Below are positions 1 through 52,842 of a stretch of 52,842 bases of DNA, piece after piece. The first letter of the stretch is position 1. Each line of letters opens with the position of its first letter. Under the pieces are notes generated by a model. The model did no database searches. It was not told where the DNA came from and saw only the letters and a list, made by a program, of their open reading frames with translations. Source of the DNA: Methanobacteriota archaeon (GTDB lineage Archaea > Undinarchaeota > Undinarchaeia > Undinarchaeales > Undinarchaeaceae). The translations under genes and the position numbers were made by a program. Location of the stretch: contig NZBN01000003.1 in NCBI GenBank assembly GCA_002687935.1, positions 1-52,842 on the forward strand. Reading direction: 5' to 3'.

Positions 1-1
1 C

Positions 2-1852
2 AGCCACAAGCTTAAGGGACCTGCATACATCAACAGTACTGAGTACAATTGGCACGAAGAGCTCTCAATTGACTTGAGCGACTTCAACGTTTCAAGAGAC
101 ACACTTGACTCCAATGCTGGAGACCAGTATGACGAGATTTTCTTGTCAGTTCAGTCTGGTTCTATGCAGTACAAATGGACCTTTGATAACAGCCAACAGC
201 TAACACACACTGATTTGCAGGGCGAGAAGATGTGGTTCATGGGTGAGGAATACACAATTGTATCTGTGACTAACAGCAAGGTCAAGCTAGGAGCATCAGA
301 TGCTGAGCTTGTTCTAACATCTGCAAATCCAAGTGCAACTGTCGCTGAGGTAGACGTCGTTATGGGCGGAGTATTCTCAGCTGGTGCAGGTTCAACAACC
401 TACAAGGCTAAGATGACTCTAACAAACGGTGGAACAACTGAGACCAAGTATGTAACATCCGGAACAACCGAGACTGTTGCAGGAATTGAGGTCTATGTAA
501 AGAACGCTGTTGTTACAACAAGCGGAACCAATGAGGGCGAAGTACAGGCCATTGTTGGAGCTGGAATTGTTGAACTAACTGACGGTGACTACCTGAAGTT
601 CGGAGATGGAACTGAATCAAGCTGGATTGTAACAAAAACACCAAGCAACGCAAACAGGATTGGTTCAATAGTTATCAACGAGTCTCAATCCCACACCTCA
701 AAAACAGGTGAATATCAGGTTTTGAGTGATGGTGGTTCAATAAATGTTCCTTCTGACTTGTTCGGTGCAACATACACTGGTCTAACAGATAAGGACGGAA
801 ACACTGTCAGTTACAGGACTGTAAACCTACAGCCAGAGACAAAGAACCTTGGAAGAGGTTCAACAACTGAACAAGTTGTCCGTGTAAGAACACCTGACGG
901 AAACTACGTGGAGTTCACTGATGCTGCAGGAAACACAAGAACTGACGACGAAATGTGGGTTGCAGCTAATCAATCTACTGGTAGTTTCTACTGGAAGAAT
1001 GAGACTGGCACCACAACTGTCTACAGCAACTTGACATCCCCAGTCATCAGACTAAGTGCTTCTGCTGCGTCTACAATATCGTGGAAAACACACAACTCAG
1101 CAGGTACGTCGTACTTGAACCTATCTGACCCTGTTCTATCTGAAAAGGCTACGGCATACAACCTATCTATTGTTTGGAGCAACGCAACCAACAAATTTGA
1201 CACCAATTCAACAACTGGTGTTTACATGGGATACGCTGCAACAAACCTTGATAGGGCTGGTCCAACTTCAGGTAAGTGGATTGCAAGAAAAACCAACTAC
1301 ACAACAGCTGTAAGAGACTACTACACCCTATACGGGCACAAGGTTTCAACTGCAGGAACGCACCTTGTAACAATACAAATGCCAGAAGGGCAGACCTACG
1401 GTGAACTTGTACTTGGTCAGCTAGAAGGAACTGAAGGAACACCTATCACTGCTGATGCAGGCGAAACTGTAACCATCGGTGGAGAAGATGTAAGAGTTGG
1501 CGGAGGCCTCAGTGCTGATGTCGCAGTAACTCTACCTTCAACAATCGGTAAGGTTGACAGTGCAGTTACTTCCGCAGACAAAACTGCAGGCACACTTGTG
1601 CTTGTCGGTGGTCCAGCGGTTAACACACTAGTAACTGAGCTTCAGACAACTGGTAAGCTAACAACAGATGTTGCAGGCCTAGGAGCCGGCGGCGGAGTTG
1701 TTGAGCTAGTTGCTGACGCATTTGCTGATGGCAACTATGCAGTTGTTGTCGCAGGTTCTGACAGAGCTGGAACTGCAAAGGCCGCAAACGTCCTTGCAAA
1801 CTTCGACAGCTATGCAGCAGAGCTTGACGGCCAGACTGTATACGAGGTATAA
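2..1852 (+). CDS. S-layer protein, 5'-truncated by the window edge
   Basis: Frame is open from position 2 (SHKLKGPAYINSTEYNW...), upstream of the TTG at 74. Thr/Gly/Ser-rich with about 10 N-x-S/T sequons. C-terminus has LVLVGGPAVN...VVVAGSDRAGT, typical of archaeal S-layer C-terminal domains. Followed by a terminator-like hairpin. Confidence 0.85.
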   Translation, partial: SHKLKGPAYINSTEYNWHEELSIDLSDFNVSRDTLDSNAGDQYDEIFLSVQSGSMQYKWTFDNSQQLTHTDLQGEKMWFMGEEYTIVSVTNSKVKLGASDAELVLTSANPSATVAEVDVVMGGVFSAGAGSTTYKAKMTLTNGGTTETKYVTSGTTETVAGIEVYVKNAVVTTSGTNEGEVQAIVGAGIVELTDGDYLKFGDGTESSWIVTKTPSNANRIGSIVINESQSHTSKTGEYQVLSDGGSINVPSDLFGATYTGLTDKDGNTVSYRTVNLQPETKNLGRGSTTEQVVRVRTPDGNYVEFTDAAGNTRTDDEMWVAANQSTGSFYWKNETGTTTVYSNLTSPVIRLSASAASTISWKTHNSAGTSYLNLSDPVLSEKATAYNLSIVWSNATNKFDTNSTTGVYMGYAATNLDRAGPTSGKWIARKTNYTTAVRDYYTLYGHKVSTAGTHLVTIQMPEGQTYGELVLGQLEGTEGTPITADAGETVTIGGEDVRVGGGLSADVAVTLPSTIGKVDSAVTSADKTAGTLVLVGGPAVNTLVTELQTTGKLTTDVAGLGAGGGVVELVADAFADGNYAVVVAGSDRAGTAKAANVLANFDSYAAELDGQTVYEV

Positions 1853-1863
1853 ACAACACTCTG

Positions 1864-1907
1864 AGAAGGGAGAGAGGGTTAATCCCTCTCCCTTCTTTTA
1901 TTTTTTT
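1864..1907 (+). terminator. Hairpin plus T-tract terminator after the S-layer gene
   Basis: AGAAGGGAGAGAGGG-TTAAT-CCCTCTCCCTTCT inverted repeat (one 2-nt bulge) followed by TTTATTTTTTT. Confidence 0.75.
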
Positions 1908-1943
1908 CAAAATCATTATAAGTAGTGCTAGCGTTCTCTACCT

Positions 1944-2531
1944 ATGGCAAAGAAAAAGACCAAAGATCGAGGAAACCTAATCATCATTACCTCTCTAATT
2001 TTATTTCTCGTAATTTCAGTATTCCTAGTACTCCCTGAAGAGAAGAAAGCACCTCCTGACATCTTCACCTGCCAGGGCCAGGAAACTGACTTCAATGTAA
2101 ACATATCTGACTGCCGCGCAGTTCAAATAATCCCCAACGAAGCAGCTCTCGTCGGAATTCTTCTGAATAGCCAAGTAAACGGTATAACCCTGCTTATGGA
2201 TCCTAACAAAAGCTGCACTGGCTGTCACCAAGGTGGTTACATAGGCTTAGCGGTCGGAACAGTCCAAAAACCAGCCCAGGCTCTTCATCTGCCTGTAGCA
2301 TTTGCATACACAGAGCAGTGGTACAAAACTCCCGGTATCCGAGTTAGTTCTCCAGCCGATGCAAGCACTAGAAATCCAATAATCTGGTTCAACCCTATCA
2401 ACCAGTCCGAGACCTCAATCCAAGTCTGGCCTGACGGCTTAATTACAATTAATGCAAAGGACGGCTACGGAATGCAGGCCGCTTCATGCAAGCTTGCAAT
2501 AACTTTAATAGAGAGTGTCCTTACCTGCTAA
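1944..2531 (+). CDS. Membrane-anchored secreted hypothetical protein
   Basis: Basic N-terminus plus one hydrophobic helix, then an extracellular domain with 5 Cys including CTGCH. Confidence 0.7.
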   Translation: MAKKKTKDRGNLIIITSLILFLVISVFLVLPEEKKAPPDIFTCQGQETDFNVNISDCRAVQIIPNEAALVGILLNSQVNGITLLMDPNKSCTGCHQGGYIGLAVGTVQKPAQALHLPVAFAYTEQWYKTPGIRVSSPADASTRNPIIWFNPINQSETSIQVWPDGLITINAKDGYGMQAASCKLAITLIESVLTC

Positions 2532-2535
2532 TTAA

Positions 2536-3378
2536 ATGGAATTAAAAAAAGTAAAGAGGCCTCGAAGTCTTAAGGAAGCCCTAGAAGGAAAGCTCACAGA
2601 GTCTGAAATGAAGCTTCTCGGAAGAGCTTTCGATTATCTTGGAGAAATAGCCATAATTGAAATTCCTGAAGAGCTTTTTTCTAAGGAAAAAATAATCGGC
2701 GAGGCTCTTCTCGAAGTTCACAAAGCCCTCAGGGCAGTATTCAGAAAGTCAGGAAAAGTTTCCGGGGAACACAGAACGAGGAACCTCAAAAGAATAGCCG
2801 GAATAGGCACAGCTGAAACAACCTACAAGGAAAATGCTTGCACTTATCACTTTGACGCAGAGAAAGTCTTCTTCACAGGTCGCCTTTCAACAGAAAGACA
2901 GCGTGTTTCTGACCTTGTTGGAAAAAAAGAAAGAGTTCTCGATATGTTCGCAGGCGTAGGTCCTTATACAATTCTCATAGCGAAAGAGCACCCAGGAGTA
3001 AAATTAACTGCTATTGATATCAATAAAGCCGCTATAGATTACCTTCAAAAGAACGCTGAGTTGAATAAAGTTCCAGAACAAATAAACACATTTATTGGCG
3101 ATGCATCAGAACTAGCATCAGAACTAAAACAGAAGTTCGACAGAATTATAATGAACCTCCCTGCCGGTTGTAGCGGACACATCCCGGCTGCTGTAAAAGT
3201 CCTAAAAAAGAAAGGAATAATTCACTATTACTTTTTTTCAGGCACAACCGAAGAGGCAAAACAAGAAGCACAGAGAGTTTTTTCAGACTACAATTACAAA
3301 ATACTTAATATTAAAAAGGTAAAACCATACTCTCCAAGAAATTTTACCTTCGTCGCCGATGTAGAGCTCTCAAGATAA
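2536..3378 (+). CDS. trm5: tRNA (guanine37-N1)-methyltransferase, Trm5/Met-10+ family
   Basis: AFDYLGEIAII; SGEHRTRNL; VFFTGRLSTERQR; SAM motif VLDMFAGVGPY; DRIIMNLP. Confidence 0.85.
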   Translation: MELKKVKRPRSLKEALEGKLTESEMKLLGRAFDYLGEIAIIEIPEELFSKEKIIGEALLEVHKALRAVFRKSGKVSGEHRTRNLKRIAGIGTAETTYKENACTYHFDAEKVFFTGRLSTERQRVSDLVGKKERVLDMFAGVGPYTILIAKEHPGVKLTAIDINKAAIDYLQKNAELNKVPEQINTFIGDASELASELKQKFDRIIMNLPAGCSGHIPAAVKVLKKKGIIHYYFFSGTTEEAKQEAQRVFSDYNYKILNIKKVKPYSPRNFTFVADVELSR

Positions 3379-3415
3379 AGATTAAATACTTCTTTCCTTA
3401 ATCAAAATCGGGAGA

Positions 3416-4732
3416 ATGAAGCGCATCGTAATTATAACACTAATAGCATTCCTTTTGCTTTCTAGCTCAGCCTATGCAGGAAATATTCTTACTATAACAA
3501 ATGCAAGCATAGAAAATGGTTCAATTGCTCTGCATATCAAAAATGAAGTTTCCTCAATTATGTACACTAATTCGAGCAAACACAGTACAGAATCTCTCTC
3601 TTTTATGGTTGATGGAAATTCAGTCGCTATAAAATCATCTGAAGCAAATGACATCGCATATGGTTCTACAAAGAAAGTTGTTCTTGATTCAGCCTGGCCA
3701 GCAACAGGTGCCAAGCTCATAAATGTCACCTATACAGATTCTTCCAACACTTCCTATCCTTCAGAATTTTGGGTAGTCTTTGCTCAAAAAGGACTTGTGA
3801 AGATAGACTACTCTTTCTCTCCATCTATTGCTAATACTGACAGCGACCTAATTGCAACATTTACTCTAAAATCAAGCAGTGAAGCGGCAATAACGGGCTT
3901 AGATATTGATATTCCAAATAATCCACGCTATTTCTTTGTTGATTCAAAGGGTTTCCCTAACAGCATGTCTGCAGGCGATGAACGTGAATTCAAAATATAC
4001 TTGAAATCCTCAGGAAGCTCGATGGCTGACACTACAATATACACAACTGCCTACCTTGCAATCAATGTGACCTATACGTACCTTGGCTACAATGATGAAC
4101 TCTCACTCAATGAAAGTATCATTGTTTTCAACCCACTGAAAGTTTCAACACTTCCTCATGTAATGACTAAAATAGAGGGACCGCAAAGTGCTGAGCAGGG
4201 AACTACTGCTGAAATAAATGCCTTTGCATGGAATGATAAAGAAGGAAGCAACAAAGGTTGCAGTCTCAGCCTCACACTATCTTCAGATGAGGACAGCCTC
4301 ATAATTCCTGTTACAACAGTTATTCCAGGAGAGGATTTAATTCACACTTATGCAATACCTTCTGACTCATTGGGAACATTCAAAATTGAAATCCCATCCG
4401 ACTTGTCTGATGGAGAGTACTATCTTACTCTGAAAGGAACATACAAGGATTGTGAGGTTAATGCTCCTCTCTCAGTCGAGGAATCAGTATTTGTTCTTCG
4501 TGTTGTCACAGCTGCCAAAGAAGAAGCGGTCGAAGAATCTTCTGAACTTATAGAAGAGGAAAGCACTGAAGAAGAAGGTCTGACAAACCAGACAATAGAG
4601 TCTGAAGTAGTTGAAAAAAAGACCTTTAAGGAAAGAAATCCCTTTCTCTTCCTCTTATTCCTTGGAGCACTCACCGGTCTCAGCACATTTGGAATAATTC
4701 ACTATCTCATAAGAAGAAGTAGTCATATCTAA
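3416..4732 (+). CDS. Secreted beta-rich (Ig-like / COG1361-like) surface protein with a C-terminal membrane anchor
   Basis: Sec-type signal (MKRIVIITLIAFLLLSSSAYA), Ser/Thr-rich beta-type segments with several sequons, acidic linker, C-terminal TM helix with a basic tail. Confidence 0.7.
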   Translation: MKRIVIITLIAFLLLSSSAYAGNILTITNASIENGSIALHIKNEVSSIMYTNSSKHSTESLSFMVDGNSVAIKSSEANDIAYGSTKKVVLDSAWPATGAKLINVTYTDSSNTSYPSEFWVVFAQKGLVKIDYSFSPSIANTDSDLIATFTLKSSSEAAITGLDIDIPNNPRYFFVDSKGFPNSMSAGDEREFKIYLKSSGSSMADTTIYTTAYLAINVTYTYLGYNDELSLNESIIVFNPLKVSTLPHVMTKIEGPQSAEQGTTAEINAFAWNDKEGSNKGCSLSLTLSSDEDSLIIPVTTVIPGEDLIHTYAIPSDSLGTFKIEIPSDLSDGEYYLTLKGTYKDCEVNAPLSVEESVFVLRVVTAAKEEAVEESSELIEEESTEEEGLTNQTIESEVVEKKTFKERNPFLFLLFLGALTGLSTFGIIHYLIRRSSHI

Positions 4733-5070
4733 TTTTTTCTTGAGAATATTTTTGGATAAATTAAGAGCCACCAATAGACATACAAATAAGCTGAAGCAAT
4801 TGCAAAGAAGAAGGAACTCGCGTAAGTAAGTCCTGCAGAGCTGTAAGCGATTGCACACAAACTTGCTACTATTGCCGTCTGGGAGAATGGCTTTTTACTT
4901 CCAAAAGGAAGAATCATTTTCACAGGAATGTAAAGAATCGCGGCTCCAAAAATAAAGGCATAAACTTCCGTTGCCCCCAAATACAGACTTACTGATGTTA
5001 TTGCACTTGACACGATTGCAGCGCTGTTGAATAACAATCCCATGTCAATACCTTCTAAAATATGTAACAT
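4729..5070 (-). CDS. Small integral membrane hypothetical protein
   Basis: 3-4 hydrophobic segments; fills the gap between neighbours and is divergent from fen. Start may be the ATG 9 codons downstream. Confidence 0.6.
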   Translation of the reverse strand: MLHILEGIDMGLLFNSAAIVSSAITSVSLYLGATEVYAFIFGAAILYIPVKMILPFGSKKPFSQTAIVASLCAIAYSSAGLTYASSFFFAIASAYLYVYWWLLIYPKIFSRKN

Positions 5071-5105
5071 AAACTTTATCTATATAGTATCATTAGTCTA
5101 TATTT

Positions 5106-6116
5106 ATGGGAGTAAAGCTTCGGGACCTTCTTGAGAGGGACGAAATCCGTCTTGATTCGCTCGCAGGGAAGCGAATTGGAGTTGATGCATTCAACACACT
5201 TTATCAGTTTTTGAGCACAATCAGACAGAAAGATGGAACACCTCTAATGGACTCTAGCGGAAATATAACTTCGCACCTTTCAGGCCTCTTTTACAGAAAT
5301 GTTCGTCTTCTTGAGCACAAAATCCTTCCAATATATATTTTTGATGGAAAACCACCCTCTCTCAAAGAAGACACAATAAAAGAACGCAAAGCTCGCAAGG
5401 AGGAAGCAAGAAAAAAATGGAAAAATGCCCTAGACGAAGGTGATTTAGACAGAGCAAAGACATATTCTCAAGCTACATCACAACTTGACGAAAAAATGAT
5501 AGATGAATCAAAAAAGCTCTTGGACTGTCTCGGAATTCCCCACGTTCAGGCACCTTCTGAAGGGGAAGCCCAGGCTGCTTATATGTGTAAAAATAATGAA
5601 ATAAACGCCGTAGGTTCTCAGGACTATGATTCCCTTCTCTTTGGCTCTCCTATTTTAATCAGAAATATTACAGTGAGCGGAAAACGAAAGGTTCCGCGCA
5701 GAAATATGTATGTAACAATCAGTCCAGAAAAAATAATTCTCCAGGACCAGCTCAATCATCTTGGTATAAGCCTAGAAAATCTCATAGAAATTGCAGTCCT
5801 CACAGGAACTGATTTCAATCCTGGAATAAAAGGTATTGGAGCAAAAACAGCACTAAAAGTAATAAAAAAAGATGGTTTCGAAACCGCAATCGAAAAATAT
5901 AATTTCCAGGTTGATCCATATGCAGTCAAAAAAATCTTCACAAATCCAGAAACCACTGATGATTACAATTTATCCTGGACTTTTCCTAATGAAGAAAAGG
6001 CACAGGAACTTCTTCACGAAAAGCATGAATTTTCAAGAGAGCGCATAAGCAATGCTCTTTCAAAACTTGAGGAGGCAACGGGCAGTCGTGACCAGACAAG
6101 CCTGGACAGCTGGTAA
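5106..6116 (+). CDS. fen: Flap endonuclease 1
   Basis: MGVKL...IGVDAFNTLYQFLSTIRQKDGTPL; APSEGEAQAA; SQDYDSLLFG; GTDFNPGIKGIG; C-terminal PIP-like QTSLDSW. Confidence 0.97.
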   Translation: MGVKLRDLLERDEIRLDSLAGKRIGVDAFNTLYQFLSTIRQKDGTPLMDSSGNITSHLSGLFYRNVRLLEHKILPIYIFDGKPPSLKEDTIKERKARKEEARKKWKNALDEGDLDRAKTYSQATSQLDEKMIDESKKLLDCLGIPHVQAPSEGEAQAAYMCKNNEINAVGSQDYDSLLFGSPILIRNITVSGKRKVPRRNMYVTISPEKIILQDQLNHLGISLENLIEIAVLTGTDFNPGIKGIGAKTALKVIKKDGFETAIEKYNFQVDPYAVKKIFTNPETTDDYNLSWTFPNEEKAQELLHEKHEFSRERISNALSKLEEATGSRDQTSLDSW

Positions 6117-6523
6117 TGGAGATAATCGCAAGCGGTCACACGAATGTTCTCGGAACCCACCCAACTACAATTGAAATAACAAAAGAGGCAGAACTCACTC
6201 CTCGTGGAAATTGTATCATTGCAGTCCGCGCAGACAAAGCCTGTTCAGACCTTCCTGATGAAATTAAAAAAGAACTACTCGGCGGAGAAAAATTCAAGGT
6301 TACACTACAAGCCGGAGAATTGATTGAGGAGATAATCGGAGAGGGCTCTCCTGACTTATTTTTTATACACCGGAAAGATATAGTGCTTCGAAAATCAGAA
6401 TTCATAGATGACAGAACTCTTCTAGTAAATTGTGACAAAGCCTGTTCAGACCTCAACAGAGAATTCATTGAAGAGCTAAAGAAACCTGAAACAAAACTTT
6501 ACTTTACACTAGAAAAATTATAA
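6116..6523 (+). CDS. DUF371 family protein
   Basis: SGHTNVLGTHPTTIEITKE-x-ELTPRGNCIIAV and VLRKSEFIDDRTL...CDKACSDL; coupled to fen by a TAATG overlap. Confidence 0.85.
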   Translation: MEIIASGHTNVLGTHPTTIEITKEAELTPRGNCIIAVRADKACSDLPDEIKKELLGGEKFKVTLQAGELIEEIIGEGSPDLFFIHRKDIVLRKSEFIDDRTLLVNCDKACSDLNREFIEELKKPETKLYFTLEKL

Positions 6524-7537
6524 CTAAAGAATTTTACAGCCCTTCTTCGTCACAAGGATATTATCTTCTATTCTGACTCCATATTTCTCTTTGACATATA
6601 TTGCCGGCTCAATAGTAAAGACCATGTTTTCTTCAAGAACTTTGCCTGAGCCAGTCATGATATTTGGTCTTTCGTGCACCTCGAGTCCTATACCGTGTCC
6701 CAAAGAGTGAACCATCCTATATCCTGCTTTCTCAATTATATCGTTAGCTGCCTTTGAAATATCTGAAATCCTGACTCCTGGCTCTATCAAGTCAATTGCC
6801 ACCTTCTGCGCCTCTTCAACAGTTCTATATATCTCCTGCAATTCTTTATTCGGATTAAGAAGAAAAGTCCGAGTTATATCTGCCCCATATCCTTCATAAG
6901 AACCGCCAGTGTCAACAAGAAGGCAGTGTTTTCCCGGCTTACTTACTCCTCTGTAATGAGGAACTGCAGAATCAGCATCATAAGCCACTATTGCACGGTA
7001 AAATTCATCCATATCTTCTATAGCATATTGTCGAAGAAGCTCAGCTCTTATCTCATTTCCTGGAAGGGAAGTATCTATTTTCTCAATAATCTGTTTCGTT
7101 GCTTTTACAGCCTTTCCAATCAAGTCAAGCTCATCTTTAGTCTTATACTGTCTCAAATCAAGAAGTGCCTCGGAAACATCCTTGGTTTTTATCCCAGCTT
7201 TCTGCAGCTTTCCTTGGATTCGAAGAGGAAGGAATTTCCCATTTACTCCAACAATTTTGTCCCCAACTATTTTCTTGATATTGTCTAGACTATTCTTTGT
7301 AGAAAACTCACGAATATCCTTTATCCAAGTCTCTTTTGAAGCTCTCTCCATCTCAAAACCAGGTGTGTAAATGATTGGCTCTTTTCCAATAATAGCAACT
7401 GAACTTTCAAAACCAGAGGCTCCAGTAAAATAATAAAAGAAAGGATCCTTCGCCTGAAGGTTCGTTAAAAAAAGAAAATCTATTTTCTGCTCATCAAAAA
7501 TCTCAAGAGCCCTCTCTGTCTGCTCCTTTCCAATCAT
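6524..7537 (-). CDS. Xaa-Pro aminopeptidase/prolidase, M24 family
   Basis: LLVDTGG-x-YEGYGADITRT; HSLGHGIGLEVHE; FTIEPAIY; GVRIEDNILV metal-ligand motifs. Confidence 0.92.
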   Translation of the reverse strand: MIGKEQTERALEIFDEQKIDFLFLTNLQAKDPFFYYFTGASGFESSVAIIGKEPIIYTPGFEMERASKETWIKDIREFSTKNSLDNIKKIVGDKIVGVNGKFLPLRIQGKLQKAGIKTKDVSEALLDLRQYKTKDELDLIGKAVKATKQIIEKIDTSLPGNEIRAELLRQYAIEDMDEFYRAIVAYDADSAVPHYRGVSKPGKHCLLVDTGGSYEGYGADITRTFLLNPNKELQEIYRTVEEAQKVAIDLIEPGVRISDISKAANDIIEKAGYRMVHSLGHGIGLEVHERPNIMTGSGKVLEENMVFTIEPAIYVKEKYGVRIEDNILVTKKGCKIL

Positions 7538-8640
7538 TCTTCCTCTTCAGCTTCAACAAGATGCATTGCGGATAATATTCTTCTGAGCTCTCCGTCTACA
7601 ATTTTGAAAGCAACGCTACTGGTAAATTTTTCTGGCTTCTGGAGCTTTTTCTTGAGTTCTTCCAAATCTTTCTCGTCAATTATCCCACAAAAACCAACTA
7701 TCATTGGTTTGTCAATTTTATCATCAAGAGTATCTAGAGCTCCCAATATTATATCCTCATAACCCCTTCGCACAATCAAACTTCTCCTAATATCGCTCTG
7801 TATTATAGCCCCCTTTTTTCTAAGCTCATCAAGGTTTATTGGTCTGAGAAGTTCAATGGGGAGATTACTCTTCTGTATGTGCCTGCTCCTGAAATACATT
7901 CCAAGAATCCTGCCTTCTGCATATTTCTTTAATTCAGTATGAGCCTCTACAGGCTTCAAAGAAATTGGTGCTCCTGTCAGATCTCCTTCTACCCTTACCA
8001 TAAGTTGTGTCTGTATAATTTCAACTATCCTCCCAATTCTCTGCTGAATTCCTTTAATATCTCTCTTTCCGTTTTTTGCCTCATCATCTTCTTCAATTTC
8101 CTGAAGCTTTTCAAGAAGCTCATTACAAACTTCAACCAGTGGTCCAACTCCTTTCAACTGTTCCAGAGTAAGGAAACCCTTTATTCTTCGTACTCCCTTT
8201 CTATCAATTCGTCCAAAAACGAAGCCATAATTCCTTGCGGGAACATTCTCAGAAAGATGCCGTGCGAAACCTCTCCTTGTCGGCTCTTCTATATCATAAA
8301 AATCCCCCTTTACCCTCTTTTCAGAGAAAGGAATCCTCAAATAACCATTTTCTTTGAACCATTTCCACAAATCTCTTCCTAAGAGTCCTGCTTCTATAAG
8401 AGCAATAATTGTTGCCGGCTCTACCATAATTTCTACCGGATCTACAGGGTCATCTTCCCCCAACCTTCCCATGCTAGCAATTATTTTCTCCGGGGAAAAG
8501 GGAAAGAAAATCTGAAAATTGGCTTCAACTTCCTTCAAAACCTCCTTTGTAGGGTTTTTGCCCTCTTCAATCCCAGTTCTAATATTTTTAAGATTCTGTA
8601 TATGTCTATCAAAATTGAATTTCTCAGGTGGTGGACTCAT
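7534..8640 (-). CDS. Hypothetical protein, 368 aa
   Basis: Long ORF overlapping the peptidase start by ATGA; no family recognised with confidence. Confidence 0.75.
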   Translation of the reverse strand: MSPPPEKFNFDRHIQNLKNIRTGIEEGKNPTKEVLKEVEANFQIFFPFSPEKIIASMGRLGEDDPVDPVEIMVEPATIIALIEAGLLGRDLWKWFKENGYLRIPFSEKRVKGDFYDIEEPTRRGFARHLSENVPARNYGFVFGRIDRKGVRRIKGFLTLEQLKGVGPLVEVCNELLEKLQEIEEDDEAKNGKRDIKGIQQRIGRIVEIIQTQLMVRVEGDLTGAPISLKPVEAHTELKKYAEGRILGMYFRSRHIQKSNLPIELLRPINLDELRKKGAIIQSDIRRSLIVRRGYEDIILGALDTLDDKIDKPMIVGFCGIIDEKDLEELKKKLQKPEKFTSSVAFKIVDGELRRILSAMHLVEAEEEE

Positions 8641-8703
8641 AACAAAAACATTAGTTTTCTGACTTAAAATAATTGTCGGAACTACTCTTCAAGATTCCAT
8701 CTC

Positions 8704-9444
8704 TCAGCTGTCACTTTGCTCCAGTATCTGCCCCACTCTTTTTATTGTGTTATATAAGTCTTTTTTCAATTCATCCAACTTATTCAGGTCTGCCTCGCCT
8801 TTTGCCTCCTCATATATCTGGTCAATCTGCATCAGACAGGACTGGAAATCATTTTTCAAATAGTCCTTAATTATTCCTGTTGTAAATCCTTCCATTGCTC
8901 CGGCATCTTCATGAGCCTGTCTTAGAATTCCCAAATCATTTTCAATCCTAATAAGACTCTCTTCAATTTGCAAAAGAAGGAAATTTGCCTCTGCGACTTT
9001 TTCTTCTTTCATTAGTTTTAAAACGTCTAAAAAAGTTTTTGGATATTCTCCCCTCTTCCGTATACCTAATTTCTTTGCCTGTTTCTTGGCCGCATCATAT
9101 CGGTCTAGTATCGCTTCCTTATTCTGCAATGACCATTCATGAACAGTCAATTTTTTACTTCGTTTTTTACTATTCACATATGCAACAACAAAACTCCTTA
9201 GATAAGATGTAATCGCCTTAAGTCTCTCCAAACTAGTATCCTTTTCAACCTTGTCATAAATATCGGTGAGCCTGCGTACATCAGGATAGACCATTTTCAT
9301 TATTTCTATTGTGGTGTTTCTGCCAAGAGCGTTATTAACCCCTGAAATCTGGTCAATAACTCTACTTTTCTCTCTTTCAAGACCCTCTTCTTTCTCTAGC
9401 TTTTCTCTTATTCTTTTAAAGGGTTCTTTTACCATAATATACAC
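8704..9444 (-). CDS. Hypothetical all-alpha/coiled-coil protein
   Basis: 246-aa charged, helical-looking ORF; start may be the ATG at 9435. Confidence 0.7.
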   Translation of the reverse strand: MYIMVKEPFKRIREKLEKEEGLEREKSRVIDQISGVNNALGRNTTIEIMKMVYPDVRRLTDIYDKVEKDTSLERLKAITSYLRSFVVAYVNSKKRSKKLTVHEWSLQNKEAILDRYDAAKKQAKKLGIRKRGEYPKTFLDVLKLMKEEKVAEANFLLLQIEESLIRIENDLGILRQAHEDAGAMEGFTTGIIKDYLKNDFQSCLMQIDQIYEEAKGEADLNKLDELKKDLYNTIKRVGQILEQSDS

Positions 9445-9522
9445 TACTTTGCTTTCCAGATATATGTCTTTTTTGTTTTAGGAATTCGCAAGTTTTTAAT
9501 AAACAATAACCTTAAAACAAAT

Positions 9523-9651
9523 ATGGAACAAGCCGGAATATGTCAAAACTGCAAAAAAGAGCTCGCATCTTCACCATGCCCAGTCTGCAAACTTAACCTT
9601 TGCTCAGAATGCAAAAGCTCTCACAGTTGTATGTCTTCAAATAAGAGTTAG
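9523..9651 (+). CDS. Small Cys-rich zinc-finger protein, 42 aa (not in the ORF track)
   Basis: MEQAGICQNCKKELASSPCPVCKLNLCSECKSSHSCMSSNKS, pattern CxxC-x8-CxxC-x4-CxxC-x3-HxC. TTTTTAATA box at 9492-9500, about 22 nt upstream. Confidence 0.7.
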   Translation: MEQAGICQNCKKELASSPCPVCKLNLCSECKSSHSCMSSNKS

Positions 9652-9897
9652 AGCAAGCTGTTCAATACTGCTGACTCCTTCTGTTTCAGATAGTTGTTTT
9701 TCAACAGAGTCAGGGTCACTCTTTGGATCCTTGTCATCCAGAATAAAAGTTGCAATAATCTGCTCCATTCCATATATAAACGGCTTTTTCTCAAGAGTTT
9801 CGAAATAAGGAACACCCCTTATACATTCTTCAAGCTTATCCATATCAACATCCGGTCCGTCCGGCCTTACTGCATAAATCAATGCTGCTTTTCCCAT
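9637..9897 (-). CDS. ef1b: Translation elongation factor aEF-1beta
   Basis: 86 aa: V-x-PDGPDVDMDKL...KPFIYGM...DSVEKQLSETEGVSSIE, the archaeal EF-1beta pattern. Confidence 0.85.
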   Translation of the reverse strand: MGKAALIYAVRPDGPDVDMDKLEECIRGVPYFETLEKKPFIYGMEQIIATFILDDKDPKSDPDSVEKQLSETEGVSSIEQLALTLI

Positions 9898-9980
9898 AGC
9901 GATTTGATATAATCACAGCGCTTAATAATACTTTCCCAGTACCTCTAAAAGCTTTTTAACAATCCTTTTAAGGACAAAAA

Positions 9981-10658
9981 GTGATAGGAAAACGGGAAAT
10001 GGTAATCATACTACTAAATTTAAAAGCCTATGAACAGGGCATCGGAGAAAAGGCAGAGGAGCTTGCCCGTATAGCTGGGGAACTTGCTGAGTCTTCAGGC
10101 AGTCGAATAATCATATCTCCACAGGCTACCGATATTGCCTCACTTTCAAAAAATATCGAAACATTTTCCCAGCACGTAGATTCTTCACCTATGGGAGCAC
10201 AAACAGGCTCAATTCTTCCGGAATCAGCAAAGGCAGCAGGAGCTACAGGAAGTCTTCTGAATCATGCCGAGAGACAGATTTCTGAAGAAGAAATAAAATC
10301 TGGAATTGAACGTCTTACAGCACTTGGAATGGAAAGCATGGTATGTGCAAGCACTCCGGAACTCGCTGCAAAATACGCAGAATACAATCCGACTTACATA
10401 GCAATAGAGCCCCCTGAATTAATAGGGAGTGGTATTTCAGTTTCAACAGCCAACCCTGACATAGTAACAAATAGTATAGAGCAGGTAAAAGCAGTAAATC
10501 CAAATGTCAAAGTTGTCTGCGGTGCAGGAATCTCTACTGGTGAAGATGTCAGAAAAGCAATAGAACTCGGTTCAGAAGGAGCTCTTGCCGCAAGCGCCTT
10601 CGTAAAGGCAGAAAATCCAAGGGCAGTTCTTGAAGATTTAATTGGAGGATTAAAATGA
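9981..10658 (+). CDS. tpiA: Triosephosphate isomerase, archaeal type
   Basis: LNLKAY; FSQHVD; GSLLNHAERQ; IAIEPPELIGSG; VVCGAGIS; ALAASAFVKA. Start is GTG 9981 or ATG 9999. Confidence 0.97.
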   Translation: MIGKREMVIILLNLKAYEQGIGEKAEELARIAGELAESSGSRIIISPQATDIASLSKNIETFSQHVDSSPMGAQTGSILPESAKAAGATGSLLNHAERQISEEEIKSGIERLTALGMESMVCASTPELAAKYAEYNPTYIAIEPPELIGSGISVSTANPDIVTNSIEQVKAVNPNVKVVCGAGISTGEDVRKAIELGSEGALAASAFVKAENPRAVLEDLIGGLK

Positions 10659-11875
10659 CGGACTTTAACACAATGGATAACTTCGATTTTTCAGGAAAAA
10701 CAGTGATAGCAAGGTTGGATCTGAACTCACCAATGGACCCACAGACAGGAGAGTTTCTGGATACCAGGAGAATAGAAAAACACGCAATAACTGTCAAAGA
10801 ACTTTCAGAAAAAGGAGCGAAAGTCGTTGTTCTTTCTCATCAGGGACGTCCGGGCTCAAGAGATTTTACAACTCTCAACTCTCACACAGAATATCTTCAG
10901 AAGGAGGTCGGGATTCCTATAGAATACATAGAAGGAGGTCTCATAAGTCCTGGTGTTGTTAGAAAAATAAAGGAAATGAAGGATGGTGAAATAATTTTAC
11001 TTGAAAACGTTCGTTTCCTTTCCGAAGAAAATATTTCACAGCCAGCAGATGTCCAGGCAAAAACACATTTCGTTGGAACACTTGCACCTCTTGCAGATAT
11101 CTATGTCGGAGATGCCTTTGCAACAGCCCACAGAAGCCAGTCTTCCTTAGTAGGTTTTCCTGAGATTCTTCCGTCCTGTGCAGGAAGGGTGATGGAAAGA
11201 GAACTTTCAATGCTGTCAGAGGCGAGAAATTCTGATGCAAGACCTAGTGTTTTTTCAGCTGGTGGCGCAAAGGTCCGAGATAGTCTGAAAGTGATTGCCC
11301 ATTTCCTTGACCGTGGAGTTGTGGATACAATTCTTACTTCTGGACTAGTCGCAAGTGTATTCCTCGTTGCAAAAGGTTACACAATAGACGGTCTAGAATA
11401 CATGGAAAATTATGATTCTCTTGTAAGAAAGGCAAAAGCACTCTACAACGACTATTCAGATAAAATACTTCTTCCTGAAGACCTTGCTGCAGATAAGTAT
11501 GGAAAACGATTGGAGATTCCTTTATCAGAACTTCCAATTCCCTACAAGATATCAGATATCGGAAGCAAGACAGCTGAAAAATATTCAGAAATTCTTCGTT
11601 CAGCAAAGACAATCATAGCAAATGGTCCTGCAGGAATATTCGAGGATGAAAATTTTGCCAAAGGAACCAATGAAATTGCCAAAGCAATCGCAGAGTCCGG
11701 TGGATTCACAGTTGTTGGTGGAGGACATATTGCAACTGCCATCCGCAAGTTAAATCTCGGAGATAAAATTACTCATATAAGCACAGGCGGTGGAGCCTGT
11801 ATACTCTTCTTGGCAGGTGAAAAACTCCCTGCTATCGAAGCCCTTAAGAAGGCAAAAGAACGAGAGGCTAAGTAA
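10655..11875 (+). CDS. pgk: Phosphoglycerate kinase
   Basis: RLDLNSP; LSHQGRPG; LLENVRF; DAFATAHRSQSS; GGAKV; NGPAGIFE; VVGGGH; HISTGGGA. Confidence 0.97.
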   Translation: MTDFNTMDNFDFSGKTVIARLDLNSPMDPQTGEFLDTRRIEKHAITVKELSEKGAKVVVLSHQGRPGSRDFTTLNSHTEYLQKEVGIPIEYIEGGLISPGVVRKIKEMKDGEIILLENVRFLSEENISQPADVQAKTHFVGTLAPLADIYVGDAFATAHRSQSSLVGFPEILPSCAGRVMERELSMLSEARNSDARPSVFSAGGAKVRDSLKVIAHFLDRGVVDTILTSGLVASVFLVAKGYTIDGLEYMENYDSLVRKAKALYNDYSDKILLPEDLAADKYGKRLEIPLSELPIPYKISDIGSKTAEKYSEILRSAKTIIANGPAGIFEDENFAKGTNEIAKAIAESGGFTVVGGGHIATAIRKLNLGDKITHISTGGGACILFLAGEKLPAIEALKKAKEREAK

Positions 11876-11876
11876 A

Positions 11877-12896
11877 ATGAGTAAGGTAAAAGTAGCAATC
11901 AATGGTTACGGAACAATTGGAAAAAGAGTAGCGGATGCAGTCAGTCTACAGGACGATATGGAGGTCCTCGGTGTAACAAAAACAAGACCAAATTTCGAAG
12001 CCCGCCTTGCAAATGACAGAAATTATCCTTTATACGGAATTTCAAAAGAAAGCGTTAAGTCCTTCGAAGAGGAAGATCTAAAAACAGAGGGACTTTCCGA
12101 CAGTCTTCTGGAAGCGGCGGACATAGTTGTTGACTGCACTCCTGGAAAAATCGGCGCAAAAAATAAAGAAGCCCTTTATATTCCTAAAAAACTCAAGGCA
12201 ATTTATCAAGGTGGGGAAAAGGCTTCAGTTGGAGATACAAGCTTCATCGCCCAGGTAAACTACATCTCTTCACTCGGAAAGGACCACATCAGAGTTGTCA
12301 GTTGTAATACAACTGGTCTGTCAAGAACTCTCGGTGCATTGTCATCAAATTTCACTATCGGAAATACCAGGGCCTTCCTCGTAAGGAGAAGCGCAGACCC
12401 AAGGGATTCTTCAAAAGGTCCAATAAATGCAATAATTCCTGATCCACTTAATGTTCCAAGTCACCACGGTCCTGATGTAAAGACAATTCTTCCGGAATTA
12501 AATGTTATAACTAGTGCTGTAAAAGTTCCGACAACGCTTATGCATCTTCATTCTCTAATGATAGAGCTAAAAGACGGAACTTCAGGAGAGGATATTAAAT
12601 CACTTCTCGAAAAAACACGAAGGGTAAAAGTTCTTCATTCAAAAGAAGGCTTCCGTTCAACAGCTGAACTTATAGAATACGCCCGTGACCTTGGTCGTTC
12701 AAGATATGACTTATATGAAAATATGATTTGGGAGGACTCAATCATCGTAAAGGACAGTGAGGCCTACCTTTTCCAGGGAATAGCCCAGGAATCAATTGTT
12801 GTCCCTGAGAATATAGACGCAATCCGTGCAGCTCTTGAACTGGAAACAGATGCAGAAAAAAGTATGGACAAAACAGACAAAGCACTTTCAATATAA
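11877..12896 (+). CDS. gap: Glyceraldehyde-3-phosphate dehydrogenase, archaeal (type II) phosphorylating
   Basis: VAINGYGTIGKRVADAV; VVDCTP; RVVSCNTTGL; PSHHGPDV; QESIVVPENIDAIRA. True start is the ATG at 11877, 1 nt after the pgk stop. Confidence 0.97.
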   Translation: MSKVKVAINGYGTIGKRVADAVSLQDDMEVLGVTKTRPNFEARLANDRNYPLYGISKESVKSFEEEDLKTEGLSDSLLEAADIVVDCTPGKIGAKNKEALYIPKKLKAIYQGGEKASVGDTSFIAQVNYISSLGKDHIRVVSCNTTGLSRTLGALSSNFTIGNTRAFLVRRSADPRDSSKGPINAIIPDPLNVPSHHGPDVKTILPELNVITSAVKVPTTLMHLHSLMIELKDGTSGEDIKSLLEKTRRVKVLHSKEGFRSTAELIEYARDLGRSRYDLYENMIWEDSIIVKDSEAYLFQGIAQESIVVPENIDAIRAALELETDAEKSMDKTDKALSI

Positions 12897-13240
12897 TGCC
12901 CTACAAACAAGCAATAGTTGTCAGAAAGGATCTCAAGCTCAGTCCTGGAAAGATGTCTGTCCAGGTTGCTCATGCTTCTGTCGAATCTCTCTGGAAAGCA
13001 GATGGAAAAATTGCATCAAAGTGGTCTGAAGAAGGTGCAAGAAAAGTTGCAGTATATGCGACAGACGAGAAAGAACTTCTTGAAATTTTTGAGAAAGCAA
13101 AATCAATGGGAATTCCCACAGCTCTTATAACAGATGCCGGAAAAACCGAAATTCCTCCTGGTACAAAGACAGCTGTTGGTATAGGTCCTGATACACAGGA
13201 AAACCTGAACAAAATAACTGGTACACTTACTCTTGTATGA
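12896..13240 (+). CDS. pth2: Peptidyl-tRNA hydrolase Pth2
   Basis: KQAIVVRKDLKLSPGKMSVQVAHAS; DAGKTEIPPGT-x-TAVGIGP. Confidence 0.95.
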   Translation: MPYKQAIVVRKDLKLSPGKMSVQVAHASVESLWKADGKIASKWSEEGARKVAVYATDEKELLEIFEKAKSMGIPTALITDAGKTEIPPGTKTAVGIGPDTQENLNKITGTLTLV

Positions 13241-14373
13241 AAAATATAGGAATTTTGGCGTACGCTACAAAATCAAAAGGGATAGGTGGAACTATCAAGG
13301 AGCTTCCGGAAGATTTTATGGTCCAGGAAATTCAAGAAGACAGAAGCACTTCCAGTTTTGAACCCTCAAAAGAACTGCCAAAATCTTCTGAAGAAGTCAA
13401 GGAATACACACATTTCACTTTAGTCAAGAGAGATTGGAATCAGGAACAGATTTTAAAACGAGTTGCCCGTCGGCTAGAGATATCAAGAAAACGTTTTTCG
13501 ACTTCAGGAACAAAAGACAAAAAAGCACTTACTGCCCAAAAAGTTTCTGCCTGGAAAATTTCTCCAAAAGAGCTCCTGAACGTCAGAATAAAAGACTGCG
13601 AACTGGGGGATTTTTCCTACTCTTCGGAAAAAATAGAACTCGGAGACCACTGGGGCAATCGTTTCACAGTAAAGCTTCTTGGAGCTTCGGGAAGTCCTGA
13701 AAAAACACTAAAAGAACTCGAAGAATTCGGAGGGATTCCAAATTTTTTCGGAGAACAGCGCTTTGGTCTGCGTCTTAACAATCATATTGTTGGAAAACAC
13801 ATACTGGAAGGTAATATAGAGTCTGCAGTCCACGAATTCCTTGCAGGAACTGGGGAAAGAGAATCAGAAGAAGGAAGGAAGGCCCGCGAAACTCTTGCAG
13901 AAAACTGGGGTGATTTTGGAAAAGCTCTGAAAGAATTTCCAGTCTATATGCGCTTTGAACGAGCTCTCCTCGACCATCTCAACATTCACCCAAATGATTA
14001 TGTCGGAGCTTTCAAAAAACTGTCAAAACAGACATACAAATTCTTCACTCACGCATATCAGAGCTACCTTTTCAACATAATTCTGAGCGAGCGCATCAAC
14101 AATGGCTCCAATCTAGATGGAAGTTCAAACATACTTGGCTATGAATCAGAACCAGATGAAGCTGAATCCACTCTTCTGGAAAAAGAAGGTCTGAATTTGA
14201 AAGATTTCAAAGTCAGTCAGTTCCCTGAGGCAAGCGTTCGTGGTGACATCCGAACTCATCTGGCAGAAATTGGAAATTTAAGCTGGGAAGATGAAAAAGA
14301 TATCAACCTTGGCTTTGACCTCAGGAAAGGGGCATACGCAACAATTCTTTTGAGGGAGGTTCAAAAGGCATAA
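13237..14373 (+). CDS. truD: tRNA pseudouridine(13) synthase TruD
   Basis: PEDFMVQE; GTKDKKALTAQ containing the catalytic Asp; GNRFTV; PNFFGEQRFG; FTHAYQSYLFN; FDLRKGAYAT. Confidence 0.93.
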   Translation: MKNIGILAYATKSKGIGGTIKELPEDFMVQEIQEDRSTSSFEPSKELPKSSEEVKEYTHFTLVKRDWNQEQILKRVARRLEISRKRFSTSGTKDKKALTAQKVSAWKISPKELLNVRIKDCELGDFSYSSEKIELGDHWGNRFTVKLLGASGSPEKTLKELEEFGGIPNFFGEQRFGLRLNNHIVGKHILEGNIESAVHEFLAGTGERESEEGRKARETLAENWGDFGKALKEFPVYMRFERALLDHLNIHPNDYVGAFKKLSKQTYKFFTHAYQSYLFNIILSERINNGSNLDGSSNILGYESEPDEAESTLLEKEGLNLKDFKVSQFPEASVRGDIRTHLAEIGNLSWEDEKDINLGFDLRKGAYATILLREVQKA

Positions 14374-14400
14374 ATACACACTGCCCTATGAAAACTCTCT

Positions 14401-16428
14401 ATGGCTGAGCAGGATTATTCAATTGATTTTTCAAAAATTGCTGAAAAACTCGTAAAGAATAAAAAAGTCATTTTCGTCGTTTTACTAGCCTTAGTACTTT
14501 TTTTCTCGGCATGGGTTCGTTTGATACCTGCAGATCAGTATTACTTGTCTGCGATGGACCCTTACTGGCATTATCGCCACTCAGCTGAAATAGTTGACCA
14601 CGGTTATCCGGGGACAGAATTAAGAGAAATAGATGGAAAGATGGTTCCTTGGGACTCCTTTCATAATGCTCCTTATGGTGGGGAGGCTTCAAAAGAGTTC
14701 TACCAATATTTCACAGCCTATAGTTACATGTATTTAGGGAAGTTCCTTGTTGCCGATTTAATGACTTGGGCTAAACTTACTCCGGTCTTTTTCGGAGTTC
14801 TCTCAGTTCTTTTCATGTACTTATTGGTCGCCCAACTATTCGGCAGAGGAGCAGGTCTCGGCGCAGCCTTCATGTTTTCTATGGCTCCATCCTTCCTTAT
14901 GCGAAGTGTTGCAGGGTTCGCAGATACGGACGCTCCGATAGCATTCTTCACTATACTCAGTTTCTACCTCTTCCTTCTTGCATGGGATAAGGAATCTTAC
15001 TTATGGGGAGCTTCAGCCGGTCTTTCTATGGGGCTGTTTGCATTCACTTGGGGTGGCTACAGATTCGCCCCGCTATTTATAACAGCGGCCGTTGGTTTCC
15101 ACGTGGTTTCCAAAATAACTCTTGCCTATGTCAGAAAAAAGAATGTTATTTCTGAACTTAAAACTCATCGCAAAAAATACATCGTTTTCGCTGTTTTCCT
15201 TCTTTCAATGTTTATATTCGTTACACTATTCAAAGGTATAGAGCTTGCAAAATTCTGGAGTGCGACAAGAGTGTTCTCTTCCCTGAAAGAAATGCAAAGA
15301 GAATCACTTGATACGGAAGTAAGAAATGTTTTCCTGACAGTTTCTGAAATGAGCCCAGGAAGTCTTGTAGAAATTGTAAGCCGCGTTCACATAATCTCAG
15401 TATTCCTTTTCTTCGCATTCCTCGCTCTTCTGCCCTTCGGTTTATGGAAAAAACTTTCAGGCAAATTCTTCCACTTGTCCTTCTTTACAATCTGGTTGGC
15501 TGCTACCTTCTATTCCTCTTTCACGGCTGTCCGTTTCATAGAAATGTTTGCAATACCGCTCGCTATCTTCAGTGGAATCGTAATTGCAGAAATGGTTTCT
15601 AAAATATCAAGCAAAAAACCAGTTATCTCTATCTTTGTGGTCGTTACGCTTATCGCACTTATTTTCTTCGTTCCAAATTACAATCTCAGCGGACCTTCAT
15701 ATTTCCAAACTTCAATCTCAATAGCAGGACAGTCAGGGCCGGGTGTTTCGGGTCCTTGGCTTGATTTCTTTGACTGGGTAAAAACAGAGACTCCAGAGGA
15801 TGCTATATTCGCAAGTTGGTGGGATCCTGGTCACGCTCTTACAGCTCTTGGTGAGCGTCCAGTTGTAGCTGATGGAAGTCAAAACGACGAACATGTCCAC
15901 GACTTAGCTATAATGTTCACATCAACTGATATGGATACTTCCCTGAGCCTTATGAAAGAGTACAATATCAGCTACTTCTTCACAAGTTCTGACCTTCTTC
16001 CAAAATATAGTGCAATAAGTTTCCTTGCTGGAGATCCTGACTACTATCCACAGGTTCCACTTTCACAGACAAGTCAACAAGGGGATACTACCGTTCTCGA
16101 GTACAGACTCAGCCAGACTGAAGCCGTTTATATTTCTTTAACAGGCCCAGTGGCCTCATCAACACTCCAGAGTGGCTATAATACAGTTCCAATACAAAGG
16201 CTTGTCGCCTTTTCAAATGGTCAAATTGTAAAATTCGAAACAGAAGCGGACGACGCGGTGGATTATATGATATATGTCCTTCCAGACTACCAATCCATTT
16301 TCCTACTTCCACCAAGGCTTGAAAATAATCTCCTCACACGTCTACATCTCTTCGCCGGCGCCGATGTTGAGGGTCTGGAATTCGTAAAGGACTTTGGCGG
16401 AACTATAAAAGTATTCAAAGTAGAATAA
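14401..16428 (+). CDS. aglB: Oligosaccharyltransferase AglB (STT3 family)
   Basis: About 13 TM helices; DPYWHYR; GFADTD; TVSE; WWDPG (WWDYG variant); VADG; DLLPKYSAI. Confidence 0.93.
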   Translation: MAEQDYSIDFSKIAEKLVKNKKVIFVVLLALVLFFSAWVRLIPADQYYLSAMDPYWHYRHSAEIVDHGYPGTELREIDGKMVPWDSFHNAPYGGEASKEFYQYFTAYSYMYLGKFLVADLMTWAKLTPVFFGVLSVLFMYLLVAQLFGRGAGLGAAFMFSMAPSFLMRSVAGFADTDAPIAFFTILSFYLFLLAWDKESYLWGASAGLSMGLFAFTWGGYRFAPLFITAAVGFHVVSKITLAYVRKKNVISELKTHRKKYIVFAVFLLSMFIFVTLFKGIELAKFWSATRVFSSLKEMQRESLDTEVRNVFLTVSEMSPGSLVEIVSRVHIISVFLFFAFLALLPFGLWKKLSGKFFHLSFFTIWLAATFYSSFTAVRFIEMFAIPLAIFSGIVIAEMVSKISSKKPVISIFVVVTLIALIFFVPNYNLSGPSYFQTSISIAGQSGPGVSGPWLDFFDWVKTETPEDAIFASWWDPGHALTALGERPVVADGSQNDEHVHDLAIMFTSTDMDTSLSLMKEYNISYFFTSSDLLPKYSAISFLAGDPDYYPQVPLSQTSQQGDTTVLEYRLSQTEAVYISLTGPVASSTLQSGYNTVPIQRLVAFSNGQIVKFETEADDAVDYMIYVLPDYQSIFLLPPRLENNLLTRLHLFAGADVEGLEFVKDFGGTIKVFKVE

Positions 16429-16523
16429 TTGCCAAGAGAAAGCTTTAATAATACACTTTACTAATGTTTGGTTTATGTGGTTTCCCAAAAAAGATACTAC
16501 ATATTATTAGCAGCTATAAGCTG

Positions 16524-16576
16524 TGGGCGCCTCCCCTTGTGCTTCGGCACAGACCACCACCGGGGGGCGCATCCCA
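16524..16576 (+). ncRNA. Candidate structured RNA element (GC-rich stem-loop with a cUUCGg tetraloop)
   Basis: UGGGCGCCUCCCC-UUGUGC-UUCG-GCACAG-ACCACCACC-GGGGGGCGCAUCCCA inside an AT-rich 190-nt intergenic region; function unknown. Confidence 0.45.
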
Positions 16577-16617
16577 TTCTCATAAGAGTTATAAAGCAGC
16601 TAATCAACCTCTAGAGC

Positions 16618-17856
16618 ATGAAAGTAAGTGTTATAGGAACTGGATATGTGGGCCTGATAAGTGGAGTGGGCTATGCCAGCCAGGGGCATGAGGTTATCTG
16701 CGTTGATGTCATAGAGGGAAAAGTCGCAAAAATAAACGCAGGCGAAGCCCCAATACACGAGGAAGGACTTCCTGAGCGACTAAAACAGGTTCTGGATTCG
16801 GGAAAGTTCAGAGCAACTAGTAATATTTCAGATGCTGTGGAAAACTCAGATATCTGCTTCATTTCTGTAGGTACACCCTCTGCCTCAGATGGTTCAATAG
16901 ACTTAAAATACATAGAACAGGCTTCAAAAGATCTCGGAACAGCACTAAAAAACAAAGATTCCTATTTCACAATTGTTGTTAAAAGCACAGTAACTCCTGG
17001 GACTACAGAAGAATGTGTAATAAAAAATGTAGAGGCAGCATCAGGCAAGAAAGCAGGACAAGATTTCGGTGTCTGTATGAATCCCGAATTCCTAAGGGAA
17101 GGAAAGGCAATAGAAGATTTCGATAATCCTGACAGAATAGTCATAGGAAGTTTCGATGAAAAAAGCGCAGAAGCTCTCAAAGAACTTAACAGTGCTTTTG
17201 ACTGTCCGGTTCTAGAAACTCCACTTTCAACAGCTGAAATGATAAAATACGTTAGCAATGCCTTCCTTGCGGTGAAAATTTCATACGCAAATGATGTTGC
17301 TGAATTCTGCAAGAAAATAGGAGCAGATCCATATGAAGTTTTCAAAGGAGTCGGAATGGACAAGCGCATTAATCCAGCTTTCTTCAACTCAGGTCTTGGT
17401 TGGGGTGGAAGCTGTTTTCCAAAAGATACAAAGGAATTCGCCGCCGCGGCAAAGAGAGAGGGTGCAAATCCACGAATTGTTGATGCTGCAATCGAGACGA
17501 ATAAAAAACTCCCCTCTAAATTAGTAGAGCTCGCTGGAGATATTTCAGGAAAAACTGTTGCAGTTCTTGGTCTCGCTTTCAAAGCCGGAACTGATGATGT
17601 TCGTGAATCACAGGCAGTCGAAGTTATAAAACTCCTCAACGATGGCGGAGCAAAGATACAGGCATATGACCCCGAAGCAGCAGAAGTCGAGGGTATAGAA
17701 AGAGCGGAAACAATGGAAAATGCTCTCGAAGGCGCTGACATCTGCCTTGTTCTGACTGAGTGGCCTGAATTCGAAAATGTTCCTTTCAGCGGAAAGATAA
17801 TCGACGGACGAAACATAGTAAAAAACAGAGAAAATTACGAGGGGCTCTTCTGGTAG
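16618..17856 (+). CDS. ugd: UDP-glucose/GDP-mannose 6-dehydrogenase
   Basis: VIGTGYVG; ISVGTP; VVKSTV; NPEFLREG; EMIKYVSNAFLAVKIS; GWGGSCFPKD; LGLAFK...DDVRES. Confidence 0.93.
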   Translation: MKVSVIGTGYVGLISGVGYASQGHEVICVDVIEGKVAKINAGEAPIHEEGLPERLKQVLDSGKFRATSNISDAVENSDICFISVGTPSASDGSIDLKYIEQASKDLGTALKNKDSYFTIVVKSTVTPGTTEECVIKNVEAASGKKAGQDFGVCMNPEFLREGKAIEDFDNPDRIVIGSFDEKSAEALKELNSAFDCPVLETPLSTAEMIKYVSNAFLAVKISYANDVAEFCKKIGADPYEVFKGVGMDKRINPAFFNSGLGWGGSCFPKDTKEFAAAAKREGANPRIVDAAIETNKKLPSKLVELAGDISGKTVAVLGLAFKAGTDDVRESQAVEVIKLLNDGGAKIQAYDPEAAEVEGIERAETMENALEGADICLVLTEWPEFENVPFSGKIIDGRNIVKNRENYEGLFW

Positions 17857-17877
17857 ATATATTAAAAAGAAGAACTA

Positions 17878-18819
17878 ATGGGACTTATGGCAAAAGCACT
17901 TGTAACAGGGGTCGCCGGTTTTATCGGTAGTACCTTGTCAGATACTCTGCTTGGACAGGGAAAGGACGTCATTGGAATTGACTGTTTCACAGACTATTAT
18001 GAGCGTTCTACTAAAGAGAAAAATCTTGAAAACTCAAAAGCAAATGAGAACTTTAACTTTCTTGAAATAGATTTATCTGAGGCAGAGCTTTCAGACGCAT
18101 TCAAGGAGGTTGATGTCGTTTACCATCTTGCCGCCCAGCCTGGAGTCCGCTACAGCTGGGAAAACTTTGATGTCTATCTTAAAAATAATATCAAGGCAAC
18201 ACAGAGAGTTCTGGAAGCAGCAAAAGAGTCCGGCTCACGAGTAATCTTCGCTTCATCCTCTTCAGTATATGGCGATGCTGAGCTTCCACTTACAGAGGAC
18301 ACAAAAGCAAGACCAGTATCTCCTTATGGCGCATCAAAACTGGCATGCGAACACCTCTGCAGAATCTACAGCGAATCCTTCAAAGTTCCGACAGTTTCTC
18401 TCAGATATTTTACAGTATATGGACCGCGGCAGCGCCCAGATATGGCGATTAATATTTTTACTCACAAAATCCTCGCCGGAGAGCCTATCAAAATATACGG
18501 AAGTGGCGAGCAAACTCGGGATTTCACATATGTCCAGGATATAGTTGACGGAACTATTGCCGCAGGAGAAAGCAGCCTCAGCAAGGATATCCTAAATATC
18601 GGCGGCGGTTCTCAAATAATGCTGAACGACCTTGTTTCAAAAATCGAAAAGGCACTTGGAAAAGAGGCCAAAATAGAGAAAGAAGGTTCACAACGCGGGG
18701 ATATGAAACACACAAAAGCTTCTCTTGACAGAGCAAAGAAAGACTTAGGTTATGAAGCAAAGGTTTCAATTGATGAAGGAATAAAAAGGTACACTGACTG
18801 GGTAGTTTCAAATGGATAA
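17878..18819 (+). CDS. NAD-dependent epimerase, probably UDP-glucuronate 4-epimerase-like
   Basis: GVAGFIG; HLAAQPGVRYSWEN; SSSSVYG; YGASK; RYFTVYGPRQRPDMA; TRDFTY. Start may be ATG 17887. Confidence 0.85.
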   Translation: MGLMAKALVTGVAGFIGSTLSDTLLGQGKDVIGIDCFTDYYERSTKEKNLENSKANENFNFLEIDLSEAELSDAFKEVDVVYHLAAQPGVRYSWENFDVYLKNNIKATQRVLEAAKESGSRVIFASSSSVYGDAELPLTEDTKARPVSPYGASKLACEHLCRIYSESFKVPTVSLRYFTVYGPRQRPDMAINIFTHKILAGEPIKIYGSGEQTRDFTYVQDIVDGTIAAGESSLSKDILNIGGGSQIMLNDLVSKIEKALGKEAKIEKEGSQRGDMKHTKASLDRAKKDLGYEAKVSIDEGIKRYTDWVVSNG

Positions 18820-20455
18820 GTTCGTCGCCAACATAAAAAAGAATCGAAAAATCTACGCTGCATTATTCCTCATACTTCTTTTCGGAATGTACCTCAGAGT
18901 CTATCATATTGATTATCCCACTATCGGTTATCACAATTGGAAGGAAAGCCACTACCTGGCAGAGTCAAGGAATTTTGCAGAAGATGGTTTCTTCAATCAC
19001 GGTTTCTTCGTTCCTGAGTGGGACGCACTTCGCTCTTTTGACGATCCGACAGGAGCGCATTCTGATACCTTCCCAGTTATATCAATTCTAATAGCCATTG
19101 CATTCAAGATATTTGGTCCCCATCTCTGGGTCGCCCGTCTCGTCGGGATAATATTTAGCTTAGGAACTGTCCTTATGATGTTCCTTCTATCAAGGGAGCT
19201 TTTCAAGAGAGATGACATAGCAATAATTGCGGCCGCTCTCACAGCGATAAATCCACTTTTCGTTTTCTTCAGCCATAATGTCCAGCTCATAAATCCTGGA
19301 GTGTTTTTCATGCTAAGTTCAGCCTATTTCTATGTCAGATGGCGTGATTCTGACAAAAATTCTCACTTAATCAGTACTGCAGTCTTCCTTTCCCTTGCAG
19401 GACTAACAAAATACACCTTCTTAGTAATAGCTATACCATTTGCGCTCACTTTCCCCTACAAAAAACTGCTAAAACTAAACAAGTCTCAGATTAAAGCTTA
19501 TTCAGCCTCATTCGCGGCGATGCTCACAATTCCTGCCTGGTTCCTCTATTCAAAAACAATAGTTCAGGCTGAGGGAACGGCACTTGCTATCGGAGAAATG
19601 AATATTTGGGCCTTCCTTACTCCTGGCTGGTGGAAGTCTGTCTGGCCTTTCTTATCTGACAATTATACAGTTATCGGCTTCTGGTTTGCTATTGCCGGAA
19701 TCGTGATGCTCGTTACATTTTATAATTCAAATAAAAAATTCGCAGAACTATTTCTTCTATCTTACTCAGCCGCTCTGATACCATTTATTATGATAATGTC
19801 AAACAAACTAAAGGGACACAGCTATCACCAGTTCCCAATAGCTCCAATCATAATCCTCACAATGTCCTACTTCATAATGGTAGTTTCCCAGACTTCTATT
19901 GGGCTTTTCAAAGTAAAAGCTGAAAAAAAAGAGATTCTTAAATGGATCGTAATTCTGGTGCTTTTCATTGTCTTACTGTCTCCTTCAATGGATGCAAAAA
20001 ACAAGCAATTTGATACGCAGTTCTTCGGTCTGGATATTGCCGGAGATTACATAAGAGAAAACAGTGAAGTAAATGAAAAAGTCATATTCTCAGGTGGCCA
20101 GTCCTTCGGCTTCCTATGGAATGCTGACAGAAAGGCGTATTACAGCACAGACCTAAAATTGGATATCCTTAAAGAGGCAGAAGAAAATGGAGTCCGCTGG
20201 ATTTTCATGTATCATTGGGGCTTTAAAAGTATGCAAAACTCAGAACTTCATCAGTATCTTGGGGAAAACTACAATCTCCGGCAGATGGCATATCTTTCAC
20301 AAGGAAAGGATAATGCAGTTTACTACATTGTTCTCGAAAAGGGAGAAGGCGGATTCTCAATGGACTCCTTACAGAGCTGGACAGACGGCAAAGAGCTCAG
20401 GTATAAAGACTACGATTCAACTTCAGGAAAAATAAAACTTTACTACGTAAATTAA
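18812..20455 (+). CDS. GT-C membrane glycosyltransferase (ArnT/PMT-like)
   Basis: About 12 TM helices; first loop HNWKESHY; ARLVGIIFSLGT; LTKYT; soluble C-terminal domain. Confidence 0.8.
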   Translation: MDKFVANIKKNRKIYAALFLILLFGMYLRVYHIDYPTIGYHNWKESHYLAESRNFAEDGFFNHGFFVPEWDALRSFDDPTGAHSDTFPVISILIAIAFKIFGPHLWVARLVGIIFSLGTVLMMFLLSRELFKRDDIAIIAAALTAINPLFVFFSHNVQLINPGVFFMLSSAYFYVRWRDSDKNSHLISTAVFLSLAGLTKYTFLVIAIPFALTFPYKKLLKLNKSQIKAYSASFAAMLTIPAWFLYSKTIVQAEGTALAIGEMNIWAFLTPGWWKSVWPFLSDNYTVIGFWFAIAGIVMLVTFYNSNKKFAELFLLSYSAALIPFIMIMSNKLKGHSYHQFPIAPIIILTMSYFIMVVSQTSIGLFKVKAEKKEILKWIVILVLFIVLLSPSMDAKNKQFDTQFFGLDIAGDYIRENSEVNEKVIFSGGQSFGFLWNADRKAYYSTDLKLDILKEAEENGVRWIFMYHWGFKSMQNSELHQYLGENYNLRQMAYLSQGKDNAVYYIVLEKGEGGFSMDSLQSWTDGKELRYKDYDSTSGKIKLYYVN

Positions 20456-21349
20456 CTACTTTTCTTCTCTAGTTCTAATTATAAGTTCAGCGAGAAGCCC
20501 GTTGAATATGAACTGCATTCCAAGCAGTACTAAAAGAACAACAAGTATCAAAAGCGGTCTGCTTCCTATTGTTTGTTCAAGAGCATATTTATCATAAAGA
20601 AGTTTTACTCCTCCTAGAAAGCCAAGTCCCATGAGAGCAAAACCCATTGCTCCGAAAATATGTATTGGTCTTGAGCCGTAAGAAGTCAGGAATTTAAGAG
20701 TGATGAGGTCAAGAAAGCCCTTTGGAAGCCTGGAAAGTCCATATTTGGTTTTCCCTGATTTCCTTTCATGGTGTTTTACCTTCATTTCTATAACTTTATG
20801 TCCCCTAACTGAAAGCATTGCAGGTATATATCTATGCCCTTCTCCGTGAAGCTCAAGGTCCTTTATCGCAGAGCTCTTATAAGCTCTTAGTGTACATCCT
20901 TGGTCATGAAGGCTAAGACCAAAAAAACGCCTTACAAGGAAATTATTCAACTTTGATGCCATTCTCTTTCCAAAAGTATCTTTCCTGTCCGCTCTCCAGC
21001 CACAGACAACATCGGCCTTTTCCAGACCTCCAATAAGCTTCGGTATATCTGAGGCATCATTCTGCAAATCAGCGTCCATAGACACCACAATCCTCCCTTT
21101 GCTCGCTTTAAAACCAGTAAGAAGTGCTGCAGTTTGTCCTTTATTACTTCCGTGCTTTACAAGTTTAACAGATTTATCGTGCTTTGCAATTTTCTCAAGT
21201 TTTTCAATAGTTCCGTCACTGCTTCCGTCGTCTACAAAGAGAATTTCATGACTCTTCTTCATTCTTGTCAGTACAATTGCCAGCTCCATATAGAGCCTTT
21301 CCACATTTCCCTCCTCATTATAGGTGGGTATGACAACCGAAATTTCCAT
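20456..21349 (-). CDS. GT2 polyprenyl-phosphate glycosyltransferase (ArnC/DPM synthase-like) with two C-terminal TM helices
   Basis: MEISVVIPTYNEE; VDDGSSDGT; MDADLQND; DQGCTLRAY; HRYIPA; GKTKYG. ATG 21349 is the likely start. Confidence 0.88.
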   Translation of the reverse strand: MEISVVIPTYNEEGNVERLYMELAIVLTRMKKSHEILFVDDGSSDGTIEKLEKIAKHDKSVKLVKHGSNKGQTAALLTGFKASKGRIVVSMDADLQNDASDIPKLIGGLEKADVVCGWRADRKDTFGKRMASKLNNFLVRRFFGLSLHDQGCTLRAYKSSAIKDLELHGEGHRYIPAMLSVRGHKVIEMKVKHHERKSGKTKYGLSRLPKGFLDLITLKFLTSYGSRPIHIFGAMGFALMGLGFLGGVKLLYDKYALEQTIGSRPLLILVVLLVLLGMQFIFNGLLAELIIRTREEK

Positions 21350-21441
21350 GCGAAATCGTTGTACAGGGGCATATAAATAATTGCCCAAGACATAATTTTT
21401 TCATAGAGAGCTATAAATAGCAAATATCCTACACATATGCT

Positions 21442-22770
21442 ATGGCGCCTTTTTCAACAACTGGCATAAGGGGCTTAGCGAATATCGACATAACACCTGA
21501 GTTTATGCTGGACCTCGGAAAAACATTCGGGACGATGGTAGGTCCCTGTAAGGTTCTTGTTGCCAGAGACACAAGAACCAGTTCAGAAATGCTTTCAAAT
21601 TCCTTAATTGCAGGATTAATTTCGACTGGCTGTGACGTATTCGACACTGGAATCGCAGCTGGACCTGTCGTAAATCACGCTGCTCAGAGCGCTTATGATG
21701 CAGGCGTCATGATAACGAGCTCCCACAATCCCCCAGAATACAATGGAGCTAAGTTCATCCTTAAAGGTGGCAAGGAAGTTGGTGAAAAGGAAGAGATAGA
21801 GTTCGAAAAAATACTAAACTCACGTAAATTCACTACAGTAAGCTGGGACAAGGTTGGCTCATATTCAGAGTGCGACTCAGTAAGCCCTTACATTATGGAT
21901 GCTCTGGCTCTCGTTGATTCAGAAAAAATAAAGTCTAAAAAATTCAGAGTCGTCGCAGACCCCGGAAACGGCGCTCAAATCGACGCAGTTCCCAGAATAC
22001 TCAAAGAGCTTGGCTGCGAAGCTGTAATAATCAACGGTGAAAACACAGGAAAATTCGGACGACTCCCTGAGCCAAGACCTGAAACACTTTCTGAGCTTCT
22101 CGAAGAAGTTCGCACACAGAAGGCGGATTTCGGCGTTGCCTTCGACTGTGACGGTGACAGAGCGGTATTCTGCAATGAAAAAGGAGAGTTCATAATGGGA
22201 GACGTTACTGGTTCACTGATAGCCAACTCTCTGGCAGAAAAAGGAGACAAAATAGTAACTCCTGTTGCAACTTCCAGTATTATTGACGATGTTGCCTCAA
22301 ATTCAGGAGCGGAAATTCTCAGAACAAAAGTCGGAGCCAAATATGTCAGTGATTCTGTTATTTCTGGAGGTGCTGTTTTCGGTTTCGAGGAAAACGGCGG
22401 ATGCATCTTCCCAAAACTCAGCCCCGGCCGTGACGGTTCAATGACTCTTATTACAATGCTTGACCTGCTCACAGATTACGACTCTTTTAGTTCTGCAATT
22501 TCAACACTTCCAAAATATTTTCAACTTAAGGCTAAATTTAAATGCAGTGATGATAAAAAAACAAGCACAATGAAACGCGCCATGGAAAGGGCAAAACAAG
22601 AAGGAAAAGAGTTCTCAAATATCGACGGTCTTAAATTTTTCGAAGAAGACGGATGGATTCTTGTCAGAGCTTCCGGAACTGAGCCTGTTCTAAGAGTTTT
22701 TTCAGAGGCAAAAACAGAAGAGCGGGCTCTGGAACTTCTTGAGCTTGGAAAAGCGCTTCTCTCTGACTGA
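21442..22770 (+). CDS. Phosphohexomutase (PMM/PGM/GlmM family)
   Basis: FSTTGIRG; TSSHNPPEYNG phosphoserine loop; FDCDGDR metal loop; GFEENG; VRASGTEP. Confidence 0.93.
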   Translation: MAPFSTTGIRGLANIDITPEFMLDLGKTFGTMVGPCKVLVARDTRTSSEMLSNSLIAGLISTGCDVFDTGIAAGPVVNHAAQSAYDAGVMITSSHNPPEYNGAKFILKGGKEVGEKEEIEFEKILNSRKFTTVSWDKVGSYSECDSVSPYIMDALALVDSEKIKSKKFRVVADPGNGAQIDAVPRILKELGCEAVIINGENTGKFGRLPEPRPETLSELLEEVRTQKADFGVAFDCDGDRAVFCNEKGEFIMGDVTGSLIANSLAEKGDKIVTPVATSSIIDDVASNSGAEILRTKVGAKYVSDSVISGGAVFGFEENGGCIFPKLSPGRDGSMTLITMLDLLTDYDSFSSAISTLPKYFQLKAKFKCSDDKKTSTMKRAMERAKQEGKEFSNIDGLKFFEEDGWILVRASGTEPVLRVFSEAKTEERALELLELGKALLSD

Positions 22771-22772
22771 AA

Positions 22773-23735
22773 TTAAAGTCTCCAGATTTTAATCGGGTCT
22801 TTCATCCAGAAGAACAAACCAATTGCGGCTATACAATAGTTAAACAAAAGAACAATTAATGAAAAGGCAACTGCACTTCCCGCACCAATTCCAAGAAGTC
22901 CAAACATCCCTATCAAAACAAGGTCTCGTGTTCCGATTCCTGATATCGAAATTGGTGCGAGTTCAGCAAGCATACTCACAGGCATTATCATAGCTATATA
23001 GAAATAGCTGATATCAATTCCCGCCGCAAGAGAAAGCAGGTAATATTGTATGAATACAAAGAACCAGGCAAGCATTGTCAGTGCGGATATTTTAAGCAAA
23101 AGAAGACGTTCCTTTCTTATTGCCCTTACTCCTTCATAGAATTCTTCAAAATTAGTTTTCAAAATTGCCTGATGTTTTTTCGGAATAATCTTGCGGAAAA
23201 CGGGTCTTAACATATTTCTTGTGACTCCTTCCTCTAAAACAAGGAAGACAACTATTCCAAATGCAATAAATACGGCTATAGCAGTTTTCGGAGTGCTAAA
23301 ACCGAGTGCAAATTCAGCAGTCATATAATATATTCCAATTATAGCCAGCAGAAAGATGAGTAGAGTATCAATTACTCTGTCTATAAAAACAGTTGCAAAA
23401 GCCTTACCTGTTCTGATTTTTCTGTTGTCAGCTGCATATATCGCCTTTATGATTTCCCCGAGTCTTCCTGGCGTTATAACTGCTGCAAAAAGTCCAATAA
23501 TAAATGCCTTCCATGCCTCAAAGAACTTGAAACCCGGTTTCTGTACGTCGACTCCAAGCTTCCACTTATAGGCTTTTATTCCAGAGCTTACAGAAGTCAG
23601 ACTAAGAGCAACAATAAAATAAAGTGGGTTGGTTTTCAGAAAAGCTTCAGTTATTACTGATACTCCTACTGAATTAACAATATAGGCAAAGAGCAGAAGC
23701 CCGACTACCGGAAGAAATCTCTTGGCTTTAAACAT
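22773..23735 (-). CDS. UPF0104 / lysylphosphatidylglycerol-synthase-like TM protein (putative lipid-sugar flippase)
   Basis: KAYKW; VITPGRLGEIIKA; DRVIDT; PISISGIGTRD; 7-8 TM helices. ATG 23735 overlaps the DUF2304 stop. Confidence 0.8.
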   Translation of the reverse strand: MFKAKRFLPVVGLLLFAYIVNSVGVSVITEAFLKTNPLYFIVALSLTSVSSGIKAYKWKLGVDVQKPGFKFFEAWKAFIIGLFAAVITPGRLGEIIKAIYAADNRKIRTGKAFATVFIDRVIDTLLIFLLAIIGIYYMTAEFALGFSTPKTAIAVFIAFGIVVFLVLEEGVTRNMLRPVFRKIIPKKHQAILKTNFEEFYEGVRAIRKERLLLLKISALTMLAWFFVFIQYYLLSLAAGIDISYFYIAMIMPVSMLAELAPISISGIGTRDLVLIGMFGLLGIGAGSAVAFSLIVLLFNYCIAAIGLFFWMKDPIKIWRL

Positions 23736-24078
23736 TCTGTTTTCGACCTTTCTGCTCAAGCTCAAGGGCGACCTTTCTGACAAGATTTGTTATCTGTCTC
23801 TGGGTTTCCTGATTTCTTATGTAGACTTGGAAGACAAATCCGTAGACTCCGAGGAGACCCAGAACAAGAAGTGCATCAAGTCCTCTTCCGATTTTCAGCC
23901 AGCTAAGAACTGAGTCAAGAACAGTAGGGTAAAGTGAAACGAAAAATATAGCAAGAGCGACGATTCCCCAAGTAACAAAGTCACGGTCCTTAAACTTTCC
24001 CTGTCTGTAAAGTTTTACAGCATAATAGAACATAAGAAGCCCGAGGGCCAGTCCGAATGCCTGTATTCCAGCTATCAT
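23728..24078 (-). CDS. DUF2304 family small membrane protein
   Basis: 3 TM helices; W-x-I...SLYP...LKIGRG-x-DALL...ITNLVRKVAL; ATGA overlap with the upstream GT2. Confidence 0.8.
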   Translation of the reverse strand: MIAGIQAFGLALGLLMFYYAVKLYRQGKFKDRDFVTWGIVALAIFFVSLYPTVLDSVLSWLKIGRGLDALLVLGLLGVYGFVFQVYIRNQETQRQITNLVRKVALELEQKGRKQNV

Positions 24079-24764
24079 TTTCTCAACCAAAGGCGCTTAA
24101 GGAAAATTCCATACATTATTTTTACTCCTTCGCGCACGTTTGTACCTTTTTTCTTACTACGTTCGTCATATAAAGCTTTTATCGGGACTTCCTCAATCTT
24201 CATCCCATAGCGTCCTAGTTCGTATACAATTTCTGAGGATACATCGTAGCGGTCACACACAATTGACAGAGCCTTGGCGGATTTCTTGTCAAATGCCCTC
24301 AGTCCGCTCTGCGAGTCCGTAATCTTTGTCCCGGCAAGGAAATTTGTAAATCCTGTCAGGAACCAGTTTCCAAATCTTGTAACTGGCGGCATCATTTCTA
24401 AATCTTCCTTTCTCAAAAACCTTGAACCAAGAACAGCATTTGCCCGTTTCTTCTTTATCGGCTCTATCAAATTTTCTATATCCTTCCCAACATGCTGAAG
24501 GTCAGCATCAAAAGTAACTATAATATCTGCCTTTTTCCGCAGGGCTGATTGTATCCCTGTAGCAAGTGTTGCTCCAAGTCCCCTGTTTATCACGTGCGTT
24601 GCAACAAATACACCCTCCTTCAGAGCAAATTCTTCAGTTTTGTCCGAAGAACCATCATTCACAACAATAACTTCCGCCTTTGGAAAACCCTTCTTCAGAC
24701 TTTGCAGACTTTGCCGTATTGTCTTCTCCTCATTGTAAGCAGGCATTACTATAACAACTTTCAT
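24075..24764 (-). CDS. GT2 glycosyltransferase (DPM1-like)
   Basis: MPAYNEE; VNDGSSD; NRGLG; FDADLQH; VLGSRF; TDSQSGLRAF; EEVPIK. Confidence 0.9.
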   Translation of the reverse strand: MKVVIVMPAYNEEKTIRQSLQSLKKGFPKAEVIVVNDGSSDKTEEFALKEGVFVATHVINRGLGATLATGIQSALRKKADIIVTFDADLQHVGKDIENLIEPIKKKRANAVLGSRFLRKEDLEMMPPVTRFGNWFLTGFTNFLAGTKITDSQSGLRAFDKKSAKALSIVCDRYDVSSEIVYELGRYGMKIEEVPIKALYDERSKKKGTNVREGVKIMYGIFLKRLWLRK

Positions 24765-25639
24765 TTCAACATATCCTTTATTCCTTCTTCAATAGAATAT
24801 TCTGGTCTATATCCTATTTTCTCAGAAGCGCGGGCTATACGTGTCCAACTTCTCTGTATATCACCTTCTCTCTCACCGGTTCTTTCAATATTCAACTCTG
24901 TATTAAGAGCATTTTCAATCGCTGAAACAATATCATTTATGCTGGTCTCTTCCCCGGAAGCAATATTCAAAGTCATATTATTGCCTGGCTCAGTCTTAAT
25001 ACACAAAATACAGGCATTTAGGAGGTCCTTAATATACAAAAAGTCCCTTGTCTGCTCTCCACTTCCGTAAATTTCAATTTTATTTTCTGAATTAAATTCC
25101 TCGAGCATCTTTGATATTACTCCTTGTCCGCCTTTTCCATAGATATTAAAAATTCTCAAAATAAAAGAAGGTATAGAACTTTTTTCGCAAAGTTTCTCAG
25201 CGGCAAGTTTGGATTCCCCATAAGGGGATATCGGCATTGCTACTGTTTCCTCACTAATTGGAAAGTCCTTAGTATCTCCATAAACTGCTGCAGAGCTGAA
25301 GAATATAATTTTTTTCACTCCTTCCTTTTCAGCGGCCGCAATAACATTCCTTGTCCCAGAAACATTTATTTCCCTGTCTTCCTCAGGATTTTCAAGAGAT
25401 TTCTGCACAGAGCTCTGCGCCGCAAGATGAAAAACAAGTTCACAACCTCTTATCACTTCTCCCAAATCCTGAGGATTTCTGATATCTCCTTCAACTATCT
25501 CAGCTGAACTATTTTCCAGTCTTTCTTTATCTCCGTTTGAAAAATTATCAAAAACCACGACTTCATGCCCCTCATTTTCCAGAGCCCCGACTAAATAAGG
25601 TCCTATAAATCCCGCTCCTCCAGTTACAAGCACTTTCAT
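24761..25639 (-). CDS. NAD-dependent epimerase/dehydratase (GalE-like extended SDR)
   Basis: VTGGAGFIG; FHLAAQSSV; SSAAVYG; YGESK; RIFNIYG; TRDFLY. Confidence 0.88.
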   Translation of the reverse strand: MKVLVTGGAGFIGPYLVGALENEGHEVVVFDNFSNGDKERLENSSAEIVEGDIRNPQDLGEVIRGCELVFHLAAQSSVQKSLENPEEDREINVSGTRNVIAAAEKEGVKKIIFFSSAAVYGDTKDFPISEETVAMPISPYGESKLAAEKLCEKSSIPSFILRIFNIYGKGGQGVISKMLEEFNSENKIEIYGSGEQTRDFLYIKDLLNACILCIKTEPGNNMTLNIASGEETSINDIVSAIENALNTELNIERTGEREGDIQRSWTRIARASEKIGYRPEYSIEEGIKDMLK

Positions 25640-26523
25640 ATTACTAATGTTACTATTCCCAGCGCAATCTCAACAAGCCAGTAAATTGCTACCAACTGCC
25701 ACTCGCGCATTCCTTTTATGCGAAGTATGAGGTTTGTAAGTGATAAATAGCTTTTCTGAGGCACTAAAATACCATTTTCAACTCTGGTCGGAACAATACG
25801 TTTACTGGAAGCAATTCCCATTGTAATAAATTTGAGAAGCATATCAAAAAAATAAGGGATGGAGAGTATCATCAGCGGAAGCAATGGAGCTCCAAGCGCT
25901 GCCGAAGCCGCTAGAAAAGCACCAATTGGCAAAGTTCCAACATCTCCGGGAAAAACCTTTGCAGGATACTTATTGAAGAAGAGGAAGCCAAGGAGAGCAA
26001 AGGAGTAGGCAAAAAGCGCCGTCCTCAATTCAAAATGTCCTGTGTTCAAAGCCAGGAAAAAGAGTGCTATTGCACCCATTCCTGCTTCAAGCCCGTTGAA
26101 ACCGGCGAGCATATTTGTCCAGTTGGACAGAACAACTACAGCAACGACGACAGCAAGAACTTCATAGACCCCAAAACTCCAGAACAATATCAAAGGGAGC
26201 GCTGGAAGAGCCGTCAGACCAAGCTTCTGGTAGGGATTAAATCTGAAAATATCATCAAGAAGTCCAATGCTTGCAGATATCAGAAAAACAAGTGTCAGAG
26301 TCATATAAATTGATGAAGCTGTAAGAAGATACATTCCTAAAAGAACAGTACCAAGTGCAGCTGCTACAGGAATTCCTCCAAAATCAGCTCTCATTGGTCT
26401 TCCTTCTTTGTGAATGTCCTCTGAAACTCGTCCTATCCGTTTAAATCTTCGTATGAAAACTACTGTTAGAATTATTGAAAGTGCAAAAGTGGAAAAAACA
26501 GGGACTGCATCGAAGGGAAGCAT
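25636..26523 (-). CDS. Polyprenyl-phosphate GlcNAc-1-phosphate transferase (MraY/DPAGT1-like, AglH-like)
   Basis: GGIP; GLLDD; NWTNMLAGFNGLE; NKYPAKVFPGDVGT; about 9 TM helices. Confidence 0.85.
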   Translation of the reverse strand: MLPFDAVPVFSTFALSIILTVVFIRRFKRIGRVSEDIHKEGRPMRADFGGIPVAAALGTVLLGMYLLTASSIYMTLTLVFLISASIGLLDDIFRFNPYQKLGLTALPALPLILFWSFGVYEVLAVVVAVVVLSNWTNMLAGFNGLEAGMGAIALFFLALNTGHFELRTALFAYSFALLGFLFFNKYPAKVFPGDVGTLPIGAFLAASAALGAPLLPLMILSIPYFFDMLLKFITMGIASSKRIVPTRVENGILVPQKSYLSLTNLILRIKGMREWQLVAIYWLVEIALGIVTLVI

Positions 26524-26524
26524 C

Positions 26525-27589
26525 TCAAATTGCAGTAGATCTTACAGTATTTGCTATGACCTCTGCCGGATCCTCCATCGAGCTTATCAATTTATCAGCA
26601 ATTTTCCGCTGCCTTCTCTTATGCTCACCGTTTCTTTGTATCAAATCTGAAGCCTGTTCAAGTAAATTATACTTCGTAGTTCTGGAAACTAGATGTTTTT
26701 CTATTACATAGTCTTCATAAAAGGTTCTCATAGGTCTGCAGGCAAGTGTAGGTGTTCCAAGAAGAGCTGATTCAAGTGTCATAGTTCCTCCGCCTCCAAT
26801 AAACAAGTCTGAGTGATAAATAAGGCTCTGGGCATCTACTACTTTATCAGGTACAAGTATCTTTTCTGCTTTAATTTTTCTTATTTCGTCTGCTTGCTCC
26901 TGGTATCTTGCCAGAACAACAATTTTGTGTTCAGGAAAGTTTCTAGACATCTCTGTTATCATAGGTTTAATCAATACTTTCTCTCCTCTTGTGCTATCAC
27001 TTAGATAGGAAGCATTTGTCTCGGAAGTTCTAAAAGTTATAATCTTCGTCTGCTCAAGCCCAAGTAGTCCGAGAACTTCCTCACTAGGTTTAAAATCTCT
27101 CAACCAGGCAACTGGGTCAAGAGCGTCATATTGAACCACTTTCTCGGCTGGCATTCCATACCTTGCCCATACCTCCTTTGGTATTAGCTTTGGAGCAACT
27201 ACTTTTTCAGAAAGTGGTACTGAGAGTCTTGACTGCGCTGAAGCCTCAGGTATGTCATTAATACAAACATGGGGTATTCCCAATCCAAAAGCGACTCTGG
27301 CAGCCTCAGGCGAGGAGAGGGAAAGAGCTACACTTGGCTCTTCTTTAGAAACAATGCTATTCATTTCACGCATTCTCTCTATGCTTGCCTCAAGTTTTCC
27401 ATCGAGGCTCGCTCCTCCGTGCTTTCCTACCACAAGTGCTTCTATGCTCTTTTCCTTCAGAAGCTCTGAAGTTTCCTTATATTCTCGTGTTGTAACGAAA
27501 ACTTCCTCTCCTTGTTTCTCAAGCATCGGTATCAGCTTCGAATAGAGCATAACCTGTTTTGGCGTAAGTAGGTCAATCCATACCTTCAT
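26525..27589 (-). CDS. DUF354 family GT-B-fold protein
   Basis: MKVWIDLLTPKQV; VFVTTREY; SPEAARVAFGLGIP; FIGGGGTMTLESALLGTP. Confidence 0.85.
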   Translation of the reverse strand: MKVWIDLLTPKQVMLYSKLIPMLEKQGEEVFVTTREYKETSELLKEKSIEALVVGKHGGASLDGKLEASIERMREMNSIVSKEEPSVALSLSSPEAARVAFGLGIPHVCINDIPEASAQSRLSVPLSEKVVAPKLIPKEVWARYGMPAEKVVQYDALDPVAWLRDFKPSEEVLGLLGLEQTKIITFRTSETNASYLSDSTRGEKVLIKPMITEMSRNFPEHKIVVLARYQEQADEIRKIKAEKILVPDKVVDAQSLIYHSDLFIGGGGTMTLESALLGTPTLACRPMRTFYEDYVIEKHLVSRTTKYNLLEQASDLIQRNGEHKRRQRKIADKLISSMEDPAEVIANTVRSTAI

Positions 27590-27628
27590 AAGAAAATGGT
27601 ATAATTCTGCTTATATATAGCTATCCTG

Positions 27629-27663
27629 TGAAACCGTTTCATACGTTTTCATACGTTTTCACA
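27629..27663 (-). promoter_or_regulatory. Putative operator: 10-bp-period repeats upstream of the DUF354-aglH operon TATA box
   Basis: Plus strand TGAAAC-C-GTTTCA palindrome running into (ATACGTTTTC)x2. TATA-like TATATATAAG lies downstream on the minus strand at 27619-27610. Confidence 0.5.
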
Positions 27664-27694
27664 ACAGTATTTTTTATTAAAAAGACCAATTTCA

Positions 27695-28648
27695 TCAATT
27701 CATTTCCTTGATAAGTTCAAGAATATTAGTTTTCCCGGATTTTCTTTTACTAAGTATCCCCCTTTCAACGAGTTCAGCAACAAGCCGTGAAACCTTTGGT
27801 CTGGAGAAGCCAGTCATCTCATCAAGGTTTTGCTGTTTCATTTTTCCACCCTGTTTATCAATAAGTTCAACAATTCTTCTTTCATCTTCCTGAAGTATAT
27901 CATAAGGTATCTCACTCTGCTTCCTTCTTATGACTTCAGCTCCCCATAAACTTGTTATAAGGAAAATAATAAGCCCGCCAGCTATTAAACCCACGACAAA
28001 ACTACTTCTTCCACCTGTCTCAACAAGAGGAAGCTGTGTAAGTTTTGTCTGCTCAACTCCTCCCAAACTGTCCAGTTTTTTTCTTGCCTCTTCAGATACG
28101 TCTCCTACAATGACAATACGCCTTGCTCCGAGCTTTTCTATTGCCTGTTCAGCCGATTCTGATAGTTTCCCCCGTTCTGTCAGAAGAACAGGACTTCCAT
28201 AGTCTATAGCTATTCTTGCCGCTGGCATAATAGCTCCTTCTCGGTCTCCTTCTGCAATCACTACTGTTTCAGACTCTCCCCACAATGTAATAGCCACTCT
28301 AGCTGCAGTTCCATAACGATTCCAGTCCCAAATTCTTACAACACTGTAATTCATTGCTCTCAGACTTCTCTCAACACTTGCAGGAACTGCCTCAGTTCCA
28401 CCTATTATTACTGCTTCAGAATAGCCCTGCTGAACATAAGCCGAAAGTTCTGATACAATTGGCTGTGTAAATCCTTTTTTAGAAACACCAATTAATGGAA
28501 TTCCCTCTTTACTGGTGTAAGTCTGTGCCAGAAAAAAATCTACAGGATAGTCTTCTCCTGCAACTACTAAATCATAGGCTGAAACTGCCTGACTTGTCAG
28601 GAAAGCCGCAATCAAGGTAAAAACAATAAGTTTTACGGACCTTTTCAT
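27695..28648 (-). CDS. Membrane-anchored regulator: signal peptide, CWB2-like extracellular domain, TM helix, C-terminal winged HTH
   Basis: Signal MKRSVKLIVFTLIAAFLTSQAVSA; CWB2-like motifs AVIIGGTEAVP, RIWDWNRYGTAARVA, PVLLT, IVIVG; TM FVVGLIAGGLIIFLITSLW; wHTH EDERRIVELIDKQGGKMKQQNL...FSRPKVSRLVAELVERGIL...GKTN. Confidence 0.8.
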   Translation of the reverse strand: MKRSVKLIVFTLIAAFLTSQAVSAYDLVVAGEDYPVDFFLAQTYTSKEGIPLIGVSKKGFTQPIVSELSAYVQQGYSEAVIIGGTEAVPASVERSLRAMNYSVVRIWDWNRYGTAARVAITLWGESETVVIAEGDREGAIMPAARIAIDYGSPVLLTERGKLSESAEQAIEKLGARRIVIVGDVSEEARKKLDSLGGVEQTKLTQLPLVETGGRSSFVVGLIAGGLIIFLITSLWGAEVIRRKQSEIPYDILQEDERRIVELIDKQGGKMKQQNLDEMTGFSRPKVSRLVAELVERGILSKRKSGKTNILELIKEMN

Positions 28649-28659
28649 ACGATTTCATA
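28642..28659 (-). promoter_or_regulatory. Second copy of the putative operator, overlapping the regulator start codon
   Basis: TTTCATACGATTTCATA (28643-28659) matches TTTCATACGTTTTCATA (27637-27653) at 16 of 17 positions. Confidence 0.5.
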
Positions 28660-28669
28660 GGTTAAAGGT

Positions 28670-29623
28670 CTATTTATGCCCTCTGCCCCCTATAGCCCTC
28701 TGCATTGCCGCAGCCATCTGTCCTGGAAGTTCGGATTCAACAATTATACAATTCCTCCCTTTTGCAAGTTCTGGAAGACCCCCTACATTTGTAGCTACTG
28801 CGGGCAGTCCACAGGTAAGAGCCTCATCAAGAGCTCTACCATATCCCTCAGATCTGGATGGCATCACAAAAAGAGCCGACTCATTAAGATATTTTGGAAG
28901 GTGGTCGTGTGGCATCTCTCCTACAAAATGAACTTTATCACTTATTCCAAGTTCTTCTGCAAGATTTTTCAGAAGTTTCAAATAAGAGGGGTCAATAATT
29001 CTTCCAACTATTTTCAAATTGTAGGTTTTATTCTTTTTAGAAAACTCTGCGAAGGCGGCAAGAAGTATATCAACACCCTTTATGTGATGAACAGAGCCAA
29101 CAAAAATTACTTGTTTCTTCTTTTTAATTTTCCTTCCTGAAAAAGCCTTCCCAACATCCCTTTGTTTGATTTCTATCACATCTTCCGGAATTCCTGCCGT
29201 CAAAACAGCGTCCTTTATACTTTCACTGACTGCATAAACTCTATCCGCTCCTTGCAATGCCTTCTTTGTAAAATAACTGTGCGGTTTTCTTTTCAGATTT
29301 ATCAGAGCATCAGTCCCGTGGCAGGTTACAGTATATGGTATCTCAAACCACTTTTTTGCCAGATGAGCAATATAACCAAAAGTAGTTGCAAAATGAGCTG
29401 ATATACTTGTAATATATTTTCTCCGTCTCATTATATGATAAATAAGAGAAGGCCCATTAATTGCAAATCTATTTCGTCGTATAAGTATCCGGTCATCTAG
29501 TTCAATAGGAATTACACTAGTTCCAATCAGAAAAGTATTTCCTCCTAATTCCTCGAATTCTTCTCTTACAACGAGTTCTGTCCCCGCATATGGCGGAGGA
29601 TAGGGTCCAAGCACCGTTTTCAT
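28670..29623 (-). CDS. GT4 family glycosyltransferase
   Basis: TCHGTD; AVSE; FVGSV-x-x-IKGVDILL; SEGYGRALDEALTCGLPAVATNVGGLPE (E-x7-E motif). Confidence 0.88.
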   Translation of the reverse strand: MKTVLGPYPPPYAGTELVVREEFEELGGNTFLIGTSVIPIELDDRILIRRNRFAINGPSLIYHIMRRRKYITSISAHFATTFGYIAHLAKKWFEIPYTVTCHGTDALINLKRKPHSYFTKKALQGADRVYAVSESIKDAVLTAGIPEDVIEIKQRDVGKAFSGRKIKKKKQVIFVGSVHHIKGVDILLAAFAEFSKKNKTYNLKIVGRIIDPSYLKLLKNLAEELGISDKVHFVGEMPHDHLPKYLNESALFVMPSRSEGYGRALDEALTCGLPAVATNVGGLPELAKGRNCIIVESELPGQMAAAMQRAIGGRGHK

Positions 29624-29686
29624 CTGGGATAAACCTTTAATATTAGCTCTTATATCTATTTCCTTACTGTTATTGAATATTCACCC

Positions 29687-30424
29687 ATGGAAATTTTAGA
29701 GAGAAGCGGAAATACAATAATTGCTCTGTTGAATATAGCGGACTTAAAGGACCATGAGCACATAAATGAGAATTATCTTGTTGAACTAACCCGGAAAATA
29801 AAGGAAGATAAAGAACTTAAAATCCCAGTGGTTGTTGATAAGCACTCAAATGTTGTTCTGGACGGTCACCATCGGTTCTACGCTCTTCAGCGCCTCGGCT
29901 GCAAGCGAATACCTGCATTCGTCGTTGATTACTACAATCCTGATATAAAACTGAACTGCTGGAATCATTATGTCAAGACAGAAGAGGAGCGGGAGGAAGT
30001 ATTCGATTGCCTAAAGACTCACGATTTCCTAACAAGCACAGTGGAAAATGAAAATGTAATGAAAACACTCCTTGAATCGGGACAGGCAATTCTCGGAATA
30101 GCTGTAAGGAATGGTGATAAGCACTTTTTTATTGTTCAGTCAGAAGACAAGGAAAAAACATTCGAGGACGCTCTTAATTGCATAAAAAAAGGACTTTCAA
30201 AGGAGCTCGACTACATTCCTGATACAGTATCTATTGAAGAGGCGATGAGTGAGCAGAAAGCATCCCTTGTAATGATAATTCCTAGTGTAGATAAAAGTGA
30301 TGTCGTAAAAAAGGCGGTTGAAGGACATCCATATCCCCCTAAAACAACACGACATAGTATGTCAAAGCAAGGTGAGTATCCTGTTCCTCTTAGAAATTTA
30401 ATGTCCGAAGAACAAAAAGATTAA
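29687..30424 (+). CDS. serK: ParB/Srx-fold L-serine kinase, SerK-like
   Basis: LKDHE; VLDGHHRFYALQRLG; VDY...W; C-terminal YPPKTTRH; length (245 aa) matches Thermococcales SerK. Confidence 0.7.
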   Translation: MEILERSGNTIIALLNIADLKDHEHINENYLVELTRKIKEDKELKIPVVVDKHSNVVLDGHHRFYALQRLGCKRIPAFVVDYYNPDIKLNCWNHYVKTEEEREEVFDCLKTHDFLTSTVENENVMKTLLESGQAILGIAVRNGDKHFFIVQSEDKEKTFEDALNCIKKGLSKELDYIPDTVSIEEAMSEQKASLVMIIPSVDKSDVVKKAVEGHPYPPKTTRHSMSKQGEYPVPLRNLMSEEQKD

Positions 30425-31947
30425 TGCCTTCCAAGGAAGGTCGGTGGTATATCTTCCAATAACATTCCCTCAACTAAAACAGGCTTAGTCTTAAGCGCCA
30501 GTTCTTCAGCGTCCTTCAATTTAAAATCTTCTTCGGCATAAATCGTGTAAAGTGCATCTCCTTTCTTCACACGTGTTCCTCCCTTTGCATGCAGGAGGAC
30601 TCCTGCTCCTTTGTCATGCGGAGCTCCTGCAGTTTTCGCCACATTTCCTATCGCCTTGTTATTTATTTTCGTAACATAACCTGCTCTTAAAGATTTTATG
30701 ATTTTCTTCTTCTTTCCAAGAAGTTTTTCTATATCTTCAACACATACATCAGAATTTCCTCCCTGCGCCTTAATAATTTCCCTAAATTTCTTCAGGGCTT
30801 TTCCACTTTCAAGAATTTCCAGAGCTTTTTCAGCCCCCTTACCTTTTCCGACAACTCCTCCGGCTTCCAAAATTATTCCTGCTATTGCTGTCGCCTTTTC
30901 GACAACTGAAGGAGTTCCATTTCCTTCAAGAGTGCTCAAAGCTTCCCGTGCCTCAAGTGCAGGTCCCATTGCATCACCTACTGGCTGGGCTCCGTAAGTA
31001 ACTGCACATTCAACTGTCATATCAAGACGTTTTCCAATCTCAATAAGGTCACGGGCAAGGTCCCTCGCCTGTTTTTTATCCTTTATTTTAGCGCCTTCTC
31101 CTGTCGGCATATCTATAACCACGAAATTGGAACCTACAGACTTCTTTTTGCTCATTATTGAAGCCAAAAGAAGGGGTCTCGGATCTAGAGAAAGCGGATG
31201 CTCAACTCTGATAAGTGCATCATCTGCAGGGCTCAGGTCAACTGCACCACCCCAAACCATACAGGCATTTGTTTTGTTCACTATTTTCTTTATTGAGTTT
31301 ATCCCGTGCTCAACTGGGGCAAAAACTTCCATCCTGTCAGCAGTACCTGCCGGTGAAGTTATTGAACGACTGCTCGTCTTCGGTATAAGAAGTCCAGCCG
31401 CAGCAACTATCGGAACTACAATAAGCGTCGTCTTATCGCCTGGAACTCCGCCCAGGCTGTGTTTGTCAAAAGTTTCCGCTTCGAAATTTATGGTCTTCCC
31501 TGACGCGACCATCTCCTTTGTCAGATACTCAGCCTCATCCAAATCCATCCCCACTGCCTGAAGTCCTGAAACAAAGGCACTCATCTCAACAAGCGTTATT
31601 CTCTTTGAAACAATATCTCTAACTATAGATGCAATCTCTTCTGGGCTGAGCTTTCCTCCATTAAGCTTTTTCTTTATAGCTCCCAGACTTTCTGGTTTTC
31701 CGACACGTTCATAATCAATTTTGTGTCCGTTGCGAACGCATATTTTCTTCGCTATCTCTGTAAAAACTCCTATTTCACCCTCTCCTACAAGCGATTCAGA
31801 TGTATTAACAATGGCAACGACACTTCCACACTTTCCCTTGACACGTATTCTATCGTGCGGATTTAGTCCGAACTCAAGAGCATCATTATGGTTGAGAACA
31901 ACCTCAACGGCTCCGAAGTCTATGTCTATTGTCTTTACTTTGAGCAT
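30421..31947 (-). CDS. deoA: AMP phosphorylase (archaeal DeoA-like, with N-terminal extra domain)
   Basis: PESLGAIKKKLNG; DKHSLGGVPGDKTT; IPKTSSRSITSPAGTAD; SIMSKK; KALKKFREIIKAQGG; AGAPHDKGAG. Confidence 0.92.
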   Translation of the reverse strand: MLKVKTIDIDFGAVEVVLNHNDALEFGLNPHDRIRVKGKCGSVVAIVNTSESLVGEGEIGVFTEIAKKICVRNGHKIDYERVGKPESLGAIKKKLNGGKLSPEEIASIVRDIVSKRITLVEMSAFVSGLQAVGMDLDEAEYLTKEMVASGKTINFEAETFDKHSLGGVPGDKTTLIVVPIVAAAGLLIPKTSSRSITSPAGTADRMEVFAPVEHGINSIKKIVNKTNACMVWGGAVDLSPADDALIRVEHPLSLDPRPLLLASIMSKKKSVGSNFVVIDMPTGEGAKIKDKKQARDLARDLIEIGKRLDMTVECAVTYGAQPVGDAMGPALEAREALSTLEGNGTPSVVEKATAIAGIILEAGGVVGKGKGAEKALEILESGKALKKFREIIKAQGGNSDVCVEDIEKLLGKKKKIIKSLRAGYVTKINNKAIGNVAKTAGAPHDKGAGVLLHAKGGTRVKKGDALYTIYAEEDFKLKDAEELALKTKPVLVEGMLLEDIPPTFLGRH

Positions 31948-32007
31948 AGTTACAAAATGTATTCTCTTATTATATATTTGACTTATCTTGTACCTAGTTA
32001 CTGTTCT

Positions 32008-34209
32008 TTAAGGGAAACCCCCGCCTCCAGGTAGAGTTATTGGACATCCATCTGTATCAACTACAGTTCCTGTCTGAGTATTTGGACAGTCATCGTTCAG
32101 GTCATTTACTCCATCTCCATCTGAGTCCGTCCAAAGATCACAGGCGTCACCAATTCCATCATCATCAGAATCATCCTGATTCGTATTTGATATTAGTACA
32201 CAATTATCTGTATCATCATTCACGTAATCTCCATCACTATCCCTTTCAGAAGCGCAGCATCCAAGGAAGCTTCCACTCTGCGCTGGATTACAATCTGGAG
32301 GAGAGTTCTGACACTGGTCAAGATCATCAAATATACTGTCTCCGTCACTATCTCTCTGGTATGCAGCACAGCCATTACTATCAACAGAGGAGCCTGCTAT
32401 TGTATTTGGACAGTCATCACCAACGTCGTCAACTCCGTCATTATCATCATCACTATCTTCTGTGGAATCCTTACATCCATCACCATCTCTGTCATACCAG
32501 CCACCAGACCAGCCGCTTTCTCCTGTTGGACAGTCGTCTATAGCATCCGGAATTCCGTCATTATCATCATCCAGATCTTCTGAGTCCTTACATCCATCAT
32601 TGTCGTGGTCTGAACCTGAAGAACTTCCATCAGGACACTGGTCAACATCATCATTCATTCCATCTCCATCAGTATCGCGCTGAGATGGGCTACATCCACA
32701 GGTGAGTGGGTTGCTTACACACCAAGTGAGTCCAGTTACACCATTTGTATTGGAGCAGTCATCTATAATATTCGGAACTCCGTCATTATCCTCATCTTCT
32801 AATTCAGCAAGAGCACATCCAAATATTTGGGAAAGAGCACTATTTTCTATAATATCATTAACATACTGCGCAGGTGTATTCGGACACATATCATCAACGT
32901 CGTCAACTCCGTCATTGTCATCGTCGGTGTCACAATCATCTCCTTGGCCGTCATTGTCGTGGTCCTCTTGGTTCGCGTTCGCAATATTCGGACAATTATC
33001 CACATCATTTGCTACTCCGTCTCCGTCATTGTCTATGAGTCCGTCACAGGCGTCACCAATATCATCGTTATCTGCATCAGCTTGATTACTATTCGCATTA
33101 TTTGGACAGTTATCCTGACCGTTATTCACGCCATCATCGTCAATATCTGGGTCACAGGCGTCTCCAAAACCATCTCCGTCCATATCTGCTTGATTTTCGT
33201 TATAATTATCTGGACAGTTGTCATTACTGTCAGATGTTCCATCATTATCACTATCTTCACATCCATCATCGGCGACATTAGTTCCTTCTACAGTTCCTGA
33301 GCAACTGTCAGTTGAATCCAAGACTCCGTCGCCATCATCATCATCGTCACAGGCGTCTCCAAGACCGTCACCGTCAGTGTCTGTCTGTGCGCTGTTTGAA
33401 ACTGCAGGACAGTTGTCATTACTGTCAGAAAGCCCATCTCCGTCACTATCCGTACAACCATCTTCCGAAACAGTTTTTCCTAATGTAGTATAGTCGCACT
33501 GGTCAGGCTCATTAAGAACTCCATCATTGTCAATATCTGGGTCGCAGGCGTCTCCTTTACCGTCTCCGTCATGATTTGTCTGATCTAGATTGTAATTAGA
33601 TGGACAATTATCATCTTGCCAATATATTCCGTCGTTATCTCCATCAGGGTCACAATAATTCATTGGATTTCTTACAACAATTGTCATTGATTCAGGAGTT
33701 TCCACTGTAACGCCGGTTCTCCGAATCTCCAATGCCGCAGGATCCTGCTCCTGATCGAATAATACAATTATTTCAACAGAATCTGTTAGTTCCCTAACAA
33801 AAATGTCCGAAGCCCACGGAACTCCATAAAGGACAGTAGCGAATTTGCTATTGTATTCTGTTATAAAGCCATTTACAGCCTCTTTCATAGCTGGCTTGTT
33901 GTAGTCCAGCCGCGTGAAAAGCTCACTTATCGTGTAAATATCCCTCGCTGGGTCGCAACTCTCTCCAAGTTCGTAGAGTGTGTAGCTTCTAATAGATTCT
34001 CTTACAAGATTATCATAAAATACACTCTTTCCCTCAAGCTCCTGCATTCCGCCGATTATAACTTCTTTAACGATGCCTTTTGCTTCTATTCCTGCCGCAT
34101 TCTTCTTTGCCATATATGTAACAGTCACTTCGGCGCTCAGAAGCAGAGCTATAAGGAAGAACTGGAGGAATATCAGCTGAGCTTTTCTGTTCTTCAGAAG
34201 ATTTATCAT
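32008..34209 (-). CDS. Pilin-like protein (class III signal) with a thrombospondin type-3-like Ca-binding repeat array
   Basis: MINLLKNRKA|QLIFLQFFLIALLL; about 23 D-x-D-x-D-G motifs with DNCP/DACD. Confidence 0.85.
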   Translation of the reverse strand: MINLLKNRKAQLIFLQFFLIALLLSAEVTVTYMAKKNAAGIEAKGIVKEVIIGGMQELEGKSVFYDNLVRESIRSYTLYELGESCDPARDIYTISELFTRLDYNKPAMKEAVNGFITEYNSKFATVLYGVPWASDIFVRELTDSVEIIVLFDQEQDPAALEIRRTGVTVETPESMTIVVRNPMNYCDPDGDNDGIYWQDDNCPSNYNLDQTNHDGDGKGDACDPDIDNDGVLNEPDQCDYTTLGKTVSEDGCTDSDGDGLSDSNDNCPAVSNSAQTDTDGDGLGDACDDDDDGDGVLDSTDSCSGTVEGTNVADDGCEDSDNDGTSDSNDNCPDNYNENQADMDGDGFGDACDPDIDDDGVNNGQDNCPNNANSNQADADNDDIGDACDGLIDNDGDGVANDVDNCPNIANANQEDHDNDGQGDDCDTDDDNDGVDDVDDMCPNTPAQYVNDIIENSALSQIFGCALAELEDEDNDGVPNIIDDCSNTNGVTGLTWCVSNPLTCGCSPSQRDTDGDGMNDDVDQCPDGSSSGSDHDNDGCKDSEDLDDDNDGIPDAIDDCPTGESGWSGGWYDRDGDGCKDSTEDSDDDNDGVDDVGDDCPNTIAGSSVDSNGCAAYQRDSDGDSIFDDLDQCQNSPPDCNPAQSGSFLGCCASERDSDGDYVNDDTDNCVLISNTNQDDSDDDGIGDACDLWTDSDGDGVNDLNDDCPNTQTGTVVDTDGCPITLPGGGGFP
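32040..33700 (-). repeat. TSP3-like protein repeat region (DxDxDG...DxCP / GDACD)
   Basis: Recurrent DSDGDG, DDDNDG, DNCP and GDACD units; degenerate at the DNA level (TCACAGGCGTC recurs). Confidence 0.85.
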
Positions 34210-34913
34210 ACTATAAGTTGCCCACCTCCATACCTCTGCGGAGTGAAGGGATCTTCGTATCCACTCGTTCCCGTTGTTCCACTCGTTCCTGATGTTCCTG
34301 TTTGAGCCTGTTGAGCCGCCGCCTGTTCTGCTACATTAACAAGGTTCCAAGTTTCGAGCTTCAGCCGGATTCTGTCTATGTTTGTAGAAACTACAGTTTC
34401 AAAATAAGGAACAGTAAATTCACCAACCCTCTTTGTTTTCATCTGCAGGGTTTCGGTTCTCCTCAAATTAGGCAAGTACTGGATAATTTCACCAATCTCT
34501 CCTTCTTTTGGTGCTGTACTCTGCAGTTCCCACATTACCGAATCACCGGTATCCATAAACCTTATCTCAAATTTGAAATTGGTCCACCGTCCGGAAAGTA
34601 TCGTCTCAAGTTTATCCAGCCCAACATCCTGCGCCCACTGCCTGTCAGCTCCCATTCTACTGATTATCTGAGCTCCGGTCATCTCTAGATCCTCATCATA
34701 AGAACTCAGTATTGCGCTCATCATCATCCTCGCGGCTGCTCCCCTCTCAGCTTCCTCAAGAACGACTTCCGTTGACTCTATACTTGAGGGAACATTTACT
34801 GAAAATACTACAACTATCGAAACTGCGATAACTATGGTACCGACGACTGCCATTATATCTGCTGTTGTTGGCTCTTCTACACCCTTTTTATTTCTGAAAA
34901 TTCCCCTTCTCAT
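34206..34913 (-). CDS. Pilin-like protein with class III signal
   Basis: MRRGIFRNKKG|VEEPTTADIMAVVGTIVIAVSIVVVF; C-terminal GTSGTSGTTGTSG linker. Confidence 0.75.
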   Translation of the reverse strand: MRRGIFRNKKGVEEPTTADIMAVVGTIVIAVSIVVVFSVNVPSSIESTEVVLEEAERGAAARMMMSAILSSYDEDLEMTGAQIISRMGADRQWAQDVGLDKLETILSGRWTNFKFEIRFMDTGDSVMWELQSTAPKEGEIGEIIQYLPNLRRTETLQMKTKRVGEFTVPYFETVVSTNIDRIRLKLETWNLVNVAEQAAAQQAQTGTSGTSGTTGTSGYEDPFTPQRYGGGQLIV

Positions 34914-35752
34914 CAGTCGAGCGACCTCTCTGTTGTGCTTGTGTAAATCGTTCTCTCATAAACTAATGCATACTCATTAGACGGAATTAATATTTCAACT
35001 TCATTACCGTTGTAGTATCCAAGAACTTCAACATCTATAGAGTATCTGTTATATTTGGAAAAGCTAGGGATGTCTCTTCCATGTTTATACACAGTAGGTG
35101 TAAAGTCTCGTGTTTTTTCTCCATACCAGGTTTCGTTCAGCTTGAAAGCACTTGGAAATGATGCACCTAGCTCATTATACTCATAAGTATAATCTGGTTC
35201 AGTACTCTCCTTCTCATACCAATTCTCTGTAACTCTGAGATTCATATCACAGTCCGCAAAACTGTCAAATGTCAAAAAGAGTTTACCACCCTGCACTCTT
35301 GGATTAGTTCTAAATGCGAGACTTCCAACTTCAACTTTCAGAATCCCTTTTTTATGTCCTGAACTCCCTTTGTCTATTGTCACCGGGATGCTCGCATAAG
35401 TTGGAAAATCACAATTAACTATCGACTGAATTCCCTGCGTAGCTGACGCAGAATTATCTAAATCCTTAATCTCTGCTTTCCAGATGTAGGGATATTTCTG
35501 AATACAGTTACCTTTATCAGAAGCTCCAGACCATTCAACCACTCCTTTAGCAATCGAGCCGGGTACCCTTAGACACTCATCTGAAGATATAAGAGTTTCA
35601 AGAATTTCAGTCGCAACGACACTTGATGACTCAACTTGAACTTGCTTGACAAGACCAACACTCGTTATTCCGACCATAACAAATAGACCAGAAAATATAA
35701 CCATCTCTGCCATCCAAAGCAGGGCATTACTCTGAGCCTTCCTGCTCATCAT
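34913..35752 (-). CDS. Pilin-like protein with class III signal
   Basis: MMSRKA|QSNALLWMAEMVIFSGLFVMVGI; ATGA overlap with the upstream gene places the start at 35752. Confidence 0.75.
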   Translation of the reverse strand: MMSRKAQSNALLWMAEMVIFSGLFVMVGITSVGLVKQVQVESSSVVATEILETLISSDECLRVPGSIAKGVVEWSGASDKGNCIQKYPYIWKAEIKDLDNSASATQGIQSIVNCDFPTYASIPVTIDKGSSGHKKGILKVEVGSLAFRTNPRVQGGKLFLTFDSFADCDMNLRVTENWYEKESTEPDYTYEYNELGASFPSAFKLNETWYGEKTRDFTPTVYKHGRDIPSFSKYNRYSIDVEVLGYYNGNEVEILIPSNEYALVYERTIYTSTTERSLD

Positions 35753-36906
35753 CTTCGCATTCCCTCCAGCCACAACTGTTCTTCGGCTTCCCAGAGTGCC
35801 TGAGATTCTGAAAGATACATATGGTTTGCAACATTGAAATTAGGATTCTTATCTTCACTTTCCCCGCTCAAGTCAGTTGAATAGTCCCCTGCTCCTTCTT
35901 CGAAAGTCCATAGTCCAACCAAAGAATCTTCTGCAAATTCCTCGTTTGCAGCTTCTTCTATTTCATTTACAGTAAGGGCTCTTTTCCATATTGCAAGGTC
36001 GTCAACTCTCCCTTTAAAGTAAGGTCCGTTGAGATCGTCAGCAATGTCAGCTGTTCCGAGTGCTATCCAACTTTCCATTCCTCGCATATCTCCAAGGTCA
36101 GCAGAACTGCTCCAGAATTTTTCACCGTCTCTGTATATTATAAAAACTCCATTTCCTGCATCATAAACAAAGGCCAGGTGAACCCACTCCCCCCCTTCAA
36201 TAGAAATACCATTTTCACTTTCTGCTGGGAAAATTTTCTCGTCCATACAAATGTCTCTGCCCGGTCTCACAACAAAACGACACTCCTCATCACTTTCGCA
36301 GTAGACTCTCCATCCATCACAATGTACCTCATATGTTTCACAATCTTCACTTGTGCAGCTATACCATTCTCCAAACCTCACAGGACCTGCATTCTCCTGA
36401 CCAAAATCATCAACCCTCATCCAAAAAGCAAGCGTTGTAGATGCCCCAAAATTATAATCAGGAGTTACTGTAACAACGTTCCAAGCATAAAGAGGCGTTC
36501 CGTCAAATCCAATACCCCTCTCCCGTTCCTTGTGAATCAGCATGATGTTGTTGTTCCTACAGTCAACAGAAGAACTTTCAACAGAAACATCACTTCTGTC
36601 TATATATTGGTATCTGGCTTTTTCACTTTCATCACCTGCTTCCACCATTAAATAAGTGTCATCCTCCGAAAGCGAGAAAACATAGTCCTTTATACAGTCA
36701 TTCGCCACGGATATATCTGAATCCGTCATTAACATGCTGTCGATTACGCCGCCATAGATTGTCGCCCAGCGTATAAGGTCTCCGCTGCTGGCTCCTGCAA
36801 TCTGATAAGCACCAAGACCGATTCCTGCTCCTAGAACCAAAATACCTACAAGCATAACTCCAAGTGGAACTCCTCCGCCTTGAGCCTTTCTGGACCTGAG
36901 CGTCAT
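35749..36906 (-). CDS. Pilin-like protein with a LamG/concanavalin-A-like domain
   Basis: MTLRSRKA|QGGGVPLGVMLVGILVLG; TLAFWMR...EWVHLAFVYD...IYRDG...FKGRVDDLAIWKRALTVNEI...LVGLWTFEEG. Confidence 0.85.
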   Translation of the reverse strand: MTLRSRKAQGGGVPLGVMLVGILVLGAGIGLGAYQIAGASSGDLIRWATIYGGVIDSMLMTDSDISVANDCIKDYVFSLSEDDTYLMVEAGDESEKARYQYIDRSDVSVESSSVDCRNNNIMLIHKERERGIGFDGTPLYAWNVVTVTPDYNFGASTTLAFWMRVDDFGQENAGPVRFGEWYSCTSEDCETYEVHCDGWRVYCESDEECRFVVRPGRDICMDEKIFPAESENGISIEGGEWVHLAFVYDAGNGVFIIYRDGEKFWSSSADLGDMRGMESWIALGTADIADDLNGPYFKGRVDDLAIWKRALTVNEIEEAANEEFAEDSLVGLWTFEEGAGDYSTDLSGESEDKNPNFNVANHMYLSESQALWEAEEQLWLEGMRR

Positions 36907-36957
36907 ATTTGCTAAAGGGTCTCAGAGCATTTAAACTTAATCAAGAAGGAAAATAGC

Positions 36958-37155
36958 TTAGAACAGGAGCTTCGTCAGATAGTCAGGAACTTGTTTTTGA
37001 AATTCTTCTGATGTTCCTGAAACAGTTTCTCCAATTGTTCCAAACATCACATCAGTGCTTCCCAGGAAAAAGGTAAGAATTATAGCAAGCGTTATTGCGA
37101 GTAATATTATGACTATGACCAGTTGAAGTGTCAGCTGTATTCCACGCTCATTCAT
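36958..37155 (-). CDS. Small pilin
   Basis: MNERG|IQLTLQLVIVIILLAITLAIILTFFLG; ATGA overlap places the start at 37155. Confidence 0.75.
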   Translation of the reverse strand: MNERGIQLTLQLVIVIILLAITLAIILTFFLGSTDVMFGTIGETVSGTSEEFQKQVPDYLTKLLF

Positions 37156-37475
37156 CGGATTTCCCATACGCACCTTTTATTTTCTCCATTTATAACATCT
37201 CCTTCTACAGACCTGCACTTCGCGTATGTCAGGTCACAGCACACTGAATCATCACAGTCTATATTTGGATCACCGGGGTAGCAGGAAGGAATTGCTGAGA
37301 GAACTCCGCCGATGTCTGTAGTGTCATTTGTTGCCAGCTTTCCAACTGTTCCTATACTACCTGCACTCTCCCTTGCTTCGTTAAAGAAGAAGTTAGATAC
37401 GAGAAAAACAACAAAGACAGCCAAGGCAAGTACTACAAGCATATTCATTCCAATAGAGACACCTTTTTTACTCAT
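37152..37475 (-). CDS. Small pilin with a Cys-rich tip
   Basis: MSKKG|VSIGMNMLVVLALAVFVVFLV; six Cys at the C-terminus. Confidence 0.8.
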   Translation of the reverse strand: MSKKGVSIGMNMLVVLALAVFVVFLVSNFFFNEARESAGSIGTVGKLATNDTTDIGGVLSAIPSCYPGDPNIDCDDSVCCDLTYAKCRSVEGDVINGENKRCVWEIR

Positions 37476-37852
37476 TCTACCCTCTGCCAGCTACATCCAC
37501 TTACTTTTATACAATTTGCTGAATCCAAATCCCCACAAGTCACAGTTCCGCCTGTGCATTTAAAGTTTGACCAAGTACATCCAAGATCTTCGCAAAGTGC
37601 TCTATTTCCTATGTTTGTGCAGGTTGGGTCTCCATTATCAGCAACACACTCAGTTTCAAAACTCCTTATTTTTTCACTTATTCCAATACTCTCAACAGCC
37701 CTCCCTGTCTGTCCGACAGTTTCTTCAATCTGACTCTGTGGCGCTTCCTTTCCTGTTATTAATATCTTCATAACTATTCCAAAGGCGACTACGAGCATTA
37801 CTATGGTTATTACAACTCCTATTGAAAGCGAAATTCCTTTTGTGTTTTTCAT
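37472..37852 (-). CDS. Small pilin with Cys-rich repeats
   Basis: MKNTKG|ISLSIGVVITIVMLVVAF; C-terminal CTNIGNRALCEDLGCTW...CGDLDSANCIKVSGCSW. Confidence 0.8.
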   Translation of the reverse strand: MKNTKGISLSIGVVITIVMLVVAFGIVMKILITGKEAPQSQIEETVGQTGRAVESIGISEKIRSFETECVADNGDPTCTNIGNRALCEDLGCTWSNFKCTGGTVTCGDLDSANCIKVSGCSWQRVE

Positions 37853-37865
37853 TTAATTATTGAAC

Positions 37866-40800
37866 TCAGCCGAAGCCCCCTGCCACTCCGTCTCCGCCAA
37901 CAACATAACCATCTCCACTACCTCCAGATGTTCCACCACCTGGTGAGACTCCACCACCTCCAAGACCGCCACCACTTCCTGTTCCAAACACGGAACAAGA
38001 GTCAGCAGTAGTTTTTGGAGTGAATGTTCCACCTGAGCTTGAAGAACTGCCACTTCCTCCTCCTAGTCCGAAACCTCCACTAAAACCACCTGTATCTGCT
38101 CCTGTTATAGTTCCTCCTGAAGTTTCTGAAGAGTCACATATCGTATCTTCATCTCGAGCTGTAAATTGAACGCAATCATCACTAAACTTACTCTTACAGT
38201 ATCCTATATCACATCCTCCACAAGGTCCAGTCCCTATGGTCATCTTTCCATAATAGTATGTTGTGCTTGTTAGTGTGTCACCAGCGCATACTGTGTTGTT
38301 CGGACATGTGTAAGTGAAGTCCCCACAGTCTGCGTTAACATCATCGGCCCAATTTCCACTGTTGTCGCTGTTGCTCGGGCACTGTATTTCTGTCGGGCAG
38401 TTGTCAATATAATTTGAAAGATATACTCTGTCTCTTCTTCCAGAGTCAAATGTTCCTGCTGATCCTGCTTTCACACGCTTCATAAGCTTGTCTGTGTCAA
38501 TTTCTGTCTGCTCAGCGACTCCTGCGCAGTCTCCTATTATGTTGCCGCACTCTGCCGGAACTTTGTAGATTTCATCGGGAGTGTAGTCTTGCTTGAGGCA
38601 GGCAAGCCTGCGATTGTCTGAACAACTTGCGTCAGCTTTAGAGAATGTGGAGCCGATGTCTACTCCATCAGCCTTACCATAAGTTCCGCCTGTCCCTAAA
38701 GTTCCTGTCCACGAAGTATCTGAAAGCAACTGTTCACAAGCCTCACCAGAGTATCCTCCACTACTGTCAGTCCCTGTCCAGAATTCATTGTCTGAAATGT
38801 ATGTTCCGTCTTCGTCGTAGGAGAAAGTTCTGCTGGCTAGATATCCAACATTTGCTCCTCCATAATAATTTCCATTATTATTCCTACTGTCAGAGGAGGA
38901 TCTATCTTGCACTGTTCCTGCTATCCATCCACCAAATTCGTAGACTGCTCCGAGATTTTCTGTATAATCTGTCCATCCCCATACTCCGTTTGTGTACTCA
39001 CCATAGGATTCAAAGATCTCTTCTGCCTCATCATTTAATGCGCCGTCATAAGAATAGAAGCTATAGTAAGGATTCTTTGTAATTCCCCCTACTCCTCCGC
39101 GACCAAGTTTTTGAAGCATATAATATTGTTCACGCCCAAGCTCAGTAGTCCATATTGTTATGGAGTCTATCATTCCTTTGAAATGATTTGAACTTGTGGG
39201 GAGGGCTTTCATCGCTCCTATATACAAATCCTCATCATTTGTCGAAAGTGTTGCATCAATTCCAAAAGGTCTTGAGGAACTTGTATCTGTGGAGTATCTA
39301 TCAGGTTTGTAGTAGTCCCACTCCGAAGCGTCTGATACATAGAGTGTCATCAACTGAGGACTTACAACAAATGTGAAATAGTGCCATTTATCTGTGGAAA
39401 TATCAAAACTAGAAGTTACCGTTTTCGTTGTAGTAGTTCCCCCTACTTCTCCTGATGCATTTAATTGTAGTTCGTCATTTGAATTAATTGCCAATTCATA
39501 ATTTATTTCACGATTTCCCTGTGAGCTCTTTGACAGTATAACTCTATATCCTGATGAAGGCTCTTCAAGCCAGAACCACCCAGTTACCGTAATCGCAGTG
39601 CTGGATTCAATATTGTTACTGTCCGGAATCTGTACATATCCACTGCTTCCGTCGAGCGAAAGAACATCATCCTCTAGCCATTTATATGCTGTACCAAAAG
39701 TGTCTCTTAGTCCGCCGTAAGTTATACTCTCTCCATAAACATTCTTAGCAGTTTCGGCTCTAACTCTACCCTTTAAATCATTTTCAAGATCGTTTTCTTT
39801 GTAGCTCAGAGCTGCAATCCATCTTCCTTCAAGACCGAGTGAGGAACTCTCCGCCTCCTGCTGGCAGATATAATCTGCTGATTCTATTCCATCTTCAAGA
39901 TTAAGACCAACTTCAAGCCTGCACAGAGGCTTCGTCAAATCATTTTCATATGGCTGGGTTGCCAAAGTTTCAGGATCCGAATTCTCACAATAGCCGGAGC
40001 CTCCTGCCCCAATATTACACAAGTAATCTGTGGAGCAGTCGCTTTGTGATGTACAGACCTTCTTCACAAAATAACTTGTTTCACATGCACTCTTTGAAAG
40101 GCTATGGCAGGCCGCTGGACTTTCTGAAACAAGAACACAGTCACCGAAAGTTTCACAACTCTCGACAGATATTCTTTCACAGTCAGTTGATGTAGGTGTT
40201 CCTACATTTCCACTACCTAAATCTAGGTTACTTCCGGCTCCTGCTGCCGTTCCTCCTAATTCAGTTCCGATAACGAAGCCTGTCGGAGCTCCCTGGAATC
40301 CATCTCCTCCTGAGCCTAGACCGGTTCCCGGACTTTCATCTCCTCCTGTTCCTGGCCCATCTCCCTCAGGTAGAGCAGGAGCTTCTCCCTCTCCACCAGT
40401 TCCACCAGAACCCTTATTCTTACAGGAGGTGTAAGGTATAGGTACGCAGCTGTAAGAGTCTGATGAAATTTCACCACTTGTTCCTTCAGACAGAAAGAGT
40501 GCATTCAGACCTATACTAATCTCTGGCGTGCTTAGTTTATCTGGTATTTCAGAATAAGCAGGAGTATCCCATTCTTCCGCTTCCCTGAGGGCGACCTTGG
40601 GATTAGGGGAGCCTGGCGTTTTTGCCCCTTTTCTGAACTCACTACACGCGACATATTGCCGTCCGCAGTAGTCTAATGATTCTCCGTATGAAATTTCCGG
40701 AGTATCGAAGTAAACAACACTTTCCTCCCAGGATTCTGTAATAGGTCTCTCTGGAGCCTCCCCAGCGCGCTCGAATCCTTCTGGACACTCTACATTGGAG

Positions 40801-42326
40801 AATCCTCCACAGTTGCGCAGGCACATCCATTCAGGGTCGTTATCACCGCAAAGCGTTTTTTCCTTTCCATCTCCTGCATACCGTGTATAGTCTGGGCAAA
40901 CTACCATATCACTTCCACAATTTTCGTATCCATCTGCTCCTGCCGTCCTTACCCACTGACCGGCAAACTCACTATAATCTGGACATTCAATCATATCGCC
41001 ACCGCAATTATTGTAGCGGTCTTCTATATATTCACAAAGTGACTTTTCACTATCATCGGTAAAACTCTCACATCTTTCCTGACTCAGACCAAAGCAAGCA
41101 GCTTCGTTCTCAGGCTGGAGTCCATGACAGCCTACAATTGTTTCTGGAACATATTTTCCGCCAAGTTCTGTATCTCCTGGACAGAGGACTTTTCCGAGTC
41201 TGCAATAGAGATAAAGATCATTCTCAGGTCCTTTCAGCGCAGTCTTCTTCCAGCCACAGTATCCATTTCGTGGAGTAGATTGTCCTGACGTGGTTCTCAA
41301 CTCTCCACCTTTCCTCTCTCCCTGGTTCTCCCTTCCTGATGCGTCCCTTACCATTGAACTATAGTATGAATCTCCCTCAAAAGAATAGTGAAGGACCAAA
41401 TTCTCAAGATTTTTGCCATAAGCAGGAGAACTCATATTCATTCCCCGCCTTGCTGACGAAAGTCTGTCGTCTGCATTCATAATCTCATTTATTTCTTCTA
41501 TAGTGAGAGCGGTTTCCCAGATAGAAACTTCATCTATGTAACCGTCAAAAGGATTCGAGCCACTTCCAGCGTTCGTATTATCTCCTATCCAAATATCAGT
41601 TCCCTCTGAAAATAGGTAATTTTCTTCTGTACTTTTCGTTGCTTCAAGTTCCCCATTGATATAAAGTTTCAAATCAGTGCCGTTATAGCTTGCAGCTATA
41701 TGAGTTCTCCATCCTGCATTAAGGACTCCTAGTGCTTTAACTACCTGAACCTCTGAGTTAGAATTGCTGTGATCTTCTGCATAAATACTAAGAGCAACAT
41801 TTCCATTTACTGTATAAAGAATCCAGTGTCTCCTTCCGTCGTTCCAAAAGTACTTACTTATAATATCTCTGTTAGTGTTCCCCACATCTCCTGGCTGAAC
41901 CCAGACTGAAAGTGTCAATCCTTCCGTTATATCTTCTACACCAGAAACTTCAATCTGTCCTCCACTTCCGTCCAAATAATATTGGTTTTCATCAATTCCA
42001 CAACCCTGTCTATCTTTGTCGCACCACTCAACAGGATTTCCCATCAAAGGAACGCAGGATTTTCCCACATCACTTATCGGGTCAACTAAATAATCTGGAC
42101 AGACGATATTTTCAAACTCTACAAAACCGCCGGCGTACTTTACGGCGCCTTCAAGATCAATAGCCGCTAGACCTTCTGCGCCTTCCAACCCTGTTTGCGC
42201 AATCGCAAGCTCCGGCGCGGCGGAGCCTGTTGTCGCATACTTCACACCCGCTGTGAGTGCGAGCATACCACTCGTTATTATGATTATTGCTCCAATTGTC
42301 AACTGAGCCTTTCTATTAAGTTTCAA
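37866..42326 (-). CDS. Giant (about 1486 aa) pilin-like adhesin: two LamG domains, Cys-rich repeats, DUF1554/C-type-lectin-like segments, Gly-rich linkers
   Basis: The TTG at 42326 overlaps the upstream TGA and follows GGTGG, giving MKLNRKA|QLTIGAIIIITSGMLAL. LamG motifs LTLSVWV...HIAASYNG...FDGYIDEVSIW and ITVTGWF...WHYFTFV...FKGMIDSITIW. Confidence 0.85.
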   Translation of the reverse strand: MKLNRKAQLTIGAIIIITSGMLALTAGVKYATTGSAAPELAIAQTGLEGAEGLAAIDLEGAVKYAGGFVEFENIVCPDYLVDPISDVGKSCVPLMGNPVEWCDKDRQGCGIDENQYYLDGSGGQIEVSGVEDITEGLTLSVWVQPGDVGNTNRDIISKYFWNDGRRHWILYTVNGNVALSIYAEDHSNSNSEVQVVKALGVLNAGWRTHIAASYNGTDLKLYINGELEATKSTEENYLFSEGTDIWIGDNTNAGSGSNPFDGYIDEVSIWETALTIEEINEIMNADDRLSSARRGMNMSSPAYGKNLENLVLHYSFEGDSYYSSMVRDASGRENQGERKGGELRTTSGQSTPRNGYCGWKKTALKGPENDLYLYCRLGKVLCPGDTELGGKYVPETIVGCHGLQPENEAACFGLSQERCESFTDDSEKSLCEYIEDRYNNCGGDMIECPDYSEFAGQWVRTAGADGYENCGSDMVVCPDYTRYAGDGKEKTLCGDNDPEWMCLRNCGGFSNVECPEGFERAGEAPERPITESWEESVVYFDTPEISYGESLDYCGRQYVACSEFRKGAKTPGSPNPKVALREAEEWDTPAYSEIPDKLSTPEISIGLNALFLSEGTSGEISSDSYSCVPIPYTSCKNKGSGGTGGEGEAPALPEGDGPGTGGDESPGTGLGSGGDGFQGAPTGFVIGTELGGTAAGAGSNLDLGSGNVGTPTSTDCERISVESCETFGDCVLVSESPAACHSLSKSACETSYFVKKVCTSQSDCSTDYLCNIGAGGSGYCENSDPETLATQPYENDLTKPLCRLEVGLNLEDGIESADYICQQEAESSSLGLEGRWIAALSYKENDLENDLKGRVRAETAKNVYGESITYGGLRDTFGTAYKWLEDDVLSLDGSSGYVQIPDSNNIESSTAITVTGWFWLEEPSSGYRVILSKSSQGNREINYELAINSNDELQLNASGEVGGTTTTKTVTSSFDISTDKWHYFTFVVSPQLMTLYVSDASEWDYYKPDRYSTDTSSSRPFGIDATLSTNDEDLYIGAMKALPTSSNHFKGMIDSITIWTTELGREQYYMLQKLGRGGVGGITKNPYYSFYSYDGALNDEAEEIFESYGEYTNGVWGWTDYTENLGAVYEFGGWIAGTVQDRSSSDSRNNNGNYYGGANVGYLASRTFSYDEDGTYISDNEFWTGTDSSGGYSGEACEQLLSDTSWTGTLGTGGTYGKADGVDIGSTFSKADASCSDNRRLACLKQDYTPDEIYKVPAECGNIIGDCAGVAEQTEIDTDKLMKRVKAGSAGTFDSGRRDRVYLSNYIDNCPTEIQCPSNSDNSGNWADDVNADCGDFTYTCPNNTVCAGDTLTSTTYYYGKMTIGTGPCGGCDIGYCKSKFSDDCVQFTARDEDTICDSSETSGGTITGADTGGFSGGFGLGGGSGSSSSSGGTFTPKTTADSCSVFGTGSGGGLGGGGVSPGGGTSGGSGDGYVVGGDGVAGGFG

Positions 42327-42700
42327 TTTGCCACCACTGTACACCCGCTAACTTTCTGACACTGGGACAATGTCAGATCTGAACAAGTTACTGTTCCTCC
42401 ACAATAGCTGTCATCCCATTGACAAGTATTTATTGAATTGCAAACTGCCTGTGTCAAGCCTTCACAATCGGCGGCTGAAATACCACTTTTCCTATCGCAG
42501 TCATAACCTTGTCCAAGAATTCTTTCACGGATGTCCAGTTCTTCTATACCTTCTGCCGTTTCCGTGCCCGCCTCGCTTGCGGCAGCCGCCGGATCACGGA
42601 ATCCACCTGTAAAAAATTGCACAACAAAAAAGAGTACCATAACTGCCAGAGCCAGCGTCACAATTGTGGTAATCGACAGTCCTTGAGCCTTGCGTGCCAT
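42323..42700 (-). CDS. Small pilin with Cys-rich repeats
   Basis: MARKAQGLSITTIVTLALAVMVLFFVV; CEGLTQAVCNSINTCQW...CGGTVTCSDLTLSQCQKVSGC. Confidence 0.82.
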   Translation of the reverse strand: MARKAQGLSITTIVTLALAVMVLFFVVQFFTGGFRDPAAAASEAGTETAEGIEELDIRERILGQGYDCDRKSGISAADCEGLTQAVCNSINTCQWDDSYCGGTVTCSDLTLSQCQKVSGCTVVAN

Positions 42701-42722
42701 AAAAAAGCCTAATCTCCGAAGA

Positions 42723-42730
42723 TTTAAATA
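42723..42730 (-). promoter_or_regulatory. TATA-like box for the 42700 sub-operon
   Basis: TATTTAAA on the minus strand, ending about 23 nt before ATG 42700. Confidence 0.5.
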
Positions 42731-42750
42731 GCTACCGCTGCTTGTCTGTT

Positions 42751-42773
42751 AAAAAAAAGAGGGCGAGCCCTCT
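42751..42773 (-). terminator. Hairpin plus T8 terminator after the candidate major pilin
   Basis: Minus strand AGAGGG-CTCG-CCCTCT followed by TTTTTTT, starting 6 nt after the stop at 42780. Confidence 0.75.
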
Positions 42774-42779
42774 ATCTAA

Positions 42780-43163
42780 TTAGTTTGTAGCGCAAGTTGG
42801 AGCTAGAGGACCTTCAATGGATGCGTTGGCGGCGATTCCAGTACAAACATACCATTCTCCGTCTATTCTTCCATCACCGTCCAAATCAATATCAGCTCTC
42901 GTCGCCTTAAGTTTGTCATCCCAAACATCACCAGGAGCTATATCTGGTCTTCCTGCGTTTGCATACTGTGTACAGAAAGAATCACAAGTGATTCTTGCGG
43001 CTTCAAGACCTGACCCTGCTCCTGTTGTTGCTGCCCCAAATAAACCGGCGAACTTTGTCCAGCCGCCAGTCGTAAATCCAAGAACTATGAATACGACAAA
43101 GACAGCCAGAGCAATTATCACCAGCATATTTATTGACAGACCTTGTCCCTTTTTATTGGCCAT
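42780..43163 (-). CDS. Pilin, candidate major subunit
   Basis: MANKKG|QGLSINMLVIIALAVFVVFIVLGF; four Cys; DIDLDGDGRID motif; has its own TATA box and terminator. Confidence 0.82.
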   Translation of the reverse strand: MANKKGQGLSINMLVIIALAVFVVFIVLGFTTGGWTKFAGLFGAATTGAGSGLEAARITCDSFCTQYANAGRPDIAPGDVWDDKLKATRADIDLDGDGRIDGEWYVCTGIAANASIEGPLAPTCATN

Positions 43164-43184
43164 AATCCGAATAAAGCGTTACTC

Positions 43185-43192
43185 TTTATATA
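43185..43192 (-). promoter_or_regulatory. TATA box of the candidate major pilin
   Basis: Purine-rich AGACAAGG followed by TATATAAA, ending about 22 nt before ATG 43163. Confidence 0.6.
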
Positions 43193-43199
43193 CCTTGTC

Positions 43200-43379
43200 T
43201 TAGTTCAGAACATCAACAGCCTGTCCGCTGAGAGTCTTGAACTTTCCTATTAATATGAATCCAAGCATAGCAAGCATCATCGCTATGACTGCGCCCACCA
43301 CTATCCACAGTGGTTCAATATCTCCCTTCCTAGAGCGTATCGCGTCTATCGCCCTGTATTTTATGAATTCCTTCATCAT
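43200..43379 (-). CDS. Tiny pilin, 59 aa (not in the ORF track)
   Basis: MMKEFIKYRAIDAIRSRKG|DIEPLWIVVGAVIAMMLAMLGFILIGKFKTLSGQAVDVLN; ATGA overlap with the upstream ORF. Confidence 0.75.
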   Translation of the reverse strand: MMKEFIKYRAIDAIRSRKGDIEPLWIVVGAVIAMMLAMLGFILIGKFKTLSGQAVDVLN

Positions 43380-43519
43380 CCTGGCAGTGCTCCTATCGCT
43401 CCTTTAGCAAGCTCGTAGAATTTAAATGCTATCATTAGAGCAACCATTACTAGAATTGCACCTATTATGAACTGCAGGGTAAATTCAATCCCTTTCTTGT
43501 TTTCAATTACACTTTTCAT
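43376..43519 (-). CDS. Tiny pilin, 47 aa (not in the ORF track)
   Basis: MKSVIENKKG|IEFTLQFIIGAILVMVALMIAFKFYELAKGAIGALPG; TAATG overlap with the upstream gene. Confidence 0.78.
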   Translation of the reverse strand: MKSVIENKKGIEFTLQFIIGAILVMVALMIAFKFYELAKGAIGALPG

Positions 43520-44694
43520 TAGTATTCCTCAATATCATATGTCGGTACAGAGCTCAGGTCCATAATTGCCATGGTTTCAGCTGTATCTATGAAGAGTTGA
43601 GTATAGAGAACCTCAGGCTCCCCAACTTTTATTGTTTTCGGGAATCCGCGATTCCACCTGATATTGTCTTTGTCAAATAGAAATGGAGCGAAATAAGCGC
43701 TTACTGGATGACTATATCCACACCCTCTATAGTCATTGGAGAATCCTTCGCCCCCCCATGAAAGAGTTACATGTCGTAATATCGATGAGCCCGTGTCAGT
43801 TTTTTCTGTGTAATCATAGTAACTATTCGGAAGTCCCTGTGCTCCAGTTGAACCAAGTTCCTGCTTAACAAAGCACTTACAGTCTTCACTTACTGGCCCT
43901 TCTTCAAGTACTGAGCACTTCGCCAGCATTGCAAGTGTCATTACCTGCTCGTCCATATAATTTGTTTTTACATAACACCTGTCTTCAAATTGATGATACC
44001 AGGCTGTTGCAATTAAACCATCGTTTGTCATAATTGTGTATTTATCTGTTTTCCACTGACCTTCAGTTCCGGGAACATCAATCCTTTCAGTTTCCGCGTC
44101 CCAATAAGCAAACCAATTTGTGCACCTTCCCGGCAATGGCATCTCGGGACCTTCGTTGGAGAGGACAACACTTATTTTAAAAAGTGGTATTCCCCAGCCG
44201 GCTGCGTATCCATAATAAGTTGTACCTCCGTGAAGGTAATGGAAGGCTTGTGAAGCCCTCCTGTAAATACAGGCTCCTGCTTCATAGGAGCTTCCGGCGC
44301 AGGTCACTGGCGTTTCTTTACAGAGCTTTGGGAATGCTGCTGATGTACCTTCCCTCAGGGCTTCGTAGACTGCTCTTTCTGTTGCATTAAGAGTCTCAAT
44401 GGCATCTCCAAAAGCCCAACCTTTTATACAATTTCCAGTAGAGTACAGCCAATTGCAATCCGGCTTCGAAAAATGGGTTTCATTAGTTTTTCCAATAACT
44501 GTTTCCATAACATTGGCTCTGACTGAAAGAGAACCGTAGCAAACACTTCCTGTTGCTTTTCCTTCTGTAGCACTCAGGAATGTTTCTGCCGAGCCCATCA
44601 TCACAACAGCAAGTCCCATAAGAACTGCCATACTTACTACAATTGATATTAATGCACCCTTTCTCTGTCTCATAATTTCCGATTGTTTTCTCAT
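43519..44694 (-). CDS. Large Cys-rich pilin-like protein (paralog A)
   Basis: MRQRKG|ALISIVVSMAVLMGLAVVMM; collinear similarity to the next gene. Confidence 0.78.
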   Translation of the reverse strand: MRKQSEIMRQRKGALISIVVSMAVLMGLAVVMMGSAETFLSATEGKATGSVCYGSLSVRANVMETVIGKTNETHFSKPDCNWLYSTGNCIKGWAFGDAIETLNATERAVYEALREGTSAAFPKLCKETPVTCAGSSYEAGACIYRRASQAFHYLHGGTTYYGYAAGWGIPLFKISVVLSNEGPEMPLPGRCTNWFAYWDAETERIDVPGTEGQWKTDKYTIMTNDGLIATAWYHQFEDRCYVKTNYMDEQVMTLAMLAKCSVLEEGPVSEDCKCFVKQELGSTGAQGLPNSYYDYTEKTDTGSSILRHVTLSWGGEGFSNDYRGCGYSHPVSAYFAPFLFDKDNIRWNRGFPKTIKVGEPEVLYTQLFIDTAETMAIMDLSSVPTYDIEEY

Positions 44695-44698
44695 ATTA

Positions 44699-45841
44699 TT
44701 ATACTTGCTTTATCTTAATGACATTCCCTTCTGAAATTCTTATTAAACGGAATAAAAGTATCTTGGAATTTCCTTCAAAAATTCCCTGCTGTCCCCCTGA
44801 ACTCCATTTTATCCTGTCTCCCCCTATGTCTGAAACATTGAAAATAAATGGTTCAGGCTCCGCTCCGCAGCCAACATAATTGCCTCCCCATATGTAATCA
44901 CTGAAAGCATCAGTTTTTATCACCGGAGAAATTCTTGCATTATCCTGAACACTTATTTCAGAATTCCCAAGACCGTTTGCATCAGAGTAAACAAGCTTTC
45001 CAGGTAATTCTTCCTTCACAAAGCAGATACATGCTCCGGATTCTGGACCTACTATACCCTCTCTGTCCTGGGCATTCATACATCTCTCCATCGCTGCGAG
45101 TATCATTGTTGATTCATCAACAAATGATACTGTAATATTGCATTTATTACTTACAGAGTTCCAAATCACTTTAGAATCTTCCACACTAGTGTCGATCCAC
45201 TCTGAACAGGAACCGTCCATAAGAAAGGTACCAGGTCCATTTACCTTAGCCGTAATTTCAAATATATCAAAATCTGTCACTGCATTTTCTGTTGAACCAT
45301 GAAGACTGTAAAAAGCGTTTATCGAAGCTTGGTAGAGGAAATAAGATAACTGGTCTGCATTCATTGCGACTTCCACCCTTTCTGTCTGCCTCCTTGTACA
45401 TCTATTAGGGAAGTTATCTGTCATGCTGTCAGTTATTAATGTAACTCTGTTTTGAAGACCTTCAAATCCACCTATCGTCGCATCAATCAATTCTATTTCA
45501 CCAGCTGCCTTGGATACTCTATATAAATTCTGAACAGTTTTCACTTGCCCATAGACAGGAATAAAGGCAACTGCAACGTCAGTCCATTCCATATCGGCAT
45601 CCTCCACAGCCTTCTCTCTATTTTCCTCAAGTTTTTTAAGAATTTCCTGAAAACTAACCTGCATCTTCGCTTTCTGTCCTGTTCCAGAATAGCAGTAAGT
45701 TCCTGCACTTTCAAGCTCAGCCTTTGGCAGAAGATTTCCAAGAAAGAAGAAAATTCCAACAAGCAGACCAAGCCCCACAACTCCGGCAATAACTATCATC
45801 ATCCATCTCTGGGCAGTCGCACCCTTTCTGTTTGTTATCAT
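44699..45841 (-). CDS. Large Cys-rich pilin-like protein (paralog B)
   Basis: The ATG at 45841 gives MITNRKG|ATAQRWMMIVIAGVVGLGLLVGIFFF. Confidence 0.78.
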   Translation of the reverse strand: MITNRKGATAQRWMMIVIAGVVGLGLLVGIFFFLGNLLPKAELESAGTYCYSGTGQKAKMQVSFQEILKKLEENREKAVEDADMEWTDVAVAFIPVYGQVKTVQNLYRVSKAAGEIELIDATIGGFEGLQNRVTLITDSMTDNFPNRCTRRQTERVEVAMNADQLSYFLYQASINAFYSLHGSTENAVTDFDIFEITAKVNGPGTFLMDGSCSEWIDTSVEDSKVIWNSVSNKCNITVSFVDESTMILAAMERCMNAQDREGIVGPESGACICFVKEELPGKLVYSDANGLGNSEISVQDNARISPVIKTDAFSDYIWGGNYVGCGAEPEPFIFNVSDIGGDRIKWSSGGQQGIFEGNSKILLFRLIRISEGNVIKIKQV

Positions 45842-45843
45842 AG

Positions 45844-46482
45844 TCAGATAAGTGAAATCCCAAGGTTTACAAGTCCGATTGCCGCGAAGGCGAGGACTAC
45901 AGAAAGAATTCCCTTCCAATATGGTAAGTCATGAGACGCTGAAACTGCTGCAGATCTAATCCAGAGCGCCCAAGCCGTAAATATCGCAACTGTAACAGAG
46001 AGATATACTGTATAAATTCCGAAATAGGCAAAGGGGTCAGGAATAGTTCCTGTAGTTGTAATCTCGTAGAATGTTGCTCGCATCGAAACGAACTTGAACT
46101 GCAGTCCAGCCGCTGTAAGTCCCATCAAAGGCGCCAGCATCTGTTCATAACAAGCAAGTCCGAAAGTCGTTTCAAGATTTCCCTTTCCACCCAGAGCTTT
46201 TGCTACGTAATGAGCTATTGCAATAAAGATAAACAGAGTTGCAAAGGCCTTCGCCATCGCAGTCAATATAGAAATAGGGAGAAGTTCCAAACCGGCTCCG
46301 AAGTCAATAGGAATAAAACCAGTTCCAAGCCGTGCTTCCGCCGCCGCGTAAATTGCAAGCCCTGCGAAAGTCAGCATCAGCCATACAGCTGCTCCATGCT
46401 TCCAATTTGCATGCTCTTTGAGCTCCGTCAGCTCAGCTTTTGGTGTTATAAGCACTTTCAAAGTGCCGGCAGATACTTGCAT
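45844..46482 (-). CDS. Yip1-domain membrane protein
   Basis: LITPKAEL-x-ELK; about 5 TM helices; AKALGGKGNLETTFGLACY; W-x-x-W...AVSASHDLPYWKG. Confidence 0.72.
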   Translation of the reverse strand: MQVSAGTLKVLITPKAELTELKEHANWKHGAAVWLMLTFAGLAIYAAAEARLGTGFIPIDFGAGLELLPISILTAMAKAFATLFIFIAIAHYVAKALGGKGNLETTFGLACYEQMLAPLMGLTAAGLQFKFVSMRATFYEITTTGTIPDPFAYFGIYTVYLSVTVAIFTAWALWIRSAAVSASHDLPYWKGILSVVLAFAAIGLVNLGISLI

Positions 46483-46519
46483 ATTCTGATTAAAGATATA
46501 GACCTTAAATTCTTTCTGG

Positions 46520-46663
46520 TTAACTTATCATCCGTGTATATATGATGTACATCGTGGCGACTGTTGCAATCACTGCGAGTATTTTTATTACAAGAAGAAT
46601 GGTTTCGTCAATATCCCCTTTTCTGTTCCAGAGCCTACATTGTGAATATGTCAAACCTTCCAA
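46520..46663 (-). CDS. Tiny pilin, about 47 aa (not in the ORF track)
   Basis: (M)EGLTYSQCRLWNRKG|DIDETILLVIKILAVIATVATMYIIYTRMIS. TTG start at 46663 (after GGGGTGA) or at 46654; overlaps the platform gene 3' end. Confidence 0.6.
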   Translation of the reverse strand: MEGLTYSQCRLWNRKGDIDETILLVIKILAVIATVATMYIIYTRMIS

Positions 46664-48746
46664 AGAGAATCACCCCCGAAATCATCGCTATTGAATAAAC
46701 AATTACTGATACAATCAGACTCTTTCCAATCATATTGTTTCTGTAAACTTCGTCCTTTCCATTTTCTACACCGCTTATCAAGATGGAGAGAAGAACAGTA
46801 ACTTGTATTACATAAATTCCGACAACCATCTGCATCATCTCTGCAGGTATAGCATTTGCAACATCGAAGAAGCTCCCCTGGAAAATATTTCCAACTCCGG
46901 TTGTTCCTAGGACTCCAGTAGCTGATTCAGAGCCCTGCAAAGATCCAACCTTTGTGCTAAGTTCGCCGAGTATTCTCGTTAGAAGTATGTCAAGTGAAAC
47001 TATTATTCCGGCAATAAAAGAAGTCAGGAACTGCGCCTGAAACTTCATAGAGCTTACAGTCGTACCAAGAAGCTCCTTTATGTTACTCTTTACAACTTTC
47101 ATATTCTTCAGGTACTTGCTTATTGTTCTCATCGTGCTGGAAGTCGCACGAAGACCTTTCTTAGTTCCTTCCAAAACGATTTCCATCACCGTTCTGATGA
47201 GGTCAGAAGGGTAGTAGACTAAAGCACCTTCTTCTTTATTGAAAACAGCCTTTTCAAAGGGCATTCCCATAACTACCATATTGTCATTTATCTTTCTGAA
47301 GAATTTCTTAAGAGGTCCTTTTTTCAGGCTTCGTTCTGCCTCTCCAATAGCATGCTCTATCGGACTCCCCATATTCAGTCTGTCGCTCAAATCATAGAGG
47401 GCTACATCAAGTCCATCTTCAAGCGTTTCAAGTTCCATTCTTGCAGTGAGCTTCTGCCGCGAGCTGCCTATAGTGTATATTATTACTCCAAGAGCTATTC
47501 CCCAGATAAGAGTCATCGACTGTAGTATATTCATAAAACTGTAGCTTTCCGGAATTGAGAATATTTGCATTATTCCTGGAAAGCCTACCAGAAGTGCAAT
47601 CGCAATAGATACATAAATGAGGGGAACTTGCGTCACTTTACCGTTTCTGACTATTGCATAATGACCCTTCTTCGGCATTCCGGGTATTGTATCAACGCTT
47701 GCATGGGAGAAAGTTCCCGGGCGCTTACTTAGAATGAGTCGCATGAAGAAGAAAACTATGATTGGAAGAACTATATCGTAACTGATAAAGAGTGTTCTTG
47801 CCTTCATACCACCTGAAAGAATTGTCGTCATTATAGGAGCGAGAACCAGACCCATTACTGGAAGAACAATTGAAAGCATGTAAAGAACAATAACTGGCAT
47901 TGTCATTCCGCGGGCGAAATCCTTCATCATTTCAAGATTTCCCTCAAGCATCACATTCGATGCCTGATCAAGCGTTGCAAGTCTTTCCTTCTCATTTGCT
48001 ATGTTCACTGAGCCTCTGATAATCTCTATTGAAGTCGAAAAATTCTTGTTTTTATTCTGCCACTTTTCTGAATATTCTTTCAGAGCATCATCCATTGAGG
48101 AATAGGTTCCACTTTCCAGCTGCCATACAAGTCTGTTTAGGTCTCTTCCAAGAGGACTTCTGAGGTGCTTCCCGGCAAACATAACTGCTCCTTCTAGCGT
48201 TGGCGTGTTTCTCAGGTATATGACAAGATAGGTTATCGCAAGTGGCATGGAGTTCATAACTTGCATTGTTCTATTGCTGGCAACGAAGTTTGGATACTTT
48301 TGTATCATAACAAAGGAGATCAGACCGAGAAGCATCATCATCAAAGCCGTATTGAATGATATGAACATATAGGCAAAACCAGCAATTGACCACAAAAGAA
48401 AAGCCGCAAGTCCAAAACTCACAACTTCTTTGGCTTTTATCTTATATTCTATATAATCTAAAATTCCCTGCGTCTTTATAGCGCTTTCTTCTCCAATATT
48501 TATTTGGAAAATCTTCCCAGATTGCTTGCAGGCTTTTTCGAAAAATGTTTTTAGTTGCTCTTGCTCTTCCTGAGTTTTCTTAAATTCTGCATACTCCTTA
48601 GAATAAAGACCAAATTTATTTGTTCCCAATTCTTCAACTAATTCCTCTTTTTTTGCATCCTCCTCTTGAAGGAGTTTCCTTATCGTTTTCTGCTGCTCAA
48701 GAATTGGATGAGTTTTATCTTCTTTCTTCTTTCCAAAAATCGCCAT
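46635..48746 (-). CDS. Type IV pilus platform protein (TadB/TadC, FlaJ-like; two T2SSF-like halves)
   Basis: Two cytoplasmic helical blocks (MPLAITYLVIYLRNTPTLEGAV...; LYDLSDRLNMGSPIEHAI...) each followed by TM clusters; overlaps the ATPase stop. Confidence 0.85.
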   Translation of the reverse strand: MAIFGKKKEDKTHPILEQQKTIRKLLQEEDAKKEELVEELGTNKFGLYSKEYAEFKKTQEEQEQLKTFFEKACKQSGKIFQINIGEESAIKTQGILDYIEYKIKAKEVVSFGLAAFLLWSIAGFAYMFISFNTALMMMLLGLISFVMIQKYPNFVASNRTMQVMNSMPLAITYLVIYLRNTPTLEGAVMFAGKHLRSPLGRDLNRLVWQLESGTYSSMDDALKEYSEKWQNKNKNFSTSIEIIRGSVNIANEKERLATLDQASNVMLEGNLEMMKDFARGMTMPVIVLYMLSIVLPVMGLVLAPIMTTILSGGMKARTLFISYDIVLPIIVFFFMRLILSKRPGTFSHASVDTIPGMPKKGHYAIVRNGKVTQVPLIYVSIAIALLVGFPGIMQIFSIPESYSFMNILQSMTLIWGIALGVIIYTIGSSRQKLTARMELETLEDGLDVALYDLSDRLNMGSPIEHAIGEAERSLKKGPLKKFFRKINDNMVVMGMPFEKAVFNKEEGALVYYPSDLIRTVMEIVLEGTKKGLRATSSTMRTISKYLKNMKVVKSNIKELLGTTVSSMKFQAQFLTSFIAGIIVSLDILLTRILGELSTKVGSLQGSESATGVLGTTGVGNIFQGSFFDVANAIPAEMMQMVVGIYVIQVTVLLSILISGVENGKDEVYRNNMIGKSLIVSVIVYSIAMISGVILFGRFDIFTM

Positions 48747-51040
48747 TATTGACCCTCAGCTGTTTCTTCCGTCTGCCCCTTTCCTCTAATATCATTCTTT
48801 GCCCAGGTTTTCCAGCGTTTGAATATTTCTGCATTGTCAAAAGCTCCAAGCTCACGGTTAACATCATCTGAAATTATATGGAAATAGTTATTTGCCTTAC
48901 CAACAAATGGGGCTTCCATTATATCTCGCCTGTTTGAAGTCCTTGAAAAGTCAACTATCGCACTCATTACATCAGAGCGGAGTTTTATATTTTCATATAT
49001 TGCATCCCAGTTTCCTGCCCATTCCCTTACTCTTGAACCAATGTTCATGAGCATCGGCGAATCTCCATTCAGAAATGCATCACTTGCGTTTAACTGATCT
49101 TTCTTCGCATCATAGCCCATAAGCTCTATAAAGCCGTTCTCCTTCTTAGGATCATCAATCCAGTCCTTTCCGACTTCTGTAATATTCACTATTCTTCTAA
49201 ATCTGTGCAGACCGTCGGCACTTCTTATCGGAGCCGGCATAACTATCAAATCCGTTGCTTTGAAAGAAGTAGACGGAACTTTCAGGTCATTGACAACACG
49301 GTCCCAAAGTCCATAGGGATTGTCTGCGTGAATAGTTCCTCCTGTAAAGTTTGACAGAGCTCCAATACGCATAGCTTCATAAAGTGCTCGTGCCTCCTCG
49401 GAACGAACTTCACCGACAATCAGACAGGAGTCTCCCAATCTGAGAGCTGTCCTGATTCCTGCCTCGGCTGATATTTCGGTCTCCAGTTTAGTTATGGCTG
49501 AACGAACTTTCAGGGGAACAACATTAAATCCAAGAGACCTCATATCCTCTGCAGGAAGTTCAAGAGTGTCTTCTACAGTTATGATTCTGTACTTCTTCAT
49601 AATCTGCATCATCGTTGCTCCTAAAACAGAGGTTTTTCCACTTGACCTTGGTCCTGCAAAAAGTACACTTCTTCCAGCATCAACGACGAACCACAGAAGT
49701 CCAGCTGAAAGCGCATTCATTGTCCCGTTTTCCATAAACAAGGGATAGGTCCAGGGATTGCTCCTATGTCTTCTGAATGCAAAGGCAAGTCCGTAAGGGC
49801 TGAGATTCTTGGTTATTATTGCAACACGGGCTCTTCCTCCAGGGACAATTGTTGAAGTATCTAGAATGGGGTTTGCCTCATCCAGTGGTCTGCCCGATTC
49901 CATCCTGAATCTGGCTGCCATTGCTGCCGCATCTTCCCGTGTCGGTATTATATTGGTAACACATTCTTCCCATTTAGAGTGCAGAAGTTTGATTGGAAGT
50001 TCCCCCACTGGGGCATTGATATAAAGGTCCTGCAAATTCGGGTCTGCAAGAAATATTTCAATAATTCCGAGACCTGTTGTATATCTTGTCAGAATCTGCG
50101 CTAGTGATTTAATTTGAGAATGACTTAGTTCTATTTTTCTTTCAGCGGCAACAGTTCCAATAAGGTCCTCAGCAACTCGTTCGAAATATTCCCTTGTCTG
50201 GTCTGTGAATTTTGTTGATGAAGGCTTATAGCCGACCATAACTCTGCGAGCAAGTCCGAGAGCCATATACTGGTCTTCCGGAAGCTGGAATTCAGGGGGA
50301 ATTATGTGGTAGTAGTTCTCTGTCTTCCCCGGTATTTTATATATCTCAATATTGACATCCCCAAGAATTGTATAAGCATCAATTAATTCTCCCTTTGCAG
50401 GAGGTTTTACCATGAAGCGAGTCAGTGTAAAATTAGGTCTGATTACAGGAACAAAAATTTCTTCGTAAATATGCCTATCGCCTGGACTGATTTTCCCAAC
50501 AAGAGGCATTACTCTCTTAATCAATGTCGTTTTTTCAAGATAATTCTGTATTACAAGAAGCACATCATTAACGAAATATTCATAGTCCTTTCTTGCCACT
50601 TCAAACTGAATGCTCTTCAGTTTCCTCTGATAGGACTGAAGTTCGGCGAGAACTGTAAGATATGCCGCCACTGGATCTCGGCGCATTTTATCAAGAATCA
50701 AATCCTCAACAAACTTAAAGCGGTGTGGTGCGTACTTGTCTAGTGCCGTGCTGGTGGTTTTACTTTTTGTCAGTATATTTTCCTCTTTCAATAAAAGGTC
50801 TATTACACCTGCAATTTCTGCGAGAATTCCAGTCTGCCTTTTAGAATATTCATATTCATAGGCCTCTGCAATAACAACTCTGCTCACATTTCTAACTTGT
50901 ATAATCGCATCTATAACTCTGGACATACATTCTGGGTCGTCTTCGATAGAAGGAGAATAAGGACATCCGAGCCAGTTGAACCTAATTATTGTCTCATTTC
51001 CTTCTTTCTGAACCTCATAACTGCACGCCTTGGCCACCAT
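48746..51040 (-). CDS. Type IV pilus / T2SS assembly ATPase (VirB11/TadA-like) with a long N-terminal extension
   Basis: Walker A GPRSSGKT; Asp box TVEDTLEL; LRLGDSCLIVGEVRSEEA; GTIHA. ATG 51040 is the likely start. Confidence 0.93.
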   Translation of the reverse strand: MVAKACSYEVQKEGNETIIRFNWLGCPYSPSIEDDPECMSRVIDAIIQVRNVSRVVIAEAYEYEYSKRQTGILAEIAGVIDLLLKEENILTKSKTTSTALDKYAPHRFKFVEDLILDKMRRDPVAAYLTVLAELQSYQRKLKSIQFEVARKDYEYFVNDVLLVIQNYLEKTTLIKRVMPLVGKISPGDRHIYEEIFVPVIRPNFTLTRFMVKPPAKGELIDAYTILGDVNIEIYKIPGKTENYYHIIPPEFQLPEDQYMALGLARRVMVGYKPSSTKFTDQTREYFERVAEDLIGTVAAERKIELSHSQIKSLAQILTRYTTGLGIIEIFLADPNLQDLYINAPVGELPIKLLHSKWEECVTNIIPTREDAAAMAARFRMESGRPLDEANPILDTSTIVPGGRARVAIITKNLSPYGLAFAFRRHRSNPWTYPLFMENGTMNALSAGLLWFVVDAGRSVLFAGPRSSGKTSVLGATMMQIMKKYRIITVEDTLELPAEDMRSLGFNVVPLKVRSAITKLETEISAEAGIRTALRLGDSCLIVGEVRSEEARALYEAMRIGALSNFTGGTIHADNPYGLWDRVVNDLKVPSTSFKATDLIVMPAPIRSADGLHRFRRIVNITEVGKDWIDDPKKENGFIELMGYDAKKDQLNASDAFLNGDSPMLMNIGSRVREWAGNWDAIYENIKLRSDVMSAIVDFSRTSNRRDIMEAPFVGKANNYFHIISDDVNRELGAFDNAEIFKRWKTWAKNDIRGKGQTEETAEGQ

Positions 51041-51091
51041 TTTTAACAAAAAGCTTTATTAATCGCACCGTTAAATACTTCTCGGTTAAAT

Positions 51092-51532
51092 ATGGCGACA
51101 GCACGACAGACGCAAAAACAAGTTGATGTTTCTGATTTTGAGTGGCGCCTCAATGCTTTGATGACAAAAGTCAGAATTAATGAACAGAATGTCATAAATG
51201 AGAGAAAACATGCCCAGCTCCTCAATAAAAATCTCATAGATTTCAAAGGAGAACTGCGCGGAAAGATAGATTCTATTACCCAACAAAACCGAGAGCTCAA
51301 ACTTTCAGTGAACAGGGTGAAGGAGCAGATGAAAACTCTCACAAAAAAACTAAAAGACCTGCCTTCAAAGGCGGAACTTAATGAGCTCAGAAGAATACAG
51401 GAGAGCGCAACATTATATGGAAAGGACCTGTCAAAGGACGAGGCAGATGACATACTTGATAAGGTCCTTTCACAGATAGAAAGCAGAGAAACAGGAAAAG
51501 AAAATGGCACTACTGAAGAAAAAGAAGAATGA
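51092..51532 (+). CDS. Coiled-coil hypothetical protein, divergent from the ATPase
   Basis: Heptad-like pattern over aa 15-100; GTTAAATA box about 15-22 nt upstream. Confidence 0.75.
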   Translation: MATARQTQKQVDVSDFEWRLNALMTKVRINEQNVINERKHAQLLNKNLIDFKGELRGKIDSITQQNRELKLSVNRVKEQMKTLTKKLKDLPSKAELNELRRIQESATLYGKDLSKDEADDILDKVLSQIESRETGKENGTTEEKEE

Positions 51533-52295
51533 TTACGACCCTCTAGAGGACACACCTCCTGAGAAGGACAAGCTAAAGACAAAGACAGCCGGGGCTGATA
51601 TAGAAAGCATAAAAGAGGAAGTTGGATTTCCAAATACTCCTGTTGAGGAAGCTCCATTAGAGCCTATGCCACCAGAGCCGCCAATTCAACCAGAGCCAGA
51701 AGCTTCACAAGCTCCTTTTGAGGCACCTCCTTCTGAAACCGGACAGATTCCTGAACTTACTCCTCCAACTCAGCCAGCCCAGGCACAGGAAGAAGACCCA
51801 CTGGCATTTCTCGGAGGAGCAGGAGAACCTGAAGCCCCTACCACACCTGAAGATACAAGTTCTCAAGCACTTCCCACACCTCCTTCTGAACTTCCACAGG
51901 CAAATATTCCACAGTCTGAAGCACCAGGAGTTCAAGAAGAATTACCAATGGCACCTGCTACGTCTTCAGCACCGGCATATGGTACTATGGTAATGAATGA
52001 TGCTGATGCAGTCAGAAGAGAGTTTGAGACAAAACTCTCACTTCTTAAAGATGAAATCCAAGCATTAAAGAAACTTGATGAGGAAATAAAAGGAGTTGTC
52101 GACTCTATGGACAGAATTGAACAGAAGTATGAAAAGGTAGAAATTCGTGCTGAAGATAATAATACAAAATTAACTGAAACACTTGATGATGTCAAGTCCA
52201 CAGTTTCTGCAATAGACAAAATAATGAGCTCGGCACTACCAGCCTTAATAAAAGAAGTCCGTTCAATTTCTGAAATAAAATCTAAAGGAAAGTAG
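51504..52295 (+). CDS. Hypothetical protein with a Pro/Glu-rich disordered region and C-terminal coiled coil
   Basis: PPEPPIQPEPE-type low-complexity stretch to about aa 160, then an amphipathic helical tail. Confidence 0.75.
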   Translation: MALLKKKKNDYDPLEDTPPEKDKLKTKTAGADIESIKEEVGFPNTPVEEAPLEPMPPEPPIQPEPEASQAPFEAPPSETGQIPELTPPTQPAQAQEEDPLAFLGGAGEPEAPTTPEDTSSQALPTPPSELPQANIPQSEAPGVQEELPMAPATSSAPAYGTMVMNDADAVRREFETKLSLLKDEIQALKKLDEEIKGVVDSMDRIEQKYEKVEIRAEDNNTKLTETLDDVKSTVSAIDKIMSSALPALIKEVRSISEIKSKGK

Positions 52296-52298
52296 TTT

Positions 52299-52592
52299 CT
52301 AAACCACTATCTTCAAAATGTAGTATACTCCTGCAATTATTGCTGCAGCGATAGCCAGGTCAGCTATCATACTTCCATTAAAGAGTAAAAATCTGTAAAT
52401 ATTTGTCTGAGAGCCGACTGCATAATATGCACCGCTTGCGGACATCGCGGCTATCAACATATTTATTTTCTGCTCTCCTCCAAAATACTTCCTTCCAAGA
52501 AGGTAGAAAGCTCCGAAAAAGAGTATGAAAAGAGGTGCCACTGCTAGAATCCAGTGTGTCGTATACCAATGTGGTGCGTAATAATATACCAT
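52299..52592 (-). CDS. Small membrane hypothetical protein
   Basis: Three hydrophobic segments in 97 aa. Confidence 0.6.
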   Translation of the reverse strand: MVYYYAPHWYTTHWILAVAPLFILFFGAFYLLGRKYFGGEQKINMLIAAMSASGAYYAVGSQTNIYRFLLFNGSMIADLAIAAAIIAGVYYILKIVV

Positions 52593-52650
52593 TTTCGGTT
52601 CTCCCTACAATTTCCGTGAAAAATATGATATTTAAGTGTTTTGTCTTCTC

Positions 52651-52842
52651 TTAACCAAACATTGCCAGCGTAACTGCTATAAGAGTCCCTACAGTTATCC
52701 ACATCGGCTGTCGTATACCTGCCGCGATGGAGTAGGCACCCTTAATAATGAGGGCCACTCCGACATAAAACATCAACTGGCTTTCAATTCCCATTGAAAA
52801 AAGTGAAACATTTGCATACCTCGGAACGCTCATCAGAAGAAG
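52651..52842 (-). CDS. Membrane hypothetical protein, probably 5'-truncated by the window edge
   Basis: Frame is open to the window end (CTT CTT CTG ATG...); two hydrophobic segments. Confidence 0.5.
   Translation of the reverse strand, partial: LLLMSVPRYANVSLFSMGIESQLMFYVGVALIIKGAYSIAAGIRQPMWITVGTLIAVTLAMFG

Follow-up and report, generated by a model that had tools for sequence, protein, structure and literature searches.

Two pilus-like loci are conserved in DPANN archaea (Hamm et al., 2024; PMC11291902), and several of their proteins were detected by proteomics in Ca. Nanohaloarchaeum antarcticus (PMC11291902). "Locus 2," which occurs in cluster-2 DPANN and Undinarchaeota, joins the genes of a long CpaF/PilB-type ATPase, a long platform protein of the TadC type and neighboring coiled-coil proteins, and the published figure shows filament proteins (FlaF, PilA) in "Locus 1" only. 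Pilus genes, LamG giants and a TSP3 protein were already noted in Undinarchaeota by Dombrowski et al. (2020; PMC7414124), and a paper from 2022 presented this group without annotated pilins.

Here, a window of 52,842 nucleotides from a tiny marine DPANN archaeon (Undinarchaeota; genome 86.6% complete) was analyzed. Its 19-kb minus-strand locus (32008–51040) encodes an ATPase, a fused platform protein, a Yip1 protein and 15 class III-type proteins. The first-pass annotation had regarded it as a candidate undescribed attachment machine, and this novelty was not upheld, as the motor and the divergent coiled-coil genes fit "Locus 2" in anatomy and taxonomic distribution. In contrast to the figure of Hamm et al., 15 class III genes and a Yip1 gene lie behind the "Locus 2" motor here. 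A second locus, on contig 7 of the same genome, resembles "Locus 1" in its thermosome gene, FlaF/PilA-like pilin and two TadC genes.

Other described systems are similar in part. "System 2" (clade 2 of Makarova et al., 2016; Sivabalasarma and Albers, 2026; PMC13705601) likewise combines an N-terminally extended ATPase and one platform gene with several class III pilins, and its loci also encode membrane accessory and large adhesin-like proteins; this is a likeness of gene content, and Makarova subclade 4F is an alternative home. Sivabalasarma and Albers describe "System 2" mainly from Methanobacteriati, and ordered loci as rare in Nanobdellati (DPANN), whereas the Undinarchaeal locus is ordered. 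The Methanococcus maripaludis Epd pilus and the bacterial Tad-Flp pili ("System 1") share with it very small helix-only subunits, Gln at +1 of several subunits, and the adhesive function proposed below. They differ in having their own EppA and two separate platform genes, where this locus has one fused gene. EppA substrates carry Gln at +1. The two-TadC layout of "System 1" is found in the contig-7 locus, not in this one.

Among bacteria, the class III pilin PilC of Streptococcus sanguinis carries a ConA-like lectin module, with which it binds glycans at the tip of the pilus (PMC9934059). PilC and PilB (PMC9934059, PMC8179133) combine a class III signal, a short pilin moiety and a grafted functional module, as do the larger proteins described here, and both the PilC module and LamG belong to the ConA-like lectin superfamily. 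Unlike the streptococcal proteins, which have Glu5 and different machinery, those of the present locus are far larger, the longest reaching 1492 aa and two or three LamG modules, and one has TSP3 repeats instead. The pili of Saccharibacteria (CPR), also ultrasmall, host-dependent cells with a type IV pilus for partner contact (PMC9894109), are a functional analogy only: they are bacterial, have retraction ATPases and twitching, and have no gene families in common with the Undinarchaeal locus beyond the superfamily core.

Gene Content and Motor of the Locus

The whole gene set proposed in the first-pass annotation was recovered on the minus strand (Table 1), confirming the pilus locus with its 15 class III-type genes. 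The end of the ATPase gene at 51040 was exact, the proteins of class III type spanned 47–1492 aa (47 to about 1490 aa had been claimed), and the TSP3 and LamG cargo was detected by Pfam and the Cys-rich cargo by counting. The extracellular proteins of the locus contain 4–50 Cys each, in even numbers. Values of dN/dS against the congener ranged from 0.03 to 0.63 across all 18 genes, so the ORFs of 47–71 aa were accepted as real genes too.

Table 1. Genes of the pilus locus and its divergent flank (a slash marks the predicted leader cleavage position).
Feature	Coordinates	Strand	Evidence or remark
Coiled-coil protein B, 263 aa, divergent from operon	51504..52295	+	Weak coiled-coil family matches only
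Coiled-coil protein A, 146 aa	51092..51532	+	From translation
Assembly ATPase, PilB/ArlI/VirB11 superfamily, 764 aa from ATG	48746..51040	-	PF00437, 49.5 bits
Platform protein, 703 aa, two TadC/PilC-type halves in one gene	46635..48746	-	PF00482 and hhalign
Tiny class III protein, 47 aa, NRKG/DIDE, abuts platform gene	46520..46663	-	dN/dS 0.19
Yip1-family polytopic membrane protein, 212 aa	45844..46482	-	PF04893, 44.9 bits
Class III protein, 380 aa, RKG/ATAQ, 8 Cys	44699..45841	-	dN/dS 0.22; paralogue of 391-aa neighbor
Class III protein, 391 aa, RKG/ALIS, 12 Cys	43519..44694	-	Lineage-specific family
Tiny class III protein, helix only, 47 aa, KKG/IEFTLQ	43376..43519	-	dN/dS 0.07
Tiny class III protein, helix only, 59 aa, RKG/DIEP	43200..43379	-	dN/dS 0.13
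Candidate major pilin, 127 aa, KKG/QGLSINMLV...	42780..43163	-	TATA box, T8, conservation pattern
Cys-rich pilin-like protein, 125 aa, RKA/QGLS, 8 Cys	42323..42700	-	Own TATA-like box
Giant modular pilin-like adhesin (putative), 1492 aa, RKA/QLTI, 50 Cys	37866..42344	-	Laminin_G_3 x2, 134 bits; Laminin_G_2
Cys-rich pilin-like protein, 126 aa, TKG/ISLS	37472..37852	-	dN/dS 0.08
Cys-rich pilin-like protein, 107 aa, KKG/VSIG	37152..37475	-	dN/dS 0.21
Tiny class III protein, 71 aa from GTG start, ERG/IQLTLQ	36958..37173	-	dN/dS 0.03
Modular pilin-like protein, 385 aa, RKA/QGGG, one LamG	35749..36906	-	Laminin_G_3, 63.8 bits; TATA-like box upstream
Class III protein, 286 aa, RKA/QSNA	34913..35773	-	No family
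Class III protein, 235 aa, KKG/VEEP, without Cys	34206..34913	-	No family
Modular pilin-like protein, 733 aa, RKA/QLIF, TSP3	32008..34209	-	PF02412, 198.9 bits

The ATPase has a conserved N-terminal extension of about 280 aa and conserved Walker A (GPRSSGKTS), Asp box (EDTLELP), Walker B (LIVGEVRSEEA) and His box (GTIHA) motifs. It scored 128 bits against NCBIfam FlaI (cut-off 550), its best PDB match was 2OAP (106 bits), and its dN/dS against the congener was 0.04. This long ATPase was present in at least 589 DPANN genome contigs, from Undinarchaeales, Aenigmat-, Nanohalo-, Woese-, Pace- and Nanoarchaeota, and the copy in the Nanohaloarchaea genome CP046106 was 47% identical. On the opposite strand, coiled-coil protein A starts 51 bp from the ATPase start, with homologues in the same divergent position at three other loci; four loci have a homologue of coiled-coil protein B upstream of the long ATPase and in divergent orientation, an arrangement that agrees with the CCP genes of Hamm et al. 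(2024). A minus-strand ORF at 51043–51657 was discarded as spurious, being the antisense of coiled-coil protein A.

The platform copy in this locus reached 18.8 bits with PF00482, below the cut-off, and 8 of 14 orthologues matched the family (best E 4e-9). Using hhalign, residues 139–312 aligned with TadC1 of contig 7 (93% probability) and residues 433–597 with TadC2 (50% probability). The Yip1 gene showed the lowest dN/dS of the locus (0.025) and was no more than a few kb away from the long ATPase in seven genomes (G002–G007 and G009), but not in the three other DPANN genomes having both genes (G021, G035 and G036); it is an order-specific accessory gene.

Class III-Type N-Termini and the Prepilin Peptidase

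The 15 co-oriented genes were defined by [KR/TE][KR][GA] at the N-terminus followed by a hydrophobic helix, and a recount gave the tally previously reported: RKA/Q in five, KKG and RKG in four each, and TKG and ERG in one each. Among ORFs of 100 aa or more whose N-terminus includes a hydrophobic segment, [KR][GA] was found at the segment edge in 9 of 10 from this locus, 7 of 10 from the contig-7 pilus region and 6 of 128 (4.7%) from the rest of the genome (enrichment in pilus regions, Fisher p = 1.3e-9). The motif is nearly confined to the two pilus regions of the genome. Two further LamG giants, on contigs 4 and 7, do not carry it; one starts with an ordinary Sec-type signal and the other is membrane-anchored at its N-terminus.

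As the first-pass annotation had stated, no A24 peptidase was found in the window. The sole match in the genome was an A24 aspartic prepilin peptidase on contig 6, with WTD and GGAD aspartate motifs and 37.9 bits to PF01478, above the cut-off, which was only weakly similar to FlaK (20.8 bits; cut-off 330) and EppA (13 bits; cut-off 450). No archaellin exceeded the Pfam cut-off anywhere in the genome, and the components add up to a type IV filament machine, not an archaellum, in keeping with the earlier remark that the window holds no archaellum genes.

These data bear on whether the 15 products are ordinary N-terminally anchored surface proteins beside a pilus motor, their K/R-G/A motif being no cleavage site. 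Only about 3 of the 15 N-termini fit the archaeal class III consensus in full, four have acidic residues directly after G (DIDE, DIEP, IEF, VEEP), and searches of Pfam and NCBIfam linked none of the proteins to a known pilin family. This explanation is nevertheless very improbable, given the rarity of the motif among the other N-terminal anchors of the genome, the gene order conserved with the motor across the order, and the cognate peptidase in the genome.

Comparison With Related Genomes

A genome of the same genus showed gene-for-gene synteny with the locus, and contigs of independent seawater metagenomes covering it were near-identical to the window. Between families of the order, the core is constant and gene order is kept with the motor while the distal cargo changes: LamG/TSP3 here, GLUG/CARDB in genome G006 and TSP3_bac in genome G004. 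The repertoire was proposed earlier to be interchangeable. Interchange was not seen within the lineage, as judged from the syntenic congener and the near-identical metagenome contigs, and no cassette swapping was found within the species.

The locus is followed here by deoA, the gene for AMP phosphorylase, which in G004 and G006 lies either at the 3' end of the locus or within that end. This linkage would suit the published proposal of Dombrowski et al. (PMC7414124), that the Undinarchaeota pilus takes up DNA or nucleic acids for nucleoside salvage, although it may be plain inherited synteny in one order. No DNA-binding domain was recognized in any subunit, the cargo that could be recognized is made up of adhesion modules of lectin-like and calcium-binding type, and a search of the genome for a ComEC-type channel was negative, which at 86.6% completeness is no proof of absence. 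Uptake is considered improbable as the function of the locus. The uptake reading is compatible with adhesion.

A Candidate Major Pilin and the Small Subunits

A separate TATA box (TATATAAA) lies about 25 nt 5' of the ATG of the 127-aa gene, and the stop codon of this gene is followed by a GC hairpin and then a T8 run, the sole one on the coding strand of the 19-kb locus. Residues 1–50 of the protein are near-invariant in 16 relatives, and the C-terminus is hypervariable and disulfide-bearing, with four conserved Cys and a DxDGDG loop. The gene shows the maximum dN/dS of the locus (0.63) and is tandemly duplicated in G006. Homologues of the protein numbered only 13 among 5.8 billion proteins, and its AF2 model was of middling confidence (pLDDT 70). 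The transcription signals, the conservation pattern, the dN/dS and the tandem duplication point to the 127-aa protein as a candidate major pilin.

Regarding the other subunits, a counterpart of the 47-aa NRKG gene was present at the same position in genomes G005 and G006 and, among 55 DPANN loci that could be evaluated, in 22, including three with KKG/DV(D/E)RY. The 71-aa protein is 96% identical to the copy of the congener, and the 125-aa protein is a paralogue of the 126-aa one. The family of the 391-aa protein, with eight invariant Cys, had only 18 representatives among 1.84 billion proteins; its AF2 model (pLDDT 66) consists of a long N-terminal helix (residues 3–74) and then a mixed alpha/beta region, and no family or fold match was obtained.

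An alternative reading is that the motor makes no long pilus but a short stub close to the membrane, as has been proposed for the Sulfolobus bindosome or a T2SS pseudopilus, with the large LamG, TSP3 and Cys-rich proteins forming a surface contact layer. Seven or eight of the 15 class III proteins, at 235–1492 aa, exceed pilin size, and the four tiny subunits of 47–71 aa could build a stub. Many non-pilin class III proteins are also described as "functionalising" type IV filament machines by Sivabalasarma and Albers (2026; PMC13705601). As a point against the filament reading, a mature helix of 31–40 aa may be too short for a filament subunit. By contrast, BasE scored 74 bits (cut-off 1000), no substrate-binding domain occurs among the locus proteins, and the transcription signals and conservation pattern of the 127-aa gene suggest an abundant, exposed filament subunit. 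A stub is considered unlikely.

Modular Proteins With Adhesion Domains

In the 1492-aa protein, LamG/ConA-like lectin modules are joined by Cys-rich and Gly-rich linkers; identity to the congener's copy is 78–89%, the two differ by an indel around residue 430, and dN/dS is 0.28. The 733-aa protein has seven Pfam TSP3 stretches and at least 13 repeats (13 DxDxDGxxDxxD motifs), and scored 253 bits against NCBIfam MtsC (cut-off 350). Since the LamG and TSP3 proteins share the pilin-type N-terminus of the small subunits, they are best read as putative modular adhesin pilins.

Discussion

The locus is probably the Undinarchaeales form of the "Locus 2" type IV filament machine, adhesive, with modular adhesin pilins and with its filament subunits encoded directly behind the motor. 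The attachment pilus of the first-pass annotation survives as the best reading, that of an adhesive type IV filament with modular adhesins. Relative to Hamm et al. (2024) and Dombrowski et al. (2020), the pilin-type character of all 15 downstream genes, the 127-aa candidate major pilin and the variation of the cargo between families were not found in that literature. None of the 15 genes, three of which carry lectin-like or calcium-binding adhesion modules, is annotated as a pilin in the published accounts consulted.

According to the favored filament model, the 15 proteins would enter the membrane and the A24 peptidase would cut off their leaders, leaving Gln as the first residue in six of them. 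The ATPase-platform motor would then lift the subunits from the membrane and stack them by their N-terminal helices, with the 127-aa protein as the putative main subunit and the Cys-rich proteins of 107–126 aa and helix-only proteins of 47–71 aa as possible minor, priming or base subunits. The LamG proteins of 1492 and 385 aa and the TSP3 protein of 733 aa would serve as modular pilins, through which the filament presents lectin-like and calcium-binding modules, probably at the tip. Because no retraction ATPase was evident, adhesion rather than twitching is proposed, and the filament would stick the cell to the glycan-bearing surface of a partner cell or particle.

Gene content and class III-type signals

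Eighteen tightly packed genes on the minus strand make up the type IV pilus-like cluster at 32008-51040 of the window; the coordinates and gene counts of the first-pass annotation were correct. The window covers the greater part of contig 3, in a genome of 0.67 Mb with 86.6% completeness, and labels on the nearest public contigs assign it to the marine Undinarchaeales. As the annotation had also proposed, the products of 15 of the genes begin with a class III-type pattern: a short, basic leader with K/R-G/A at its end and, after it, some 20 hydrophobic residues. By this pattern they would qualify as the class III-signal subunits of the type IV filament superfamily. Family searches in Pfam and NCBIfam gave a pilin match for none of the 15 proteins. 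Many of the N-termini deviate from the strict archaeal class III consensus, and four of the 15 carry an acidic residue immediately C-terminal of the glycine. Purifying selection was detected on all 18 genes, the ones of 47-71 aa included (dN/dS of 0.03-0.63 against the same-genus genome). An ORF of 204 aa just upstream of the ATPase gene (51043-51657, minus) was rejected as a gene, being the antisense of a coiled-coil gene.

Positions of the features discussed (positions refer to the window unless a contig, locus or genome is given)
Feature	Position	Strand	Remarks
ATPase gene	48746-51040	minus	764 aa counted from ATG
Platform protein gene	46635-48746	minus	703 aa
Fifteenth class III-type gene	46520-46663	minus	47 aa; between platform and Yip1 genes
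Yip1-family protein gene	45844-46482	minus	
Candidate major pilin gene	42780-43163	minus	127 aa; own TATA box
TSP3 repeat region	32400-33330		
Two coiled-coil genes	51092-51532, 51504-52295	plus	Divergent from ATPase gene, 51 bp between starts
deoA	30421-31947	minus	Directly 3' of the pilus locus
deoA, two other Undinarchaeales families	L017 14938-16443; L018 15098-16663		At the 3' end of the locus
Glycosylation cluster (about 9 kb), beyond deoA	20456-29623		
317-aa protein gene	27695-28648	minus	
A24 prepilin peptidase (PF01478 match)	G000:C6:67448-67795		Protein of 288 aa; contig 6 of this genome (G000)
Second filament region (L032)	contig 7, about 67989-83608		
Two LamG giants outside the pilus loci	contig 4, near 50978-51418; contig 7, near 134060-135544	minus; plus	ORFs of 1149 and 1671 aa
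Platform gene of the same-genus genome G002	L016 14968-17139		Four tblastn pieces
Yip1 and T2SSE-type ATPase genes of G023	G023:C41:12310-12882, 15461-16273		About 3 kb apart

The frequency of the motif was analyzed in those ORFs that encode at least 100 aa and have a hydrophobic segment at the N-terminus. It was present in 9/10 of these in the locus and in 7/10 in a second pilus region of the genome, and in 6/128 elsewhere (Fisher p = 1.3e-9). Therefore, the motif is not a general feature of the membrane anchors of this genome, and it is very unlikely that the 15 proteins are anchors which stay unprocessed. Two LamG giants encoded outside the pilus loci lack the motif, one having an ordinary Sec-type signal and the other an N-terminal anchor.

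Assembly motor and prepilin peptidase

In the ATPase, which matched PF00437 with 49.5 bits (cut-off 24.9), the Walker A, Asp box, Walker B and His box motifs are all intact, and they are kept in 14 orthologues; its N-terminus carries a conserved extension that is about 280 residues long. Its PDB matches were 2OAP, FlaI and CpaF, the best being the Archaeoglobus GspE-type ATPase 2OAP. The locus encodes an assembly ATPase of the secretion superfamily, as type IV filaments do. The annotation had noted that archaellum genes are absent from the window. Searches for the archaellum ATPase and for archaellins agree with this: the NCBIfam FlaI model reached 128.5 bits against a cut-off of 550, and the only Arch_flagellin match in the genome, on contig 7, was below its cut-off, at about 29 bits (29.2-29.5). 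An identity as the archaellum ATPase was ruled out by the FlaI score, and one as BasE by a score of 74.4 bits against a cut-off of 1000.

The window copy of the platform protein remained under the cut-off of PF00482 (T2SSF), with 18.8 of 25.2 bits, and this family was matched by 8 of 14 platform orthologues (best E 4e-9). Comparison with hhalign resolved it into two TadC-like halves, with probabilities of 93% and 50%, and a profile built from the platform alignment gave no match at E <= 1 among PDB sequences. We regard it as the predicted polytopic platform, of the PilC/TadC/ArlJ family, of a type IV filament system. The platform gene of the congener G002 was recovered in four pieces with overlapping query ranges, which points to frameshifts or to errors of assembly there. 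Homologues of the two coiled-coil genes lie upstream of the motor, and divergent from it, in seven other DPANN loci.

No prepilin peptidase is encoded in the window, as had been stated, but one of the A24 family was found elsewhere in the genome, where the annotation had suggested looking. This protein matched PF01478 over the cut-off (37.9 bits), carries the WTD and GGAD aspartate motifs and resembles FlaK and EppA weakly (EppA 13.3 bits, cut-off 450). A putative processing enzyme, as expected of a type IV filament system, is present in the genome.

Candidate major pilin and small subunits

The 127-aa gene bears the marks of a major pilin and is our candidate for this role, judged from its gene context and sequence conservation. 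Its 3' end is followed by a GC hairpin and then by the sole T8 run on the coding strand in 19 kb. Residues 1-50 of the protein are near-invariant, and the C-terminal part is hypervariable and contains four conserved Cys plus a DxDGDG loop; the dN/dS of the gene, 0.63, is the maximum of the locus. A tandem duplication of this gene was observed in G006, a member of another Undinarchaeales family. The families are narrow, with 13 homologues of the 127-aa protein and 18 of a 391-aa protein of the locus in databases of billions of proteins, and the structure models obtained for both are of middling confidence. No PDB match at E <= 0.001 was found by Foldseek with the 391-aa model, and no usable match in the ESM Atlas with the 391-aa protein (the Atlas's own model has a pLDDT of 0.31). 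VIA-align against 48,161 chains gave top Z values of 5.4 (391-aa model) and 4.6 (127-aa model) and no informative fold match, because single long helices dominate both lists.

In 22 of the 55 evaluable loci, which come from several DPANN phyla (L034-L113), a tiny class III gene of 36-55 aa abuts the stop codon of the platform gene or overlaps it. The 47-aa gene of the window, with the start NRKG↓DIDE (the arrow marks the predicted cleavage point), has the same place relative to the platform gene. Three of those tiny genes start with KKG↓DV(D/E)RY, and two of the three source contigs are unlabelled.

Adhesin modules and their variation

The modular cargo described by the annotation was recovered with Pfam: the 1492-aa and 385-aa proteins have LamG modules, and the 733-aa protein has thrombospondin type 3 (TSP3) repeats, with 13 DxDxDGxxDxxD motifs. 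The two LamG proteins consist of an RKA↓Q leader, a hydrophobic helix and LamG_3, and the 733-aa protein of an RKA↓Q leader, an N-terminal part of about 170 aa and the TSP3 repeats. By this architecture they would be modular pilins of the PilB/PilC type of Streptococcus sanguinis, in which a signal and a pilin moiety carry a grafted module. They resemble PilC, a modular pilin that presents a lectin-like module (PMC9934059), in having the module on the pilin. That the locus builds a short surface-display stub and not a filament is unlikely.

The recognisable cargo differs by family, being LamG and TSP3 here, GLUG/CARDB in G006 and TSP3_bac in G004, which represents a further Undinarchaeales family. 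Within the genus, the locus is syntenic gene for gene. When contigs from four independent seawater metagenomes were compared with it, the longer pieces proved nearly identical to the window; outside the TSP3 repeat region, no joint or replacement could be made out convincingly. Therefore, the repertoire, which had been called interchangeable, can be described so between families only, and not in the sense of cassette switching. The homologue search with the 385-aa LamG pilin returned one near-identical cluster only. The TSP3 repeat region attracts heterogeneous repeat-containing metagenome contigs with small indels and loose ends, as is typical for repeat-rich sequence; part of these contigs probably comes from other organisms.

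Distribution and linkage to Yip1

Full-length orthologues of the ATPase-platform pair (36-66% identity) were found, among 41 relatives searched, only in small genomes of 0.5-1.2 Mb. In species-representative genomes, ATPase relatives occur on at least 589 contigs; among the 80 matches listed, the ATPase is full-length and the labels include Undinarchaeales, Aenigmat-, Nanohalo-, Woese-, Pace- and Nanoarchaeota. In both G004 and G006 there are 13-14 class III genes, and the gene order is that of the window: motor, tiny pilin, Yip1, 391-aa-type proteins, 127-aa-type pilins and, last, the variable cargo. Other DPANN loci have runs of pilin genes in some cases and none in others.

Yip1 is under stronger constraint than any other gene of the locus. 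In every Undinarchaeales family sampled it is linked to the motor, and it is unlinked in the three other DPANN genomes having both genes. In G023, a 2.1-Mb archaeon outside the small-genome group, Yip1 lies near a T2SSE-type ATPase, so its linkage to pili may extend beyond Undinarchaeales.

Window neighbours and second filament region

The gene deoA (AMP phosphorylase, nucleoside salvage) adjoins the locus here and in two other Undinarchaeales families, and in G004 a class III TSP3_bac gene comes after it. This adjacency may be inherited synteny or a tie to the proposed DNA-feeding role of pili. The conserved deoA neighbour is the only hint of a pilus for nucleic-acid uptake, which we hold to be quite improbable, as no ComEC-type channel was found in the available part of the genome. 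The glycosylation cluster comprises two GT2, a GT4 (AglH-like), a GT1, an NAD-dependent epimerase, a phosphomannomutase, DUF354 and LPG_synthase_TM, and may modify surface proteins, including pilins. The 317-aa protein has a signal-like segment at its N-terminus, a CWB2 cell-wall-binding domain and, at its C-terminus, a winged-helix DUF7343/MarR-like domain, an unusual make-up for something secreted.

The second type IV filament region, on contig 7, contains a thermosome gene, a coiled-coil gene, three or four class III pilins (one small and archaellin-like), a 639-aa ATPase (T2SSE, 125 bits) and two separate TadC genes. Near it, two FG-GAP (integrin-like) proteins of 600 and 606 aa with RKA class III-type N-termini are divergently encoded.

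Relation to described systems

In cluster-2 DPANN and Undinarchaeota, two type IV pilus-like loci that encode coiled-coil proteins have been described as conserved, and several of their products were detected by proteomics in Ca. Nanohaloarchaeum antarcticus (Hamm et al., 2024; PMC11291902). The contig-7 region fits Locus 1 of that study. By anatomy and distribution, the window motor would be Locus 2, with a CpaF-type ATPase, TadC and adjacent coiled-coil genes. The published figure shows filament proteins for Locus 1 only, whereas the window has a set of predicted subunits right behind the motor, and this arrangement is, as gene order indicates, kept across Undinarchaeales families. The usefulness of the locus lies in supplying names for the missing subunits.

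The supplement of Dombrowski et al. (2020; PMC7414124) lists VirB11, TadC and prepilin peptidases for Undinarchaeota, as well as a 757-aa Naiadarchaeales ATPase annotated as arCOG01818, which apparently belongs with the window ATPase family. Where that paper treats the LamG/TSP3 proteins, it interprets them as extracellular-matrix proteins and class III signals are unmentioned. Undinarchaeota were later said to have no annotated pilin genes (Xie et al., 2022; PMC9563170). Since the motor fits the published Locus 2, and the motor, LamG and TSP3 proteins had all been reported, the first-pass description of a candidate undescribed machine does not stand; the locus is a variant of a known machine type, not a new machine class.

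Ordered pilus loci are reported to be rare in DPANN (Sivabalasarma and Albers, 2026; PMC13705601). The System 2 of these authors combines an extended ATPase and a single platform gene with many pilins and large adhesins, and the locus agrees in its anatomy with this system (and with clade 2 of Makarova) on all four features. The home of the ATPase would be System 2 or, possibly, the subclade 4F with a coiled-coil protein (Makarova et al., 2016). Epd/System 1 (Tad-like) was rejected, given the one fused platform gene instead of two and the low EppA score; its two-TadC layout is found at the contig-7 locus and not in the window. The bindosome (Bas) was also rejected, on the BasE score and with no substrate-binding domain in any locus protein.

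Proposed function and significance

The best-supported reading of the locus, and in our view a probable one, is an adhesive type IV filament with modular adhesin pilins, as deduced from gene content and architecture. The leaders would be trimmed by the A24 peptidase and the subunits polymerised by the ATPase-platform motor into a shaft built of the 127-aa pilin. Minor or priming roles may fall to the small Cys-rich and helix-only proteins. The LamG and TSP3 modular pilins would display lectin-like and calcium-binding modules in the manner of PilC of S. sanguinis. More tentatively, and somewhat less likely than not, the DPANN-wide Locus 2 motor may build a heteropolymeric filament in Undinarchaeales, with a shaft of the lineage-specific 127-aa pilin stabilised by disulfides and calcium, with modular pilins (LamG lectin and TSP3; GLUG/CARDB in relatives) at its working end that are exchanged between families and set partner or surface specificity, and with the tiny class III gene found next to the platform gene in many DPANN phyla as a conserved priming or base subunit family-wide.

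The gain is incremental, as the motor and the LamG/TSP3 proteins had been reported before and the modular-pilin idea is established in bacteria. A life attached to other cells is assumed for DPANN archaea, and the attachment organelle is uncharacterised in most lineages. From this locus come concrete candidates in an ordered arrangement: a protein that is probably the major pilin, a tiny subunit conserved next to the platform gene, and three modular adhesin pilins. The lectin-like and calcium-binding modules of these three lend themselves to expression and ligand tests that need no culture of the organism.
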